Positions 1 to 54,486 of a stretch of 54,486 nt of DNA are shown in pieces. A model generated the notes under the pieces. The model was not told the origin of the DNA. It ran no database searches and worked only from the letters and a program-made list of their open reading frames with translations. Position numbers and translations under genes: made by a program. Position 1 is the first letter of the stretch. Every line of letters begins with the position of its first letter. This stretch comes from Gemmatimonas sp. (lineage in GTDB: Bacteria > Gemmatimonadota > Gemmatimonadetes > Gemmatimonadales > Gemmatimonadaceae): contig JAJKIV010000421.1 of NCBI GenBank assembly GCA_021154285.1, forward strand, positions 1 to 54,486, in the 5' to 3' direction.

Positions 1-387
1 GGCGGCGCGCTCTCCGATCGGTTCGGGAGAAAGCCGCTCATCCTCGCGGGCTGGGCGGTCTACGCGGCGGTCTACCTCGGCTTCGGCAGAGCCACGGAGA
101 CGTGGCACGCGTGGGCGCTGTTCCTCGCGTACGGCACGTTCTTCGGGCTTACGGAAGGCACGCAGGCGGCCTTGATCGCCGACCTGGTTGGACAGGCGCG
201 ACGTGGCACGGCCTACGGCTGGTATTCCCTCGCGATCGGCATCGGAGCGCTGCCGGCGTCAGTTCTGTTCGGGTTGGTGTGGGACCGTGTAAGTCCGCGT
301 GCGGCGTTCGACCTTGGGGCCACGCTCGCGCTCGCGGCGGCCGTGGTTCTGCTCGCAGTGAGACCGCAGCCGACCGCGAACACCTAA
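1..387 (+). CDS. MFS transporter, C-terminal fragment (5' end lies outside the window)
   Basis: Frame 1 is open from base 1. The translation GGALSDRFGRKPLILAGWAVYAAVYLGF...GRRGTAYGWYSLAIGIGALPASVLFG has MFS-like TM helices and loop motifs. The TAA stop is at 385-387. Confidence 0.7.
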   Translation, partial: GGALSDRFGRKPLILAGWAVYAAVYLGFGRATETWHAWALFLAYGTFFGLTEGTQAALIADLVGQARRGTAYGWYSLAIGIGALPASVLFGLVWDRVSPRAAFDLGATLALAAAVVLLAVRPQPTANT

Positions 388-1250
388 CGTGGTACCGTCG
401 CCACGACGGGCGACGACGCCGTGACCCTTCGGATGAACGCGTCGATGGCTCCGTAATAGCGCACACGATCGGCGGTGTACGCATCCGCATGCCCGGCGTT
501 CAGCTCGACGAACTCTTTCGGCTCGGAAGCCGCGGCGAACAGCTTTCTTCCGTGCTCGATCGGGATCGTCCGGTCGTTGCGCGCGTGGAGGAACAGCTTG
601 GGGAGCCGCAGCGCTCCAACCTTGTCGATCGACGCAAACCGGCTGCTGGCGATGAGCCGGATCGGAAGCACCGGAAAGACTTCCTGCCCACGGTCAGCGA
701 CTGAGGTGTAGGCGTCCTCGATGATCAGGCCGGCGGCGCTCACCTGCCGCGCGAGCTCGATCGTGACGCCGGTACCTAACGAATGGCCGAACAGCACGAT
801 GCGCGATGGAGGGACGTGCAGCGAGTCCGTGAGGTACCGGTAGCCGGCTGCGGCATCCGCGTACACGCCGGCTTCGCTCGGGCTGCCCTCGCTCGCACCG
901 AAGCCTCGATAATCGTAGGCGAAGAGGTTTACGCCGAGGTCGCGGAACCACGCGTAGAACTGCGGCCTGCCGCCGTAGCCGATGTTGCCGTAGTTGCCGT
1001 GCGAGATGAGCACCCAGGGCGCATCTGGTGTAGCCCGAGCGGCGGGGATGATCCATGCCGAGAGCGTCGTGGAATCAGCGGCCTTGAACGAGACGGCTCG
1101 CTCGTGCAGTGCGAGCGAAGCGTCAGGCGGATCTACCGCGCGCGCGCCCGGTTGATACACGAGGCGTGGCTCGTACAGTCGTATGCCGATAATGGCGGCC
1201 ACGTAGGCCACACAGAGAATGATCGCGACCACCTTCAGGGCGCTGAGCAC
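384..1250 (-). CDS. alpha/beta-fold serine hydrolase (BEM46/ABHD-like)
   Basis: 288 aa with an N-terminal TM helix, HGNYGN, a GHSLG nucleophile elbow, and Asp/His late in the sequence (ARNDRTIP, AGHAD). Confidence 0.85.
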   Translation of the reverse strand: MLSALKVVAIILCVAYVAAIIGIRLYEPRLVYQPGARAVDPPDASLALHERAVSFKAADSTTLSAWIIPAARATPDAPWVLISHGNYGNIGYGGRPQFYAWFRDLGVNLFAYDYRGFGASEGSPSEAGVYADAAAGYRYLTDSLHVPPSRIVLFGHSLGTGVTIELARQVSAAGLIIEDAYTSVADRGQEVFPVLPIRLIASSRFASIDKVGALRLPKLFLHARNDRTIPIEHGRKLFAAASEPKEFVELNAGHADAYTADRVRYYGAIDAFIRRVTASSPVVATVPR

Positions 1251-1268
1251 GTGTGACCGACCGCCTCT

Positions 1269-1499
1269 TCAGCAGCAGCGCGAGCCGGGTCTCGAGTACC
1301 GGCTCTCGAGACGCTGGCGCATGAACTCGTCGCGCGACATGACCGCGCAGCCCGGGTGGTGGGATTCCATGTGCGCAACGTACCGATCGTAGTCCGGGGC
1401 GCCGATGATGGAGCGTATCACGCGCAGGACGCGCTCGAGCCGGGCTTGCAGCGACGATGGCCGATGGTCGATGGCCGACGACGGAGTCAGCGTCCTCAT
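1269..1499 (-). CDS. YbdD/YjiX-family small protein (DUF466), the usual CstA partner
   Basis: 76 aa. Carries APDYDRYVAHMESHHPG...MSRDEFMRQRLESRY...RCC, the same architecture and C-terminal CC as E. coli YbdD/YjiX. Confidence 0.8.
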   Translation of the reverse strand: MRTLTPSSAIDHRPSSLQARLERVLRVIRSIIGAPDYDRYVAHMESHHPGCAVMSRDEFMRQRLESRYSRPGSRCC

Positions 1500-3872
1500 T
1501 TACTTGTGCTCCCCGGGATTCGCGGCAGCGGGCCCGCGTTTGGCCAGATGCGTCTCGAACAGCTCGAAGATTCTTCGATACTCATCCGCCCACGACGACG
1601 GCCGCACGAATCCGTGGTCCTCCACTGGATACGGTGCGAGCTCCCAGTTCGTTTTCCCGAGCTCGATGAGCCGTTGCGTGAGACGAACGATGTCCTGGAA
1701 ATGTACGTTCACGTCCACCATCCCGTGCGCCATGAGAAGTGGATCCTCCAAACCCTGCGCGAAGTAGATGGGCGACGATCGGTGATACGCGATGGAGTCG
1801 TCCTGCGGCTGGTTGAGGATGCGCGCCGTGTACGGATGGTTGTAATGGGCCCAGTCGGTGACGCTGCGCAGCCCGGCACCGGCGCCGAAATGCTTTGGCT
1901 CGGTGAACAGTGCCATGAGCGTGATGAATCCGCCGTAGCTGCCTCCGTAGATGCCGACGCGCTCAGGGTCGATGCCGAACTCCTTCTGCAGGTAGCGCGA
2001 TCCATCCACGTTGTCCTGCAGATCGCGCCCACCCATCCACCGGTAGATTGCGGTTCGCCAATCTCGCCCGTAACCCGCGGATCCCCGGTAGTCGATGTCG
2101 AGCACGACGTAGCCCTTCGACGCGAGGTACTGGTTGAACATGTACTCGCGCGAGTAGCTGGACCAATAGTTGTGAACGTTGTGCAGGTAGCCGGCTCCAT
2201 GCACGAAGATCACTCCGGCCCCGTTAGGCTGGGCGCCGACGTCTTTCGGCCGGTAGATCCGCGCGGGAACCTGCACGCCGTCGGATGCCGGGATACGTAC
2301 GATCTCCGGCGTGATCCAGTGAAACGCCAGCCACTCGGCGGTAGGCGACGTGGTGAGCTGCGTGGCGGCTGCGCCGGCGCGGTACGGCATGACGAACAGC
2401 TCCGGCGGGCGATTCGCGGACGAATAGACGTCGGCAAGCAACGTCCCGTCCGGCGACACGACGACGTTATGACCGCCGGCCTTCGTCGTGATCCGTTCGC
2501 GGGAGCCTCCCGCGACCGGCATGCGATAGAAGTGCTGCTCGAACGGCGACGCCTCACTCGTGTGCAGCTCGAACGAGCGCTTGTCTGCCGACAGCTGCGC
2601 GCCGGTCACTTCCCATTTGCCGCTCGTGAGCTGTCGACGGTCCTGGCCGTTCGGGTCCATCGTGTAGAGGTGGGCGTAGCCGTCCGCCTCCGACACGAAC
2701 CAGACGCGTTTGCCACCGTCGTACCAGCCGCCGCACCCATAGCACGGTCCGCCCACCCACGCGCTGTCGCGCAGCGTGTCCAGGGTTTCGAGCTTGCCTG
2801 TCGCCGCTTCGAACTTGTGGATGTAGCGCGACTTGTAGTTCCGTGCCTCGGCGAATATCAGCGCGGCGCTCCCGTCATCGCTCCAGCCTAACGTGGTCAC
2901 CTGCGACGGCGGTTTCGTGGTGTCCGCGGGAACGACCTGCAGCCAGGTGAGGTCGCCGCTCGGCAGCTTCATGTAGGCAACGCGGCCGCCCGACTGCGCG
3001 TCGCCGACCTTCGTGCGCACGGTGAGCTCTTCCGTGTATCCGCTCGTCGTGACGTAGTTCGGAACTCGCGTCTGGGTGGCCTTGTCGGCGGTCACCGAGG
3101 TTACCAGCAGCAGCGCGTTCGCGGTCGGCGACACGGAGAGGGACGCAATGCGCTCGTTCGTGCCCAGGTAGAATGGCTTCACCCGCAGCGCTTCACGCGC
3201 TTTCTGCTCGGCCTTCCGAACGCTGTCGGCGCGAACGCGGTCGCGGATCACGTCGAAGAGCTCGCGCTGCTGCTCCTCGAGTGTCCCGCGCTGACCTTCG
3301 GCTTTTGCCGAGTCCTTGGGCGCTGGCCCGGACCTAACGTCGGTCAATTGCCGAACGAGGCCGCCGTCCAGGTCGATCGAGAAGACGTTGTTCTCGCGCA
3401 CGAAGAACACGCGGCGGCCGTCAGCGGAGAAATGCGGGTCGCGTTCTTCGGCGACGGTCTCGGTCAGCCGCCGAACTGCGCCGGAGGGCAGCGAGACGAT
3501 GTAGAGGTCGCCCTGTGCGGAGACCACGCGTGAGCGACGGTCGCGCGCGAGGTCGCCGGTCTCGAGCAGCGCACTTACGCTGTCGAGCTGCGCGTCAGGC
3601 ACTCGCTCCGGAGTCGAGCCTCCGCTCGCACGAACGCGATAAAGATGCGTCGGTTCGCGCCAGTCGGTGCCGGGCGGGTTCCACTGGAAGTAGAGCCACC
3701 GGCCGTCGGCACTCCATTGCACGCGCTGCGGCTCGCGGCCGTAGAGCTCGGGGCCGCGCATGATGCTCGGAATACTGAACTCAAACGCCTTCGTCGCTAG
3801 CGGCTGTGCGGAAACGACGCCGCCACACACCAGGGAGCTGACGATCAGCGAGATACGGCCAGTCGAACGCAT
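1500..3872 (-). CDS. S9-family serine peptidase (prolyl oligopeptidase / dipeptidyl-peptidase type), secreted
   Basis: Catalytic triad context GGSYGG ... HGMVDVNV ... EDHGF, with an N-terminal beta-propeller-like region. I place the start at ATG 3872 (MRSTGRISLIVSSLVCGGVVSAQ signal peptide) rather than the track start 3977, which would overlap cstA. Confidence 0.85.
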   Translation of the reverse strand: MRSTGRISLIVSSLVCGGVVSAQPLATKAFEFSIPSIMRGPELYGREPQRVQWSADGRWLYFQWNPPGTDWREPTHLYRVRASGGSTPERVPDAQLDSVSALLETGDLARDRRSRVVSAQGDLYIVSLPSGAVRRLTETVAEERDPHFSADGRRVFFVRENNVFSIDLDGGLVRQLTDVRSGPAPKDSAKAEGQRGTLEEQQRELFDVIRDRVRADSVRKAEQKAREALRVKPFYLGTNERIASLSVSPTANALLLVTSVTADKATQTRVPNYVTTSGYTEELTVRTKVGDAQSGGRVAYMKLPSGDLTWLQVVPADTTKPPSQVTTLGWSDDGSAALIFAEARNYKSRYIHKFEAATGKLETLDTLRDSAWVGGPCYGCGGWYDGGKRVWFVSEADGYAHLYTMDPNGQDRRQLTSGKWEVTGAQLSADKRSFELHTSEASPFEQHFYRMPVAGGSRERITTKAGGHNVVVSPDGTLLADVYSSANRPPELFVMPYRAGAAATQLTTSPTAEWLAFHWITPEIVRIPASDGVQVPARIYRPKDVGAQPNGAGVIFVHGAGYLHNVHNYWSSYSREYMFNQYLASKGYVVLDIDYRGSAGYGRDWRTAIYRWMGGRDLQDNVDGSRYLQKEFGIDPERVGIYGGSYGGFITLMALFTEPKHFGAGAGLRSVTDWAHYNHPYTARILNQPQDDSIAYHRSSPIYFAQGLEDPLLMAHGMVDVNVHFQDIVRLTQRLIELGKTNWELAPYPVEDHGFVRPSSWADEYRRIFELFETHLAKRGPAAANPGEHK

Positions 3873-3957
3873 AACGAATTCAAGTGAATGGCAGCTGCCT
3901 GCTAGCCCTACGCGCCCGACCCAGACAGCCAGTCCCGCGTCGGCCAGTCCCCAGTCG

Positions 3958-6027
<2,070 letters not shown>

Positions 6028-6157
6028 GCGCGTGCCGTCCCTTGGGTTTTGTTGCCGCCAAATTGGTCCGTCGTCACAGCGGAATCAACCGCGCGCTCAC
6101 CGAGCGGGTGCCGCGGTTTCTACAGCATGGTTACCTTTGCTCTACCATTCACCGACC

Positions 6158-6862
6158 GTGACCGCCGCCTCATTCCTCCTCCGAATCGCAGCGCGCAGTA
6201 GCGCGCTCGTGCTTGTCGCGGCCTGCGCGCGTCCTGCCGCGACGCAAACTCCGGCGACGAATCCAACTCCGGCGCCGCACGCGCAAACCGGCGTGCCCGC
6301 GCAGGGCACCCCGGGTGGCATCCTCGCCTCGTTCGTCACGGAGGCGATGATCGTGCTCCCGGCGCAGCGGCTTCACGTGTCGGTCCCCGATTGGGCCGAC
6401 AAGGTGGGCGACCCGCGTGCGTATCTCGGAACGTTCGACGACGAGTTCGCGTTCGCCATCCGCGACCACGGCCTCAAGGTCCACTGGGCATTCCCGCCGG
6501 ACCTGGCGCGATCGGCGCGACGGAATCCCGGATATACCGCGGATCCGTACGAGCTGACGCTCGCTCCGCTGCCACCCGTCGAGCGCGACCCGGACAAGCT
6601 CATCGCAGACCCGCTCGCCGGGCAGCTGCGGACGTTCACGGGTTTGTTCGACGCGCGTTATGCACTCGTGCCCGTGGAGCTCGCGCTCGTTCCGGATCCC
6701 GCCGGAGGGCACGCGGCACTCCATGTCGTCATCATCGATACGCGCGCGGCCCGCGTGATGTGGAAGGGCGACATCGCGAGCGATGGCGTGCGCGACTTCT
6801 CGCCCGCGATGGCGGCCGGAATCGCCGGCCGCCTCGCTGACCTCTTTACTCCTGCTCGCTGA
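6158..6862 (+). CDS. hypothetical lipoprotein
   Basis: In-frame GTG at 6158 gives VTAASFLLRIAARSSALVLVAACARP (lipobox-like LVAAC). Codon bias looks coding. I recognise no family. The track start at 5888 would overlap cstA. Confidence 0.5.
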   Translation: MTAASFLLRIAARSSALVLVAACARPAATQTPATNPTPAPHAQTGVPAQGTPGGILASFVTEAMIVLPAQRLHVSVPDWADKVGDPRAYLGTFDDEFAFAIRDHGLKVHWAFPPDLARSARRNPGYTADPYELTLAPLPPVERDPDKLIADPLAGQLRTFTGLFDARYALVPVELALVPDPAGGHAALHVVIIDTRAARVMWKGDIASDGVRDFSPAMAAGIAGRLADLFTPAR

Positions 6863-6873
6863 GCTGAACGCAT

Positions 6874-7890
6874 ATGGCTGTACCCTGCACGCTCATCCCT
6901 GGTGACGGCATCGGGCCCGACATCACCGACGCGACGGTCCGCATTCTCGAAGCGGCTGGCGCCACGTTCGAGTGGGATCGGCGCCTCGCCGGGATGGCGG
7001 CAGTCGACAAGTTCGATGATCCGATGCCGGACGAGACGATCGAGTCCATCAAGCGCACCGGACTCGCCCTCAAGGGGCCACTCGAGACACCGGTGGGCGG
7101 CGGGTACCGATCCGTGAACGTCGCGCTGCGCCGCACGTTCGATCTGTACGCGAACGTTCGACCGGCGCGCTCGGTCGTGCCCGGCGGTCGCTTCGACAAC
7201 GTGGACATCGTGCTCGTCCGCGAAAACACCGAGGGACTCTATTCGGGCGTCGAACACTTCATCGCGATCGGCGCGGATCCACGGGCTGCGGCGGAGTCGA
7301 CGGCCGTGGTCACTCGCTACGGGTCAGAGCGCATCATCCGCTACGCGTTCGAGTACGCGCTCGCGCACGGCCGAAAAAAAGTGACGGTGGTCCACAAGGC
7401 GAACATCCTGAAGATGACGGGCGGCCTCTTTCGAGAAGTGGGAATGGAGATCGCAAAGGAGTTCGCCGGGCGCGTCGACTACGACGAGCGCATCGTCGAC
7501 GCGATGGCGATGCAACTCGTGATCAAGCCCGAGATGTTCGATGTCGTCGTCACCACGAACCTGTTCGGTGACATTCTCTCCGACCTGATCTCGGGTCTGG
7601 TCGGCGGACTCGGACTAGCTCCGGGCGCGAACCTCGGAGCGAACGCCGCCATCTTCGAGGCCGTTCACGGTACCGCGCCCGACATCGCGGGAAAGGGCGT
7701 CGCGAACCCCGGCGCGCTCGTGTACGCGGCGTGCCTCATGCTCGAGCATCTCGACGATCACCCGCGCGCGCGCCGCATTCGCGACGCGATGGAGAGTGTG
7801 ATCCGCGAGCGAAAGACCGTCACGCGCGATCTCGGCGGGACCGCGACGACGGCGCAGTTCACCGACGCCATCATCGCTCGCCTCGCTTGA
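6874..7890 (+). CDS. NAD-dependent isocitrate dehydrogenase (isocitrate/isopropylmalate dehydrogenase family)
   Basis: 338 aa. Carries IPGDGIGPD, SVNVALRRTFDLYANVRP, VRENTEGLYSG and NLFGDILSD. Confidence 0.85.
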   Translation: MAVPCTLIPGDGIGPDITDATVRILEAAGATFEWDRRLAGMAAVDKFDDPMPDETIESIKRTGLALKGPLETPVGGGYRSVNVALRRTFDLYANVRPARSVVPGGRFDNVDIVLVRENTEGLYSGVEHFIAIGADPRAAAESTAVVTRYGSERIIRYAFEYALAHGRKKVTVVHKANILKMTGGLFREVGMEIAKEFAGRVDYDERIVDAMAMQLVIKPEMFDVVVTTNLFGDILSDLISGLVGGLGLAPGANLGANAAIFEAVHGTAPDIAGKGVANPGALVYAACLMLEHLDDHPRARRIRDAMESVIRERKTVTRDLGGTATTAQFTDAIIARLA

Positions 7891-7906
7891 CGCGGCAGGC
7901 CGACCG

Positions 7907-8728
7907 ATGGTGACGGTGTTCCACGTCTCTGACCTGCATTTCGGTCGCCCGTTCGTACCCGAGCAGATCGAAGCCATCGAGACGATCATCCAGGAACGCC
8001 GGTTCGATGTCGTCGCCATCTCGGGTGATCTCTCACAGCGCGCGCGCTCGGGAGAGTTCCAGCGGGCTCAGGCCTTCATCCGCGATGCGAACAGAGTAAG
8101 CAAGACGATCGTCGTGCCGGGCAATCACGACGTCCTCTGGTGGAAAGCCCCGTTCGGCATCGGCGATGGCGAACGCCCGTACGAGAATTATCGGCGATAC
8201 ATCTCGGAGGATCTCGAGCCGGTGCTGCGCGTACCCGGCGCGACGTTCGTCGGCCTGAACTCCGCGCACGGCGTAACGCGTCACACGCTCACGTGGCGGC
8301 TCCGCGACATCTCGATCATCGGGGCCATTCGTCGACCGCAAGTCGATCACGCTCGCGAAGAGTTCGAAGGCTCACCGTCGGAGGACGCGCGCGTCATCGT
8401 CATGCATCACAATCCGGTGAAAGGCGAGCTGTCGGGGCGACACGGCCTCAAGGACACGCGCAAGGTGCTCGGCGCGTTCGCGACGATCGGTGTCGACCTC
8501 GTGCTTTGCGGCCACGACCATCAGGAAGCCGTGCATTACATCGAGCACACACAGAAGGGCACGGTGATCTCGACGGCTGGCACGGTGTCGAGTCGCTCTC
8601 GCGGCGGTCGCCCATCATCGACTAACGTAATTACCATTCGACACGAGACCATCGAGGTCGCCACGCTCGTGTGGTCGGCGGCCGAGAAGACATTCACCCC
8701 AGGACCGTCACGGTGCTTCGATCGTTAG
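7907..8728 (+). CDS. metallophosphoesterase (calcineurin-like)
   Basis: Carries SDLHFG, GDLSQ, GNHD, MHHNP and GHDH motifs in canonical order. Confidence 0.8.
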   Translation: MVTVFHVSDLHFGRPFVPEQIEAIETIIQERRFDVVAISGDLSQRARSGEFQRAQAFIRDANRVSKTIVVPGNHDVLWWKAPFGIGDGERPYENYRRYISEDLEPVLRVPGATFVGLNSAHGVTRHTLTWRLRDISIIGAIRRPQVDHAREEFEGSPSEDARVIVMHHNPVKGELSGRHGLKDTRKVLGAFATIGVDLVLCGHDHQEAVHYIEHTQKGTVISTAGTVSSRSRGGRPSSTNVITIRHETIEVATLVWSAAEKTFTPGPSRCFDR

Positions 8729-9495
8729 GCCGGCTGTTCACGCGGCCGCACGACCAGCTCGCACTCCCGCTCGATGCCGCGCCGCGGAACGCGACCGAGC
8801 TGCTCGCGCGGTTGCGAGCGCTCGGGTTGAGCGGCATCGATCGCTGTCGTCTCACGCGAAATCGCGCCGTCATGGTGAGCTATCGCGGTCGTGAGCTTCG
8901 CGTGCACGAGGGATACCTCACCGCGCCGCCGGAGGTGTTGGCTGCCGTCGTTACCTTCGTGAGCGGGCGCACGGCGGCTTCTCGCCGACTCGCTCGTCGC
9001 CGTATTCTCGCGTACCCGATCGCGCGTGCTCCTCGAGCGCGGCGACCGGACGCGCCACACCCGGACGACGCGCCGCTCGCGAAGCGACTCGTGGAGTGGC
9101 ATCGCCGCTACAACGACCGCCACTTCGACGGCGCGCTCAAGTCCGTCCCCGTGCGGGTCTCGCGTCGCATGCGCGCGCGACTCGGCCACTACATGTCCGC
9201 GGCTCCATCGGGCGAGCCAGCGGAGATCGTGGTGAGTCGCCGCCACATTCGTCGCCACGGCTGGGAGGAAGCGCTGCACACGCTGCTGCACGAGATGGTG
9301 CACCAGTGGCAGGACGAGACGGGTCACCCGATCGATCACGGCCGCATGTTCCGCGCGAAAGCACGTGAGGTTGGCGTGGTCCCGTCGGCGCGCCGAACGG
9401 TCACGCCACTGCGTTCACGTCGCGATGCTCCCGCGCAGAAGAACGCGCCTGCCGCGGCGCAGCATCTGTCGCTGAAGGCCGCACGCGAAGAATAG
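8713..9495 (+). CDS. SprT-like zinc-metalloprotease domain protein
   Basis: HTLLHEMVHQW (HExxH) in a SprT-like context. I prefer the GTG start at 8713 (16-nt overlap with the upstream gene); the track start is 8671. Confidence 0.65.
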   Translation: MLRSLGRLFTRPHDQLALPLDAAPRNATELLARLRALGLSGIDRCRLTRNRAVMVSYRGRELRVHEGYLTAPPEVLAAVVTFVSGRTAASRRLARRRILAYPIARAPRARRPDAPHPDDAPLAKRLVEWHRRYNDRHFDGALKSVPVRVSRRMRARLGHYMSAAPSGEPAEIVVSRRHIRRHGWEEALHTLLHEMVHQWQDETGHPIDHGRMFRAKAREVGVVPSARRTVTPLRSRRDAPAQKNAPAAAQHLSLKAAREE

Positions 9496-9599
9496 GACTC
9501 GGGACATCGGGACTCGGGACTAGGCCGGGAGCCTTCTATCGCCCAGCAATTTTTCTCGGCAGTAATAGCTTCCCGGCCGAGTCCCGATGTCCCGAGTCC
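9495..9599. repeat. intergenic hairpin element A built from GGGAC(T/A)(C) units
   Basis: Left arm 9495-9517 (GGACTCGGGACATCGGGACTCGG) is the perfect reverse complement of 9577-9599. After a 7-nt bulge (9518-9524, one extra unit), CCGGGA 9525-9530 pairs with TCCCGG 9571-9576. The loop is 40 nt and AT-richer. Confidence 0.85.
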
Positions 9600-9624
9600 T
9601 CAGTCCTTAGTTAGCTTTCCCGCC

Positions 9625-10806
9625 ATGCCCACACCAACCGATTTCTACGACATCGACAGCGTCCTCGCCGAAGAAGAGCGCGCTGTTCGCGACAGCGTTC
9701 GACAGTTCGTCAACGACAAAGTCCTTCCGATCATCGGCCAGTGCTACGTCGACGGACGCTTTCCCAAGGAGCTCATCCCCGAGATGGCGTCGCTCGGCGT
9801 CCTCGGCGCGAACCTGCCCGAGGAGTATGGCTGCGCGGGGCTGAACAACGTCGCGTACGGCCTGATCATGCAGGAGCTCGAGCGCGGCGACTCGGGGATT
9901 CGCTCGTTCGCGTCGGTGCAGGGCGCGCTCGTGATGTATCCGATCTACGCGTTCGGCTCCGATGAGCAGAAGCGGAAATGGCTGCCCGCGTTGGCAAAGG
10001 GCGAAGCCATTGGTTGTTTCGGCCTGACGGAACCGGACTACGGCTCGAACCCGGCCGGCATGGTCACGATGGCGCGCGAGCAGAACGATGGCACGTGGGT
10101 GCTCAACGGCGGGAAGATGTGGATCACCAACGGATCGCAGGCCAACGTTGCAGTCGTTTGGGCCAAGACCAACGGTGACAAGTCCGACAAGTCGATTCGA
10201 GGTTTCGTCGTCCCGACGAATGCGAAGGGCTTCACGGCGAAGGACCAGAAGGGCAAGCTCTCGCTCCGTGCCTCGGACACGAGTGAGCTCGTCTTTCAGG
10301 ACGTATGCCTCAGCGCCGACGCGATTCTCCCGAAGTCGGGAGGGCTCAAGAGCCCGCTCATGTGCCTCACGCAGGCGCGCTACGGCATTTCGTGGGGCGC
10401 GATTGGCGCCGCGATGGCGTGCTACGAGGAAGCGCTGTCGTACTCGCGGAACCGCGTGATGTTCGACAAGCCGCTCGCCGCGTTCCAGCTGCAGCAGGCG
10501 CGCCTGGCCGAGATGGTGAGCGAGATCGTGAAGGCGCAGCTCGTGTCGCTCCATCTCGGACGACTGAAGGACCTCGGCAAGATGACGCCGCAGCAGGTCT
10601 CGCTGGCGAAGCGCAACAACGTCAACATGGCGACGAACATTGCGCGCGAAGCACGACGGCTTCTTGGCGCGAACGGCATCCTCGCCGAGTATGCGTCAAT
10701 GCGTCACATGGCCAACCTGGAGAGCGTCTACACGTACGAGGGAACCCACGACGTGCACACGCTGATCCTCGGCCAGCCCGTGACAGGAATCAACGCCTTC
10801 AACTGA
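9625..10806 (+). CDS. gcdH: glutaryl-CoA dehydrogenase (acyl-CoA dehydrogenase family)
   Basis: 393 aa. Carries FGLTEPDYGSNPAGM, WITNG and YTYEGTHDVHTLILG, typical of GCDH. Confidence 0.85.
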   Translation: MPTPTDFYDIDSVLAEEERAVRDSVRQFVNDKVLPIIGQCYVDGRFPKELIPEMASLGVLGANLPEEYGCAGLNNVAYGLIMQELERGDSGIRSFASVQGALVMYPIYAFGSDEQKRKWLPALAKGEAIGCFGLTEPDYGSNPAGMVTMAREQNDGTWVLNGGKMWITNGSQANVAVVWAKTNGDKSDKSIRGFVVPTNAKGFTAKDQKGKLSLRASDTSELVFQDVCLSADAILPKSGGLKSPLMCLTQARYGISWGAIGAAMACYEEALSYSRNRVMFDKPLAAFQLQQARLAEMVSEIVKAQLVSLHLGRLKDLGKMTPQQVSLAKRNNVNMATNIAREARRLLGANGILAEYASMRHMANLESVYTYEGTHDVHTLILGQPVTGINAFN

Positions 10807-10829
10807 TCGCCACGCCGGGTCGTGGGTGT

Positions 10830-11882
10830 GTGATCGGTCGTCGCCTCTGGACCATCGCGGCGGTTGTCGTGATGGCCGCCGGACGCCTCGCGGCGCAGCA
10901 GCCGAACCCGCAACAGCCGGCGCCGCCGCCGCATGTCGCTCCCCCATGGCGGATGAGCATCCGCGCCGACAATGACGCGTTCAACTTCTGGCGCGGGATC
11001 CATGACCGGCCCGACAAGGAATACACGAACGGCGACGAGGTGACCGTCGAGGTGTCGGCGGCGCCGTGGTGGGGTCGCCGTTTCGCGAGCCAGCTCGAGC
11101 CGTGCAAGGGTACTGAGCCGTCGGGCACCCGCTGCCTAACGACCGCGTTGTCTCTCGGGCAGGACATGTACACGCCCAAGCCGAGCCGCGAGCCGCGCGA
11201 AACGACGGATTGGCAGGACGACCGGCCGTATGCCGCCTGGCTGTACGCGAGCGGCGAGGCGCGCGTGCTCAGCGAGGAGTCCATGCGAACGGTGAGCCTG
11301 GCGCTCGGTGTCGTCGGGCCGCCGGCGTTAGGGGAGCTCGCGCAGCGGACTGCCCACAGGCTCTCCGGCGTGTACGACCAGGACCCGATTGGTTGGGACA
11401 CCCAGGTCGGCTTCGAGCCCGGCATCATGCTGTCGGCGCGGAGCGTACGTCGTTTCGTCGGCCGCTTGCCGTCGGGGCGTGCGGTCGTGGACTTCACTCC
11501 GCAGATCGGCGGATCGTTCGGGAACGTCCTGACCGAGGCGGAAGGCGGTTTCCAGCTTCGCGCCGGCACGAACCTCTCGAGTCCCTGGTGGACGAACGGA
11601 ACCGGTCGCGCGCCGGTCGAGCTATACGCCCTCGGCGGCGTTCGGGGCGAGGCAGTGGCCCACAACATCACGCTCGACGGCAACACGTCAGGCACCACGC
11701 GCCGCGTGGATCGCGTGCCGCTCGTCGGCGAATACTCCGTGGGCGTGGGCGGCCGGTTTGGCGGATTCCTCGCCGAGTGGCGAGCCGTGACGCGAAGCCG
11801 CGAGTACACGACCGGCCCGATGGAGCACGCGTACAGCACGCTGTTCGCCAGCTACGAAGTGCCGGTGCACCTGGGTCGCTGA
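10830..11882 (+). CDS. LpxR-family (DUF2219) outer-membrane protein, putative lipid A deacylase
   Basis: Signal peptide (WTIAAVVVMAAGRLAAQQ), then ADNDAFNF...DKEYTNGDEV, characteristic of DUF2219/LpxR. GTG start at 10830; the track ORF 10305.. runs back through gcdH and is not credible. Confidence 0.6.
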   Translation: MIGRRLWTIAAVVVMAAGRLAAQQPNPQQPAPPPHVAPPWRMSIRADNDAFNFWRGIHDRPDKEYTNGDEVTVEVSAAPWWGRRFASQLEPCKGTEPSGTRCLTTALSLGQDMYTPKPSREPRETTDWQDDRPYAAWLYASGEARVLSEESMRTVSLALGVVGPPALGELAQRTAHRLSGVYDQDPIGWDTQVGFEPGIMLSARSVRRFVGRLPSGRAVVDFTPQIGGSFGNVLTEAEGGFQLRAGTNLSSPWWTNGTGRAPVELYALGGVRGEAVAHNITLDGNTSGTTRRVDRVPLVGEYSVGVGGRFGGFLAEWRAVTRSREYTTGPMEHAYSTLFASYEVPVHLGR

Positions 11883-11919
11883 CGCGGCTTCCGCGCCCCT
11901 TCACGGCCGTCTACCTTTT

Positions 11920-11939
11920 CTTGTGAAATCCTTCACAAG
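11920..11939. promoter_or_regulatory. 20-bp palindrome CTTGTGAA-ATCC-TTCACAAG (contains TGTGA-N6-TCACA) just upstream of the etfB RBS
   Basis: Read directly: 11923-11927 is TGTGA and 11934-11938 is TCACA. A GAGG-type RBS follows at ~11941-11944 and the GTG start is at 11952. Confidence 0.5.
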
Positions 11940-11951
11940 CGAGGTACGACG

Positions 11952-12704
11952 GTGAAGATCGCCGTCTGCATCAAGCGCGTCCCCGAGATGGACGTGCGCT
12001 TCAAGATCGCGCCCAGCGGGACCAGCGTCGACGAGACCGGGCTCAAATGGGACATGAGCGACTTCGACGGCTATGCCGTCGAGGCGGCGCTCCAGCTGAC
12101 CGAAAAGCTCGGGAACGGCGAAGTCGTCGTCGTGACTGTGGGGCCGGATGCGGCACAGGAGACGCTTCGCAAGGCGCTCAGCATGGGGGTGACGCGTGCC
12201 GTCCACCTCAAGGTAGACGCCATCCCGTTCGACAACTTCGCCATCGCCAGGGCGCTTGCCACTGAGCTTCAGGGCGGCGGCTATGATCTCATCCTGTTCG
12301 GCAAGATGTCGATCGATTCGTCGAACGGCGCGGTCGGTCCCATCACCGCCGAGCTGCTGAATCTGCCGTGCGTGGCGGCGGCGTCGAAGCTCGAGATCGC
12401 GAACGGGAAGGGAACTGCTCGCCGCGAGCTCGAGGGCGCGGCCGAGCTGCTCGAGTTCCCGCTGCCGGCTGTCGTGAGCATCGACGAAGGCGTGGCGCGC
12501 CCGCGCTATCCGTCGCTCAAGGGCATCATGGCGGCGAAGAAAAAGCCGCTCGAGGTGAAGCCCGCGCAGCTCGGGGACCTTCGCATGACCGTATCGACGA
12601 TGGCGCTTCCACCGGACCGCCCACCCGGCCGGATCCTCGGCGAAGGCGTTGCCGCGGTGCCCGAGCTCGTCCGACTCCTGCAGACCGAGGCGAAGGTTCT
12701 CTGA
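11952..12704 (+). CDS. etfB: electron transfer flavoprotein beta subunit
   Basis: MKIAVCIKRVPE... is a typical EtfB N-terminus. 250 aa. The stop overlaps the etfA start (TGATG). Confidence 0.9.
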   Translation: MKIAVCIKRVPEMDVRFKIAPSGTSVDETGLKWDMSDFDGYAVEAALQLTEKLGNGEVVVVTVGPDAAQETLRKALSMGVTRAVHLKVDAIPFDNFAIARALATELQGGGYDLILFGKMSIDSSNGAVGPITAELLNLPCVAAASKLEIANGKGTARRELEGAAELLEFPLPAVVSIDEGVARPRYPSLKGIMAAKKKPLEVKPAQLGDLRMTVSTMALPPDRPPGRILGEGVAAVPELVRLLQTEAKVL

Positions 12705-13690
12705 TGGCCAACAACATTCTGGCGTTCGCCGAGTCGCGTGGTGGTGACCTGCGAAAGGTCGCGTACGAGGCGGTGACGGCCGCGCGCGCGTTGGCCGACG
12801 CCACCGGGGGCGAAGTCCACGCCGTGGTGGCCGGGCCGTCGGGTATTACCGCGAAGGCTGGCGCGTTAGGCACGTACGGCGCCGACGCGGTGACGGTCGT
12901 GGAGCACCCGGCGTTCGCCGACTACAACCCCGAGGCCCTGGCGGCGTTCGTCGCTGAACGTGCCAAGGGCGGCGGATATCGCGTAGTGGTGCTGATCGCG
13001 TCGGCGCAGGGGAAAGACCTCGCGCCACGCGTGGCGGGTAAGCTAGGCGTCCCCCTCGCGTCTGACCTAACGACCATTCGACTCGACGGTGATAAGGTCG
13101 TGGGCACCCACCCGGTGAACACGGGCAAGGTCATCGCGACGGTGACGCTGACGGCAAATCCCGCGGTCGTGTCACTTCGCCCGGGCGCGGTGACGGCAGC
13201 CGAGAAGCCGCGTACCGCGCGCATCGAGACCGCCGCACCTGCCGGCGATCCGGCGGCGTCGCGCGTGAAGGTGACGCAGACGATCGCAGGCAACACGGCG
13301 AAGCTCGATCTCGGCGACGCCCCGGTCATCGTGAGTGGTGGCCGAGGCCTCAAGGCTGCAGAGAACTTCAAGCTGGTCGAGGAGCTCGCGGCGGCATTCG
13401 GCAACGCGGCCGTTGGCGCCACGCGCGCAGTGACGGACGACGGGTGGCGCCCGCACAGCGATCAGATCGGGCAGACGGGCCGACAGGTGAGCCCGAACCT
13501 CTACGTTGCTGTCGGGATCTCTGGCGCCATTCAGCATCTTGCCGGCATGCGCACGTCGAAGACGATCGTGGCGATCAACAAGGATCCCGAGGCGCCGATC
13601 TTCAAGGTCGCGGACTACGGGATCGTGGGCGACGTGCTCGAGGTCGTCCCCGCGTTGACGGCTGCGGTGAAGGCGGCGAAGGGCCATTGA
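12704..13690 (+). CDS. etfA: electron transfer flavoprotein alpha subunit
   Basis: Starts MANNILAFAE. C-terminal FAD-binding motifs are VSGGRG, PNLYVAVGISGAIQHLAGM and IVAINKDPEAPIF. Confidence 0.9.
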   Translation: MANNILAFAESRGGDLRKVAYEAVTAARALADATGGEVHAVVAGPSGITAKAGALGTYGADAVTVVEHPAFADYNPEALAAFVAERAKGGGYRVVVLIASAQGKDLAPRVAGKLGVPLASDLTTIRLDGDKVVGTHPVNTGKVIATVTLTANPAVVSLRPGAVTAAEKPRTARIETAAPAGDPAASRVKVTQTIAGNTAKLDLGDAPVIVSGGRGLKAAENFKLVEELAAAFGNAAVGATRAVTDDGWRPHSDQIGQTGRQVSPNLYVAVGISGAIQHLAGMRTSKTIVAINKDPEAPIFKVADYGIVGDVLEVVPALTAAVKAAKGH

Positions 13691-13761
13691 CGGGAACGGG
13701 GAACCGGGAACAGAAACTCCGCGAGGAGTCACAGTTCCCGGTTCCCCGTTCCCGGTTCCCG
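13691..13761. repeat. intergenic hairpin element B built from (C/G)GGGAAC units, between etfA and the etfD-like gene
   Basis: 13691-13711 (CGGGAACGGGGAACCGGGAAC) is perfectly complementary to 13734-13754, a 21-bp stem. The 22-nt loop holds a mini-hairpin ACTCC-GCGA-GGAGT. One extra unit, GTTCCCG, lies at 13755-13761. Confidence 0.9.
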
Positions 13762-13775
13762 ATTAGTATCACCGC

Positions 13776-15848
13776 ATGACCCAGAACGTCCTCTTCCTTC
13801 TCGTTCTCGTCGCGGCGCTCGGCTTCTTCTCGTACAACGCGCAACGCCTCGTTCGCTACCTCACCACCGGTCACGACGAGCACCGCACCGACCATCCGTG
13901 GACGCGGCTGCGCAACGTCGTCGTCATCGGGATCGGGCAATCGAAGATCCTCCGCGAGCCGTTCGCCGGCATTCTGCACGCGTCGGTGTTCTGGGGGTTC
14001 GTCATCCTGACGCTCGGGTCGATCGAGATTCTCGCGCGCGGAGTATTCCCCGCGTTCGGTTTCGATCGGATGCTACCGACGCCCGTACACGGGCTATTTC
14101 TGCTGTCGCAGGAGTTATTCGCGGGGCTCGTGCTCGCCGCCGTCGTCGTGCTGCTGTATCGCCGGCTGGTCATCAAGCCGCGCCGACTCCAGGGCGACAA
14201 GGTTCATTCGGGCGACGCCGTCTTCATCCTGTCGATGATCGCGGCGCTCATGGTGACGCTCTTCCTGAGCGCGACGTTTGATCGCGTCGTGGAAGCGCGC
14301 CACGCGGCGGCGTTCCAACCGATCTCCAGCGTGCTGGCGCTGGTGTTCGGCGGTGTTTCTCCCGGTACCGCCCGCTCGATCGCGACGGCGAGCACGTGGA
14401 GTCACGCGCTACTGTTGCTCGCGTTCCTCAACTACCTCCCGTACTCGAAGCACCTCCACGTCATCACGTCGCTGCCTAACACGTTCTTCTCGAACACCAG
14501 CGGGCCCGGGCAGGTCGGCGTCATGCGTCCAATGGACCTCGAAGCCGAGGGAGTCGAGACCTTCGGTGCGTCCGACGTGAAGGACCTCTCGTGGAAGAAC
14601 CTGCTCGACGGGTACTCGTGCACCGAGTGTGGCCGATGCACGGCCGCATGTCCGGCGAACATCACCGGGAAGCCGCTGAGCCCGCGCAAGATCGTCGTCA
14701 ACGTCAGGCAGCGCACCATGGAGATCGCGCCGCTGCTGAAAGGTGATCGGGCCGAGGCGGCGCACGCGGTGCTCGCGGGCGGCGAAGGCGACGACGCCGG
14801 CGGCGGAACGGTCGGCGAGCGCGTGGGCCATCGACTGCTCGACACCTACATCACCGAAGACGAGCTGTGGGCGTGCACGTCGTGTCGGGCGTGCGTGCAG
14901 GAGTGCCCGGTTTCGATCGACCAGCTCGACGTGATCAACGAGCTGCGTCGAAACCTCGTGCTCACCGAGTCGCGTTTCCCGGAGGAGATCCAGCCCGCGT
15001 TCGAGGCGATGGAGCGGAACGGCGCGCCGTGGAAATTCCAGCCGGCGGATCGCGGGCGATGGGCCGACGGCCTCGGCGTCACGACGATGGCCGAATTTGC
15101 CGAGCGCAACGAGCGGCCGGACGTGCTCTTCTGGGTCGGGTGCATGGCGTCGTTCGACGATCGCGCGAAGAAGATCGCCGTCGCGTTCGCGCGCATTCTC
15201 AATGCAGCCGGTATTCGGTTCGCGATCCTCGCGCAGGAAGAGTCGTGTAACGGCGACCCGGCGCGACGCATGGGGAACGAATACCTCTACCAGATGCTCG
15301 CCCGGCAGGCGATCGAGACGCTCGATCGGTATCACGTGACGACGATCGTCACCACGTGCCCGCACTGCTTCCACCAGATCGGCAACGAGTATCCACAGCT
15401 GGGTGGGCACTACGAGGTCATTCACCACTCGACGTACATCGAGCGGCTACTGCAACAGGAACTCGTTCCGCTCCGCACGGAGAACGGAAAGCAGCTGGTC
15501 GTCGCGTATCACGACAGCTGCTACCTGGGTCGCTACAACGATGTCTACGACGCGCCGCGCGAGACGCTCAAGCGCGCGCTGCCGGTGGTGACGGTCGCGG
15601 AGCCGCCGCGGAATCGTAGCCGGGGACTCTGCTGCGGCGCAGGCGGCGGCCGCATGTGGATGGAAGAACGCGTGGGCAAGCGCATCAATGTCGAGCGCAC
15701 CGAGGAGCTGCTGGGCACGGGCGCGGACGCGTTGGCCGTCGCCTGTCCGTTCTGCATGACGATGATCTCCGATGGCGCGAAGGCGCTGGGCAGCGACGTG
15801 CCCGTCTACGACATCGCTGAGGTCGTCGCCGGACAGCTCGAGCGGTAA
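13776..15848 (+). CDS. membrane-anchored Fe-S oxidoreductase (EtfD-like; haem-b/NarI-like TM domain + 2x[4Fe-4S] + CCG domains)
   Basis: 690 aa. Has about 5 N-terminal TM helices, [12 protein letters not shown] and [12 protein letters not shown] ferredoxin motifs, and two CCG-type Cys motifs (CPHCFHQ, CCGAGGG, CPFCMTM). It lies immediately downstream of etfBA. Confidence 0.8.
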
Positions 15849-15968
15849 GACCGATGACGAAATACGAACGACCCACAACCCGAAACCAGCGACTCGGGAA
15901 GACATCGCGATCAAACTTCCCGAGTCGTTAGTTCTTGGTAAACGGTCGCTGGTACTTCGTCATCAGTC
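15849..15968. repeat. ~120-nt nested-hairpin repeat element C (homologous to element F at 49661-49779)
   Basis: Outer arms 15849-15873 and 15944-15968 pair at 21 of 25 positions. The inner perfect 12-bp stem is CGACTCGGGAAG 15890-15901 with CTTCCCGAGTCG 15916-15927. The element starts directly after the etfD-like stop codon. Confidence 0.85.
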
Positions 15969-16544
15969 GTGTCCTCCATCCATCCGTTTCCGGTGCTCGG
16001 CTTCCTCCTGCGTCTCCTCCACGATCACCGTTAGGCGCCCGCGCTGAATGTGCGCCGAGATGGGCCGCTTGCAGCGAGGGCAGGTGGTCGACCCCATCCG
16101 CTGCAGCGCTTCGCGATCCACGGGGTTTCCGCAGCCCGGACAATGCACGGCGATCCCGAGCGGCGGCCGTGACGGCGTGATGAGGTGGAGTCGCGGTGTC
16201 GCCGCAGTTCGGGCGCTCGCGGCGGCGGGAACTGCCTCCGTCGATTTCGGCGTCGCCTGAGGCTTACGTTCCGCCGCCGCGTCGAGTCGACGCCCGGCTG
16301 CCGCGAGGAACACCCGCTCGCGAGGCGTCATGCGGGCCAGATCGGCCGGCGAGACGAGGCCTTGCCTGACGAGTGCGTCGGCGGCCGCGGACGGCATCGA
16401 AGCCGCGAGCGCCTCCATCTGCGCCTCCTCGACACGCGAGTCGGACACGAGCGACCGCACGTTGCGGCCGACCCATTTGATCAGGCCGTACGCGATGCCG
16501 ACCATGGCAAAGGCTTCTGCGCCGTACTTGAAGCTGACCGCCAT
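15963..16544 (-). CDS. hypothetical membrane protein with C-terminal zinc ribbon
   Basis: ATG at 16544 gives MAVSFKYGAEAFAMVGIAYGLIKW (TM helix). The C-terminus has CPGCG...CPRCK. The track start 16754 would overlap the upstream methyltransferase gene. Confidence 0.45.
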   Translation of the reverse strand: MAVSFKYGAEAFAMVGIAYGLIKWVGRNVRSLVSDSRVEEAQMEALAASMPSAAADALVRQGLVSPADLARMTPRERVFLAAAGRRLDAAAERKPQATPKSTEAVPAAASARTAATPRLHLITPSRPPLGIAVHCPGCGNPVDREALQRMGSTTCPRCKRPISAHIQRGRLTVIVEETQEEAEHRKRMDGGHD

Positions 16545-16608
16545 GCAGGAAGGGACAGGGACAGAGCGTGGACCACCTCTACCCAAGACGCCCCACGTCA
16601 GGCGTGGG

Positions 16609-17322
16609 TTACCGCCGACGAACCTCGTAGAGGTCGATCGTCTGGCGGATGTTGCCCTCCTCGAATGGCACGCGATCGAGGATGGCCGCCGGCATGCCTC
16701 GCTCCTTGCACTCCTCCACGAACCTCGGTGCAGCAACCCGTCCCGGGTCCGCAATGATCGCCGAGCCGCGCCCGGTGAGTGTGCGGTCGAGCACTCCGGC
16801 GATCAGCGATGCATGTGGCTGCTCGTACAGCACGTCCGAGGCAACGACGAGCTCGAAACGCCCGATATCGTGTGGGAAGCGACGCCAGTCGCCGATACGG
16901 GTGTCGATCAATGCTCCCGTGTTCACCAGCACGTTGAGTGCGGTGAAACGCAGCGCTTCCTCGTAGTAGTCTGTCGCCGTGACGTCGAAGCCCGCGATCG
17001 CGGCGGCCACCGACACGAGACCGGCGCCGCAGCCAAGCTCCAGAAATCGCCGGTCATCCACCGGCATGGTCGCGACGCGCTCCGCGAGCACGCGCGCCGA
17101 CGGCCACACGTCCGCCCAATACGGGAGTCGCTCATCCTCCACGTAGGCTTGCTCGTCGATCAGGTCGTCCGCGTTACGCGGGTGATGGATGCGCACCTCA
17201 CGCCCGGCGATCAGCATGTCGGTGCGGACGATGTCGAACTGCGCGCTCAACTCGCCGAGCGTCTGGTTGACCAGGGCGGTCGCTTCGGGGGACAGCACGG
17301 GGGAAGGCGGCGACGTCGACAT
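16609..17322 (-). CDS. class I SAM-dependent methyltransferase (protein-lysine MTase-like)
   Basis: LELGCGAGLVSVAAAIAG.DVTATDY motif I, with post-I acidic residue. ATGA overlap with the moeA stop. Confidence 0.8.
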   Translation of the reverse strand: MSTSPPSPVLSPEATALVNQTLGELSAQFDIVRTDMLIAGREVRIHHPRNADDLIDEQAYVEDERLPYWADVWPSARVLAERVATMPVDDRRFLELGCGAGLVSVAAAIAGFDVTATDYYEEALRFTALNVLVNTGALIDTRIGDWRRFPHDIGRFELVVASDVLYEQPHASLIAGVLDRTLTGRGSAIIADPGRVAAPRFVEECKERGMPAAILDRVPFEEGNIRQTIDLYEVRRR

Positions 17323-18572
17323 CAGAGGGCGAACTCGGTCGTTAGGCCGGCCGCGTCGCCGAACGGCAGCGCGTGCAGCGTCTCACCCGCTTCGACGACG
17401 GGCCGATCTTCCGGAACGACCAGCAGCGCGTTCGCGCGCGACATGGACATGAGGATTCCCGAGCCTTGCGGCCCTGTGAGACGCGCCGTGACGACACCAT
17501 CGTTGCCGGTGGTGACGATGGCGCGCAGAAAATGCGTCAGGCGAGCGCCGATCGTGACCCGCTCCTCGAGCACGACCGGGACGGGCCGCCGAAACAGCCG
17601 CGCGTGTCCGAGCATGCGTCGCAACACCGGCCGAACGAACAGCTCGAAGGTCACCATCGTGGACACCGGATTGCCGGGAAGTCCGATCCACGGCGCGGAG
17701 CCAAGCAGACCAAATCCGAGAGGCGCTCCAGGTCGCATCCGCACGCGCCAGAACTTCATGTCGGCGCCGAGTGACTCGATGACCTCCCGCGTGTAATCGA
17801 ACTCACCCACGGACACGCCCGCGGACGTCAGCACGAGATCGCACCCGGCCGTACGCCGCAGGTGGTCCCTGAGCGAGGCGGGATCGTCGGTGGCAACTCC
17901 GAGGTTCACCGGCTCACCGCCCGCATCGCGTACGAGCGCCTGCAGGGTGTAGCCATTCGACGATACGATCTTGCGGCCGGCCAGTACCTCGTGGAACCCA
18001 TCGACATCGACCAGCTCGTCGCCCGACCCCATGATCGCAACGCGCGGTCGCCGATACACATCGATCGTCGATCGCCCGATCGACGCCAGCACGCCGAGCT
18101 GCGCGGGGCCGAGCGGCGCCCCGGCGTCGAGCAGCGTATCGCCCTCGCGAAAATCCTCGCCGCGTGGGCGCACGTTGCGTCGCGCGTCACGCGCGTTCCG
18201 CACGAGCACCTGAGCCGTTCCGCCATCGGTGTCTTCCACGCGAACCACGGTGTCCGCCCCATCGGGAAGCGGCGCACCTGTCATGATCCGGATCGCCTCC
18301 CCGCTGCGGACTGGCTGCGTCGCGAAGCGTCCCGCCGCGACTGTTTCCAGGACGCGCAGCGTCGCGGGTCGTTCGGCGGTAGCGCTATCGATGTCCGCGC
18401 CCTGCACGGCATAGCCGTCCATGGCGGAGTTGTCCCACGCCGGCAGCGTCATCGGCGCGCGGACCGATTCCGCCAGCACCATGCCTAACGCATCGAGCAG
18501 CGGCACCCGCTCGATGGCGAGCGGCGCGATGTGCTCGAGGATTCGTGCGCTCGCCTCGGGGACGGTCAGCAT
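17322..18572 (-). CDS. moeA: molybdopterin molybdotransferase
   Basis: LPAWDNSAMDGYAV and the MoeA domain order. I place the start at ATG 18572 (MLTVPEASARIL), which forms an ATGA overlap with the dacB stop. Confidence 0.85.
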   Translation of the reverse strand: MLTVPEASARILEHIAPLAIERVPLLDALGMVLAESVRAPMTLPAWDNSAMDGYAVQGADIDSATAERPATLRVLETVAAGRFATQPVRSGEAIRIMTGAPLPDGADTVVRVEDTDGGTAQVLVRNARDARRNVRPRGEDFREGDTLLDAGAPLGPAQLGVLASIGRSTIDVYRRPRVAIMGSGDELVDVDGFHEVLAGRKIVSSNGYTLQALVRDAGGEPVNLGVATDDPASLRDHLRRTAGCDLVLTSAGVSVGEFDYTREVIESLGADMKFWRVRMRPGAPLGFGLLGSAPWIGLPGNPVSTMVTFELFVRPVLRRMLGHARLFRRPVPVVLEERVTIGARLTHFLRAIVTTGNDGVVTARLTGPQGSGILMSMSRANALLVVPEDRPVVEAGETLHALPFGDAAGLTTEFAL

Positions 18573-20137
18573 CAGCGACCCGTGAGCCCCGCGAGCCGAA
18601 CGGCGATCGCGTCTGCTACCTGGTCTACTTCGCGAGAGGGTGTCGTCCAGTTGTTGCACAGCAGGCTGAAGATGAGGACTCGCCCAGTTGCGGTCGTGAC
18701 GTAGCCGGAGAGTGACCGTGCCTTGTCCACGAACCCTGTCTTGGCGTGCACATTTCCGGCCGCCGCGCTGCCGCGCATGCGATTCGCGATCGTCCCATCC
18801 ACGCCCGCGAGAGGAAGCGCGTCACGAAACACCGCGAAGCTGGGGCTCTTCCGCATAACGTCGAGCACGCGAACGATCGCGTCCGGCGCGATGTAATCGT
18901 GCCGCGAGAGGCCGCTTCCGTCGCGCACCGCGACCGACGTAGGCGCGATCCCCCACGCGGCGAGCTGCCGTTCGACCACCGCTCGGCCGCTATCCGCTGT
19001 ACCGACGCCGGTTTGCTCGAGCCCGAGCGTCTTGAACAGAATCTCGGCGATCTGGTTCTGGGATGGCTTTTCGAGAGCCGGAAGAATCTCGCGAAGCGGC
19101 GGCGACTTCATCACGAACAGCGTGTCCAGCTGGGCGGACGAGTCTCGCGGTGGGCGAGGATCGATGCCACCCTCGACCGTGAGTGCCTGTTCCGCGAGCG
19201 CCTTGCGAATCGCGTACAGGTACGCGAGCCCCGGATCGCGATAGGCAACGTCGATCGTCAGCGAGTCACTCGGGTACATCTCGCCCGTGATGGTCACGAC
19301 GTTCGTCGCACTGTCCATCGAGGCCGATGGTGAGCGCAGGCGGGGAGCGCGCCACGTGCGGTCGGCGGCGCGCACTGAATCGGGCCGACGAACGGTTGTG
19401 ACCATCGCGCGCAGCGACGGGTACCCGATGTCGGGGCGTACCGACGTGCTGACGCGTGCCCCCTCTCGTTGGCCGGCGCGCAGCGTGACCTGAAACATCC
19501 CTTCGTTGAAGAACAGTTCGTCGACGCCGGCTGAATAAGCGAAGTCGAAGTCGTCCCAGGCCCAGCCGAACCCATGCCACGCGTCGGGAAACGCGTCTCC
19601 GGCGCGCAGCAGTCGTCCCGACACGTACCGAATCTCGTGCGCGCGGAGCGAGTCGGGCACCGCTTTCATCGTCTGCATGACGTCGCCGCGCATGTGGTCG
19701 CTCATTGACGGATCGCCGCGTCCAATGACGACGAGGTCTCCACGCAGCACGCCGCCTTCCACCGGACCGCGCGCGGCGTAAGCCGTGCGAAACTGGTAGT
19801 CCGGGCCGAGCAGCGTGAGCGCCACCGATCCCGTCACGAGCTTCTGGTTCGATGCCGGCATGAACAGCTTGCCGGAATTGCGCGAGTACAGTGTATCGCC
19901 TCGTTCCGGGTCCACGATCAGAACGCCCCAATGCGCGTTGCTGAACTTGGGTTGCGCGACCATCGAGTCGATCGCGTGCCGAAGTTCCGCACGGGTTCCG
20001 GCCGCACTTCCGGAGCTTCGCATGCCGGCGGATGCACACCCGGACACTGACGCGATGCCTAACGCCACGGCGGCCGCGCGCACGGTGTGACGCGATGGGC
20101 CGAGTGGTCGGCGGGTCACGGACCCCATTCGCGTCAT
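18572..20137 (-). CDS. dacB: D-alanyl-D-alanine carboxypeptidase/endopeptidase (PBP4, peptidase S13)
   Basis: Carries PASNQKL (SxxK), DGSGLS and HAKTG (KTG), plus a lipoprotein-type signal (SVSGCASAG). Confidence 0.85.
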   Translation of the reverse strand: MTRMGSVTRRPLGPSRHTVRAAAVALGIASVSGCASAGMRSSGSAAGTRAELRHAIDSMVAQPKFSNAHWGVLIVDPERGDTLYSRNSGKLFMPASNQKLVTGSVALTLLGPDYQFRTAYAARGPVEGGVLRGDLVVIGRGDPSMSDHMRGDVMQTMKAVPDSLRAHEIRYVSGRLLRAGDAFPDAWHGFGWAWDDFDFAYSAGVDELFFNEGMFQVTLRAGQREGARVSTSVRPDIGYPSLRAMVTTVRRPDSVRAADRTWRAPRLRSPSASMDSATNVVTITGEMYPSDSLTIDVAYRDPGLAYLYAIRKALAEQALTVEGGIDPRPPRDSSAQLDTLFVMKSPPLREILPALEKPSQNQIAEILFKTLGLEQTGVGTADSGRAVVERQLAAWGIAPTSVAVRDGSGLSRHDYIAPDAIVRVLDVMRKSPSFAVFRDALPLAGVDGTIANRMRGSAAAGNVHAKTGFVDKARSLSGYVTTATGRVLIFSLLCNNWTTPSREVDQVADAIAVRLAGLTGR

Positions 20138-20164
20138 GCGGTCGTCTCCCTCGGATGGCGCACG

Positions 20165-20701
20165 CTAGCGGTCATGTTCGTTCATGATGCGGGCCTCCAC
20201 GAGGTCGGCAAGAGCTTCGAGCCATGTGCCATCCTCGAGGCGTATGACGGGCACCGTCACGGCCGGAACGTCGGTGTCCGCAACGATCGCAAGATAGTGA
20301 CGCGCGGAGTCGTTGGCGGGATCGTAGAGTGGCGTGCGGTGAGCGGTCTGGCGGAACACCTCGATCTTCGGAAGGTCGGAGCGCTTGAACCCTTCGCAGA
20401 CCACAATGTCCGCGTCGCTCATGTGACGCGTCGCGATCTCCTCGGGCCCGAGCTCGTCGCTCCAGCGAACGATGAGCGCGAACTTATCCGGCGCCGCCAT
20501 CGCGACGCGCTCCGCCTGGCCTTCGTGATAGTGGCGATACGTGTCGGTCGTTGCCGGGTCGATGTTGAACGTGTGCGATCCGTGCTTGATCGTCATCACG
20601 CGATGCCCTCGGCGATGGAGCTCGGCACACAGCCGCACGGTGAGCGTCGTTTTCCCGCTATGCTTCTTGCCGATCACCGCCACCATCGGTGGGCGCGTCA
20701 T
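20165..20701 (-). CDS. mobB: molybdopterin-guanine dinucleotide biosynthesis adapter protein
   Basis: VIGKKHSGKTTL P-loop, 178 aa, MobB-sized. Confidence 0.85.
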   Translation of the reverse strand: MTRPPMVAVIGKKHSGKTTLTVRLCAELHRRGHRVMTIKHGSHTFNIDPATTDTYRHYHEGQAERVAMAAPDKFALIVRWSDELGPEEIATRHMSDADIVVCEGFKRSDLPKIEVFRQTAHRTPLYDPANDSARHYLAIVADTDVPAVTVPVIRLEDGTWLEALADLVEARIMNEHDR

Positions 20702-21284
20702 GAGCCTCCGCGAGGATCCGCTCCTCGGGCGTGTTGACGTTCATGAAGAGCAGGGCAGGGTCGCCGAACTTCGCGACGCGGTCGGCGGTGAGCCGGGCGA
20801 CGTTCACGTCATCGTAGAATGCAATGACACGCCGGTCGCCCGCGGCGATCCGCCGTTCGATCGCGGACACGCACGCCGGCGTATAGTACGCGCACAACGG
20901 CTCGAGTCCACGTCGCGAGTCGCTTTCCGGAACGGCGGCGTCCGCGTCCCGGCCGATGTCGCGCAGCGCTCCGAGAAGCGTCGTGGGCACGAACGGCATG
21001 TCCCACGCGACCACCAGGACGGGCGAGGCGGCGTGCACGAGCGCCGCGTGGATTCCCGCGACGCTGCCGACGTCGCGCAGGACGTCGCGCTCCCACCTCA
21101 CGCCGGGCAGCCACGCGCCCGCGGCGTCGTCGTTCGCGATGAGCAGCAGGTCGTCGACCACCGGCTCGAGCGCCGCCCGCACGCGATCGATGATGCGCAC
21201 GCCGTGCACGAGCTCGAGCCCCTTAGGCCTGCCTGCATAACGAGTGGACAACCCTCCCGCGAGTACAACGCCGGTAACAGTCAC
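20658..21284 (-). CDS. mobA: molybdenum cofactor guanylyltransferase
   Basis: GVVLAGGLSTRY.GRPKGL N-terminal motif. GTG start overlaps the fdhD stop (GTGA). Confidence 0.8.
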   Translation of the reverse strand: MTVTGVVLAGGLSTRYAGRPKGLELVHGVRIIDRVRAALEPVVDDLLLIANDDAAGAWLPGVRWERDVLRDVGSVAGIHAALVHAASPVLVVAWDMPFVPTTLLGALRDIGRDADAAVPESDSRRGLEPLCAYYTPACVSAIERRIAAGDRRVIAFYDDVNVARLTADRVAKFGDPALLFMNVNTPEERILAEAHDAPTDGGGDRQEA

Positions 21285-22108
21285 CTGGAATTCTGCTCGC
21301 GGTTTCCGTCTCCCGTCTCCTGTGTCCCGTCTCCCGCGCTTCCCGATTCCCCATGCAGTTGCGGCTTGCCGCTCACCGCTCGCCCGATCAACATCATCCG
21401 CGCGGCTTTCGCGATGTCCACCGCGATCGTCGACGGGATCGACGGCGTCGCCACCGCCGAGATTCGCGCTCGCGCAGCCTTGAATGCCAGCTCGCCGGAG
21501 ATCCGGCCCGTCACGAGCAGGATCAGGTCCTCGGGAGATCGGTCGTCGAGCACCGCGGCGCCAAGCACCTTGTCCACCGCGTTGTGTCGGCCGATGTCTT
21601 CCGCGTGGTAGAGCAGCGTCTGGCCATCGGTCAGCGCGGCCGCGTGGATGCCGCCCGTGTCCTTGTACCGCTCACCGCGCGCGAAGAGCTCCTTGAACAG
21701 CTTGCGGAGCGTCGGGGTATCCAGGTCCGGGTTCGATGAGCGACGGCGAGGCACGTCGCTCATCGACCCGAGGATGGTGGTGACGGCGCCGCAGCCGGAG
21801 GCGAGAACGCGCCGCCGTTCCGCGCGCTCGACGGCGTCGTACTTGTCTCGCGGAACCTCGACCCAGAATCCGAGCTCCGACGTGCACGGCCGCATGCGCA
21901 CGATCTCGGCCTGGGTGTCGATGTAGCCTTCGCCGAAGAGCCAGCCGACTACCAGCTCGTCGAGCCGCTCCGGCGTGCACATCCACGTCACCGCCGGCGA
22001 GCCGTTCAGCTCCAGCCAGACCGCCGCTTCTTCCACCGCATCGAGTTGAACGTCCGGCGCGTCACTGGCCGTGTCGTTCGTGTCGTTCGTGTCGTCCGCA
22101 TCGCCCAT
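21281..22108 (-). CDS. fdhD: formate dehydrogenase accessory sulfurtransferase
   Basis: Carries SGCGAV, DIGRHNAVDKVLG and LLVTGRISGE. The C-terminal ~25 aa (GESGSAGDGTQETGDGNREQNSR) are encoded by a heptad DNA repeat (see findings). Confidence 0.85.
   Translation of the reverse strand: MGDADDTNDTNDTASDAPDVQLDAVEEAAVWLELNGSPAVTWMCTPERLDELVVGWLFGEGYIDTQAEIVRMRPCTSELGFWVEVPRDKYDAVERAERRRVLASGCGAVTTILGSMSDVPRRRSSNPDLDTPTLRKLFKELFARGERYKDTGGIHAAALTDGQTLLYHAEDIGRHNAVDKVLGAAVLDDRSPEDLILLVTGRISGELAFKAARARISAVATPSIPSTIAVDIAKAARMMLIGRAVSGKPQLHGESGSAGDGTQETGDGNREQNSR
21301..21345. repeat. solitary tandem heptad array (minus-strand reading GGGAGAC GGGACAC AGGAGAC GGGAGAC) inside the 3' end of fdhD
   Basis: Plus strand 21304-21338 reads TTCCGTCTCCCGTCTCCTGTGTCCCGTCTCCCGCG. 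I find no complementary arm nearby. Confidence 0.7.
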
Positions 22109-22156
22109 ACCCGAAATCTTTCGGCGGTTCGAGCAACGGCAAGTGCCCGCGTGTCA

Positions 22157-22594
22157 CTACCCGTGCGCGCCGAACTCCTCAGCCTGATGCGTTGCGCTGA
22201 TCGTCTCGTCTTCCGCGACGCGTACCGACGTCACCCGCACCTGCAGCCCGAGCGCGCTCTGGACGCATTCGGCGATGAACCTCGAAAGGTTCTCGCACGT
22301 CGGCACGAGCAGGCCATCCGCGAACTCCGGGACATGGACGTTGATCTCGCGACGGTCGAATCGGTCGCGCACCTCGGTTTGCAGGGTACGATCGAGCCAT
22401 CCGAGATCGATGAGCATTCCGGTCACGCTATCCACTTCGCCGGAGACCGTCACGTCGCACACGTACTCGTGGCTGTGAAAGTTCGGCGTTGCCCACGAGC
22501 CGAACACACGGCGGTTCTCGTCGTCGCTCCAGTCAGCGCGCCAGTAGCGGTGTGCGGCGTCGAAGGCGACGCGCCGCGTCAGGGATGTGCTCAC
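22157..22594 (-). CDS. 6-pyruvoyl-tetrahydropterin / 6-carboxytetrahydropterin synthase family protein (QueD-like)
   Basis: FDAAHRY ... NFHSHEY ... GMLIDLG. The Zn-binding His triad is conserved, and 145 aa is the right size. Confidence 0.75.
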   Translation of the reverse strand: MSTSLTRRVAFDAAHRYWRADWSDDENRRVFGSWATPNFHSHEYVCDVTVSGEVDSVTGMLIDLGWLDRTLQTEVRDRFDRREINVHVPEFADGLLVPTCENLSRFIAECVQSALGLQVRVTSVRVAEDETISATHQAEEFGAHG

Positions 22595-22612
22595 GCGGCG
22601 TGCACGGGCCGT

Positions 22613-23134
22613 TCAGTACGAATCCCGATCCGCGTCGTCGACGGGGTTGTCTTCTTCGCCCTCGATGCCTTCCTGCGTCGGCGAGGTCGGCGGAATCCAC
22701 GCGGTCCCATTCTGGATCGCGTTCCCGACGTCGCTCGTACCGAACAGCCGCGAGTCGAGGTCCTCTTCGAGATGTTCCGCCTCGGGGCTGAGCGGGACCG
22801 GTCGATCTCCGAGCAGGAGTCCGGAATGCTCGTCCTCATCCAGGAGGTGGTCGTCCACCGCTTCCGGGCTCTCGGCGCGTCGCAGCTGGTCGACGAGGAG
22901 ATTGTTCTCCACATCGTTCACGCCCACGATGTCGGTGACGATTCGCTCGGCCACGCGCCGCTCGCCGTCCGTGCCGACGCGTCCATCGAGCGCGACGACG
23001 TGGTCGTGAACCGTCACCGTGATGTCGGCGAGGTCCAGCCCCCTGTGTTCCGCGAGACGATCTCGAACGAGCTGTTTCAGCTCATTGTCATCCAGATCGT
23101 CGACGTCGTCGATGTTCTCGAAATCACGCGCCAT
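22613..23134 (-). CDS. BON-domain protein with acidic C-terminal tail
   Basis: ITVTVHDHVVALDGRVGTDGERRVAERIVTDIVGVNDVENNL is a BON-domain signature. The remainder is Asp/Glu-rich. Confidence 0.6.
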   Translation of the reverse strand: MARDFENIDDVDDLDDNELKQLVRDRLAEHRGLDLADITVTVHDHVVALDGRVGTDGERRVAERIVTDIVGVNDVENNLLVDQLRRAESPEAVDDHLLDEDEHSGLLLGDRPVPLSPEAEHLEEDLDSRLFGTSDVGNAIQNGTAWIPPTSPTQEGIEGEEDNPVDDADRDSY

Positions 23135-23186
23135 GTGTCACCTATTGGCGGTTGCCCGAATCGGCGCACCCGACCGGGTGGCGCCG

Positions 23187-23874
23187 CTACCGAAAGAACA
23201 GATACGAAATGCCGAGCGAGAAGCTGAGATTGTTCGTCCAGTCACTGTCCCCCTGGCGCTGGGTCAGCACGACCGATCCGTCGCTGGCGGGGATGTAGTA
23301 CGTGCTCGGGTACTTGATCTGGTAAAGGTGGTCCGAGAAGTCTGCGCGAACTTGCAGCTTCCCGGATGAGACCCACTTTACCCCGCTACCGAAGTTGAAC
23401 GCAAACGGGGTGCCGAATTTCCAGGCCCCGATGTCCGCCCCGCTCTTGAAGTCACTGGCGACGCCGAGCCCGCCGTTCACGAACGGCACGATCCGCTTGT
23501 AGCTCCGCTGTCCGGTGAGGTTCACCGAGATCCCGATGTCCATCAGGTAGACCGGCCACGGCGCGTCCGCTTCGACCACGCGAGTCTCTTGCGGCCGGCG
23601 CGGGTCGATGATCGTTCGTGAAGAGTTGACGTACTGGAATCTCGTCGTCAGCGACGCCGGGCCGCCGACCCGAAGCTCGTACCGCGCGCCGAAGAGTGGT
23701 CCGTTGCCGGGGGCGACGCCGGTCTTTTCGCTGCCGGCGTTGTAGAAGCCGCCGTACAGCGTGAATTCCTGCTTGTACTCCAGGTCGATGTACGGGCTGC
23801 TTTGAGGAACGTGCCCGATCTGCGCCGAAAGCGCTGGCGCGACAATCATCGACGCCAGCGCTACAACCGACATC
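23187..23874 (-). CDS. outer-membrane beta-barrel protein (hypothetical)
   Basis: ATG at 23874 gives MSVVALASMIVAPALSAQ (signal peptide). It has alternating amphipathic beta-strands and the C-terminal SLGISYLFFR (aromatic terminal motif). The track ORF to 24293 overlaps gpmI. Confidence 0.6.
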
Positions 23875-23881
23875 CTAACGT

Positions 23882-25432
23882 TCACGCGCTTACTCCAGAG
23901 AGTCTGAGGTCTGTTCCGGTCATCTCGTCCGGCTGCGCGATCCCGAGCATCCGGAGAATCGTGGGGCCAACGTCGCACAGCGCGCCGCCGCCGCGCAGCT
24001 CTTCGTCGCCACCGGCCGGGTCGACGATGAGGAAGGGAACCGGGTTCGTCGTGTGAGCGGTGTGCGGCCCACCCGTCGCCGGATCGATCATCTGCTCGCA
24101 GTTGCCATGGTCGGCGGTGATCAGCAGGCGCGCACCGGCGCGCTCGGCCGAGGCGATGACGCGCGTTAGGCACGCGTCCACGGTTTCTACCGCCTGGAGC
24201 GTTGCCGGGATCGAGCCCGTGTGCCCCACCATGTCGCCGTTCGCATAATTGCACAGCACGAAATCGTGCGACCTGGTCTCGATCGCGTTGCACAGGACAT
24301 CGGTAATGCCCGGCGCGCTCATCTCCGGCATGAGATCGTAGGTCGCGACTTTCTGGCTGGGCACGAGGATCCGTTCCTCGCCCGCGTAAGGCACCTCGAG
24401 CCCGCCGTTGAAGAAGTACGTGACGTGGGCGTACTTCTCGGTTTCCGCCGTTCGTAGCGACGTTAGGCCGTGCTCGGCGAGCGTTTCCGCGACGATGCGC
24501 GCCATGGATTGCGGGGCGAAGGCGACGGGTACCGTGAACGTCTGGTCGTACGACGTCATCGTCGCGACCGGCACCTTGGCGTGCGACGTCGCAAAGCCGT
24601 CGAACGCGGGGTCCGTCAGCGCGCGGACCATCTGCCGCATTCGGTCGGACCGGAAGTTGAAGCAGATGAGCGCGTCACCGTCTCGGAACGGCGCGACAGC
24701 CTGCCCGTTTTCGGCGACGACGATCGGCTTGATGAACTCGTCGGTCTCGCCGCGATCGTACGCCGCGCGAATGGCGGCAACGGGGTCGGTCACCTGCGGA
24801 CCCACACCAAGCACCGCTGCGTCATACCACAGCTTCGTACGGTCCCATCGCTTGTCGCGGTCCATGCCGTAATACCGGCCGCCAAGGCTCGCTACGACCA
24901 CGCGTCCCGCGGCGCGCGCGATCGTTTGCTCCATGAAACCGAGCGCGGATTTCGGCAGCGTGTCGCGGCCGTCGAGCAACGCGTGCAACGCGGTCCGCGG
25001 GACTCGCTCCCGTTCGGCCAGATCGAACAACGCGAACAGGTGGCGATCGACCGCGTGAACGCCGCCGTCTCCAATGAGCCCCATGAGGTGCAGCGTCCCA
25101 CCGGTTTTGCGGACGTGGGCCGCCGCCTCGGTGAACGCCGGAATCCGGAAGAACGTCCCGTCGCTGATCGCGAGGTCGATGCGGACGATGTCCTGCATCA
25201 CAACCCGGCCGGCGCCGAGATTCAGGTGCCCCACTTCGCTGTTTCCCATCTGCCCCTCGGGCAGTCCAACGGCTAGCCCCGAGGCGTCGAGCAGCGTACG
25301 TGGTGCCCGCGACCACAGGCGGTCCCATGTGGGCACGCGGGCCATGCGAATGGCGTTGCCCTCGCGCTCCTCGCGGTAGCCCCACCCATCGAGGACCACG
25401 AGGACGACGGGTCGGTGCTGGTCATTCGACAT
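23882..25432 (-). CDS. gpmI: 2,3-bisphosphoglycerate-independent phosphoglycerate mutase
   Basis: MSNDQHRPVVLVVLDGWGY, NSEVGHLNLGAGR and ITADHGN. ATG start at 25432. Confidence 0.9.
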   Translation of the reverse strand: MSNDQHRPVVLVVLDGWGYREEREGNAIRMARVPTWDRLWSRAPRTLLDASGLAVGLPEGQMGNSEVGHLNLGAGRVVMQDIVRIDLAISDGTFFRIPAFTEAAAHVRKTGGTLHLMGLIGDGGVHAVDRHLFALFDLAERERVPRTALHALLDGRDTLPKSALGFMEQTIARAAGRVVVASLGGRYYGMDRDKRWDRTKLWYDAAVLGVGPQVTDPVAAIRAAYDRGETDEFIKPIVVAENGQAVAPFRDGDALICFNFRSDRMRQMVRALTDPAFDGFATSHAKVPVATMTSYDQTFTVPVAFAPQSMARIVAETLAEHGLTSLRTAETEKYAHVTYFFNGGLEVPYAGEERILVPSQKVATYDLMPEMSAPGITDVLCNAIETRSHDFVLCNYANGDMVGHTGSIPATLQAVETVDACLTRVIASAERAGARLLITADHGNCEQMIDPATGGPHTAHTTNPVPFLIVDPAGGDEELRGGGALCDVGPTILRMLGIAQPDEMTGTDLRLSGVSA

Positions 25433-25535
25433 TCGGCGGTGCTTGGCTTGTTCTGAATTGCGTTTACCGGAAGATTTCCCGGAATCCGCTGAAGTACGGC
25501 GGTGGGCACGTCCGGAGGAATGTATTCGGGCACAC

Positions 25536-26717
25536 ATGGACCAACCAGCGATGGGCCCTTCTACACCAGTGCTTCAGTTCGTGCTGCGAATTTCCGTATT
25601 CCTTTTGTCGCTCGCGGCCGCGCTGCCCGTTCAGGCGCAGTCGCGCGTCGTCACGACCCCTGCCGCTGTGCTCTCGTCGCCGAGCGGAAAGGCCATTGGC
25701 AGCATTCATCCGGGGACATCGGTTCGTGTCCTCGAGACCCGTGGCGCGTACGCCAAGGTCACGATCGATGGTTTTCTCGAGCGCGCGAGACTAGCCGCGC
25801 AGCGTGGCAGCTCGTCGCCGCGTGTCGGCAGCCGGGCTGCTGTCGTGCGCGTGCGCGGGGCGGCTACGGCCAGGAGCGTGGCCTCGCTCGACGCGGGTAC
25901 GACGGTAGCCGTGGCCTCGGCGAACGCCCCCGCGGGGTGGGCGAAGGTCTCGCGCGATGGGTGGGTGCTCAAGTCGTCGCTCGACAAGCCGTCGACGGAG
26001 ACCGCCCACTCGTCCACCCCCGATAAGCGGACCACGGCTCCGGCCAAGTCGAGCGGGACCGCGCGTAAGGCCAGCGGAGGTGAGGTCGCGGCGTCGGCCC
26101 GGCCGCCCCAGGGACCGACCGCCGCGCCGGCGCGCGGAGCGTCGCCAGCGCCGGCGCCAGTACGCGTTGGTGCGACGTCCACCGCACCGGTCGGGGCGAG
26201 CCCGGTTACTGACAGTACCCTCACCCCGACCGGGAACATCGCGTTGCGCGCCGCACCGGACGCGAAGACGCTCGCCACCGTCGCACAGGGCGCGACACTC
26301 ACACCGCTCGCGCGCGATCGCGGTTGGGTGCGCGTCCGGCTCGAGGGATGGATGCCAGAGCGAGATCTCGCGCCGGCTGATACGTCCATTCGCACAGGCG
26401 TGAGCGCCGCCGACCTCCGTGCGGATCCTGTTGGCACTCGAGGAAAGCTGGTCCGGTGGAGTGTTCAGGTTCTCGCGAGGCAGAAGGCAGACGTTCTTCG
26501 CAAGGATCTGGCGCCGGACGAGACGTACCTGCTGGCGCGTGGGCCGTACGAAGAGAACGCGCTGCTCTATCTTGTGGTGCCGCCGTCCCTCCTGGTGATG
26601 ACGAAGTCGATCCCGGAGCTATCGCAGGCGATGATCACCGCGCGCGTGCGAACCGGCAGAAGCGACCTCGTTGGAGTCCCGATCCTGGATCTGTTGACGA
26701 TCACCCCCCGCAAGTGA
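25536..26717 (+). CDS. secreted protein with three SH3b-like repeats and an Ala/Pro-rich linker
   Basis: Signal peptide (LRISVFLLSLAAALPVQAQ). It has three repeats of the bacterial SH3 pattern (...G..V.V......WAKV...GW...) separated by a low-complexity A/P/S/T segment. Confidence 0.55.
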   Translation: MDQPAMGPSTPVLQFVLRISVFLLSLAAALPVQAQSRVVTTPAAVLSSPSGKAIGSIHPGTSVRVLETRGAYAKVTIDGFLERARLAAQRGSSSPRVGSRAAVVRVRGAATARSVASLDAGTTVAVASANAPAGWAKVSRDGWVLKSSLDKPSTETAHSSTPDKRTTAPAKSSGTARKASGGEVAASARPPQGPTAAPARGASPAPAPVRVGATSTAPVGASPVTDSTLTPTGNIALRAAPDAKTLATVAQGATLTPLARDRGWVRVRLEGWMPERDLAPADTSIRTGVSAADLRADPVGTRGKLVRWSVQVLARQKADVLRKDLAPDETYLLARGPYEENALLYLVVPPSLLVMTKSIPELSQAMITARVRTGRSDLVGVPILDLLTITPRK

Positions 26718-27421
26718 CCGAGCAGGTTGAACGCCGCCGTCAGAGCTGGCGCGAATTCCGACTCGCCTACCCTGGCATCATTACCGTCCTCTTCGTGGCG
26801 CTCGTGTCGATGGTCGCCATCGACGGGTGGCTCGTGTACCAGCGCGTTCGTTATGCGCGCGAGATTGCGCGTCTTCGCGCGAGCATGACGGACCAGGAGA
26901 GGCGAAAGGCCGATATGGTCATCGCGGCGGAACAGAACCGCACGCGCGTCGCGCTGGAGCTCATGCGCCGCCAGGCGAACATCGACAAGGACCTGCACAT
27001 CTCGGTCGCCGTCGACAGCGGGGTCATGTACCTCGAGCGCGACGGGGCGCTGCTGCGCGAGATGGCTGTGGACGTGGGATCGGAGAAGCGCGTCGGCGCC
27101 GCGCCGGACACACTGAAGATCGTTGCGCCGCGGGGTGCGAGGACGGTCGAGCGTGTGCTGGGCGCGAATGATCGGTGGGAGATCCCGAAGTGGGTGTACC
27201 TGGATCGCAATCTCCCGGTACCCGGTGACCGGATGGTGGCCGGCGCGTTAGGCCCCGGCGCGATCGTGCTGTCCGGCGGTGCCGTGATCTACACCCACCC
27301 AACCAACGGCCCGTTGAGCGATACGACGTACGTGCTGCCGGGGGCGATTCGCGCGCGAGTTCAGGACCTGCGCGCGATTGCGCCGAACCTGACTCCCGGC
27401 ATGTCGGTATACCTGTACTAG
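26714..27421 (+). CDS. L,D-transpeptidase-like protein lacking the catalytic His/Cys (pseudoenzyme candidate)
   Basis: GTG 26714 overlaps the upstream stop (GTGA). It has an N-terminal TM helix. The C-terminal region aligns to the YkuD domain of the next gene, but SHGCVR is replaced by LPGAIR (27335-27349). It ends GMSVYLY, versus GTPVYIY in the paralogue. Confidence 0.6.
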   Translation: MTEQVERRRQSWREFRLAYPGIITVLFVALVSMVAIDGWLVYQRVRYAREIARLRASMTDQERRKADMVIAAEQNRTRVALELMRRQANIDKDLHISVAVDSGVMYLERDGALLREMAVDVGSEKRVGAAPDTLKIVAPRGARTVERVLGANDRWEIPKWVYLDRNLPVPGDRMVAGALGPGAIVLSGGAVIYTHPTNGPLSDTTYVLPGAIRARVQDLRAIAPNLTPGMSVYLY

Positions 27422-27435
27422 CGCGGTCAGACCCT

Positions 27436-28314
27436 TTGAATTCGAGTATGAGCGGGAAAGGCGCGGGATTCTTCGTGAGTGGCGGTCGAGCAGCATGGAT
27501 CCTCATTGCCGCCGTGGTGGTCGTCGCGGCGGCGAGCGTTCTGCTCCTCTCGACGACGGTAAACGCTCGCTACGAGCGCGATGTCTCACGGATGGTGTTC
27601 AACGACAACCTCGACGTGCTCGATGGGATCAAGCGGAAGATCGGCGCCTCGGCCGATACGCTGAAGCAGATCCTCGTCGACAGCACCGAGGCGGCCGCGC
27701 CCGACAGCGTCCCGTACATTGTCGTGAGTATCACGGATCACAGGCTCTGGTACAAACGCGGTGACCAGATTCTGTTCACGACCAGAGTTGCGACAGGTAG
27801 CGGAAAGGTTCTGGCAAAAGGGGGCGGGAACAAATGGAAGTTCGAAACCCCTCGGGGGCGTCTGGTCGTCGAGAGTAAGGAGACTGACCCGATCTGGGTG
27901 CCCCCGGATTGGCACTATGTGGAGATGGCGAAGAAGAAGTCGCTTGGTGTGGTTCACCTCGTTCGAGGGCAGTCGATGAAGCTCGCGGACGGATCGGTGA
28001 TCACCGTCGAAGGAAGCGAGGTCGTGCGAAAGACGGCCGACGGTCAGCTGATCCCGTTCGACGTGGCCGAGGGCAGGGAAATCGTCGTCAACAAGAACAT
28101 CGTCATCCCGCCATTCGGCACCACGCAGCGGAAGTACACCGGGGTGTTGGGAACGAATCGGCTGAACATGGGAGACGGCTACGCGCTGCACGGAACGGAT
28201 GAGCCAACGAGCATCGGCACCTCGGTCAGCCATGGTTGCGTCCGGTTGCGGAACGAAGATATCGAGACCTTGTACCAGATGGTGCCGGTGGGGACGCCGG
28301 TGTACATATACTGA
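27436..28314 (+). CDS. L,D-transpeptidase (YkuD domain)
   Basis: ALHGTDEPTSIGTSVSHGCVRLRNEDI is the canonical catalytic motif (HGC at 28231-28239). N-terminal TM anchor. Confidence 0.85.
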   Translation: MNSSMSGKGAGFFVSGGRAAWILIAAVVVVAAASVLLLSTTVNARYERDVSRMVFNDNLDVLDGIKRKIGASADTLKQILVDSTEAAAPDSVPYIVVSITDHRLWYKRGDQILFTTRVATGSGKVLAKGGGNKWKFETPRGRLVVESKETDPIWVPPDWHYVEMAKKKSLGVVHLVRGQSMKLADGSVITVEGSEVVRKTADGQLIPFDVAEGREIVVNKNIVIPPFGTTQRKYTGVLGTNRLNMGDGYALHGTDEPTSIGTSVSHGCVRLRNEDIETLYQMVPVGTPVYIY

Positions 28315-28522
28315 CCGGTGAGTTAGATCACATCCCGCTTGGGGTCGTTCGGCCACTGCAGCGACCCAGGTCAAGCCTATAGACTACGCCGCATTACCCG
28401 CTCCTCCGTCGCGTTGCGGAGGCTCCTTGTAAAGGGCAGGCCGGTCGGTGTTCGTGGCCGGCACGCAAAGCCGTGAGACGGTGTTCGCGAAGCCGTCAGT
28501 CTGGTTGCCAGGGAGGTCACCG

Positions 28523-29488
28523 ATGCACCACACAAACAGCCGCGCGCTTCGATGGCGTACGATCGCGACATCGTCGCTGATCGCGGCCATGACGATCTCC
28601 GGGACGGCATCGGCGCATCCGCGCTCGCCTGCTCCGGTGCGTCCCGAGACGGTGACGGTTTCGTCAGCCGCCGCCAGCGTGCCCGTCGTTCCGGACTCGC
28701 TGTTCGGTCGCAGCGGCAAGCTCCGGTTCAAGCTGTACAACGCGTCCCGCTTCTTCGCGCTCCCGATCCTCGAGCGCCTCTTCGGCGATCCCGCCGCGGA
28801 GTCCGGGCCCGGCGTGTATCACGCTGCCGAGGACATCATGGGTCGCCCGTTCGCGTTCATCTCGATGATCCCGTTCACCGAGAAGTCGGGCGGGAAGCTC
28901 GGCGACTATCGCGTGGGGTTCTGGCCTAACGAGCGTCATCGCCGCACCGCGCAGGAAGCCTACGAGAATCCGGAAGGCTTCATCGTGGTGACGCCGGAAA
29001 ATCAGGACACGTACGTGTCCGAGCACTTCCGGCTGCGCGACTTTCTCACGCACGACCAGAAGGACGTGTGGCCAAAGTACCTCGTGCTTCGCGAGTCGCT
29101 GGTCGATAAGCTGGAGCTCGTGATCGAGGATCTCGCGGCCCACGGCGTTCGCGTCGAGCACATGGTCGTCATGTCCGGCTTCCGAACCCCGCAGTACAAC
29201 GCGCAGGGTGTCGGGCGCGGCGGTCGGGCGCGCGATAGCCGGCATCAGTTCGGCGACGCCGCGGACGTGTTCGTCGACAACGACGAGAATGGTCGCATGG
29301 ACGACCTCAATCACGATCACCGCATCGACTCGCGCGATGCGCGCGTCATTTTGCAGGCGGTCGAGCGCGTGGAGCGCGCGCATCCAGAGCTGGCCGGCGG
29401 TGCCGGCCTGTACCGGGCGACCAGGGCGCACGGCCCGTTCGCGCACGTCGATACCCGCGGCGAGCGGGCGAGGTGGGGCAGGTCGTGA
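28523..29488 (+). CDS. peptidase M15A (DUF882 / MepK-like murein LD-endopeptidase family), paralogue 1
   Basis: GGGAGG SD at 28511-28516 and ATG at 28523. Signal peptide. SGFRTPQYN...SRHQFGDAADV...FAHVDTRG are the Zn ligands of M15A. Confidence 0.75.
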   Translation: MHHTNSRALRWRTIATSSLIAAMTISGTASAHPRSPAPVRPETVTVSSAAASVPVVPDSLFGRSGKLRFKLYNASRFFALPILERLFGDPAAESGPGVYHAAEDIMGRPFAFISMIPFTEKSGGKLGDYRVGFWPNERHRRTAQEAYENPEGFIVVTPENQDTYVSEHFRLRDFLTHDQKDVWPKYLVLRESLVDKLELVIEDLAAHGVRVEHMVVMSGFRTPQYNAQGVGRGGRARDSRHQFGDAADVFVDNDENGRMDDLNHDHRIDSRDARVILQAVERVERAHPELAGGAGLYRATRAHGPFAHVDTRGERARWGRS

Positions 29489-30540
29489 CGGGAGAGCAGC
29501 AACCCCGCGCACAGGCCGTCCGCCGGGCACCCCGCCTGGCGTCGCAGCTGGCGTCACTCGGCGTCTTCGGCTCTGCCGCGTTAGGCGTCGTACAGTTCTA
29601 CCACCCGCCGCGTCAGTTCATCGAGAGTCGCGGCGAAGTTGTGATCGCCGACAGCACCGGTGGCCCGCTCGCCCTGGCATCGCGCAACGCGTTCGGGAGG
29701 AGTGGGGAGGTGCGCGTCCTGTTCGCGCTGCCAGGCGACCCCGTCGTGTACCCGATGGAGCTCCGCAGTGACCCGGCGCAAATGATGTACGCCTGGGTTC
29801 CGTTCGCCGACACCGGCGCCATCCAGGCGCTGCCGGCGGACGCCACGCGTCCGTTAGAGCCTCGCTTCGAGGCGCCCAGCAAGCCGGGGTTCTATCGGCT
29901 CGCGCTCGTGAAGGGGCAGGAGCACGTCATCGTCGACGGGCCGGCGCTCTCGGTCATGGTGCCGTTCGCGGCCAAGCTTGGCAGCACGCTCAACGGCTAT
30001 CGCATCGGCACCTACCTCGCGGAGCGCCTTGGCAAGCGGACAGACGAGCCGGCGCCTCCGGGCTTCGTCCAGATCGACGAGGACAAGCTCGATCTTCCGC
30101 TCACGAAGCATCTCCGCCTGTCCGATTTCGTGACGCATGACGACCAGGAGAGCTGGCCGCGTTATGCAGCCCTCGATGCGCGCCTGCTCGACAAGATCGA
30201 GCTCGTCGTCGCGGAGATCGGTAAGTTGAGCGGCAAGGGGGACGACGCCTCGTTCGAGCTGGACGTACACTCTGGCTTCCGCACGCCGCTCCACAACCGG
30301 CGCGTGAAGCGGGCGGCGCGCGATAGCCGGCACCAATACGGTGACGCCGCCGACATCGCCATCGACAGCAACGGCGACGGACGGATCACGTTCGCGGATA
30401 CGCGGCTGATAGCCCGCGCCGTCGAGGTGGTGGAACAGGAACACCCCGATCTCGTCGGGGGCATGGGACTCTACAACCGTGGCAGCGCCTCGTATGTTCA
30501 CATCGATGCCCGCGGACAACGGGCCCGATGGCGAGGCTAA
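29473..30540 (+). CDS. peptidase M15A (DUF882 / MepK-like), paralogue 2
   Basis: SGFRTPLHN...SRHQYGDAADI...YVHIDARG. Same architecture as the preceding gene. The start is 29473 or GTG 29485 (GTGA overlap). Confidence 0.75.
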   Translation: MGQVVTGEQQPRAQAVRRAPRLASQLASLGVFGSAALGVVQFYHPPRQFIESRGEVVIADSTGGPLALASRNAFGRSGEVRVLFALPGDPVVYPMELRSDPAQMMYAWVPFADTGAIQALPADATRPLEPRFEAPSKPGFYRLALVKGQEHVIVDGPALSVMVPFAAKLGSTLNGYRIGTYLAERLGKRTDEPAPPGFVQIDEDKLDLPLTKHLRLSDFVTHDDQESWPRYAALDARLLDKIELVVAEIGKLSGKGDDASFELDVHSGFRTPLHNRRVKRAARDSRHQYGDAADIAIDSNGDGRITFADTRLIARAVEVVEQEHPDLVGGMGLYNRGSASYVHIDARGQRARWRG

Positions 30541-30543
30541 CTC

Positions 30544-30954
30544 ATGAACCAGTTCCTGCGCGACCGCATCCTCCGAAAGCTCGACACTCTCTCGGATGAG
30601 CGCGCGTACCAGGTGCTCGACTTCGTCGAGTTCCTGGAATCCAAGTACGCCGAGCGGCAGAACCCGTCGGCCAACGTCTTCCAGCGATTCGCGGAGACGG
30701 TAGAAGACAAGCTGCGCGCGGGACGCGTCTCGGCCGCCACGATCTCCGAGACGATGAGCCTCATGAACAAGGCGATGGGCGTCCTCAGCGGCGTCGCCGC
30801 GGCTGGCAAGTCTGTTGCGAACGACATTGTCGGCGCAGCGAGCAGCCTCACGACTCCGTCGGCACCGTTGACCGATGGCGCTGCGCCGGTGCCTCCTGCG
30901 GACGCGGAACGGCCGGCAGGGGCGCTTCCACCGCCAGCAGGGGAGCCACGGTGA
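30544..30954 (+). CDS. hypothetical protein (DUF2281-like N-terminus, low-complexity C-terminus)
   Basis: 136 aa. ERAYQVLDFVEFLESKY resembles the DUF2281 helix. The A/G/P-rich tail has coding-like codon bias. Confidence 0.45.
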   Translation: MNQFLRDRILRKLDTLSDERAYQVLDFVEFLESKYAERQNPSANVFQRFAETVEDKLRAGRVSAATISETMSLMNKAMGVLSGVAAAGKSVANDIVGAASSLTTPSAPLTDGAAPVPPADAERPAGALPPPAGEPR

Positions 30955-31427
30955 CGAGAGCAGCGGAAGGTAGAGGCGAGCAACGTCGCGGTCGTTCACG
31001 GCGCGAGGTTCGCTCAGCGGCCCGACTCGAGGTCGGCGAGCAGCCACGCACGGGCGCCAAGCGCACCGTGATGGATACCATTCGCCAACTGCCCAACTAT
31101 GTGCGCCTGCTCTTCGGGCTGCTGCGCGACCGGCGAGTCGCAACCGTCGACAAGTTGCTCGTCGGAGCGGCGATCGCGTACATCATCGCGCCGGTGGATC
31201 TCATTCCTGACTGGATCCCGTTTCTCGGCGAAGTCGACGACGTGTTTCTGCTCGTGACCGCGCTGCAGCGGTTGATCGCGAACGCGGGCCGGCCGGTCGT
31301 CATGCAATACTGGATCGGCGACCCCGCCGAGCTTGGCGCGATGAATCTGCGGAACGTGCTCACCGCCGCGGCGTTCTTCCTCCCGCGCCGTCTCCGCCGA
31401 CGCCTGAGGACGATCGGACGCGCCTAG
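30951..31427 (+). CDS. YkvA/DUF1232-family membrane protein
   Basis: AYIIAPVDLIPDWIPFLGEVDDVFLLVTAL is the DUF1232 signature. GTGA overlap with the upstream stop. Confidence 0.7.
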   Translation: MTRAAEGRGEQRRGRSRREVRSAARLEVGEQPRTGAKRTVMDTIRQLPNYVRLLFGLLRDRRVATVDKLLVGAAIAYIIAPVDLIPDWIPFLGEVDDVFLLVTALQRLIANAGRPVVMQYWIGDPAELGAMNLRNVLTAAAFFLPRRLRRRLRTIGRA

Positions 31428-31436
31428 ACCCTCTTC

Positions 31437-31465
31437 AGCGCCGCTGGACATGCTCCGGCGGCGCT
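31437..31465 (+). terminator. candidate stem-loop terminator after the DUF1232 gene
   Basis: AGCGCCGC (31437-31444) pairs with GCGGCGCT (31458-31465) across a 13-nt loop. It is followed by a T-containing tract (TCTACGTTTCG). Weak. Confidence 0.35.
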
Positions 31466-31478
31466 TCTACGTTTCGCT

Positions 31479-33032
31479 ATGGCAACCTCGACTCGATCCA
31501 ATTCACGGCCCGCTCGCCCGACCAAGTCGGACAGCGGGCCGGTGCGTTTTGATGACCCGCGTCCGCATGGCAGCGAACGCGTTCGGACGGACGTCGCACT
31601 GACCTTCGATGACGTCCTGCTCGTTCCTCGACACTCGGTCGTTCACCCGAAGGACGTGAGCACGAAGTCGCGCTTCACGCGCGGGATCGAGCTGAATGTC
31701 CCGCTCATCGCGGCGGCGATGGACACCGTCACCGAGTCGGACATGGCGATCGCGATGGCGCGCGCCGGCGGCATCGGCGTGCTGCACAAGAACATGTCCA
31801 TCGACCGTCAGGCCGCTGAAGTCGACCGCGTCAAGCGCTCCGAGAGTGGGATGATCCTCAATCCCATCAAGCTTTCTCCCGACGCGACGCTGCGCGAAGC
31901 CGTGAGCCTGATGAGCCGCTTCAAGATCTCCGGGCTCCCGATCGTCGACGGCGATGACCATCTCGTCGGGATCATCACCAATCGCGACCTGCAGTTCGAG
32001 CGAAGTCTCGATCGGCCCGTGCGCGAGGCGATGACGTCCTCCGGCCTGATCACGGCACCGGTTGGCACGACGCTCGAAGAAGCGGAACGGATTCTTGGCG
32101 AGCATCGCATCGAGAAGCTTCCAGTGGTAGACGCGAACGGGAAGCTCAAGGGGCTCGTGACGGTGAAAGACATTCACAAGCGCCGGCAGTACCCTAACGC
32201 GAACAAGGACCACCACGGGCGACTCCGCGTCGCGGCGGCCATCGGCGCGTCACGTCGCGATATGGACCGCGCGAAAGCGCTGATCGACGCCGGGGCCGAC
32301 GTCCTCGTCATCGACACCGCGCACGGTCACAGCGATGGCGTCCTGCAGGCCACTGCCGCCGTGCGTGAGGCCTTCCCGGATATCCAGCTCGTCGTCGGTA
32401 ACGTGGGGTCACGCGAAGGTGCGCGGGCCCTCGTGGACCGCGGCGTCGACGCGGTGAAGGTTGGGGTGGGACCGGGCTCGATCTGCACCACGCGCGTTGT
32501 CACGGGTGTCGGCGTTCCGCAGCTCACCGCGATCTTCGATGCGGTCGACGGGGCCGGTGACATTCCGGTCATCGCGGATGGCGGGATCAAGTACTCGGGC
32601 GACATCGTGAAAGCGCTGGCTGCCGGCGCGTCGAGCGTCATGATGGGGTCGATGCTTGCGGGCACCGAGGAGAGCCCCGGAGAGTCGATCCTACTCGAGG
32701 GGCGGCGCTTCAAGATGATCCGGGGCATGGGAAGCCTGAGCGCGATGCAGGACGGCAGCGCCGATCGGTACTTCCAGGAAGGCGAGATGTCACCGAAGAA
32801 GCTCGTCCCCGAGGGTATCGAGGGCCGCGTTCCGTACAAGGGCCCCGTTGCCGACGTGTTATTCCAGATGGTGGGCGGACTTCGGAGTGGCATGGGCTAC
32901 GTCGGCTGCGGCTCGATCGACGAGCTGCGCACCTGCAGCCAGTTCGTGCGCATCACGACGGCCGGTCTTCGCGAATCCCACCCGCATGATGTGGTGATCA
33001 CGCGGGAAGCGCCTAACTACTCGAGGGAATAG
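31479..33032 (+). CDS. guaB: IMP dehydrogenase
   Basis: [10 protein letters not shown], a CBS pair, [11 protein letters not shown] (catalytic Cys loop) and GGIKYSGD. 517 aa with a short N-terminal extension. Confidence 0.92.
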
Positions 33033-33160
33033 AGGCGACTGGCGGCTGGCAGCTAGAAAGCAGAACCCTCGGGAGGCCTCTCTATTCGAGATGAACATCC
33101 CGAGGGTTTCCGCATCCTCCCCGTCGCCCGTCGCCAGTCGCCAGCCGCCCGTTAGTTCTG
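33033..33160. repeat. intergenic nested-hairpin element E built from GGCG(A/G)CT units, downstream of guaB
   Basis: Outer arms 33034-33050 (GGCGACTGGCGGCTGGC) and 33133-33149 (GCCAGTCGCCAGCCGCC) pair at ~15 of 17 positions in register. The inner perfect 11-bp stem is AACCCTCGGGA 33064-33074 with TCCCGAGGGTT 33098-33108. A CGTTAGTTCT box follows at 33150-33159. Confidence 0.8.
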
Positions 33161-33300
33161 ACACATGTGCGAGCCCCTGACGTCGCCTTGACAAGGCTCT
33201 GAGCCCCGTCCCACCTTCCCGCGCGGTTTTTGGGTCATCATCCGGCGTATTCCGAATCGAGATAGCCGGCTCACCGAATCACCGATCGCGGAGACAGCGC

Positions 33301-34845
33301 ATGGGCTTATGGTCCAAAAAGAGCGTGGAGTACCTCCAGAGCGAAGCATCGCTCGAGGGTGAACATACCCTCAAACGGTCGCTTGGAGCTCTCAACCTCA
33401 CCCTCCTCGGCATCGGCGCGATCATCGGCGCCGGTATTTTCGTCCTGACCGGAACGGCGGCGGCCCAGTACGCGGGGCCTGCCATCGTCCTGTCGTTCGT
33501 GCTTGCGGGGCTGGGGTGCCTTTTCGCGGGCCTCTGCTACGCAGAATTCGCATCGATGATCCCGATCGCCGGGAGCGCCTACACGTACGGCTACGCGACG
33601 CTCGGTGAGTTCATCGCCTGGATCATTGGCTGGGACCTGATCCTCGAGTACCTCTTTGCGGCAGCCACGGTGGCGGTGGGATGGTCCGGCTACTTCGCCG
33701 AGTTCATGGGACAGATCGGTATCCACATCCCGCGCCAGTTCACGTCCGCACCGTTCGGCGTGGAGGGCACGCACAATCTGATACCATCGGTTCTATGCGT
33801 GAACCCGGCGAACAACGAGCTCATTACCGGTGCATGCGACCTGACAAAGTATCAGCAGATCCACGGCGTGTTGAACATCCCCGCCATGGCGCTCGTCGCG
33901 ATTCTCACGCTGCTGCTGGTGGTCGGCATTCAGGAGTCCGCCCGCTTCAACAACATCGTCGTCTTCGTCAAGATCGCGATCGTCATTCTCGTGATCACGT
34001 TCGGCTTCGCATACGTCAACTCGGCGAACTGGCACCCGTTCATTCCGGCGAACACCGGTGAGTTCGGGCATTATGGATGGAGCGGTATTGTCCGCGCGTC
34101 GGGCGTGATCTTCTTCGCCTACATCGGGTTCGACGCCGTATCCACTGCCGCACAGGAAGCGAAGAATCCGCAACGAGACTTGCCCATCGGTATTCTCGGG
34201 TCGCTCGCGATCTGTACCGTGCTTTACATCCTGATGGCGCTCGTCATGACGGGGCTGGCACCGTATCAGGAGCTGAACGTTCCGCACCCGGTGTTCGTCG
34301 CGATCGAGCATGCAGGTCCGCCGCTCCGTTGGCTCACCTACCTGATCAACGTCGGCGCTATCGCCGGACTGGCGTCCGTCGTCCTCGTCATGCTCCTCGG
34401 CCAGCCGCGCATCTTCTACTCGATGGCGCGCGATGGCCTACTCCCGCCGATGTTCTCGAAGGTGCACCCGAAGTATCGCACGCCGTATCTGGCGACGATC
34501 ATCACGGGAAGCGTCGCGATGGTGGTTGCGGGTCTGTTCCCGATCGGATTGCTCGGCGAGCTCGTCTCCATCGGAACGCTGCTGGCATTCGTGATCGTCA
34601 GCGCAGGCATTCTCGTACTGCGCTACCGGTCCCCGGATCTCCATCGGCCGTTCCGCACGCCGTTCGTCCCGGTCGTTCCGATCCTGGCGATTCTCATCTG
34701 CGGCTACATGATGAGTTACCTCCCGATCGACACCTGGTACCGACTCCTCATTTGGCTTGCGATCGGTTTCCTCATCTACTTCGGCTACGGCCGCACGCAC
34801 TCTCGCGCGGGTCGCGGCGACATGACGCCGGCAAGAGCGCGCTGA
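33301..34845 (+). CDS. APC-superfamily amino acid permease (cationic amino acid transporter-like)
   Basis: 514 aa with about 13-14 TM helices. The N-terminal motif LGALNLTLLGIGAIIGAGIFVLTG is typical of the APC/CAT subfamily. Confidence 0.9.
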   Translation: MGLWSKKSVEYLQSEASLEGEHTLKRSLGALNLTLLGIGAIIGAGIFVLTGTAAAQYAGPAIVLSFVLAGLGCLFAGLCYAEFASMIPIAGSAYTYGYATLGEFIAWIIGWDLILEYLFAAATVAVGWSGYFAEFMGQIGIHIPRQFTSAPFGVEGTHNLIPSVLCVNPANNELITGACDLTKYQQIHGVLNIPAMALVAILTLLLVVGIQESARFNNIVVFVKIAIVILVITFGFAYVNSANWHPFIPANTGEFGHYGWSGIVRASGVIFFAYIGFDAVSTAAQEAKNPQRDLPIGILGSLAICTVLYILMALVMTGLAPYQELNVPHPVFVAIEHAGPPLRWLTYLINVGAIAGLASVVLVMLLGQPRIFYSMARDGLLPPMFSKVHPKYRTPYLATIITGSVAMVVAGLFPIGLLGELVSIGTLLAFVIVSAGILVLRYRSPDLHRPFRTPFVPVVPILAILICGYMMSYLPIDTWYRLLIWLAIGFLIYFGYGRTHSRAGRGDMTPARAR

Positions 34846-34860
34846 GCACGTGATACTGAT

Positions 34861-34888
34861 GCGGGCGGTGCCGGTGCGCACCGCCCGC
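34861..34888 (+). terminator. GC-rich stem-loop after the amino acid permease gene
   Basis: In GCGGGCGGTGC-CGGTGC(loop)-...GCACCGCCCGC, positions 34861-34871 pair with 34878-34888 (11 bp). Confidence 0.55.
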
Positions 34889-34907
34889 CACGAGGGGTTA
34901 TCTTAGT

Positions 34908-34934
34908 GGCGGCGCCTACTTTGGGCGCCGCTTT
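34908..34934 (+). terminator. second stem-loop with T-tract (intrinsic terminator candidate)
   Basis: GGCGGCGCC (34908-34916), loop TACTTTG, GGCGCCGC (34924-34931), followed by TTTC. Confidence 0.55.
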
Positions 34935-34956
34935 CGCGTTCCCCTGACCGCCGGTC

Positions 34957-36009
34957 GTGCAACCATCGGATCTCATTAAGCCACCCGCTCACAGACAGGC
35001 CGCAATCGAGCGACTCGTCGCCGAGCTGCATGCGGGCCAGCGAGTCGTCCTGTCGACGCACATGAACGCCGATGGCGACGCATGTGGTTCCGTTGCAGGT
35101 CTGGCTCGATTGCTCCGCCAGCTCGGGATCGAGTCCCGCATCGTCAATCCGACGCCGTGGCCGGCCACGTTTTCATTCTTGCTAGGCGACGACCTCATCG
35201 ATCACACCGCGAAAGGCGCGGCGGCGTTGGCGCCGCTGGACGCTCTCATTGTGCTCGATGTCAGTGACGTGAAGCGGTTGGGCGGTCTGGCTGACGCGGT
35301 GCGTAGGCTCGACGTTCCGCGCCTCGTGATCGACCATCACATCGCGTCCGATGAGCCGGCTGGCGACGTGATGTTTTCCGATACGACAGCCTGCGCCACG
35401 GGCGAGCTCGTCTTCGACTTCGCCTCGGTTGTTGGGCTCGAGCTTACGGAGCCAATCGCAACCGCGCTCTACGCCGCGATCCTCACGGACACGGGCGGCT
35501 TTCGATTCAGCAACACGACGCCGCGCGCACATGCCATCGCCGGCCAGTTGCTCGCCGCCGGTGTCGACCCGGAGGAGATGTACCGGCGAATCTATGCGTC
35601 GGTATCCCCCGGAAGACTCGCACTTCTTCGCGACGCACTGAGCACGCTCGAGGTCGATCGCGACTACGGCATTGCGTGGATCTCGGTCCCGGCGGACGCG
35701 CTCGACCGCTACGACGTCAGCTCCGAGGACCTCGAGGGCATTGTCGAGCACCCGCGCTCCATCTCCGGCACGCGACTGGCCATCTTCTTTCGCGATCTCG
35801 GCTACGGGAAGGTGAAGGTGTCGTTCCGCAGCACTGGCGACGTGGACGTGAATCGTTTTGCGCGCCAATTCGGAGGCGGCGGCCACGCGAAGGCAGCGGG
35901 GGCGTTGATCCCCGGCTCGATGGAAGATGTGCGTCTACGCGTCATCTCGGCCGCGCGCGCGTTTGTCTCCAACGGCGCCGGCCCGTCGGCCAAGGAGGCG
36001 TTGGCTTGA
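34957..36009 (+). CDS. nrnA: bifunctional oligoribonuclease / pAp phosphatase (DHH-DHHA1)
   Basis: Carries HMNADGDACGS, VIDHH, LTDTGGFRF and the GGGH DHHA1 motif. Confidence 0.85.
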   Translation: MQPSDLIKPPAHRQAAIERLVAELHAGQRVVLSTHMNADGDACGSVAGLARLLRQLGIESRIVNPTPWPATFSFLLGDDLIDHTAKGAAALAPLDALIVLDVSDVKRLGGLADAVRRLDVPRLVIDHHIASDEPAGDVMFSDTTACATGELVFDFASVVGLELTEPIATALYAAILTDTGGFRFSNTTPRAHAIAGQLLAAGVDPEEMYRRIYASVSPGRLALLRDALSTLEVDRDYGIAWISVPADALDRYDVSSEDLEGIVEHPRSISGTRLAIFFRDLGYGKVKVSFRSTGDVDVNRFARQFGGGGHAKAAGALIPGSMEDVRLRVISAARAFVSNGAGPSAKEALA

Positions 36010-36275
36010 TGTTCATGAAGGATGGCGATCACGACGTCGACGGTCGCATTCGTGAAACGCTCGTCGATCTCCGTCCATTGCTCCACATCGACGAAGCGAC
36101 CGTCGAGCTGGTGAGCTTCGAGGAGCAGACTGGCACGGCGCTCCTGCGCGTCGAAGGCGATTGTCCCGATTGCGAGATGTCGGCCGCCAACATGATCGAA
36201 GGGATCGCTGCCCATCTCCGCGCCCGCGTTCCCGAAGTGAAAGACGTGCGTCGGATCGAGCCAAACGATCGATGA
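36009..36275 (+). CDS. NifU-like (Nfu C-terminal domain) Fe-S scaffold protein
   Basis: 88 aa. Carries IRETLVDLRPLLHIDEATVELV...GDCPDCEMS (CxxC). The start overlaps the nrnA stop (TGATG). Confidence 0.75.
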   Translation: MFMKDGDHDVDGRIRETLVDLRPLLHIDEATVELVSFEEQTGTALLRVEGDCPDCEMSAANMIEGIAAHLRARVPEVKDVRRIEPNDR

Positions 36276-37402
36276 GTCAGACTTTGCAGGAGCGCATCGC
36301 CACTGCGCTGGGCTCGGTGCTGAACCCGCGGACCGGCACTGACGTGGTCTCCTCCGAGATGGTCCGCGACGTCGCGACCACGACGGCAGGCCGCGTGCGC
36401 CTAACGATCCTTCTGGCGCCGGACGACCCGGCGACGCTCGTTCGCGACGTTCGTGAGGCCATCGAGCGCGTCGACGGCGTGGCCGATGTCCGCGTCGATG
36501 TGAAGGACCCGTCCGAGGCTGACAGGCCGGTGTCGGGTGGCGCGCCGCCGCCGGGCGGCAGTGCCCGCACGCTGCCGGTAATGAACGCGGCACCGGCTCA
36601 GGCTCCGCGGCCTTCCGCGCCGACTCCGGTGGCGTACCCGCATCTCGGCCGCATCCTGGCGGTGTCGAGCGGCAAGGGCGGCGTCGGCAAGTCCACCGTG
36701 GCGACGAATCTCGCGATCGCGCTCGCCGCGTCCGGCGCACGGGTCGGTCTCATGGACGCCGACGTCTACGGGCCGAACGTCCCGCGGATGATGGGCGTCA
36801 ACGCGCCCCCGCCGGTCGTCAACGAGAAGATCATTCCGTTGCAGGCGCACGGCGTGAAGGTGATCAGCCTCGGGTTCCTCATCGAGCGCGATCAACCAGC
36901 CATCTGGCGCGGACCGATCGTGATGAAGATCGTCACGCAGTTCCTGCGCGATGTCGCCTGGGGACAGCTGGACTATTTTCTCGTCGACATGCCGCCGGGC
37001 ACCGGCGATGCACAACTGTCCCTCGTTCAGGCGACGCACGTCCATGGCGCGATCATCGTCACGACGCCGCAGGACGTCGCGACGGGGGACGCGCTGCGCG
37101 GCGCGAAGATGTTGCAGCGCGTGAACGTCCCCGTGCTGGGCATCGTCGAGAACATGAGCTGGTTCGAGTGCCCGCATTGTGGCAAGCCGACACCGATCTT
37201 CGGCACCGGTGGCGGGAAGCGCCTGGCCGACGAGCTGGAGTTGCCGTTGCTCGGCGAGATTCCCCTGGATCCGCGCATCCACGAGGGTGGTGATCGGGGA
37301 ACACCGATCGTCGTCGCGGAGCCCGATGCGGCTGCTGCGCGCGCTCTCAGGTCCTTGGCCGACCGCGTCACCGCGGCGCTGGGAGCACCCGCCGCGCCGT
37401 GA
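36272..37402 (+). CDS. apbC: Mrp/NBP35/ApbC-family Fe-S cluster carrier ATPase with N-terminal DUF59-like domain
   Basis: SGKGGVGKST deviant Walker A and the CPHCG cluster-binding motif. ATGA overlap with the upstream stop. Confidence 0.9.
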   Translation: MSQTLQERIATALGSVLNPRTGTDVVSSEMVRDVATTTAGRVRLTILLAPDDPATLVRDVREAIERVDGVADVRVDVKDPSEADRPVSGGAPPPGGSARTLPVMNAAPAQAPRPSAPTPVAYPHLGRILAVSSGKGGVGKSTVATNLAIALAASGARVGLMDADVYGPNVPRMMGVNAPPPVVNEKIIPLQAHGVKVISLGFLIERDQPAIWRGPIVMKIVTQFLRDVAWGQLDYFLVDMPPGTGDAQLSLVQATHVHGAIIVTTPQDVATGDALRGAKMLQRVNVPVLGIVENMSWFECPHCGKPTPIFGTGGGKRLADELELPLLGEIPLDPRIHEGGDRGTPIVVAEPDAAAARALRSLADRVTAALGAPAAP

Positions 37403-38841
37403 CCGCGCGGGATAGCGCAGGCGAAACCATCGCGCGGCCGTCGGGGCCTACTCCGGCGGCCGCGTTGCCGTTCGAGGCACACGATGGAGCCGCCACGGTC
37501 TCGGTCACAGGAGCCGCGCGCGAGGCGAGCGTCGTCGACGACTCACTGGGCTCGGTCATTCGCCGGCTCGCGCTGCCAGCGGTTGCCTCGAACGTGCTCA
37601 TGACGGTGTTCGCATCGGTGGATGCGTACTGGGTGGGTACGCGAATCGGTGCGCGAGGGCTCGCCGCGGTGTCCACCGCGGTGTTCTGGATCTGGATGGT
37701 CATCTCGGTGGCGGAGATGGTCAGCGTCGGCCTCACGGCCGTCGCGGCACGCCGTCACGGCGAGCGACGATCCGAGCAGGCGGCCCACATCGTCGGTGAG
37801 GCGCTCGTATTCGCCGTCACGTTAGGCCTGGGTGTCGGAGTCGCTGGCGCACTGTCCGTCGATTACCTGTTTGCGCTCATGCAAACGCCGCCCGAGGTGA
37901 CCGCGCTCGGGCGCAATTACCTCCGCGTCTATTTTCTGGGCGCGCCGCTCATCTATGGCTATTTCGCCATCGACGCGGCGTTTCGTGCGGCTGGTGACAC
38001 GCGCACCCCGTTCACTCTGCTGCTCGTCTCCACGGCCTGCACGCTGGTGCTCGACCCGGTATTGATCCTCGGTCTGGCCGGGGCGCCGCGGCTCGGGATC
38101 GTGGGTGCGGCCATTGCGCTCGTACTGACGCGAGGCGGCGCGTTCATGGCCGGGTTGGCTCTACTGTCCCGGCGCGGCCTCATGCGCGCCGGTCGCGTCA
38201 CGTGGCCGACCGTGCGCGCCGTTGCCCGAATCGGTCTGCCGACGGCGCTCACGGGCGTCATGTTCTCCCTGATCTACGTGGGGCTCACGCGGACGACGAC
38301 GCGCTTCGGCACGCCAGCGTTAGCGGCGTTAGGCATCGGCCATCGCGTCGAGAGCTGGCTCTACACCATCGGCGTGGGATTCGGTGCCGCGGCCGCCGCG
38401 ATCGTCGGTCAGAACCTCGGCGCGCGCAAGATCGATCGCGCCGAACGCGCTGGCTGGGTGACGCTTGGCTTCGCCACGGCACCAGCGCTAGTGGCAGCGG
38501 CGGCAGCGCTCATCATCCCGGACAGGCTGGCGGCGATCTTCACATCGGAGGCCGCCGTCATCAGCGTGGCAGCGCACTACCTGCGCATTGGTGCGCTCGC
38601 CGATCTCACCGTCTGCGCCGAAGTCGTGCTGGAGGGTGCACTCGGCGGGGCGGGGCACACGGTCCCACCCATGTTCACGTCGACCGCGCTGACTGCGCTG
38701 CGCATCCCGGCCGCATGGTGGGCGGCCGACCGATGGGGCGTCGACGGCATCTGGTGGGTCATCTCGCTCACGGCCGCCGCGCGCGGGATCGCAATGATCA
38801 TCCTCTGGCGCGCGGGCGGCTGGAAGCGCAAATCCGTGTAG
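37399..38841 (+). CDS. MATE-family efflux transporter
   Basis: 12-TM profile. LALPAVASNVLMTVFASVDAYWVG is typical of MATE. The true start may be downstream of 37399. Confidence 0.8.
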   Translation: MTARDSAGETIARPSGPTPAAALPFEAHDGAATVSVTGAAREASVVDDSLGSVIRRLALPAVASNVLMTVFASVDAYWVGTRIGARGLAAVSTAVFWIWMVISVAEMVSVGLTAVAARRHGERRSEQAAHIVGEALVFAVTLGLGVGVAGALSVDYLFALMQTPPEVTALGRNYLRVYFLGAPLIYGYFAIDAAFRAAGDTRTPFTLLLVSTACTLVLDPVLILGLAGAPRLGIVGAAIALVLTRGGAFMAGLALLSRRGLMRAGRVTWPTVRAVARIGLPTALTGVMFSLIYVGLTRTTTRFGTPALAALGIGHRVESWLYTIGVGFGAAAAAIVGQNLGARKIDRAERAGWVTLGFATAPALVAAAAALIIPDRLAAIFTSEAAVISVAAHYLRIGALADLTVCAEVVLEGALGGAGHTVPPMFTSTALTALRIPAAWWAADRWGVDGIWWVISLTAAARGIAMIILWRAGGWKRKSV

Positions 38842-38845
38842 CGCC

Positions 38846-39601
38846 ATGCGACCGATCATCACTCTGCTCACGGATTTCGGCACCGCCGACGGCTATGTCG
38901 CGGAGCTGAAGGGAGTGCTGTGTTCGGCGGCGCCTGATGTGACGATCGTCGATCTCTCGCACGAGATCCCGCCGCAAGACGTCGAGTCAGCGCGCCTCGC
39001 GGTCGCGCGCTACTGGCGTCGCTTTCCGAGCGGAACGGTGCACGCCGTTGTCGTCGACCCTGGCGTTGGCTCGACTCGTAATGCGCTCGCGGTGAGCAGC
39101 GACGATCGCTTTCTCGTGGGGCCGGACAACGGCGTTCTGAGTCCGGCACTCCTGGCGAGCGGATCGCGCGCCGTGTCGCTTCCGATCCCTCCAAGTGCCT
39201 CCGCCACTTTTCACGGGCGCGACGTGTTCGCTCCAGCGGCGGCCCATCTCGCGACGGGAACCGCGATCGATGCGCTCGGTTCGCCGTGTCTCGACCCAGT
39301 CGTCAGGCGCACGCCGGAAGCGCGGCGCGCTGGCGACGGGTCGGTGGTCGGTGAGATCATTGCCATCGACCGATTCGGCAACGCGATCAGCAACTTGATC
39401 GCACCGCGCGGTGGCCGGGTCGAGATTCAGGGACGGACTATGGCGATCATGCGCACCTACGCCGATGGCCTCGTCGGCGACATTGTCGCGCTCATCGGCT
39501 CGAGCGGGTTCGTCGAGATCGCCCAGCGCGACGGAAGTGCCGCGCGCGCCTTGGAGATCACGCGCGGCACACGCATCACCCTACGTTCGCCGGGCGCCTA
39601 A
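38846..39601 (+). CDS. SAM hydrolase / SAM-dependent halogenase family protein (DUF62, S-adenosyl-L-methionine hydroxide adenosyltransferase)
   Basis: N-terminus IITLLTDFGTADGYVAELKGV, plus HGRDVFAP and IDRFGN motifs. Confidence 0.85.
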   Translation: MRPIITLLTDFGTADGYVAELKGVLCSAAPDVTIVDLSHEIPPQDVESARLAVARYWRRFPSGTVHAVVVDPGVGSTRNALAVSSDDRFLVGPDNGVLSPALLASGSRAVSLPIPPSASATFHGRDVFAPAAAHLATGTAIDALGSPCLDPVVRRTPEARRAGDGSVVGEIIAIDRFGNAISNLIAPRGGRVEIQGRTMAIMRTYADGLVGDIVALIGSSGFVEIAQRDGSAARALEITRGTRITLRSPGA

Positions 39602-40573
39602 CGGCTCGATCCGTTCGACGCGATCGAGCGACGGAACTCCCGCGGCGGCCGCCGTCTCGATCCGGTCACCGTACAGCGTACCGACGCGCGGCGCGACAGC
39701 GCCTGTTCCCTGATGCACCTCCGAGTTGATCTCGCCACCAATCAGAAAGACGAGCATCGAGAAGTACATCCACGTGAGCAGCGCAATCACGCCGCCAATC
39801 GCGCCGTATGTGGCGTTGTAGTTGGCGAAATTCGCCATGTAGACACGAAGCGCGACGGTCACCAGGGCCCACCCGATCGTCGTGAAGATCGCCCCAACGA
39901 GCACCTGCTTTTTGCTCTGGCGAAGGTTCGGCAGGAAGTAGTACGAGAGCCCGGCGATCGCGATGAGGAGCGCGAACGCAATCGGCACTTGCACGATGGT
40001 CACCAGCGCACGCGTGCCGGGTTCGAGCGCGAGCCGAGTGGTGAGCCAGTTCGTGATCTTGTCGCCGGCGAGGATCATGACCGTCGAGATGAGGATCACG
40101 AAGCCGACGACGATGACGCTTGCCATGGCGATCAACTTCTGCTTCCACCACGGGCGGGTGTCCTTCACGTCGTAGGCAATGTTCAGCGCTCCGATGAGCG
40201 CTCCGAAGACGTTCGATCCAGCCCAGATCGCGAGCAGCGCACCGATGGACATGAGCCCCGGCGCATTCTTGGCGTAGACGACGTCCTTGATCACGCCGCC
40301 GATCAGCGCCCAGCCCTCGCTCGGAACGACCTGCTGCAACTGTGACGTGAAGAGTGCGAACGTCTCCTGCTTGTTGCCGACGAGGCTCAGCACCGGCGCG
40401 ATGAACAGCAGCAGCGGGAACAGCGAGAAGAAGAAGTAATACGCCGTCTGCGCTGCCAGCCCGAGGAGATTGTCGTCGAGCGTCTCCTTCAGCGCTTTCT
40501 TCGCGATCGACCCGGCTCGGTACCCCAGTACAACCATGCGCCACTCCCATCGTGTGGCGTCCCACAAGCGCAA
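39581..40573 (-). CDS. YihY/BrkB-family (formerly 'RNase BN') membrane protein
   Basis: LAAQTAYYFFFSLFPLLLF and a 6-TM profile. The start may be ATG 40537. The 3' end overlaps the convergent gene by 21 nt. Confidence 0.8.
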   Translation of the reverse strand: MRLWDATRWEWRMVVLGYRAGSIAKKALKETLDDNLLGLAAQTAYYFFFSLFPLLLFIAPVLSLVGNKQETFALFTSQLQQVVPSEGWALIGGVIKDVVYAKNAPGLMSIGALLAIWAGSNVFGALIGALNIAYDVKDTRPWWKQKLIAMASVIVVGFVILISTVMILAGDKITNWLTTRLALEPGTRALVTIVQVPIAFALLIAIAGLSYYFLPNLRQSKKQVLVGAIFTTIGWALVTVALRVYMANFANYNATYGAIGGVIALLTWMYFSMLVFLIGGEINSEVHQGTGAVAPRVGTLYGDRIETAAAAGVPSLDRVERIEPLGARRT

Positions 40574-40596
40574 ATGGTGTGCGAAGCGGTGGGGAG

Positions 40597-41460
40597 TTAA
40601 CGCCCGGTTCGGTCGATCGAGAGCTTGCCGAAGACCGTTTCCGCGGTCACGCGGACTTTATGTGGGGCCGAGTCCCAGTTCTTCGAAACCCACGCGCCAT
40701 CGCGCTCGATTAGCCCTTCATGATCGAAGGACGCTACCGTCTTCTCGAGCGAGACATGCACTCCGACATCAGCAGGGACGTGAATGGTGACGATCCCGAG
40801 CGTCACCTCCACGTGAAGCTCGATGTCTCGTGTCCACTGGCCGCCAAGGTCGAGCTCGACGCTCCCGACTCCCGCATCCACCCGAATGTCCGGGGTATTT
40901 GCGTTGGCGAGGCGATCCCCTCGAAAGCTGGCTGCACCGAGCGAGATCTCGAGCACGCTCATCTTTGTCGCGTTGAGCGAGTCGAACCGCAGCTTGGCGT
41001 CACTCGCGCCTGACTCGACATGCAGCCGAGAGATCTTGAGCCCGGTGAGGTCGAGGTCCGATTCCACGGCCCCGAGATCCAAGTTCAGATCGAGCGGTGT
41101 GGTCCTCGAAAGCTCGAGCTGTAAATACCCCGCGTTCGGGTCGTTCCGTCCTGTGAACCGCATCTCCGACTTCTGCACACCGATCTGCAGCTTGCGCGAT
41201 GCCACGTCGAACGTGTGCCTGGGCTGGGTTCGCGTGGCGTCGTATCGAAGCTGCATGTGATAGAGCAGCGGATTCGATGTCGCCCTAACGCCCATTTTGC
41301 CCGTCCCGTACACGACCTGCACAGATGCAGGCGCCGAATCGCTGAGCTGTCGCGCGACGTCGAGCGTACGCCAGCTCTGCGCGCCGGCACTCGATGCAAC
41401 GACACACGCCGCGACCGCCGCGAAACCGAGCGCGGAACGTCGGCTAAGGCGTGCCATCAT
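40597..41460 (-). CDS. secreted 'toast-rack' beta-strand repeat protein (DUF2154/DUF4097-like)
   Basis: ATG at 41460 gives MMARLSRRSALGFAAVAACVVASSAGAQ (signal peptide). It has repeated short beta-strand units (LDLNLDLGAVESDLDLTG, VDAGVGSVELDLGG, VEVTLGIVTIHVP). Confidence 0.5.
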   Translation of the reverse strand: MMARLSRRSALGFAAVAACVVASSAGAQSWRTLDVARQLSDSAPASVQVVYGTGKMGVRATSNPLLYHMQLRYDATRTQPRHTFDVASRKLQIGVQKSEMRFTGRNDPNAGYLQLELSRTTPLDLNLDLGAVESDLDLTGLKISRLHVESGASDAKLRFDSLNATKMSVLEISLGAASFRGDRLANANTPDIRVDAGVGSVELDLGGQWTRDIELHVEVTLGIVTIHVPADVGVHVSLEKTVASFDHEGLIERDGAWVSKNWDSAPHKVRVTAETVFGKLSIDRTGR

Positions 41461-42659
41461 CGGTCGCGTGTGGAGGACGACGGTGTTGGCCGCCGCGCGG
41501 CCACGATGCCAGTCACCGGCGTAGGCGTCTGCCACGGAATGTCGTTCACCGCGGCAAACGACGCGGTTGGCGCGGACCGCCGCGTTCCGCCGCGCGAGAT
41601 CACGGCTGCGCCAAGACCCGCAGTCGCAGCGACCCACGTGATGGCTACCGCGACAGCGCGAAGCACTGTCTCCACAATCGGCGCCCACGCGAACGCCGAC
41701 GCGAGCACCCACAGTCCCATGTAGATGGAAACGCCCACCACGAGCGCGCGAAGCGCTGCGCCGCGCGCCGAGTATCGCTTGCTCGCGGCCGGTGCAACCG
41801 ATTCGCCCGTGATGCGCGCAATCGCGAGGAAGCCGAGCGTGATCAGGCCCGCAACCGCGAGGACGAACGCCACGATCGCGAACGGAATGAGCAGTACGCC
41901 GAGAATCGTGATCGCGAGGGCGACGACGAGGAGGCAGAGCACCGGCGCAAGTGCCAGCTGTGTCGCGATGCCCGCCCAGAACGAGCGGCCGAATCTGCCC
42001 TCGAGAGAATCCACGACCCCGTCGAGATAGTCGCCGGCAAAAAGCAGCACGCCGATCGCCATCAGTACGAGGATGATCAACCAGCTCGACGACAGCGCGA
42101 GGGCGTGACGCGTGCTGCGCGCAGGCGACTCCGACTCCGCTGCTTGCTGCACAGCGCCGAGCGCTCCAGCGAGTTGGCGGATTTCTCCACCGACGGTCCC
42201 GCCTGCCAGCGTCACGTTGCCTAACGCCGACACGGCGTTGCCGGTGACCCGGCCCCCGGGATGCACGATCACGTCGCTCCCAATCGCGATGGCGTCGCCG
42301 TTGACCGTGCCGTAGACGTGCAGCGGCCCACCGGTTACCGCGACCGGACCGGCGACCGTGGTGCCCGCCGGAATTGTCCGGCCGCCCATTGCGATCTGCT
42401 TGTTTGGCGGCAGCGCGACGGCCTCCGGATCACGCCGAAAACGACCGACGAGCTCGTTCAGGGAATCCAAGGTCGCCTTGGAAAGCCGAGTCTTTCCCGA
42501 ATCCGCAGCCTCGACGGCGACCTCCGGAGCGCCCGTTTTCGCCGCCGAGTCGACGGCTGGCTTTTCGGCCTTCGGTTTCTGCTGAATGGCGGCGGCCTGC
42601 CGAGCCGTCAGCGGCGCCGTAGCAACCGCGAGGATCAGCGGGAGAATAGCCGTTCGCAT
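41457..42659 (-). CDS. membrane protein with N-terminal bactofilin-like (polymer-forming beta-helix) domain and polytopic C-terminal domain
   Basis: Signal/anchor sequence, then the GPVAVTGGPLHVYGTVNGDAIAIGSDVIVHPGGRVTGNAVSALGNVTLAGGTVGGEI repeat pattern, followed by 5-6 TM helices. Confidence 0.5.
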   Translation of the reverse strand: MRTAILPLILAVATAPLTARQAAAIQQKPKAEKPAVDSAAKTGAPEVAVEAADSGKTRLSKATLDSLNELVGRFRRDPEAVALPPNKQIAMGGRTIPAGTTVAGPVAVTGGPLHVYGTVNGDAIAIGSDVIVHPGGRVTGNAVSALGNVTLAGGTVGGEIRQLAGALGAVQQAAESESPARSTRHALALSSSWLIILVLMAIGVLLFAGDYLDGVVDSLEGRFGRSFWAGIATQLALAPVLCLLVVALAITILGVLLIPFAIVAFVLAVAGLITLGFLAIARITGESVAPAASKRYSARGAALRALVVGVSIYMGLWVLASAFAWAPIVETVLRAVAVAITWVAATAGLGAAVISRGGTRRSAPTASFAAVNDIPWQTPTPVTGIVAARRPTPSSSTRDR

Positions 42660-42663
42660 TGGT

Positions 42664-43254
42664 TCAGGTCGCCCGGCGTCGCCGAGCGGTTGCCACGAGG
42701 GCCCTGAGGCCGACTGCAGCCAGGACCACGATAACCAGGAAGCTCGTTACCCCGGCGATGGCCGCTACTCCACCCGTACGGAGTGTGTCCACTGCGGCGC
42801 TCCCGAAGGTGGTCGCGATCGCCCCGCCAAGGGAGTCGAACAGCGCGGTGCGGGCGCGCTGGCCGGCAAGGTCGAAGAAGAACAGGAAGGCGTCGAGCCT
42901 CACTGCCATCCAGACGGCGCTCAGCGATACGACCAGGGCGAAAACGGATGTTGCAGCCACACCGATGAACCGGGCGGGTCGCGACGCGGGAAGCCAGCGC
43001 TTCGCCGTGTCGAGCGCCGAAACGTGCCAGGGCTCGAAGACCTGGACCTGCGTCATCACCCGGTCTCTGAACAGGGGGGATGGCGCAAAATGTGGCATGC
43101 GCTCGAGCGCGTTGACCACTTGCCGAGCGTCCGCCAGTTCGGCACGACACTTTGGGCAGTTCTCGACGTGCGCCAGGAGCGGAGCGACGCCGAATCCGGC
43201 TTCGCCGTCCAGGAGCTGGTCGATTTCGTCTGGTAGTAGGTGCCTGTGTTCCAC
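42664..43254 (-). CDS. anti-sigma factor (zf-HC2 type), membrane-spanning
   Basis: The N-terminal H..x..CPKC putative zinc motif (LLAHVENCPKCRAEL) lies directly downstream of the ECF sigma gene. TM helices are present. Confidence 0.65.
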   Translation of the reverse strand: MEHRHLLPDEIDQLLDGEAGFGVAPLLAHVENCPKCRAELADARQVVNALERMPHFAPSPLFRDRVMTQVQVFEPWHVSALDTAKRWLPASRPARFIGVAATSVFALVVSLSAVWMAVRLDAFLFFFDLAGQRARTALFDSLGGAIATTFGSAAVDTLRTGGVAAIAGVTSFLVIVVLAAVGLRALVATARRRRAT

Positions 43255-43316
43255 AAATCCTCCAACCGGGCCGTACGGGCGGGCTTAGAAAGGGTTTCAG
43301 GGAAATTCAGATCCGA

Positions 43317-43925
43317 TTACCCGGGGCCCTTCACATGTTCGAGCGCCTCGCGCAGCTCGTGCCGTGCGCGATGGATATAGGTCTTTACAGTTCCAAGGGG
43401 CAGGTCGAGGGTGGCGGCGATTTCTTCGTACGATCGACCCTCGACGTGACGCAGCATGATGCACGAACGGTACTCAGGCCGGAGTCGAGCAATGGCGCGC
43501 TCGATCGCCGAGCCGAGCTCGCGTGCCTCCATCTCCTCGAGCGCGGATTCCTGGCGAGCGGTCAGGTCGAATGACGTCGCTTCCACCTCCGCGGCGGTCG
43601 CAGCGTGGGGCGAGCCATCGATACTGATGGTGTCCAACTGGCGCTTACGCAGATAATCGATCGCGACGTTGTTGGCGATCTTGAACAGCCAGCTGGAGAG
43701 CTTGAACTCGGGACGATACCGGTCGATGTGGTTCAGGACCTTGATGAACGTGTCCTGCGCGAGATCCTCGGAAATCTCGCGGTCCCGAACCATACGGAAA
43801 ATCAGGGAAAAGACCGGCCGCTCGTACCGTCGGAGAAGCTCGCGGAACGCCGCCTCCCGCCCTTGTTGGGCGAGCGTGACGACATCGGCGTCCGGTAGGT
43901 TCGCTAAGTCGAGTGATGGCGCCAT
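43317..43925 (-). CDS. ECF-type RNA polymerase sigma-70 factor (RpoE-like)
   Basis: Region 2 (ISEDLAQDTFIKV, YRPEFKLSSWLFKIANN) and region 4 (SYEEIAATLDLPLGTVKTYIHRAR). Confidence 0.9.
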   Translation of the reverse strand: MAPSLDLANLPDADVVTLAQQGREAAFRELLRRYERPVFSLIFRMVRDREISEDLAQDTFIKVLNHIDRYRPEFKLSSWLFKIANNVAIDYLRKRQLDTISIDGSPHAATAAEVEATSFDLTARQESALEEMEARELGSAIERAIARLRPEYRSCIMLRHVEGRSYEEIAATLDLPLGTVKTYIHRARHELREALEHVKGPG

Positions 43926-43995
43926 GCAGGAGACGGCGGCGGGTCCATGAGACAGCGTCGCCGGCGGTGGGAGGAAGCTATACCTTTCGGTCCGA

Positions 43996-44760
43996 ATGCC
44001 AACAGTCGACCTCGAGAAGACCGAAGCCCAAGCCGCCGCCGCAGGTGGAGCAGAGAAGCGCGCCTACGTGCGCCGTGTCTTCTCGGAGATCGCGCCCCGG
44101 TACGATCTTCTCAACCACCTGCTCAGCTTCAATATCGATCGCGGGTGGCGCCGGCGCGCAATTGCAGCGCTCGATCCGCTTCGGAACCCGACCGGAGTCT
44201 ACGTCGACCTCTGTGCCGGCACGCTCGACGTCTCCTCCGAGCTTTCCCAAACCCGCGGTTTTCGCGGGCTTGTGCTTGGAACGGACTTCGCCGAGCCTAT
44301 GCTCCGGGCCGGATCGAACAAGGCACCTCGCGTGCTCGTGGCTCCCGTGACCGCCGATGCCCTGGAGCTCCCGGTAGCCGACGACACCGCCGCCGGCGCC
44401 ATCGTCGCCTTCGGCATCCGCAACGTCGCCAGCCTCCCGGCCGCGCTAGCCGAGGCGTATCGCGTTCTCGAGCCGGGAGGCCGGTTCATCATCCTCGAGT
44501 TCTCGACGCCACGCTCCCGCGTCGTGCGTGGCGTTTACCACGCCTACTTCCACGCCGTACTGCCCGCCGTTGGCCGGATCGTGAGCAGGCACCCCACTGC
44601 CTATCGCTACCTCCCCGAATCGGTCGCGCGGTTCCCCATGCAGGAGGACCTCGCGCGCGCCATGCGCGCTGCCGGGTTCGTGAACGTCCGGTGGGAGTCG
44701 CTCACCATGGGGATTGCCGCGATCCACGCCGGCGACAAGCCGGGACGCCCTCCGACCTGA
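43996..44760 (+). CDS. ubiE: demethylmenaquinone / ubiquinone C-methyltransferase
   Basis: VFSEIAPRYDLLNHLLSF, DLCAGT and RVLEPGGRFIILEFS are UbiE/MenG signatures. Confidence 0.9.
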   Translation: MPTVDLEKTEAQAAAAGGAEKRAYVRRVFSEIAPRYDLLNHLLSFNIDRGWRRRAIAALDPLRNPTGVYVDLCAGTLDVSSELSQTRGFRGLVLGTDFAEPMLRAGSNKAPRVLVAPVTADALELPVADDTAAGAIVAFGIRNVASLPAALAEAYRVLEPGGRFIILEFSTPRSRVVRGVYHAYFHAVLPAVGRIVSRHPTAYRYLPESVARFPMQEDLARAMRAAGFVNVRWESLTMGIAAIHAGDKPGRPPT

Positions 44761-44791
44761 ACCGCTGGACCGGACAGACGTCACCTCACTC

Positions 44792-46276
44792 ATGACCCTC
44801 GATTCGCTCTCCGATTTCATCGCCGCTATCGAACGGGCCGGCGAGCTCGTTCGCGTTAGGCAGCCGGTCGCCGTGAAGCTCGAGATGTGCGAGGTCGCCG
44901 ACCGGGCGATGAAGATGCCTGGCGGTGGACCCGCACTGCTGTTCGACCAGCCCGTGCTCGATGATGGAACCATCTCCGCGTATCCGGTCGCGATCAACCT
45001 GTTCGGCTCCATGAGCCGCATGGCGCTCGCCCTCGGCGTTCGCGACCTCGACGAGATAGGCGCGCGGATCACGCAGCTCATGGACCTCAAGGTCCCTGAC
45101 GGTATCGTGGCGAAGCTCTCGCTCATCCCCCGACTGCTCGAGGTCGCGCGCTTCCCCCCTCGGCCCACGCGGGGAGCGACGCCGTGCCAGGAGGTCGTCT
45201 GGCAGGGCAACCAGGTCGAACTTCGGAAGCTGCCGGTCATGACGACCTGGCCGGAGGACGGCGGCCCGTTCATCACGCTCCCCATGGTCATCTCGCGCGA
45301 CCCGAAACGTGGGATCCGAAACGTTGGGATGTATCGGGTCCAGGTCCTCGGACCGCGAACGGTCGCCATGCACTGGCAGCGTCACAAGGTCGGCGCGGCG
45401 CACTGGCGCGAGATGGCGGAACGTGGCGAAACCATGCCTGTGTGCATCGCCGTCGGCGCCGACCCCGCGTCGATCTATTCCGCGTCGGCGCCACTGCCGC
45501 CAACGGTCGATGAGTTTTTGTTCGCGGGATTTCTCCGTGGAGCGCCCGTTCACCTCGCGAAAGCCCTGACCTGCGATCTCGATGTTCCGGCGTCAGCGGA
45601 GTTCGTGCTCGAGGGCTACATCGATCCGCGTGAGGCACTCGTCGTCGAAGGACCGTTCGGGGACCACACCGGCTTCTACTCCGAGGCCGACCTGTACCCG
45701 CAGGTGCACATCACGGCGGTTACGATGCGCCGGAACCCGGTCTACGTGTCGACGATCGTCGGTCGCCCGCCGATGGAAGACTTCTATCTTGGCCACGCCA
45801 CGGAGCGCATCTTCCTGCCGCTGCTGAAACTGACGATTCCCGAGATCGTCGACTACCACATGCCCGCCGAGGGCATCTTCCACAACCTCGTCTTCGTCTC
45901 GATCGACAAGCAGTATCCCGGGCAAGCCTACAAAGTGATGAACGCCATGTGGGGTCAGGGGCTCATGTCGCTCGCGAAGGTACTCGTGATCGTCGACAAG
46001 GAAGTCAACGTGCGGAACCCACAGGAAGCGTGGTGGGTGGCACTCAACAACATTGACCCGGAGCGGGACACGCGCTTCACCATGGGCCCGGTCGATGTTC
46101 TCGATCACTCGAGCCGAGCGTTCACCTACGGCTCGAAGATGGGTATCGACGCGACGCGAAAGTGGCCCGAGGAGGGATTCACTCGGAACTGGCCGACGGT
46201 GATCGAGATGGATGCGGCGACACGGGCTCGCGTCGACGAACTCTGGCCGCAGCTCGGCATCGGGACGCGCAGGTGA
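44792..46276 (+). CDS. ubiD: UbiD-family (prFMN-dependent) aromatic decarboxylase
   Basis: Carries [20 protein letters not shown] and IDATRKW. ATG start at 44792. Confidence 0.9.
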
Positions 46277-46283
46277 TCGCGGG

Positions 46284-47660
46284 ATGACGGCTCTGCTTCG
46301 CGCGACGGCGTTGCTGCAGGAACCGACCGGCTACAATCCGGCGCGGCTGTACTTCACGCTGGCGTTCATGTTCGTATTCGTTGGCGTGGCGGTCGCGTTC
46401 GTTCGGACTCGCTACCCGAAGCGGTTGATCGCGGACATCGCGAGCACGCTGGGCATCTTTATGCTCGTGATCGGTACGATCGTCTATACCGTCGCGTTCC
46501 GCGGCCTGCGCCCGGCCGAGGTGGTTCTCGCGTGGGTGTTGTCGCTGGGGGCCATCGCGTGGTTCGTCGTCAAGCTCAACGCCATCATGTCGCGCCCCCT
46601 GACACTGCTCGAGGATCTGGCGTCGGCCGTCCGGCGCGGCGATTGGGCGATGCTGTTGCGCGGCAACGACGGCGCCGCCGGCCAGGATGTCGGCGTAGCG
46701 CTGAGCGAAGTAGGTGCCTTGATCGGCGAAACGCGGAAGACCGCGTCCGAGGTGTTGGGCGCCTCGTCCGACGTGGCGCGAATCGGCGCGACGGTTGCGG
46801 ATGGAGCCGGCCGCATCGCGACGTCACTCGGCGGCGTGACCGGCGGCGTGAACCGCAGCATGGATGCTGCCCGCCAGATTCGTCAGGCCGCAACGCAGCT
46901 CGACGAGGCGGCCGCCGCGACCCACACGTCGGCGCGCGAGTCGCGCGAGATCTCGGCCAAGGTCGAGGCCAGTGCGCAGCTCGGCGTTAGGCGCGCCGCC
47001 GACGCCATGAAGTCGGTCACCGAGCTGGCCGAGCTGGCGCGCGACCTCGTGCAACGGATGGTGGCGCTCCGCACCGCCTCGGGCGACATCGGGGACGTCA
47101 CCACGGTGGTCGGCGACATCGGCCGTCAGACCAATCTCCTCGCGCTCAACGCGTCGATCGAGGCGGCGCGCGCCGGCGAGGCCGGCCGCGGCTTCGCCGT
47201 GGTTGCCGAAGAAGTGGGCAAGCTGGCGATGCAGAGTGGCGGCTCCGTGGGTCGGATCGAGGTTCTCGTCCGCGAGATGATCGATCGGATCGAGGACGCG
47301 TCAGGGCGGGTCGCGAGCATGGAATCCGCAGTGAAGCGTGGCGAGCAAGTCATGCAGGAGGCGGTTGGGGTATTTCATTCCATCGAGCAGGATGCCCGGC
47401 GGACACTGTCGTTGGCGGACGCTGTGCTGAGGGCATCCGAGCGTCAGGATCTGCTCGTCAGGCAGATGAACGATGCATCCACGCTGGTCGCGGACGCCGC
47501 CGATGCGTCGTCCGCGGCGACGGACGAAGCGGCCCGAGCGATGCAGCATCAACGGTCGCTCACGGAACAGCTGCGCGAAACGGCGTACGCGCTCGAGCGT
47601 TCGGCGGGATCTCTTGGGGAAGTCGTGGCGCGATTCGGCGCGGGAGGGGGTGGGGAATGA
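46284..47660 (+). CDS. methyl-accepting chemotaxis protein without periplasmic ligand-binding domain
   Basis: [30 protein letters not shown] is the conserved signalling hairpin. It has three N-terminal TM helices and a HAMP-like segment. The stop overlaps the ubiA start (ATGA). Confidence 0.85.
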
Positions 47661-48556
47661 CTCGACCACGGGAAGGGCAAACGTTCGACGGCGGCTCACG
47701 ACTCGTCCGCTACGTGAACTTCGTGAAGCTGCCGCACACGGTGTTCGCGCTCCCGTTCGCGCTGGTGGGTGCGACGCTGGCCAGCTACACGCACGGCGTG
47801 ACGCTCGCGACGCTCGGCTGGATCGTGCTCGCCTTCACGGCGGCGCGCTTCGCGGCGATGGGTTTCAACCGGATCGTGGATCGGCAGATCGACGCCCGAA
47901 ATCCGAGGACCGCGAAGCGCGAGCTTCCGGCCGGCCTCCTCGGAGTTCGAGAGGCGTCGCTCGCAGTGCTGGTTGCCTGTGTGGTGTTCGTGTTCGCTGC
48001 CTGGAAGCTCAATCCGCTGTGCGCGATGTTGAGTCCGATCGCGCTCGGCTGGGTGCTCTGGTACAGCTACACGAAGCGGTTCACGCACTGGTCGCACATC
48101 GTGCTCGGCGTGGGGCTCGCCATCGCGCCGGTCGGCGGGTACCTGGCGGTGTCCGGCGCGTGGAGCGTGCCATGGTGGATGTTGATCGCGCTGGCGGCCG
48201 GTGTCTCATCGTGGACGGCGGGCTTCGACATTCTGTACGCACTGCAGGACGAGGACTTCGATCGCGCGGAGCGGCTGCACTCGGTGCCCGTGGTGTTCGG
48301 ACGCCGGGGTGCCCTCGCGATCGCGCGCGGGCTTCACGTGCTGACGATCGTGTCGCTCGCCGCCGTGGGTGCCGCGGTGCCTGTAGGGTGGCTGTACGCC
48401 GCCGGTGTGGTCGTTGCCGCAGGGCTACTCCTGTACGAGCATTCGCTCGTGCGCGGCGATGACCTCTCCCGCCTGGATGCCGCGTTCTTCACCATGAACG
48501 GAGTCATCAGCCTAACGTTTTTCGGTTTCGTGCTCGCCGAGCGTCTGGTGCGATGA
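47657..48556 (+). CDS. ubiA: UbiA-family aromatic polyprenyltransferase (4-hydroxybenzoate or MqnP type)
   Basis: [15 protein letters not shown] (NxxxDxxxD) and a second Asp-rich motif YALQDEDFD. 8-9 TM helices. Confidence 0.85.
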
Positions 48557-49164
48557 GCACGGCCGCCGAGCGGCCCATCGTCATGGCGGTGACCGGCGCC
48601 TCGGGTGCGCCGTACGCCGTGCGATTGCTCGAGACGTTGATCGAGCGAGAACAGCGGGTATCGCTGATCGTCTCCGACCACGGCCTGAGGTTGCTCGACA
48701 CGGAGCTGGGTATCGCATCGGTTGCGGCGCTGCGTGATCACGTTGGTGGCGCGCGATGGGATAAGACGGTTCGCGTCTTCGATGATCGTGATCGCGGGGC
48801 CGCTCCGGCCTCGGGATCGGCGTTGTCGGCGGGCATGGTGATCTGCCCGTGTTCCATGGGGACCCTGTCGGCCATTGCGGCTGGATCGTCGCGATCGCTC
48901 GTCGAGCGTGCCGCCGATGTCGCGCTCAAGGAAAGGCGGCGGCTGGTTCTGGTTCCGAGAGAGACGCCGTACAGCGCCATTCATCTCGAGAACATGCTCG
49001 CGCTCACGCGAGCGGGTGCGGTGGTGCTTCCCGCGTCGCCTGGGTTTTACCACAGGCCGGACACCATCGACGACCTCGTGAATTTCGTGGTCGCGCGCGT
49101 GCTCGATCATCTTGGCGTGGAGCACTCGCTTGTGCCGCGATGGGGGAGCGGGCCCGGCGAGTAA
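48553..49164 (+). CDS. ubiX: flavin prenyltransferase (prFMN synthase)
   Basis: Carries MAVTGASGAPYAVRLLE and ICPCSMGTLSAIA. ATGA overlap with ubiA. Confidence 0.9.
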   Translation: MSTAAERPIVMAVTGASGAPYAVRLLETLIEREQRVSLIVSDHGLRLLDTELGIASVAALRDHVGGARWDKTVRVFDDRDRGAAPASGSALSAGMVICPCSMGTLSAIAAGSSRSLVERAADVALKERRRLVLVPRETPYSAIHLENMLALTRAGAVVLPASPGFYHRPDTIDDLVNFVVARVLDHLGVEHSLVPRWGSGPGE

Positions 49165-49181
49165 CCGCCCCGCGAACATCC

Positions 49182-49652
49182 ATGCGAGTCATTGGCGTCA
49201 TTTCGGACACGCATGGGCTATTACGCCCTGACGTGCACTCGGCCCTGGCTGGCGTCGACCTCATTCTGCACGCTGGAGATGTCGGCGGAGACGAGATCCT
49301 GACGGAGCTCGAGCTCATCGCGCCGGTACGCGCGGTGTATGGAAACACCGATGCGCCGGGTCAGCCGGGACTCGCGCCGGCGATCGACATAGCGGTCGAC
49401 GGCGTTTCGATCCACGTGAGCCACGGTCACGAGGTTGGCTTGCCAACTCCGGAAAAGCTGCTGGAGCGCTACGCGGCCGACGTCGTCGTGTACGGGCACA
49501 CGCATCGACCGTTGATCGCGCGGGCGTCCAACCGCCTGGTGCTGAATCCGGGCGCGGCCGGCCCTCGGCGGTTCGACATCGTGCCGAGCGTGGCGAGGTT
49601 GACCATCGCTGATGGTTGCGCCGAGGCGGAATTAATCGGGCTGCGCGCCTAA
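49182..49652 (+). CDS. YfcE/MJ0936-family metallophosphoesterase
   Basis: Carries ISDTHG, AGDV, GNTD, SHGH and GHTH. 156 aa. Confidence 0.85.
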   Translation: MRVIGVISDTHGLLRPDVHSALAGVDLILHAGDVGGDEILTELELIAPVRAVYGNTDAPGQPGLAPAIDIAVDGVSIHVSHGHEVGLPTPEKLLERYAADVVVYGHTHRPLIARASNRLVLNPGAAGPRRFDIVPSVARLTIADGCAEAELIGLRA

Positions 49653-49660
49653 CGCCGTTC

Positions 49661-49779
49661 GACCGATGACCAATAACCGACGACTCAAAACCGATAACTC
49701 ATGACTCGCGCGACGTCGCGACCGACCGTCACCAGTCATAAGTTCTTCGTTACGGGTCGTTAGTTCTTGTTTATCAGTT
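49661..49779. repeat. ~120-nt hairpin repeat element F (homologous to element C at 15849-15968)
   Basis: It starts GACCGATGAC like element C. About 34 of the first 48 nt are identical to C without gaps. It shares the 14-mer GTCGTTAGTTCTTG (49756-49769 versus 15924-15937). The central 12-bp palindrome CGCGACGTCGCG lies at 49707-49718. Confidence 0.85.
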
Positions 49780-49793
49780 TTCCTTACACGAGT

Positions 49794-50012
49794 TTAGACG
49801 ACTTTGAAGTGTGACGCGGGGTAGAGGTAGTCTTCCCCGGAGTTGTCGACGATGCGGTAGAAGGACCCACCGCCCTCGACGCCAAGCATCTCGTAGATGC
49901 GGCCGAGCGTAAGATCGTGACAGCCACCAGGTTCGTCGCAGCCGGGATACGTCAGCCACGGCCGCACGCTGATGCACTGGACGAGGGTCGTCGCTTGCCA
50001 AGAGGTCGTCAT
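49794..50012 (-). CDS. hypothetical small protein (72 aa)
   Basis: Intact ORF with coding-like third-position GC. The C-terminal YRIVDNSGEDYLYPASHF looks globular. I recognise no family. Confidence 0.4.
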   Translation of the reverse strand: MTTSWQATTLVQCISVRPWLTYPGCDEPGGCHDLTLGRIYEMLGVEGGGSFYRIVDNSGEDYLYPASHFKVV

Positions 50013-50147
50013 CGCTTGCTCCCGGGGCTATAGGCCGTGGCGCTCCAGCGCCACGGCGCGCCTCTAGCTAAATGTGCAATTCGCCGGCCACCCTCCCTCT
50101 GACGACCGGCGACAGGATTCAGTTGCGTGTGATGCGTGTTACACCGG

Positions 50148-51254
50148 CTACGAACGAACGGCGCTGCGTGTGTTGTCGAGCTCGGCCGGATTGCGACGGA
50201 ACCACGACGACAGCAGCAACAGCTCATCGATCTCGTGCGTCGGAACCGACGCCGTCTGCCGCTCGGGCGGCGAATAGACCGACTGGACCAGCTCGTTCAG
50301 CGACCGTCGATCTCGGGACGTTCGCGGGGCAGGGACTTCTGCCCGCACGCGCCCCCGACGAATGAGATACAACCGATCGTCGCCTTCGTGTCCTCGTACC
50401 GTGTAAAGAAATGACAAAGTTTCGACGGCGAACCGCAGGCGACCGAACTGCTCGCGAAGCTCTTCCAGCCGGTGAAGCTTGTCTCGAAGCGACGCGGCCC
50501 GCTCGAACTCCATGCGGTCGCTCGCTGACTGCATGTCTCCACGCAGCCGTTCGATCGGCCCATCATCGGCCCCTTCGAGAAACGCGCGCGCCATTGATAC
50601 GCGCTCGGCGTACGCGTTCACCGTGCACGCGCCAACGCACGGCCCGAGACACTTCCTGACTTCGTGGCGAATACAGCCAGGGGTCCGCACCGGCGCTCCG
50701 AACAGATCCCCCTGATCCGCAAAGTACATCTTCTGATCGAGCGAACAATCGCGGAGGCCAAGCGCGTCACTCAATTCACGCACAGCTTCGCCGATTCGCT
50801 GCGCTCCGAGGAACGGCCCGTAGTAAACACCGCCGTCTTCGCTGCCGGCGCCGCGAACGACCAGGAGCTTCGGCGCGGCACCGCGACTGAGCTTGATGAA
50901 CGCGTAGTGACGCGCATCACGCTTCATCGCCACGTTGAACCGGGGCCGCAGCCGCTTGATGAGCCTCAACTCGGTCAGCAGCGCGGCGAACTCGCTCGGC
51001 GTGTACTCCCAGTCGATCGATGTCGCCTCGCGCAGAATACGCGCGCCCTTGTCCTCTGGGTAGGCGCAGCGGAAGTAGCTCAGGAGCCGCGTCCGAACTT
51101 TCTTCGACTTGCCGACATAAACTACCTCGCCGTCCGGGGACAGCATTCGATAGACACCAGGCCGGTCCAGCGCGCCCTCACGGACCACTCCACGCATTCG
51201 CATGATGTCTTCGTCCGAGGTTGGCGCTCGGCGCGACGTTCTCAGCGCTGACAT
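50148..51254 (-). CDS. UvrC-homologous GIY-YIG nuclease (Cho-like; lacks the UvrC C-terminal endonuclease/HhH half)
   Basis: GVYRMLSPDGEVVYVGKSKKVRTRLLSYF (GIY-YIG), a UvrC-like middle region and a UVR-like helix (FERAASLRDKLHRLEEL). At 368 aa it is far shorter than UvrC. Confidence 0.7.
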   Translation of the reverse strand: MSALRTSRRAPTSDEDIMRMRGVVREGALDRPGVYRMLSPDGEVVYVGKSKKVRTRLLSYFRCAYPEDKGARILREATSIDWEYTPSEFAALLTELRLIKRLRPRFNVAMKRDARHYAFIKLSRGAAPKLLVVRGAGSEDGGVYYGPFLGAQRIGEAVRELSDALGLRDCSLDQKMYFADQGDLFGAPVRTPGCIRHEVRKCLGPCVGACTVNAYAERVSMARAFLEGADDGPIERLRGDMQSASDRMEFERAASLRDKLHRLEELREQFGRLRFAVETLSFLYTVRGHEGDDRLYLIRRGRVRAEVPAPRTSRDRRSLNELVQSVYSPPERQTASVPTHEIDELLLLSSWFRRNPAELDNTRSAVRS

Positions 51255-52069
51255 TGCCAGCAGAACACGGTGGAGCGGCCGTCGATGGCGTGTGTGGCGA
51301 CGAGCGTGCGTCCGCAGCGCTGGCAGCGCTCGCCTCCGCGACCATACGCCTGCAGGCGTTCCGCGAACGACCCTCGCGCTCCGGAGGCATCACGATAATC
51401 GCGGAAGCTCGTACCGCGCGCGGCCACGGCCTCGGTCAGCACGCCACGCAGCTCGGCGTGCAGACGCGCCGCTTCGGCCGGCGATAAGGCCGCTGCCGGC
51501 CGCGAAGGATCTATCCCGGATCGCCAGAGCGCTTCGTTCGCGTAGATGTTGCCCACTCCAACGAGTCGACGTTGGTCCATCAACACCCGCTTGACTGCCT
51601 GTCGCGAAGCCCGAAGAATGGCCGATAGTCGTTCGACGGTAAAGACCGGGTCCAACGGCTCGTCACCGAGGCCTCCCGAGTAGCGAGCGAATCGCTGCTC
51701 GTCCATCACGCTCACGGTGCCCAGCCGACGAATATCGCGGTAGTGGAGGGAGCGCTCGCGGTCGAGGACGAACTCGATGGTCGAGTAACGTCGCTCGGTC
51801 TCCGGAAGCGAACCATCGTCAATGAGCAGCGCGCCGGTGAACCGCGGCTGCACGACGATCCGATCGCTCGACGACAGATCGAGCACGATCAGCTTTGCGC
51901 GACGCCACGCGTGGTCGATGACGGAGCCCACGACGCGGCGCCGCAGCTGACGAGCGTCAACCTCGCGCAGCACATCGCCCCGCCTGACCCTAACGTCGGT
52001 GATCCTGCTGCCAGCGATCGCGCGGTCGAGGTCGCGCGCGATCGTCTCGGTCTCAGGTAGCTCGGGCAC
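51242..52069 (-). CDS. mutM: formamidopyrimidine-DNA glycosylase
   Basis: MPELPETE N-terminus (catalytic Pro2/Glu3), H2TH domain, and the C-terminal zinc finger CQRCG...CWQCQ. Confidence 0.9.
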   Translation of the reverse strand: MPELPETETIARDLDRAIAGSRITDVRVRRGDVLREVDARQLRRRVVGSVIDHAWRRAKLIVLDLSSSDRIVVQPRFTGALLIDDGSLPETERRYSTIEFVLDRERSLHYRDIRRLGTVSVMDEQRFARYSGGLGDEPLDPVFTVERLSAILRASRQAVKRVLMDQRRLVGVGNIYANEALWRSGIDPSRPAAALSPAEAARLHAELRGVLTEAVAARGTSFRDYRDASGARGSFAERLQAYGRGGERCQRCGRTLVATHAIDGRSTVFCWQCQR

Positions 52070-53339
52070 GCCGTGCCGATTCGCGCCATCCGACGTCGGC
52101 GCGATACTGCTTGCCCTGAAACTCGACGCCCGCGGCGTAGTCCGCGCTGGCGCGCTGAGCCTCGTCGAACGACGCCGCCACGGCGGTCACCGCGAGCACT
52201 CGTCCACCGGCTGTCACGAGCGATCCGTCCGGTTTGCGCGCCGTCCCCGCGTGAAACGCGATGACGCGATCATCGGGCTCGGGCAACGCGATCGTATCCC
52301 CCGTGACGGGCGACTCGGGGTAACCACGCGCGGCGAGGACCGTGGTGACGGCGAACGAGGGCTCCCACTCGAACGGCCGAATGGCGCCGAGGCCGTTGCC
52401 CGAAGCAACCGCCATGAACGCGTCGAGCAACGAGCTCCGCATGAGTGGGAGGATCGCCTGCGTTTCGGGGTCACCGAACCGACAGTTGAACTCCACCACC
52501 TTCGCTCCCTCGTCGGTCAGCATGAGGCCAGCGTAGAGGAGGCCGCTGAACGGGCACCCGCGCTCGCGAAGCGCGCCGAGCATGGGCGCGATGATTCGCG
52601 TAGCGGCTTCCCTAACGATGGACGCGGTTCCAATCGCCACCGGTGCGTATGCGCCCATCCCTCCGGTGTTGGGGCCCGCGTCACCAGCAAAGAGACGCTT
52701 GTGGTCCTGCACCGGCAGCATCGTTAGGAAGTGCTCGCCGTCGGTCACGGCGAACAGCGAGAGCTCCTCGCCGTGCATGAACTCCTCGACGAGCACCTCG
52801 CTTCCCGCCTCACCAAGCGCGCCGTCGCGCAGCATGCGGTCGATGGCGGCGTGCGCCTCGGCGACGGTCTCGCAGACCACGACGCCCTTTCCGGCGGCGA
52901 GTCCCGTCGCCTTGATCACGACCGGCGCCCCGAGCTCCGCGACCGCGTGGCGAGCCGACTCGACGTCGGTGTGGTGGGAGGCTCGCGCCGTCGGCACGCC
53001 CGCGGCGACCATGACTTCCTTGGCGAATCGCTTGGACGTCTCGATTCCGGCAGCGGCAGCGGATGGCCCGAAGGTTGGGATGCCACGCGCCCTGAGCGCG
53101 TCGGCTACACCTGCCGCGAGCGGCGCCTCGGGTCCCACCACGACCAGATCTACTCGTTCGGCGGCCGCGAGCTCCACTACGCGCCCGACATCCGTCGCCG
53201 ACACTGCGACACAACGCGCAAGCTCCCCGATGCCCGGGTTGCCCGGAGCAGCGAGGAGCTCGAGAGTTGGATCATCGCGTTTGAGCTTCCACGCGAGGGC
53301 GTGTTCTCGTCCGCCCCCGCCGAGGATCAGTGCTCTCAC
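52053..53339 (-). CDS. purD: phosphoribosylamine--glycine ligase
   Basis: MRALILGGGGREHALAWKL and ATP-grasp motifs. 428 aa. Confidence 0.92.
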   Translation of the reverse strand: MRALILGGGGREHALAWKLKRDDPTLELLAAPGNPGIGELARCVAVSATDVGRVVELAAAERVDLVVVGPEAPLAAGVADALRARGIPTFGPSAAAAGIETSKRFAKEVMVAAGVPTARASHHTDVESARHAVAELGAPVVIKATGLAAGKGVVVCETVAEAHAAIDRMLRDGALGEAGSEVLVEEFMHGEELSLFAVTDGEHFLTMLPVQDHKRLFAGDAGPNTGGMGAYAPVAIGTASIVREAATRIIAPMLGALRERGCPFSGLLYAGLMLTDEGAKVVEFNCRFGDPETQAILPLMRSSLLDAFMAVASGNGLGAIRPFEWEPSFAVTTVLAARGYPESPVTGDTIALPEPDDRVIAFHAGTARKPDGSLVTAGGRVLAVTAVAASFDEAQRASADYAAGVEFQGKQYRADVGWRESARRARAT

Positions 53340-54310
53340 GAGTCGGACGTCTTGAATGCGTTGTTGAAGGCGTCGCGTGCGCGGGCGAGCACATCACCAA
53401 CCTGCGTGAACGCTTCGCGCGCCTGGTTCCCGTAGTATCCGGCGGCGTCGACGTAGTCCTCGCTGAGCGGCTGCCCGGGGTCGCCGCGACGCGGGTACTC
53501 GCCGTTGAGGATCGCGTCGTATTTCCCGCTACGCACCCATCGCTGCAGCTCGGCGGCGCGAACGGTGCCGAACGGGTGGGTCTTGAAGGCCGTGTTGATG
53601 ACCTGGAAGACGCGATCGGCGAGGTCGCCCTGCGTCTCGTAGGTCTCGGCCTGCTCCATGAATGCCTCGAGGCTGATCTCGTCGTCGCCAGCGGCGCCGC
53701 CTGCCATCTTGAGGAACGTGCGAAGCGACACGTCGAGATCCTGCGTGGCGAGCAGGCCGGCACGGTCCGCCGACAACTCGGCCTTTCGGTACCACTCGAG
53801 GAGCGCGAGCTGGAACGGCAGAAGGGCCATGCCTGCCAAGAATGGCAGATTGCGCAGACCCACCGTGAGGATGATGATCGCGATCGTCGTGTAGGTCGTG
53901 TGGCCGCTCATGATATGCCCGAGCTCGTGGCCTAGGATGTCACGGCGCTCCTCCTTCTCGAGCAGCGAGATCGTCGCGGAGTTCAGGACAATGAACGGCT
54001 TGTCGAATCCCACCGCGGCCGCGTTGACGAACGGCGTCTGCGAGACGTACAGGTCGGGGCGTTCGGGCCAGTCGAGCGTCTCCAGAACTTCGCCGTACAA
54101 CGAGTTGAGCGCGGGCCGTTGCTTTGGGCCGACCAAGACCGCGTTGGCGAGGAAGAGCTGACGCACGCCCTTCTCGCCGAAGAAGCCGGCGATCTTTCGG
54201 ACGACCTCATCGAATCCCGGGATGGCGCGAAGGCTGTTGAGCGCCGCGCGATCGGCCGGGTGCTCCCAGGCTGTCGAAGCGATCTGTGTGAGGACTTTGC
54301 GGTCAGCCAT
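53336..54310 (-). CDS. M48-family zinc metallopeptidase
   Basis: HELGHIMSGH (HExxH) followed by TM helices and a distal Glu. ATGA-type 4-nt overlap with purD. Confidence 0.85.
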   Translation of the reverse strand: MADRKVLTQIASTAWEHPADRAALNSLRAIPGFDEVVRKIAGFFGEKGVRQLFLANAVLVGPKQRPALNSLYGEVLETLDWPERPDLYVSQTPFVNAAAVGFDKPFIVLNSATISLLEKEERRDILGHELGHIMSGHTTYTTIAIIILTVGLRNLPFLAGMALLPFQLALLEWYRKAELSADRAGLLATQDLDVSLRTFLKMAGGAAGDDEISLEAFMEQAETYETQGDLADRVFQVINTAFKTHPFGTVRAAELQRWVRSGKYDAILNGEYPRRGDPGQPLSEDYVDAAGYYGNQAREAFTQVGDVLARARDAFNNAFKTSDS

Positions 54311-54316
54311 GTCTTT

Positions 54317-54344
54317 GGGGACTGGGGACTGGGGACTGGGGACT
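54317..54344. repeat. perfect tandem repeat (GGGGACT)x4, a canonical G-quadruplex motif, 6 nt upstream of the M48 peptidase start codon
   Basis: Read directly: four identical 7-mers at 54317, 54324, 54331 and 54338. A degenerate complementary arm (GAGTCC...GTCCGTCCC) lies at 54391-54414. Confidence 0.9.
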
Positions 54345-54486
54345 CATCGTACGGCTTTCGAGCCGAGCGACACTCTTTCGCCTACGAGACGAGTCCGCCC
54401 GAAGTGTCCGTCCCATCAAACTATCCGTCGGCACAATAGGCAGCCAGGAAACCAGCGGCTGCGGTCAATAGGAACCCGTTCTACAA

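Follow-up and report, generated by a model that had tools for sequence, protein, structure and literature searches.

The closest described systems to the word reported here are the USS of Pasteurellaceae (Hin-type AAGTGCGGT, Apl-type ACAAGCGGT), the DUS of Neisseriaceae (AT-GCCGTCTGAA and dialects) and the cyanobacterial HIP1 (GCGATCGC). In Haemophilus influenzae, 65% of USS lie within ORFs; USS are located at poorly conserved amino acids (PMC2817400), and their over-representation drops sharply once a single mismatch is present (PMC1939737). DUS are over-represented between genes, ORFs holding only 34.5% of them (PMC2817400); they show clade-level "dialect" boundaries (PMC3630211), and have had their establishment tied to core-genome recombination (PMC2397512). 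HIP1 conservation exceeds codon or amino-acid explanations (PMC5861425), and a recent proposal makes this octamer a watermark for DNA uptake or transformation (bioRxiv 10.64898/2026.06.24.733823). Here, we describe the word CCTAACG (complement CGTTAGG), which a soil lineage's chromosome carries about every 1.5 kb despite codon preference and amino-acid cost, a hallmark of DNA uptake sequences and HIP1. The window, the whole 54.5 kb stretch of DNA that was analysed, is a housekeeping stretch of the chromosome of a Gemmatimonadaceae bacterium. Full-text literature searches returned no report of a CCTAACG motif, in agreement with the original prediction, and neither this sequence nor such a word in the phylum Gemmatimonadota has a prior description.

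Exactly 35 copies are present in the window, 20 on the forward and 15 on the reverse strand (no strand bias), for a density of 0.64/kb, and 24 of the 35 carry the 5' G that makes the 8-mer GCCTAACG. These counts bear out what had been read by eye, namely at least 35 copies split roughly 20 to 15 with the octamer in about two thirds; most start coordinates were also exact, with four needing to be moved (23875 to 23874, 36410 to 36400, 42230 to 42220 and 52620 to 52611). Dinucleotide shuffles of the window gave 2.44 ± 1.58 copies of the 7-mer, 0 of 100 shuffles reaching 35, and 0.97 of the 8-mer against 24 observed; an order-3 Markov model of the window gave 3.1 and 1.0, respectively. Synonymous-codon shuffles, which hold both proteins and codon usage constant, gave 1.54 ± 1.21 copies within CDS, where 30 are observed, and none of 2000 shuffles reached that number; 900 kb of outgroup DNA held 12 copies, an empirical background of about 0.7 per 54 kb. 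Given these low expectations, the enrichment is approximately 14–50 fold, meaning that the original prediction was right about over-representation but too low at 5–10 fold, having guessed expectations (about 6 for the 7-mer and 2 for the 8-mer) above those found. The enrichment is a real feature, stronger than first estimated, and no other word of the window at k = 6–9 deviates nearly as much as CCTAACG. The dinucleotide model alone gives too high a background for this word.

The motif is a discrete 7-mer whose sole preference is a G at −1, and no conserved flanks or flanking element were found around the 35 copies. The split of copies between coding and non-coding DNA follows the lengths of the two (86–91% coding), and the copies show no bias with respect to transcription, with 12 in the same orientation as the gene and 18 antisense; no close inverted or terminator-forming pairs occur in the window. 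Predicted near-variants do exist at 15926, 33150, 49758, 38318 and 29852, the one-off CGTTAGC at 38318 lying 9 nt upstream of the copy at 38327..38333, but 1-mismatch forms as a class are not enriched in the window (97 observed, 104 expected, a comparison with low power for a graded excess). The proposed tie to hairpin repeats through CGTTAGT is not supported: that form belongs to a different word, a 10-mer that occurs nowhere outside the window and its closest relative.

As predicted, the copies within CDS sit in several reading frames and enforce rare codons: 13 read TTA-GG, 9 CTA-ACG, 5 GTT-AGG and 3 CCT-AAC (coordinates here are those of the 7-mer, and copies lacking the 5' G are marked 7). 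TTA-GG copies occur in an alpha/beta hydrolase gene, 384-1250(-), at 775..781(+) (7; antisense TCG TTA GGT, S-L-G); an S9-type peptidase gene, 1500-3872(-), at 2887..2893(+) (ACG TTA GGC, T-L-G); cstA, 3958-6027(-), at 4418..4424(+) (CCG TTA GGC, P-L-G); an lpxR-like gene, 10830-11882(+), at 11326..11332(-) (7; GCG TTA GGG, A-L-G); etfA, 12704-13690(+), at 12864..12870(-) (GCG TTA GGC); a MATE transporter gene, 37465-38841(+), at 37820..37826(-) (ACG TTA GGC) and 38327..38333(-) (GCG TTA GGC); and a hypothetical gene, 41457-42659(-), at 42220..42226(+) (GCG TTA GGC). CTA-ACG is found in the lpxR-like gene at 11135..11141(+) (TGC CTA ACG, C-L-T), in etfA at 13066..13072(+) (7; GAC CTA ACG, D-L-T), in an Mrp/NUBPL-type ATPase gene, 36284-37402(+), at 36400..36406(+) (CGC CTA ACG) and in a UbiA prenyltransferase gene, 47714-48556(+), at 48511..48517(+) (AGC CTA ACG). 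The GTT-AGG frame is used in the S9-type peptidase gene at 3333..3339(+) (7; GAC GTT AGG, D-V-R), in a UbiD-family (futalosine pathway) decarboxylase gene, 44792-46276(+), at 44854..44860(-) (CGC GTT AGG), in a chemoreceptor gene, 46284-47660(+), at 46985..46991(-) (GGC GTT AGG) and in fpg/mutM, 51242-52069(-), at 51989..51995(+) (7; GAC GTT AGG); the copy at 41284..41290(+) (7), intergenic according to the gene caller, sits in the same frame of an unannotated ORF, 40597-41712(-). The S9-type peptidase gene also carries a CCT AAC G copy (P-N) at 2222..2228(-).

Both stop-bearing frames of the motif are found solely at gene ends, where, as had been claimed, it supplies the stop codon. The copy at 383..389(+) (7) provides the stops of both genes of a convergent pair, with TAA at 385-387 ending an MFS fragment, 1-387(+), and the complementary TAG ending the alpha/beta hydrolase gene. 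At 8723..8729(-), TAG 8726-8728 ends a metallophosphoesterase gene, 7907-8728(+), within an overlapping SprT-like ORF, 8671-9495(+); at 39597..39603(+), TAA 39599-39601 ends a SAM hydroxide adenosyltransferase gene, 38846-39601(+), while the same letters read CCG TTA GGC at the 3' end of the convergent BrkB gene, 39581-40537(-); and at 49648..49654(+), TAA 49650-49652 ends 49233-49652(+). Inside the motif lie 13 of the 20 TTA and 9 of the 37 CTA codons of the window, and 22% of [SPTA]-L-G contexts are spelled as the motif, whereas none of the 231 contexts that would permit it in outgroups is.

The enrichment is restricted to a genus-level clade of Gemmatimonadaceae. All tested relatives with GpmI identity of at least 85% or PurD identity of at least 79% are enriched (0.23–0.74/kb), representing at least five metagenome lineages, and among in-clade relatives the enrichment continues in the 9 kb past the window's end; it is repeated in independent JGI, ENA and NCBI assemblies. 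A syntenic 77% relative has 0 copies in 18.8 kb, outgroups of similar GC content are without enrichment, and other loci (2.2 Mb) have about one copy per 75–130 kb. The sole outlier among 161 non-clade loci is an unrelated Acidobacteria MAG locus, L030, with 4 full 8-mers in 21 kb. The original prediction had staked itself on significance, codon usage and distribution; run on the window and relatives' loci, these checks found the motif significant against codon- and dinucleotide-aware nulls (1.5 and 2.4 expected versus 30 in CDS and 35), TTA and CTA much rarer outside the motif, and enrichment well beyond the window.

Comparison of orthologous genes, in which sites are in frame and without indels, shows that the sites are derived and arose by in-situ substitution, the word being missing from every outgroup at 9 of 9 sites compared. 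Some substitutions synonymously bring in the rare codons TTA or CTA; others replace amino acids of GpmI and GuaB at positions that vary. At 18484..18490(+) in moeA, 17322-18572(-), outgroups have GCG CTC GGN where the window has GCG TTA GGC, a synonymous change in two steps to the rare codon TTA, and at 24164..24170(-) in gpmI, 23882-25432(-), outgroups have C-L-A/S/G where the window, L081, L082, L168 and L085 have TGC CTA ACG (C-L-T), so that the gain replaced Ala by Thr. A second gpmI copy at 24461..24467(-) (GGC CTA ACG, G-L-T) is common to L081 only, other lineages having G-R/K/M-T. The guaB copy at 32193..32199(+) (7; 31542-33032(+), CCT AAC GCG, P-N-A) is present in all in-clade lineages covering the site, with P-S/G/N/D in other codons in outgroups, and the two purD copies (53339-52053 on the reverse strand) at 52611..52617(+) (7; ATC GTT AGG) and 52722..52728(-) (7; TTC CTA ACG) recur at the matching position of purD loci L171 and L172. 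Gene 28523-29488(+) shares CCT AAC GAG (P-N-E) at 28925..28931(+) with L081, all others having P-A/S-E; gene 29473-30540(+) shares GCG TTA GGC at 29579..29585(-) with L081, L168 and L085, the Leu codon corresponding to GCC or ATC (Ala/Ile) in outgroups. Narrower distributions are seen at 17340..17346(-) in moeA (GGC CTA ACG; common to L168 only, outgroups CTC GCC or CTC TCC), at 16029..16035(-) in a hypothetical gene, 15963-16544(-) (CGC CTA ACG; common to L168 and L085, not in L169 or outgroup L003), and at 20058..20064(+) (GCG TTA GGC; common to L085), which the gene caller leaves intergenic but is probably the N-terminus of an S13 peptidase in the long ORF 18572-20137(-). Between gpmI and the next gene downstream, 23187-23873(-), the copy at 23874..23880(+) (7) fills the gap from the stop of the former to the start codon of the latter; it is common to L081, with CCGAACG in L082 and L085. 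Finally, GCG TTA GGC at 27246..27252(-) in gene 26714-27421(+) is seen in the window only, the 95% relative L081 having GCG CTG GGT.

Gains are ongoing, some of them lineage-private, and individual sites turn over freely between lineages. Site conservation exceeds that of phase-matched control 7-mers (6/9 versus 0.185, p = 0.002; 5/6 versus 0.22, p = 0.003), with the caveat that 4-fold sites are close to saturation, indicating that sites are maintained above background. The motif also overrides codon bias and some amino acids. The proposal of a process acting on DNA rather than protein holds on all these grounds: the codon-preserving null is beaten, gains enlist rare codons and change amino acids, and conservation exceeds that of the control words.

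We tentatively favor, with somewhat less than even confidence, the reading that gCCTAACG is a lineage-specific signature word driven into the chromosome by a copy-by-copy DNA process (molecular drive), most likely sequence-biased uptake with homologous recombination, as for DUS and USS. By analogy with those systems, the biased step would be DNA uptake: a DNA receptor at the surface or in the periplasm would favor word-bearing fragments, so that alleles gaining the word would enter conspecific genomes, by uptake and recombination, more often than those without it. The word would then build up wherever the peptide permits (S/P/T/A-Leu-Gly, x-Leu-Thr, x-Val-Arg, Pro-Asn, stop codons and spacers), the drive acting on DNA copies and not through selection on proteins or RNAs. 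An AT-cored word carrying TAA and TAG is nearly missing from other high-GC coding DNA and would therefore discriminate self DNA approximately 50 fold. Molecular drive is favored because a per-site benefit among thousands of copies would be too small for ordinary selection to prevail against codon bias and amino-acid constraint, while transmission bias works site by site. Against uptake, the word (7–8 bp) is shorter than known DUS (10–12) or USS (9 plus flanks), forms no Neisseria-like terminator-forming inverted pairs, and has no clear graded excess of 1-mismatch forms. The flat 1-mismatch spectrum is nonetheless compatible with the roughly 90-fold perfect-to-1-mismatch drop of real DUS/USS genomes (PMC1939737). 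No competence, pilus or DNA-receptor genes lie in the window, and natural transformation in Gemmatimonadota is undocumented in the searched literature. The present data fit uptake bias no better than other copy-by-copy biases, of which sequence-specific repair and gene conversion are examples.

One such bias, which we consider possible but rather unlikely, is a HIP1-like ratchet: asymmetric CCTAACG would be read by a DNA methyltransferase, or by a nicking/repair enzyme, peculiar to the clade, and biased repair or gene conversion would keep old sites and fix those newly arisen. Marking of self DNA may be a secondary role of the word, for instance in methylation-dependent transformation as now proposed for HIP1. 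Type IIG/IIL/III recognition sites usually are asymmetric 6–7 bp words containing A, a format that CCTAACG fits, and exact-word specificity with unenriched 1-mismatch forms is typical of restriction-modification-type readers, while the L030 outlier could reflect a horizontally mobile enzyme. Spread by substitution without indels and conservation above background also match HIP1 (PMC5861425; bioRxiv 10.64898/2026.06.24.733823). However, the methyltransferases in the window are protein or ubiquinone types, with no DNA methyltransferase or repair nuclease there, the targets of restriction-modification systems are as a rule avoided or neutral rather than enriched, and the mechanism is hypothetical even for HIP1; as the word is non-palindromic, a hemimethylation-based MutH-style mechanism is not directly transferable.

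Recognition by the clade's RecBCD/AddAB-type helicase-nuclease, sparing self DNA from degradation as Chi does, would account for a non-palindromic 7–8-mer over-represented across core housekeeping genes at a density in the known Chi range, and a lineage-specific word fits the co-evolution expected between the recognition subunit and its site. We nevertheless regard it as improbable, since the word shows no polarity between strands (20:15 in the window and 9:8 across unique orthologous sites, orientations interleaved along the 54 kb; P(X ≤ 20 of 35) = 0.016 under a 75% skew as in E. coli), and its 14–50 fold enrichment against codon preference, with amino-acid replacements, is far above the weak per-site selection at known Chi sites, which ride on preferred codons. 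Spacing that is slightly more even than random (CV 0.745, P = 0.04), with a small largest gap (P = 0.065), and orientation independence would suit binding by an abundant sequence-specific chromosomal protein (architecture, segregation or silencing), its density kept by selection on chromosome organisation, and HIP1 quasi-periodicity has been interpreted likewise (PMC5861425). Selection at one of some 3000 sites per genome (extrapolated from the window density) is, though, unlikely to beat codon bias and protein constraint, and sites are freely turned over among lineages. A nucleoid protein that binds an exact 7-bp word at such density has no precedent known to us, and this explanation, too, seems doubtful to us. 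That the feature is unreal is extremely improbable, and we found no support for an artefact or by-product reading: neither the dinucleotide nor the codon shuffles reach the observed count, independent assemblies reproduce the result, unrelated flanks show that the copies are not a repeat element, the sites are in frame and indel-free in orthologues, and similar-GC outgroups lack the motif.

Returning to biased uptake, the predicted resemblance to DUS/USS or HIP1 survives testing, including genus-level clade sharing and absence from the syntenic 77% relative. Like CCTAACG, USS are short non-palindromic words, about 1 per 1.2–1.5 kb, mostly genic and in both orientations, with fairly even spacing, gain through point substitutions where the reading frame permits it and where residues are little conserved (as in the replacements seen here), and absence from more distant relatives. 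The likeness is one of sequence pattern, and uptake bias, competence and a receptor are putative here; CCTAACG is also unrelated in sequence, belongs to another phylum, is only 7–8 bp without flanking AT-tract motifs, and is built on the genome's rarest codons instead of preferred ones. DUS are likewise lineage-specific, hyper-abundant asymmetric words, and DUS and USS densities are similar to 0.64/kb, but DUS are 10–12 bp, often form inverted pairs in terminators and favor intergenic DNA, unlike the largely coding copies here. Chi sites (e.g., E. coli GCTGGTGG) and the skewed octamers AIMS/KOPS are also non-palindromic 5–8-mers over-represented in core genes, yet they are replication strand-polar, few-fold enriched and mostly on preferred codons, whereas CCTAACG lacks polarity, is far more enriched and uses rare codons. 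HIP1 and other highly iterated palindromes share with it an octamer scale, 15–300 fold over-representation, indel-free spread by substitution and occurrence in coding and non-coding DNA; HIP1, however, is a palindrome with known methyltransferase sites (GATC, CGATCG) found phylum-wide, while CCTAACG is asymmetric, without a known cognate enzyme and limited to a genus-level clade.

The heptamer CCTAACG/CGTTAGG occurs in 35 exact copies in the 54.5-kb window, divided 20:15 between the + and − strands, confirming that the repeated word described in the original prediction is real; four of the coordinates given there were off by 1–10 nt and all others were exact. Dinucleotide-preserving shuffles of the window yielded 2.44 ± 1.58 copies with a maximum of 7, the expectation across nulls was 1.5–3.1, and the octamer GCCTAACG, which extends the heptamer by a 5′ G, was found 24 times vs 0.97 expected. 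When all k-mers were counted on both strands, the word with its sub- and superstrings supplied the top outliers at k = 6 to 9, and under the order-3 Markov model, one of the nulls suggested in the original prediction, its Z-scores were 18–22, with the next unrelated words at ∼5. The −1 position is G in 24 of the 35 aligned copies and flank information is otherwise ∼0, indicating a bare word. A longer repeat element was rejected on this empty flank logo, and, with no informative partner position within ±15 nt, so were a promoter element and a bipartite motif of the type I kind. Neither CCTAACG nor GCCTAACG is self-complementary, and so the word is not palindromic. The copies are spaced a little more regularly across the window than chance predicts (CV 0.745, P = 0.04). 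Taken together, one-mismatch forms show no enrichment over the Markov expectation; they numbered 97 vs 104 (order-3 Markov) or 73 (outgroup-scaled) expected, and the expected excess of ∼1.2–1.5-fold, predicted from the steep, roughly 90-fold fall from perfect to mismatched forms of the Pasteurellaceae uptake signal sequence (USS) and Neisseriaceae DNA uptake sequence (DUS) (PMC1939737), is below the power of one window. There are examples of near-sites matching perfect sites of relatives, such as CGTTAGA at window position 29852, which is a perfect site in the relative locus L168.

A codon model assigned 91% of the window to 52 genes; on these calls, 30 copies lie wholly within coding sequence, all in the four stop-free phases. 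These are the rare-codon frames originally described: NCG-TTA-GGN (13 copies), NNC-CTA-ACG (9), NNC-GTT-AGG (5), and CCT-AAC-GNN (3). The five remaining copies are at gene ends or in spacers, though the apparently intergenic copies at 20058 and 41284 are probably in coding DNA trimmed by the gene caller, giving a coding share of 86–91%. As also proposed, the word supplies stop codons, its TAA or TAG ending four genes on the + strand; at 383–389, a single copy provides both stops of the convergent genes 1–387(+) and 384–1250(−), which overlap by 4 nt at this copy, with TAA on the + strand and TAG on the − strand. Relative to transcription, 12 copies are in the same orientation and 18 are antisense, and the use of both gene orientations and four frames led us to reject an RNA- or translation-level signal. 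Within the window, 13 of 20 TTA and 9 of 37 CTA codons fall inside the word, which writes 22% of [S/P/T/A]-Leu-Gly tripeptides, 11% of x-Leu-Thr contexts, 4% of x-Val-Arg contexts, and half (3 of 6) of the Pro-Asn-[VADEG] contexts. We also applied the codon-preserving null called for in the original prediction, shuffling synonymous codons among positions with the same amino acid such that proteins and codon usage, the motif's own rare codons included, were kept: 1.54 ± 1.21 copies were expected in coding sequence, and 0 of 2000 shuffles reached the 30 observed. A codon-usage or dinucleotide artefact is refuted by order-1 and order-3 Markov models, the synonymous-codon shuffle, and outgroup-empirical nulls alike, and we consider artefact or composition to be excluded as an explanation.

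Loci from the enriched, genus-level Gemmatimonadaceae relatives (in-clade loci) carry the word at 0.23–0.74 copies per kb. In the family-level relatives L001–L009 the word is not enriched and no comparable word of their own was detected, and a scan of the genome collection returned only relatives with GuaB at ≤82% identity, none of them enriched. Outgroup metagenome loci (80 loci, 900 kb, GpmI ≤71% identity) contain 12 copies vs 47 expected from dinucleotides, implying that the word is normally avoided. Metagenomes also hold a graded series of closer GpmI homologues, and all fetched loci at ≥85% GpmI identity are enriched: 6 copies in 10.1 kb (L081), 4 in 5.4 kb (L082), 8 in 21.6 kb (L085/L086), 13 in 21.4 kb (L168), and 8 in 21.6 kb (L169/L170). 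These loci have a GC content of 63–69%, and the word is again the top outlier in most. L167 (NCBI GCA_045804285.1), a fully syntenic 77% relative, has 0 copies in 18.8 kb, placing the onset of enrichment between 77% and 85% GpmI identity. Loci around purD, fetched to sample DNA beyond the synteny of the window, contain 12 (L171), 14 (L172, NCBI GCA_046725585.1), and 5 (L173) copies, of which 5, 6, and 3, respectively, are in the 9 kb past the window end, where ∼0.3 copies are expected. Enrichment limited to the window had been raised as a possibility; instead, other in-clade loci and the 9 kb past its end are enriched. Together with the absence of the word from L167, these loci imply that enrichment spans the genome and belongs to a genus-level clade whose limits are sharp.

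Several other word distributions are notable. Of 161 non-clade loci, which total 2.2 Mb and 17 octamers, 147 lack the octamer and 13 carry a single copy; the sole outlier is L030 (Acidobacteria MAG JACPDH010000009.1), with four dispersed GCCTAACG copies at 3499, 14454, 16628, and 17478 in 21.5 kb, which could reflect coincidence or a further lineage that has this word. The in-clade L085/L086 (JGI Ga0255338_1000028 / ENA ERZ27250632) over-represent a second word, AACCGGGA/ACCGGGAA, at 9 and 8 copies vs ∼0.6 in 21.5 kb, a pattern not seen in the window. The unrelated Acidobacteriota locus L070 (Bryobacteraceae MAG, OZ244565.1) has an 11-mer family around GGGACAGACCC, with 10 copies in 21 kb, that is probably a dispersed repeat.

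Nucleotide alignments reveal shared, window-only, and relative-only sites, with no indels. In a codon-level ortholog table the word is missing from every outgroup at all nine window sites, which means that the sites are derived. Gains are either synonymous changes to rare codons (such as CTC GGC to TTA GGC, CTC ACG to CTA ACG) or replacements at outgroup-variable positions, among them Leu-Ala to Leu-Thr and Arg/Lys to Leu in GpmI, Pro-Ser/Gly/Asp to Pro-Asn in GuaB, and Pro-Ala to Pro-Asn. Site 27246 is window-only, even in comparison with a 95% relative. Across 17 unique coding sites and six lineages, sharing is partly nested, with private gains in each lineage and a 9:8 orientation split; L169, the most divergent in-clade lineage, has few sites in common. 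Four-fold degenerate identity is 0.42–0.52 between most in-clade lineages, near saturation, and 0.69 between the window and L081, and the word survives at its sites more often than phase-matched 7-mers do (6/9 vs 0.185, P = 0.002; in further comparisons 5/6 vs 0.22, P = 0.003, and 5/5 vs 0.42, P = 0.013). The word is real and specific; it is imposed on the DNA whatever the strand, frame, or gene, contrary to the codons preferred in translation and in some cases at the expense of the ancestral amino acid, and it is accumulating and maintained within one clade.

The window (GC 64–68%, no GC-skew trend) has ordinary housekeeping content, as judged from about 50 genes annotated with Pfam and NCBIfam, among them those for CstA, isocitrate/isopropylmalate dehydrogenase, EtfAB, an acyl-CoA dehydrogenase, molybdenum-cofactor synthesis, GpmI, GuaB, a MATE pump, menaquinone synthesis by the futalosine pathway, a chemoreceptor, Fpg, and PurD. 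The same annotation of the window identified no competence, pilus, DNA-methyltransferase, or RecBCD/AddAB genes and none for PilQ, ComEA, ComEC, or DprA, and a local cause was rejected given these housekeeping functions. Among species-representative genomes, GuaB is most similar to that of Gemmatimonadaceae/Gemmatimonadales MAGs (72–82% identity), and a search for proteins identical to the window's GuaB gave no match. No obvious foreign DNA was found in the window or the fetched loci. The 10-mer CGTTAGTTCT is present in three intergenic copies (15926–15935, 33150–33159, and 49758–49767, all +), each downstream of a + strand gene, the first preceded by a perfect 12-bp-stem hairpin, CGACTCGGGAAG...CTTCCCGAGTCG. 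Beyond the window it appears only in the closest relative, L081, at the orthologous position downstream of guaB, and it resembles a terminator-tail motif and is no family of decayed copies of the main word; the original prediction had placed the CGTTAGT near-variant at the foot of hairpin repeats, but we regard this 10-mer as a separate minor feature. Also downstream of guaB, a C-rich stretch made up of short, imperfect repeats (CGTCGCC/CAGTCGCC units) at 33090–33150 follows a terminator-like hairpin, CCCTCGGGAGG...CCCGAGGG, with a similar run in L081. A c-di-GMP-I riboswitch (Rfam RF01051, 37.1 bits vs a gathering score of 35) at 28425–28512(+) lies directly upstream of gene 28523–29488(+), whose orthologues have weak Peptidase_M15 matches and which sits in a cell-wall gene cluster with an SH3 protein and a YkuD L,D-transpeptidase.

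Extrapolation from window density gives an estimated few thousand copies per genome, so that any one copy would have a minute fitness effect, and molecular drive fits better than a selected cis-acting function. The evolutionary behavior shown here is drive-like, and sequence-biased uptake followed by homologous recombination is the best-understood drive process of this kind. We infer such an uptake step and, of the mechanisms considered, tentatively favor an uptake signal of the DUS/USS type: DNA uptake biased towards the word, then homologous recombination, would favor the transmission of each copy. A word with an AT core and stop codons would also label self DNA efficiently among high-GC neighbors, since it is nearly absent from other genomes. 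A methylation- or repair-coupled ratchet, as proposed for the cyanobacterial octamer HIP1, seems unlikely by comparison; the same evolutionary footprints are expected of it, the razor-sharp word specificity fits, and it might account for the four full octamers of L030. No literature record of the word as an enzyme recognition site was found. The ratchet and uptake ideas may also converge, as HIP1 has been argued to work in methylation-dependent transformation (bioRxiv 10.64898/2026.06.24.733823). A Chi-like site is improbable given the lack of strand polarity and an enrichment and codon cost that are too great; unlike Chi, the word has no orientation bias in the window, where the two orientations (20:15) are intermixed throughout the 54 kb (a skew of 75% would give P = 0.016), although the flat GC skew does not reveal the direction of replication there. 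We hold a site for an architectural protein to be equally improbable, the mild spacing regularity being its sole support.

If the word is indeed an uptake signal, phylogenetic profiling across its sharp onset, at 77–85% GpmI identity, would be able to find the receptor gene, species-biased natural transformation in soil Gemmatimonadota would be indicated, and adding the word to donor DNA might raise uptake, offering a handle for genetic manipulation. Somewhat more speculative is the proposal that this uncultured soil/freshwater Gemmatimonadaceae genus holds a third independently evolved uptake-specificity system, after those of Neisseriaceae and Pasteurellaceae (a fourth counting HIP1). Such a system would have the shortest uptake signal known, an AT-cored heptamer with stop codons on both strands, and would mean that self-biased natural transformation is active in Gemmatimonadota, a phylum in which, to our knowledge, competence has never been shown.

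Full-text literature searches returned no mention of the heptamer, octamer, or 6-mer cores in the sense of a signature word, in line with the original statement that no such motif had been described, and no literature linking Gemmatimonas to uptake sequences was found. Very few bacterial groups are known to have drive-maintained signature words (DUS in Neisseriaceae, USS in Pasteurellaceae, HIP1 in cyanobacteria), and the origin and purpose of these words are still debated. Our results add an unrelated word from an unrelated, largely uncultured phylum, with an onset that is sharp and recent. Since enriched and non-enriched genomes are still syntenic across this onset, each gain can be polarized individually, and comparison of gene content should reveal the causal gene. 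The word opposes codon bias, making DNA-level drive cleanly separable from translational selection, and it can serve directly as a k-mer marker in binning and in spotting DNA of this clade in metagenomes.

On the features tested, membership in HIP-type palindromes, Chi/AIMS, or repeat elements fails. The AIMS/KOPS octamers are skewed and switch at ori and dif, whereas the word has no skew in the window, and unlike REP/BIME, MITEs, and SDRs it has no extended element (flank information ∼0 beyond −1), 86–91% coding copies, and ungapped ortholog alignments. HIP1 differs in being a palindromic octamer, but resembles the word in having spread by substitution without indels and in being conserved above controls. 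We do not claim membership in the DUS/USS class, which is defined by biased uptake and its machinery (type IV pilus/PilQ, ComEA, ComEC, and DprA, with a sequence-specific receptor). USS and DUS have many copies in ORFs, accumulate at poorly conserved residues, and are lacking in distant relatives (PMC2817400), and DUS form clade-level dialects (PMC3630211). Like them, the Gemmatimonadaceae word is short and specific, present at roughly 1 per kb and far over expectation, without strand or transcription polarity (20:15; 12 same, 18 anti; 9:8), located in housekeeping genes throughout, generated in situ by point substitution at permissive variable positions, and lacking in non-clade relatives. 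We rate it as belonging with the hyper-abundant signature words maintained by drive.
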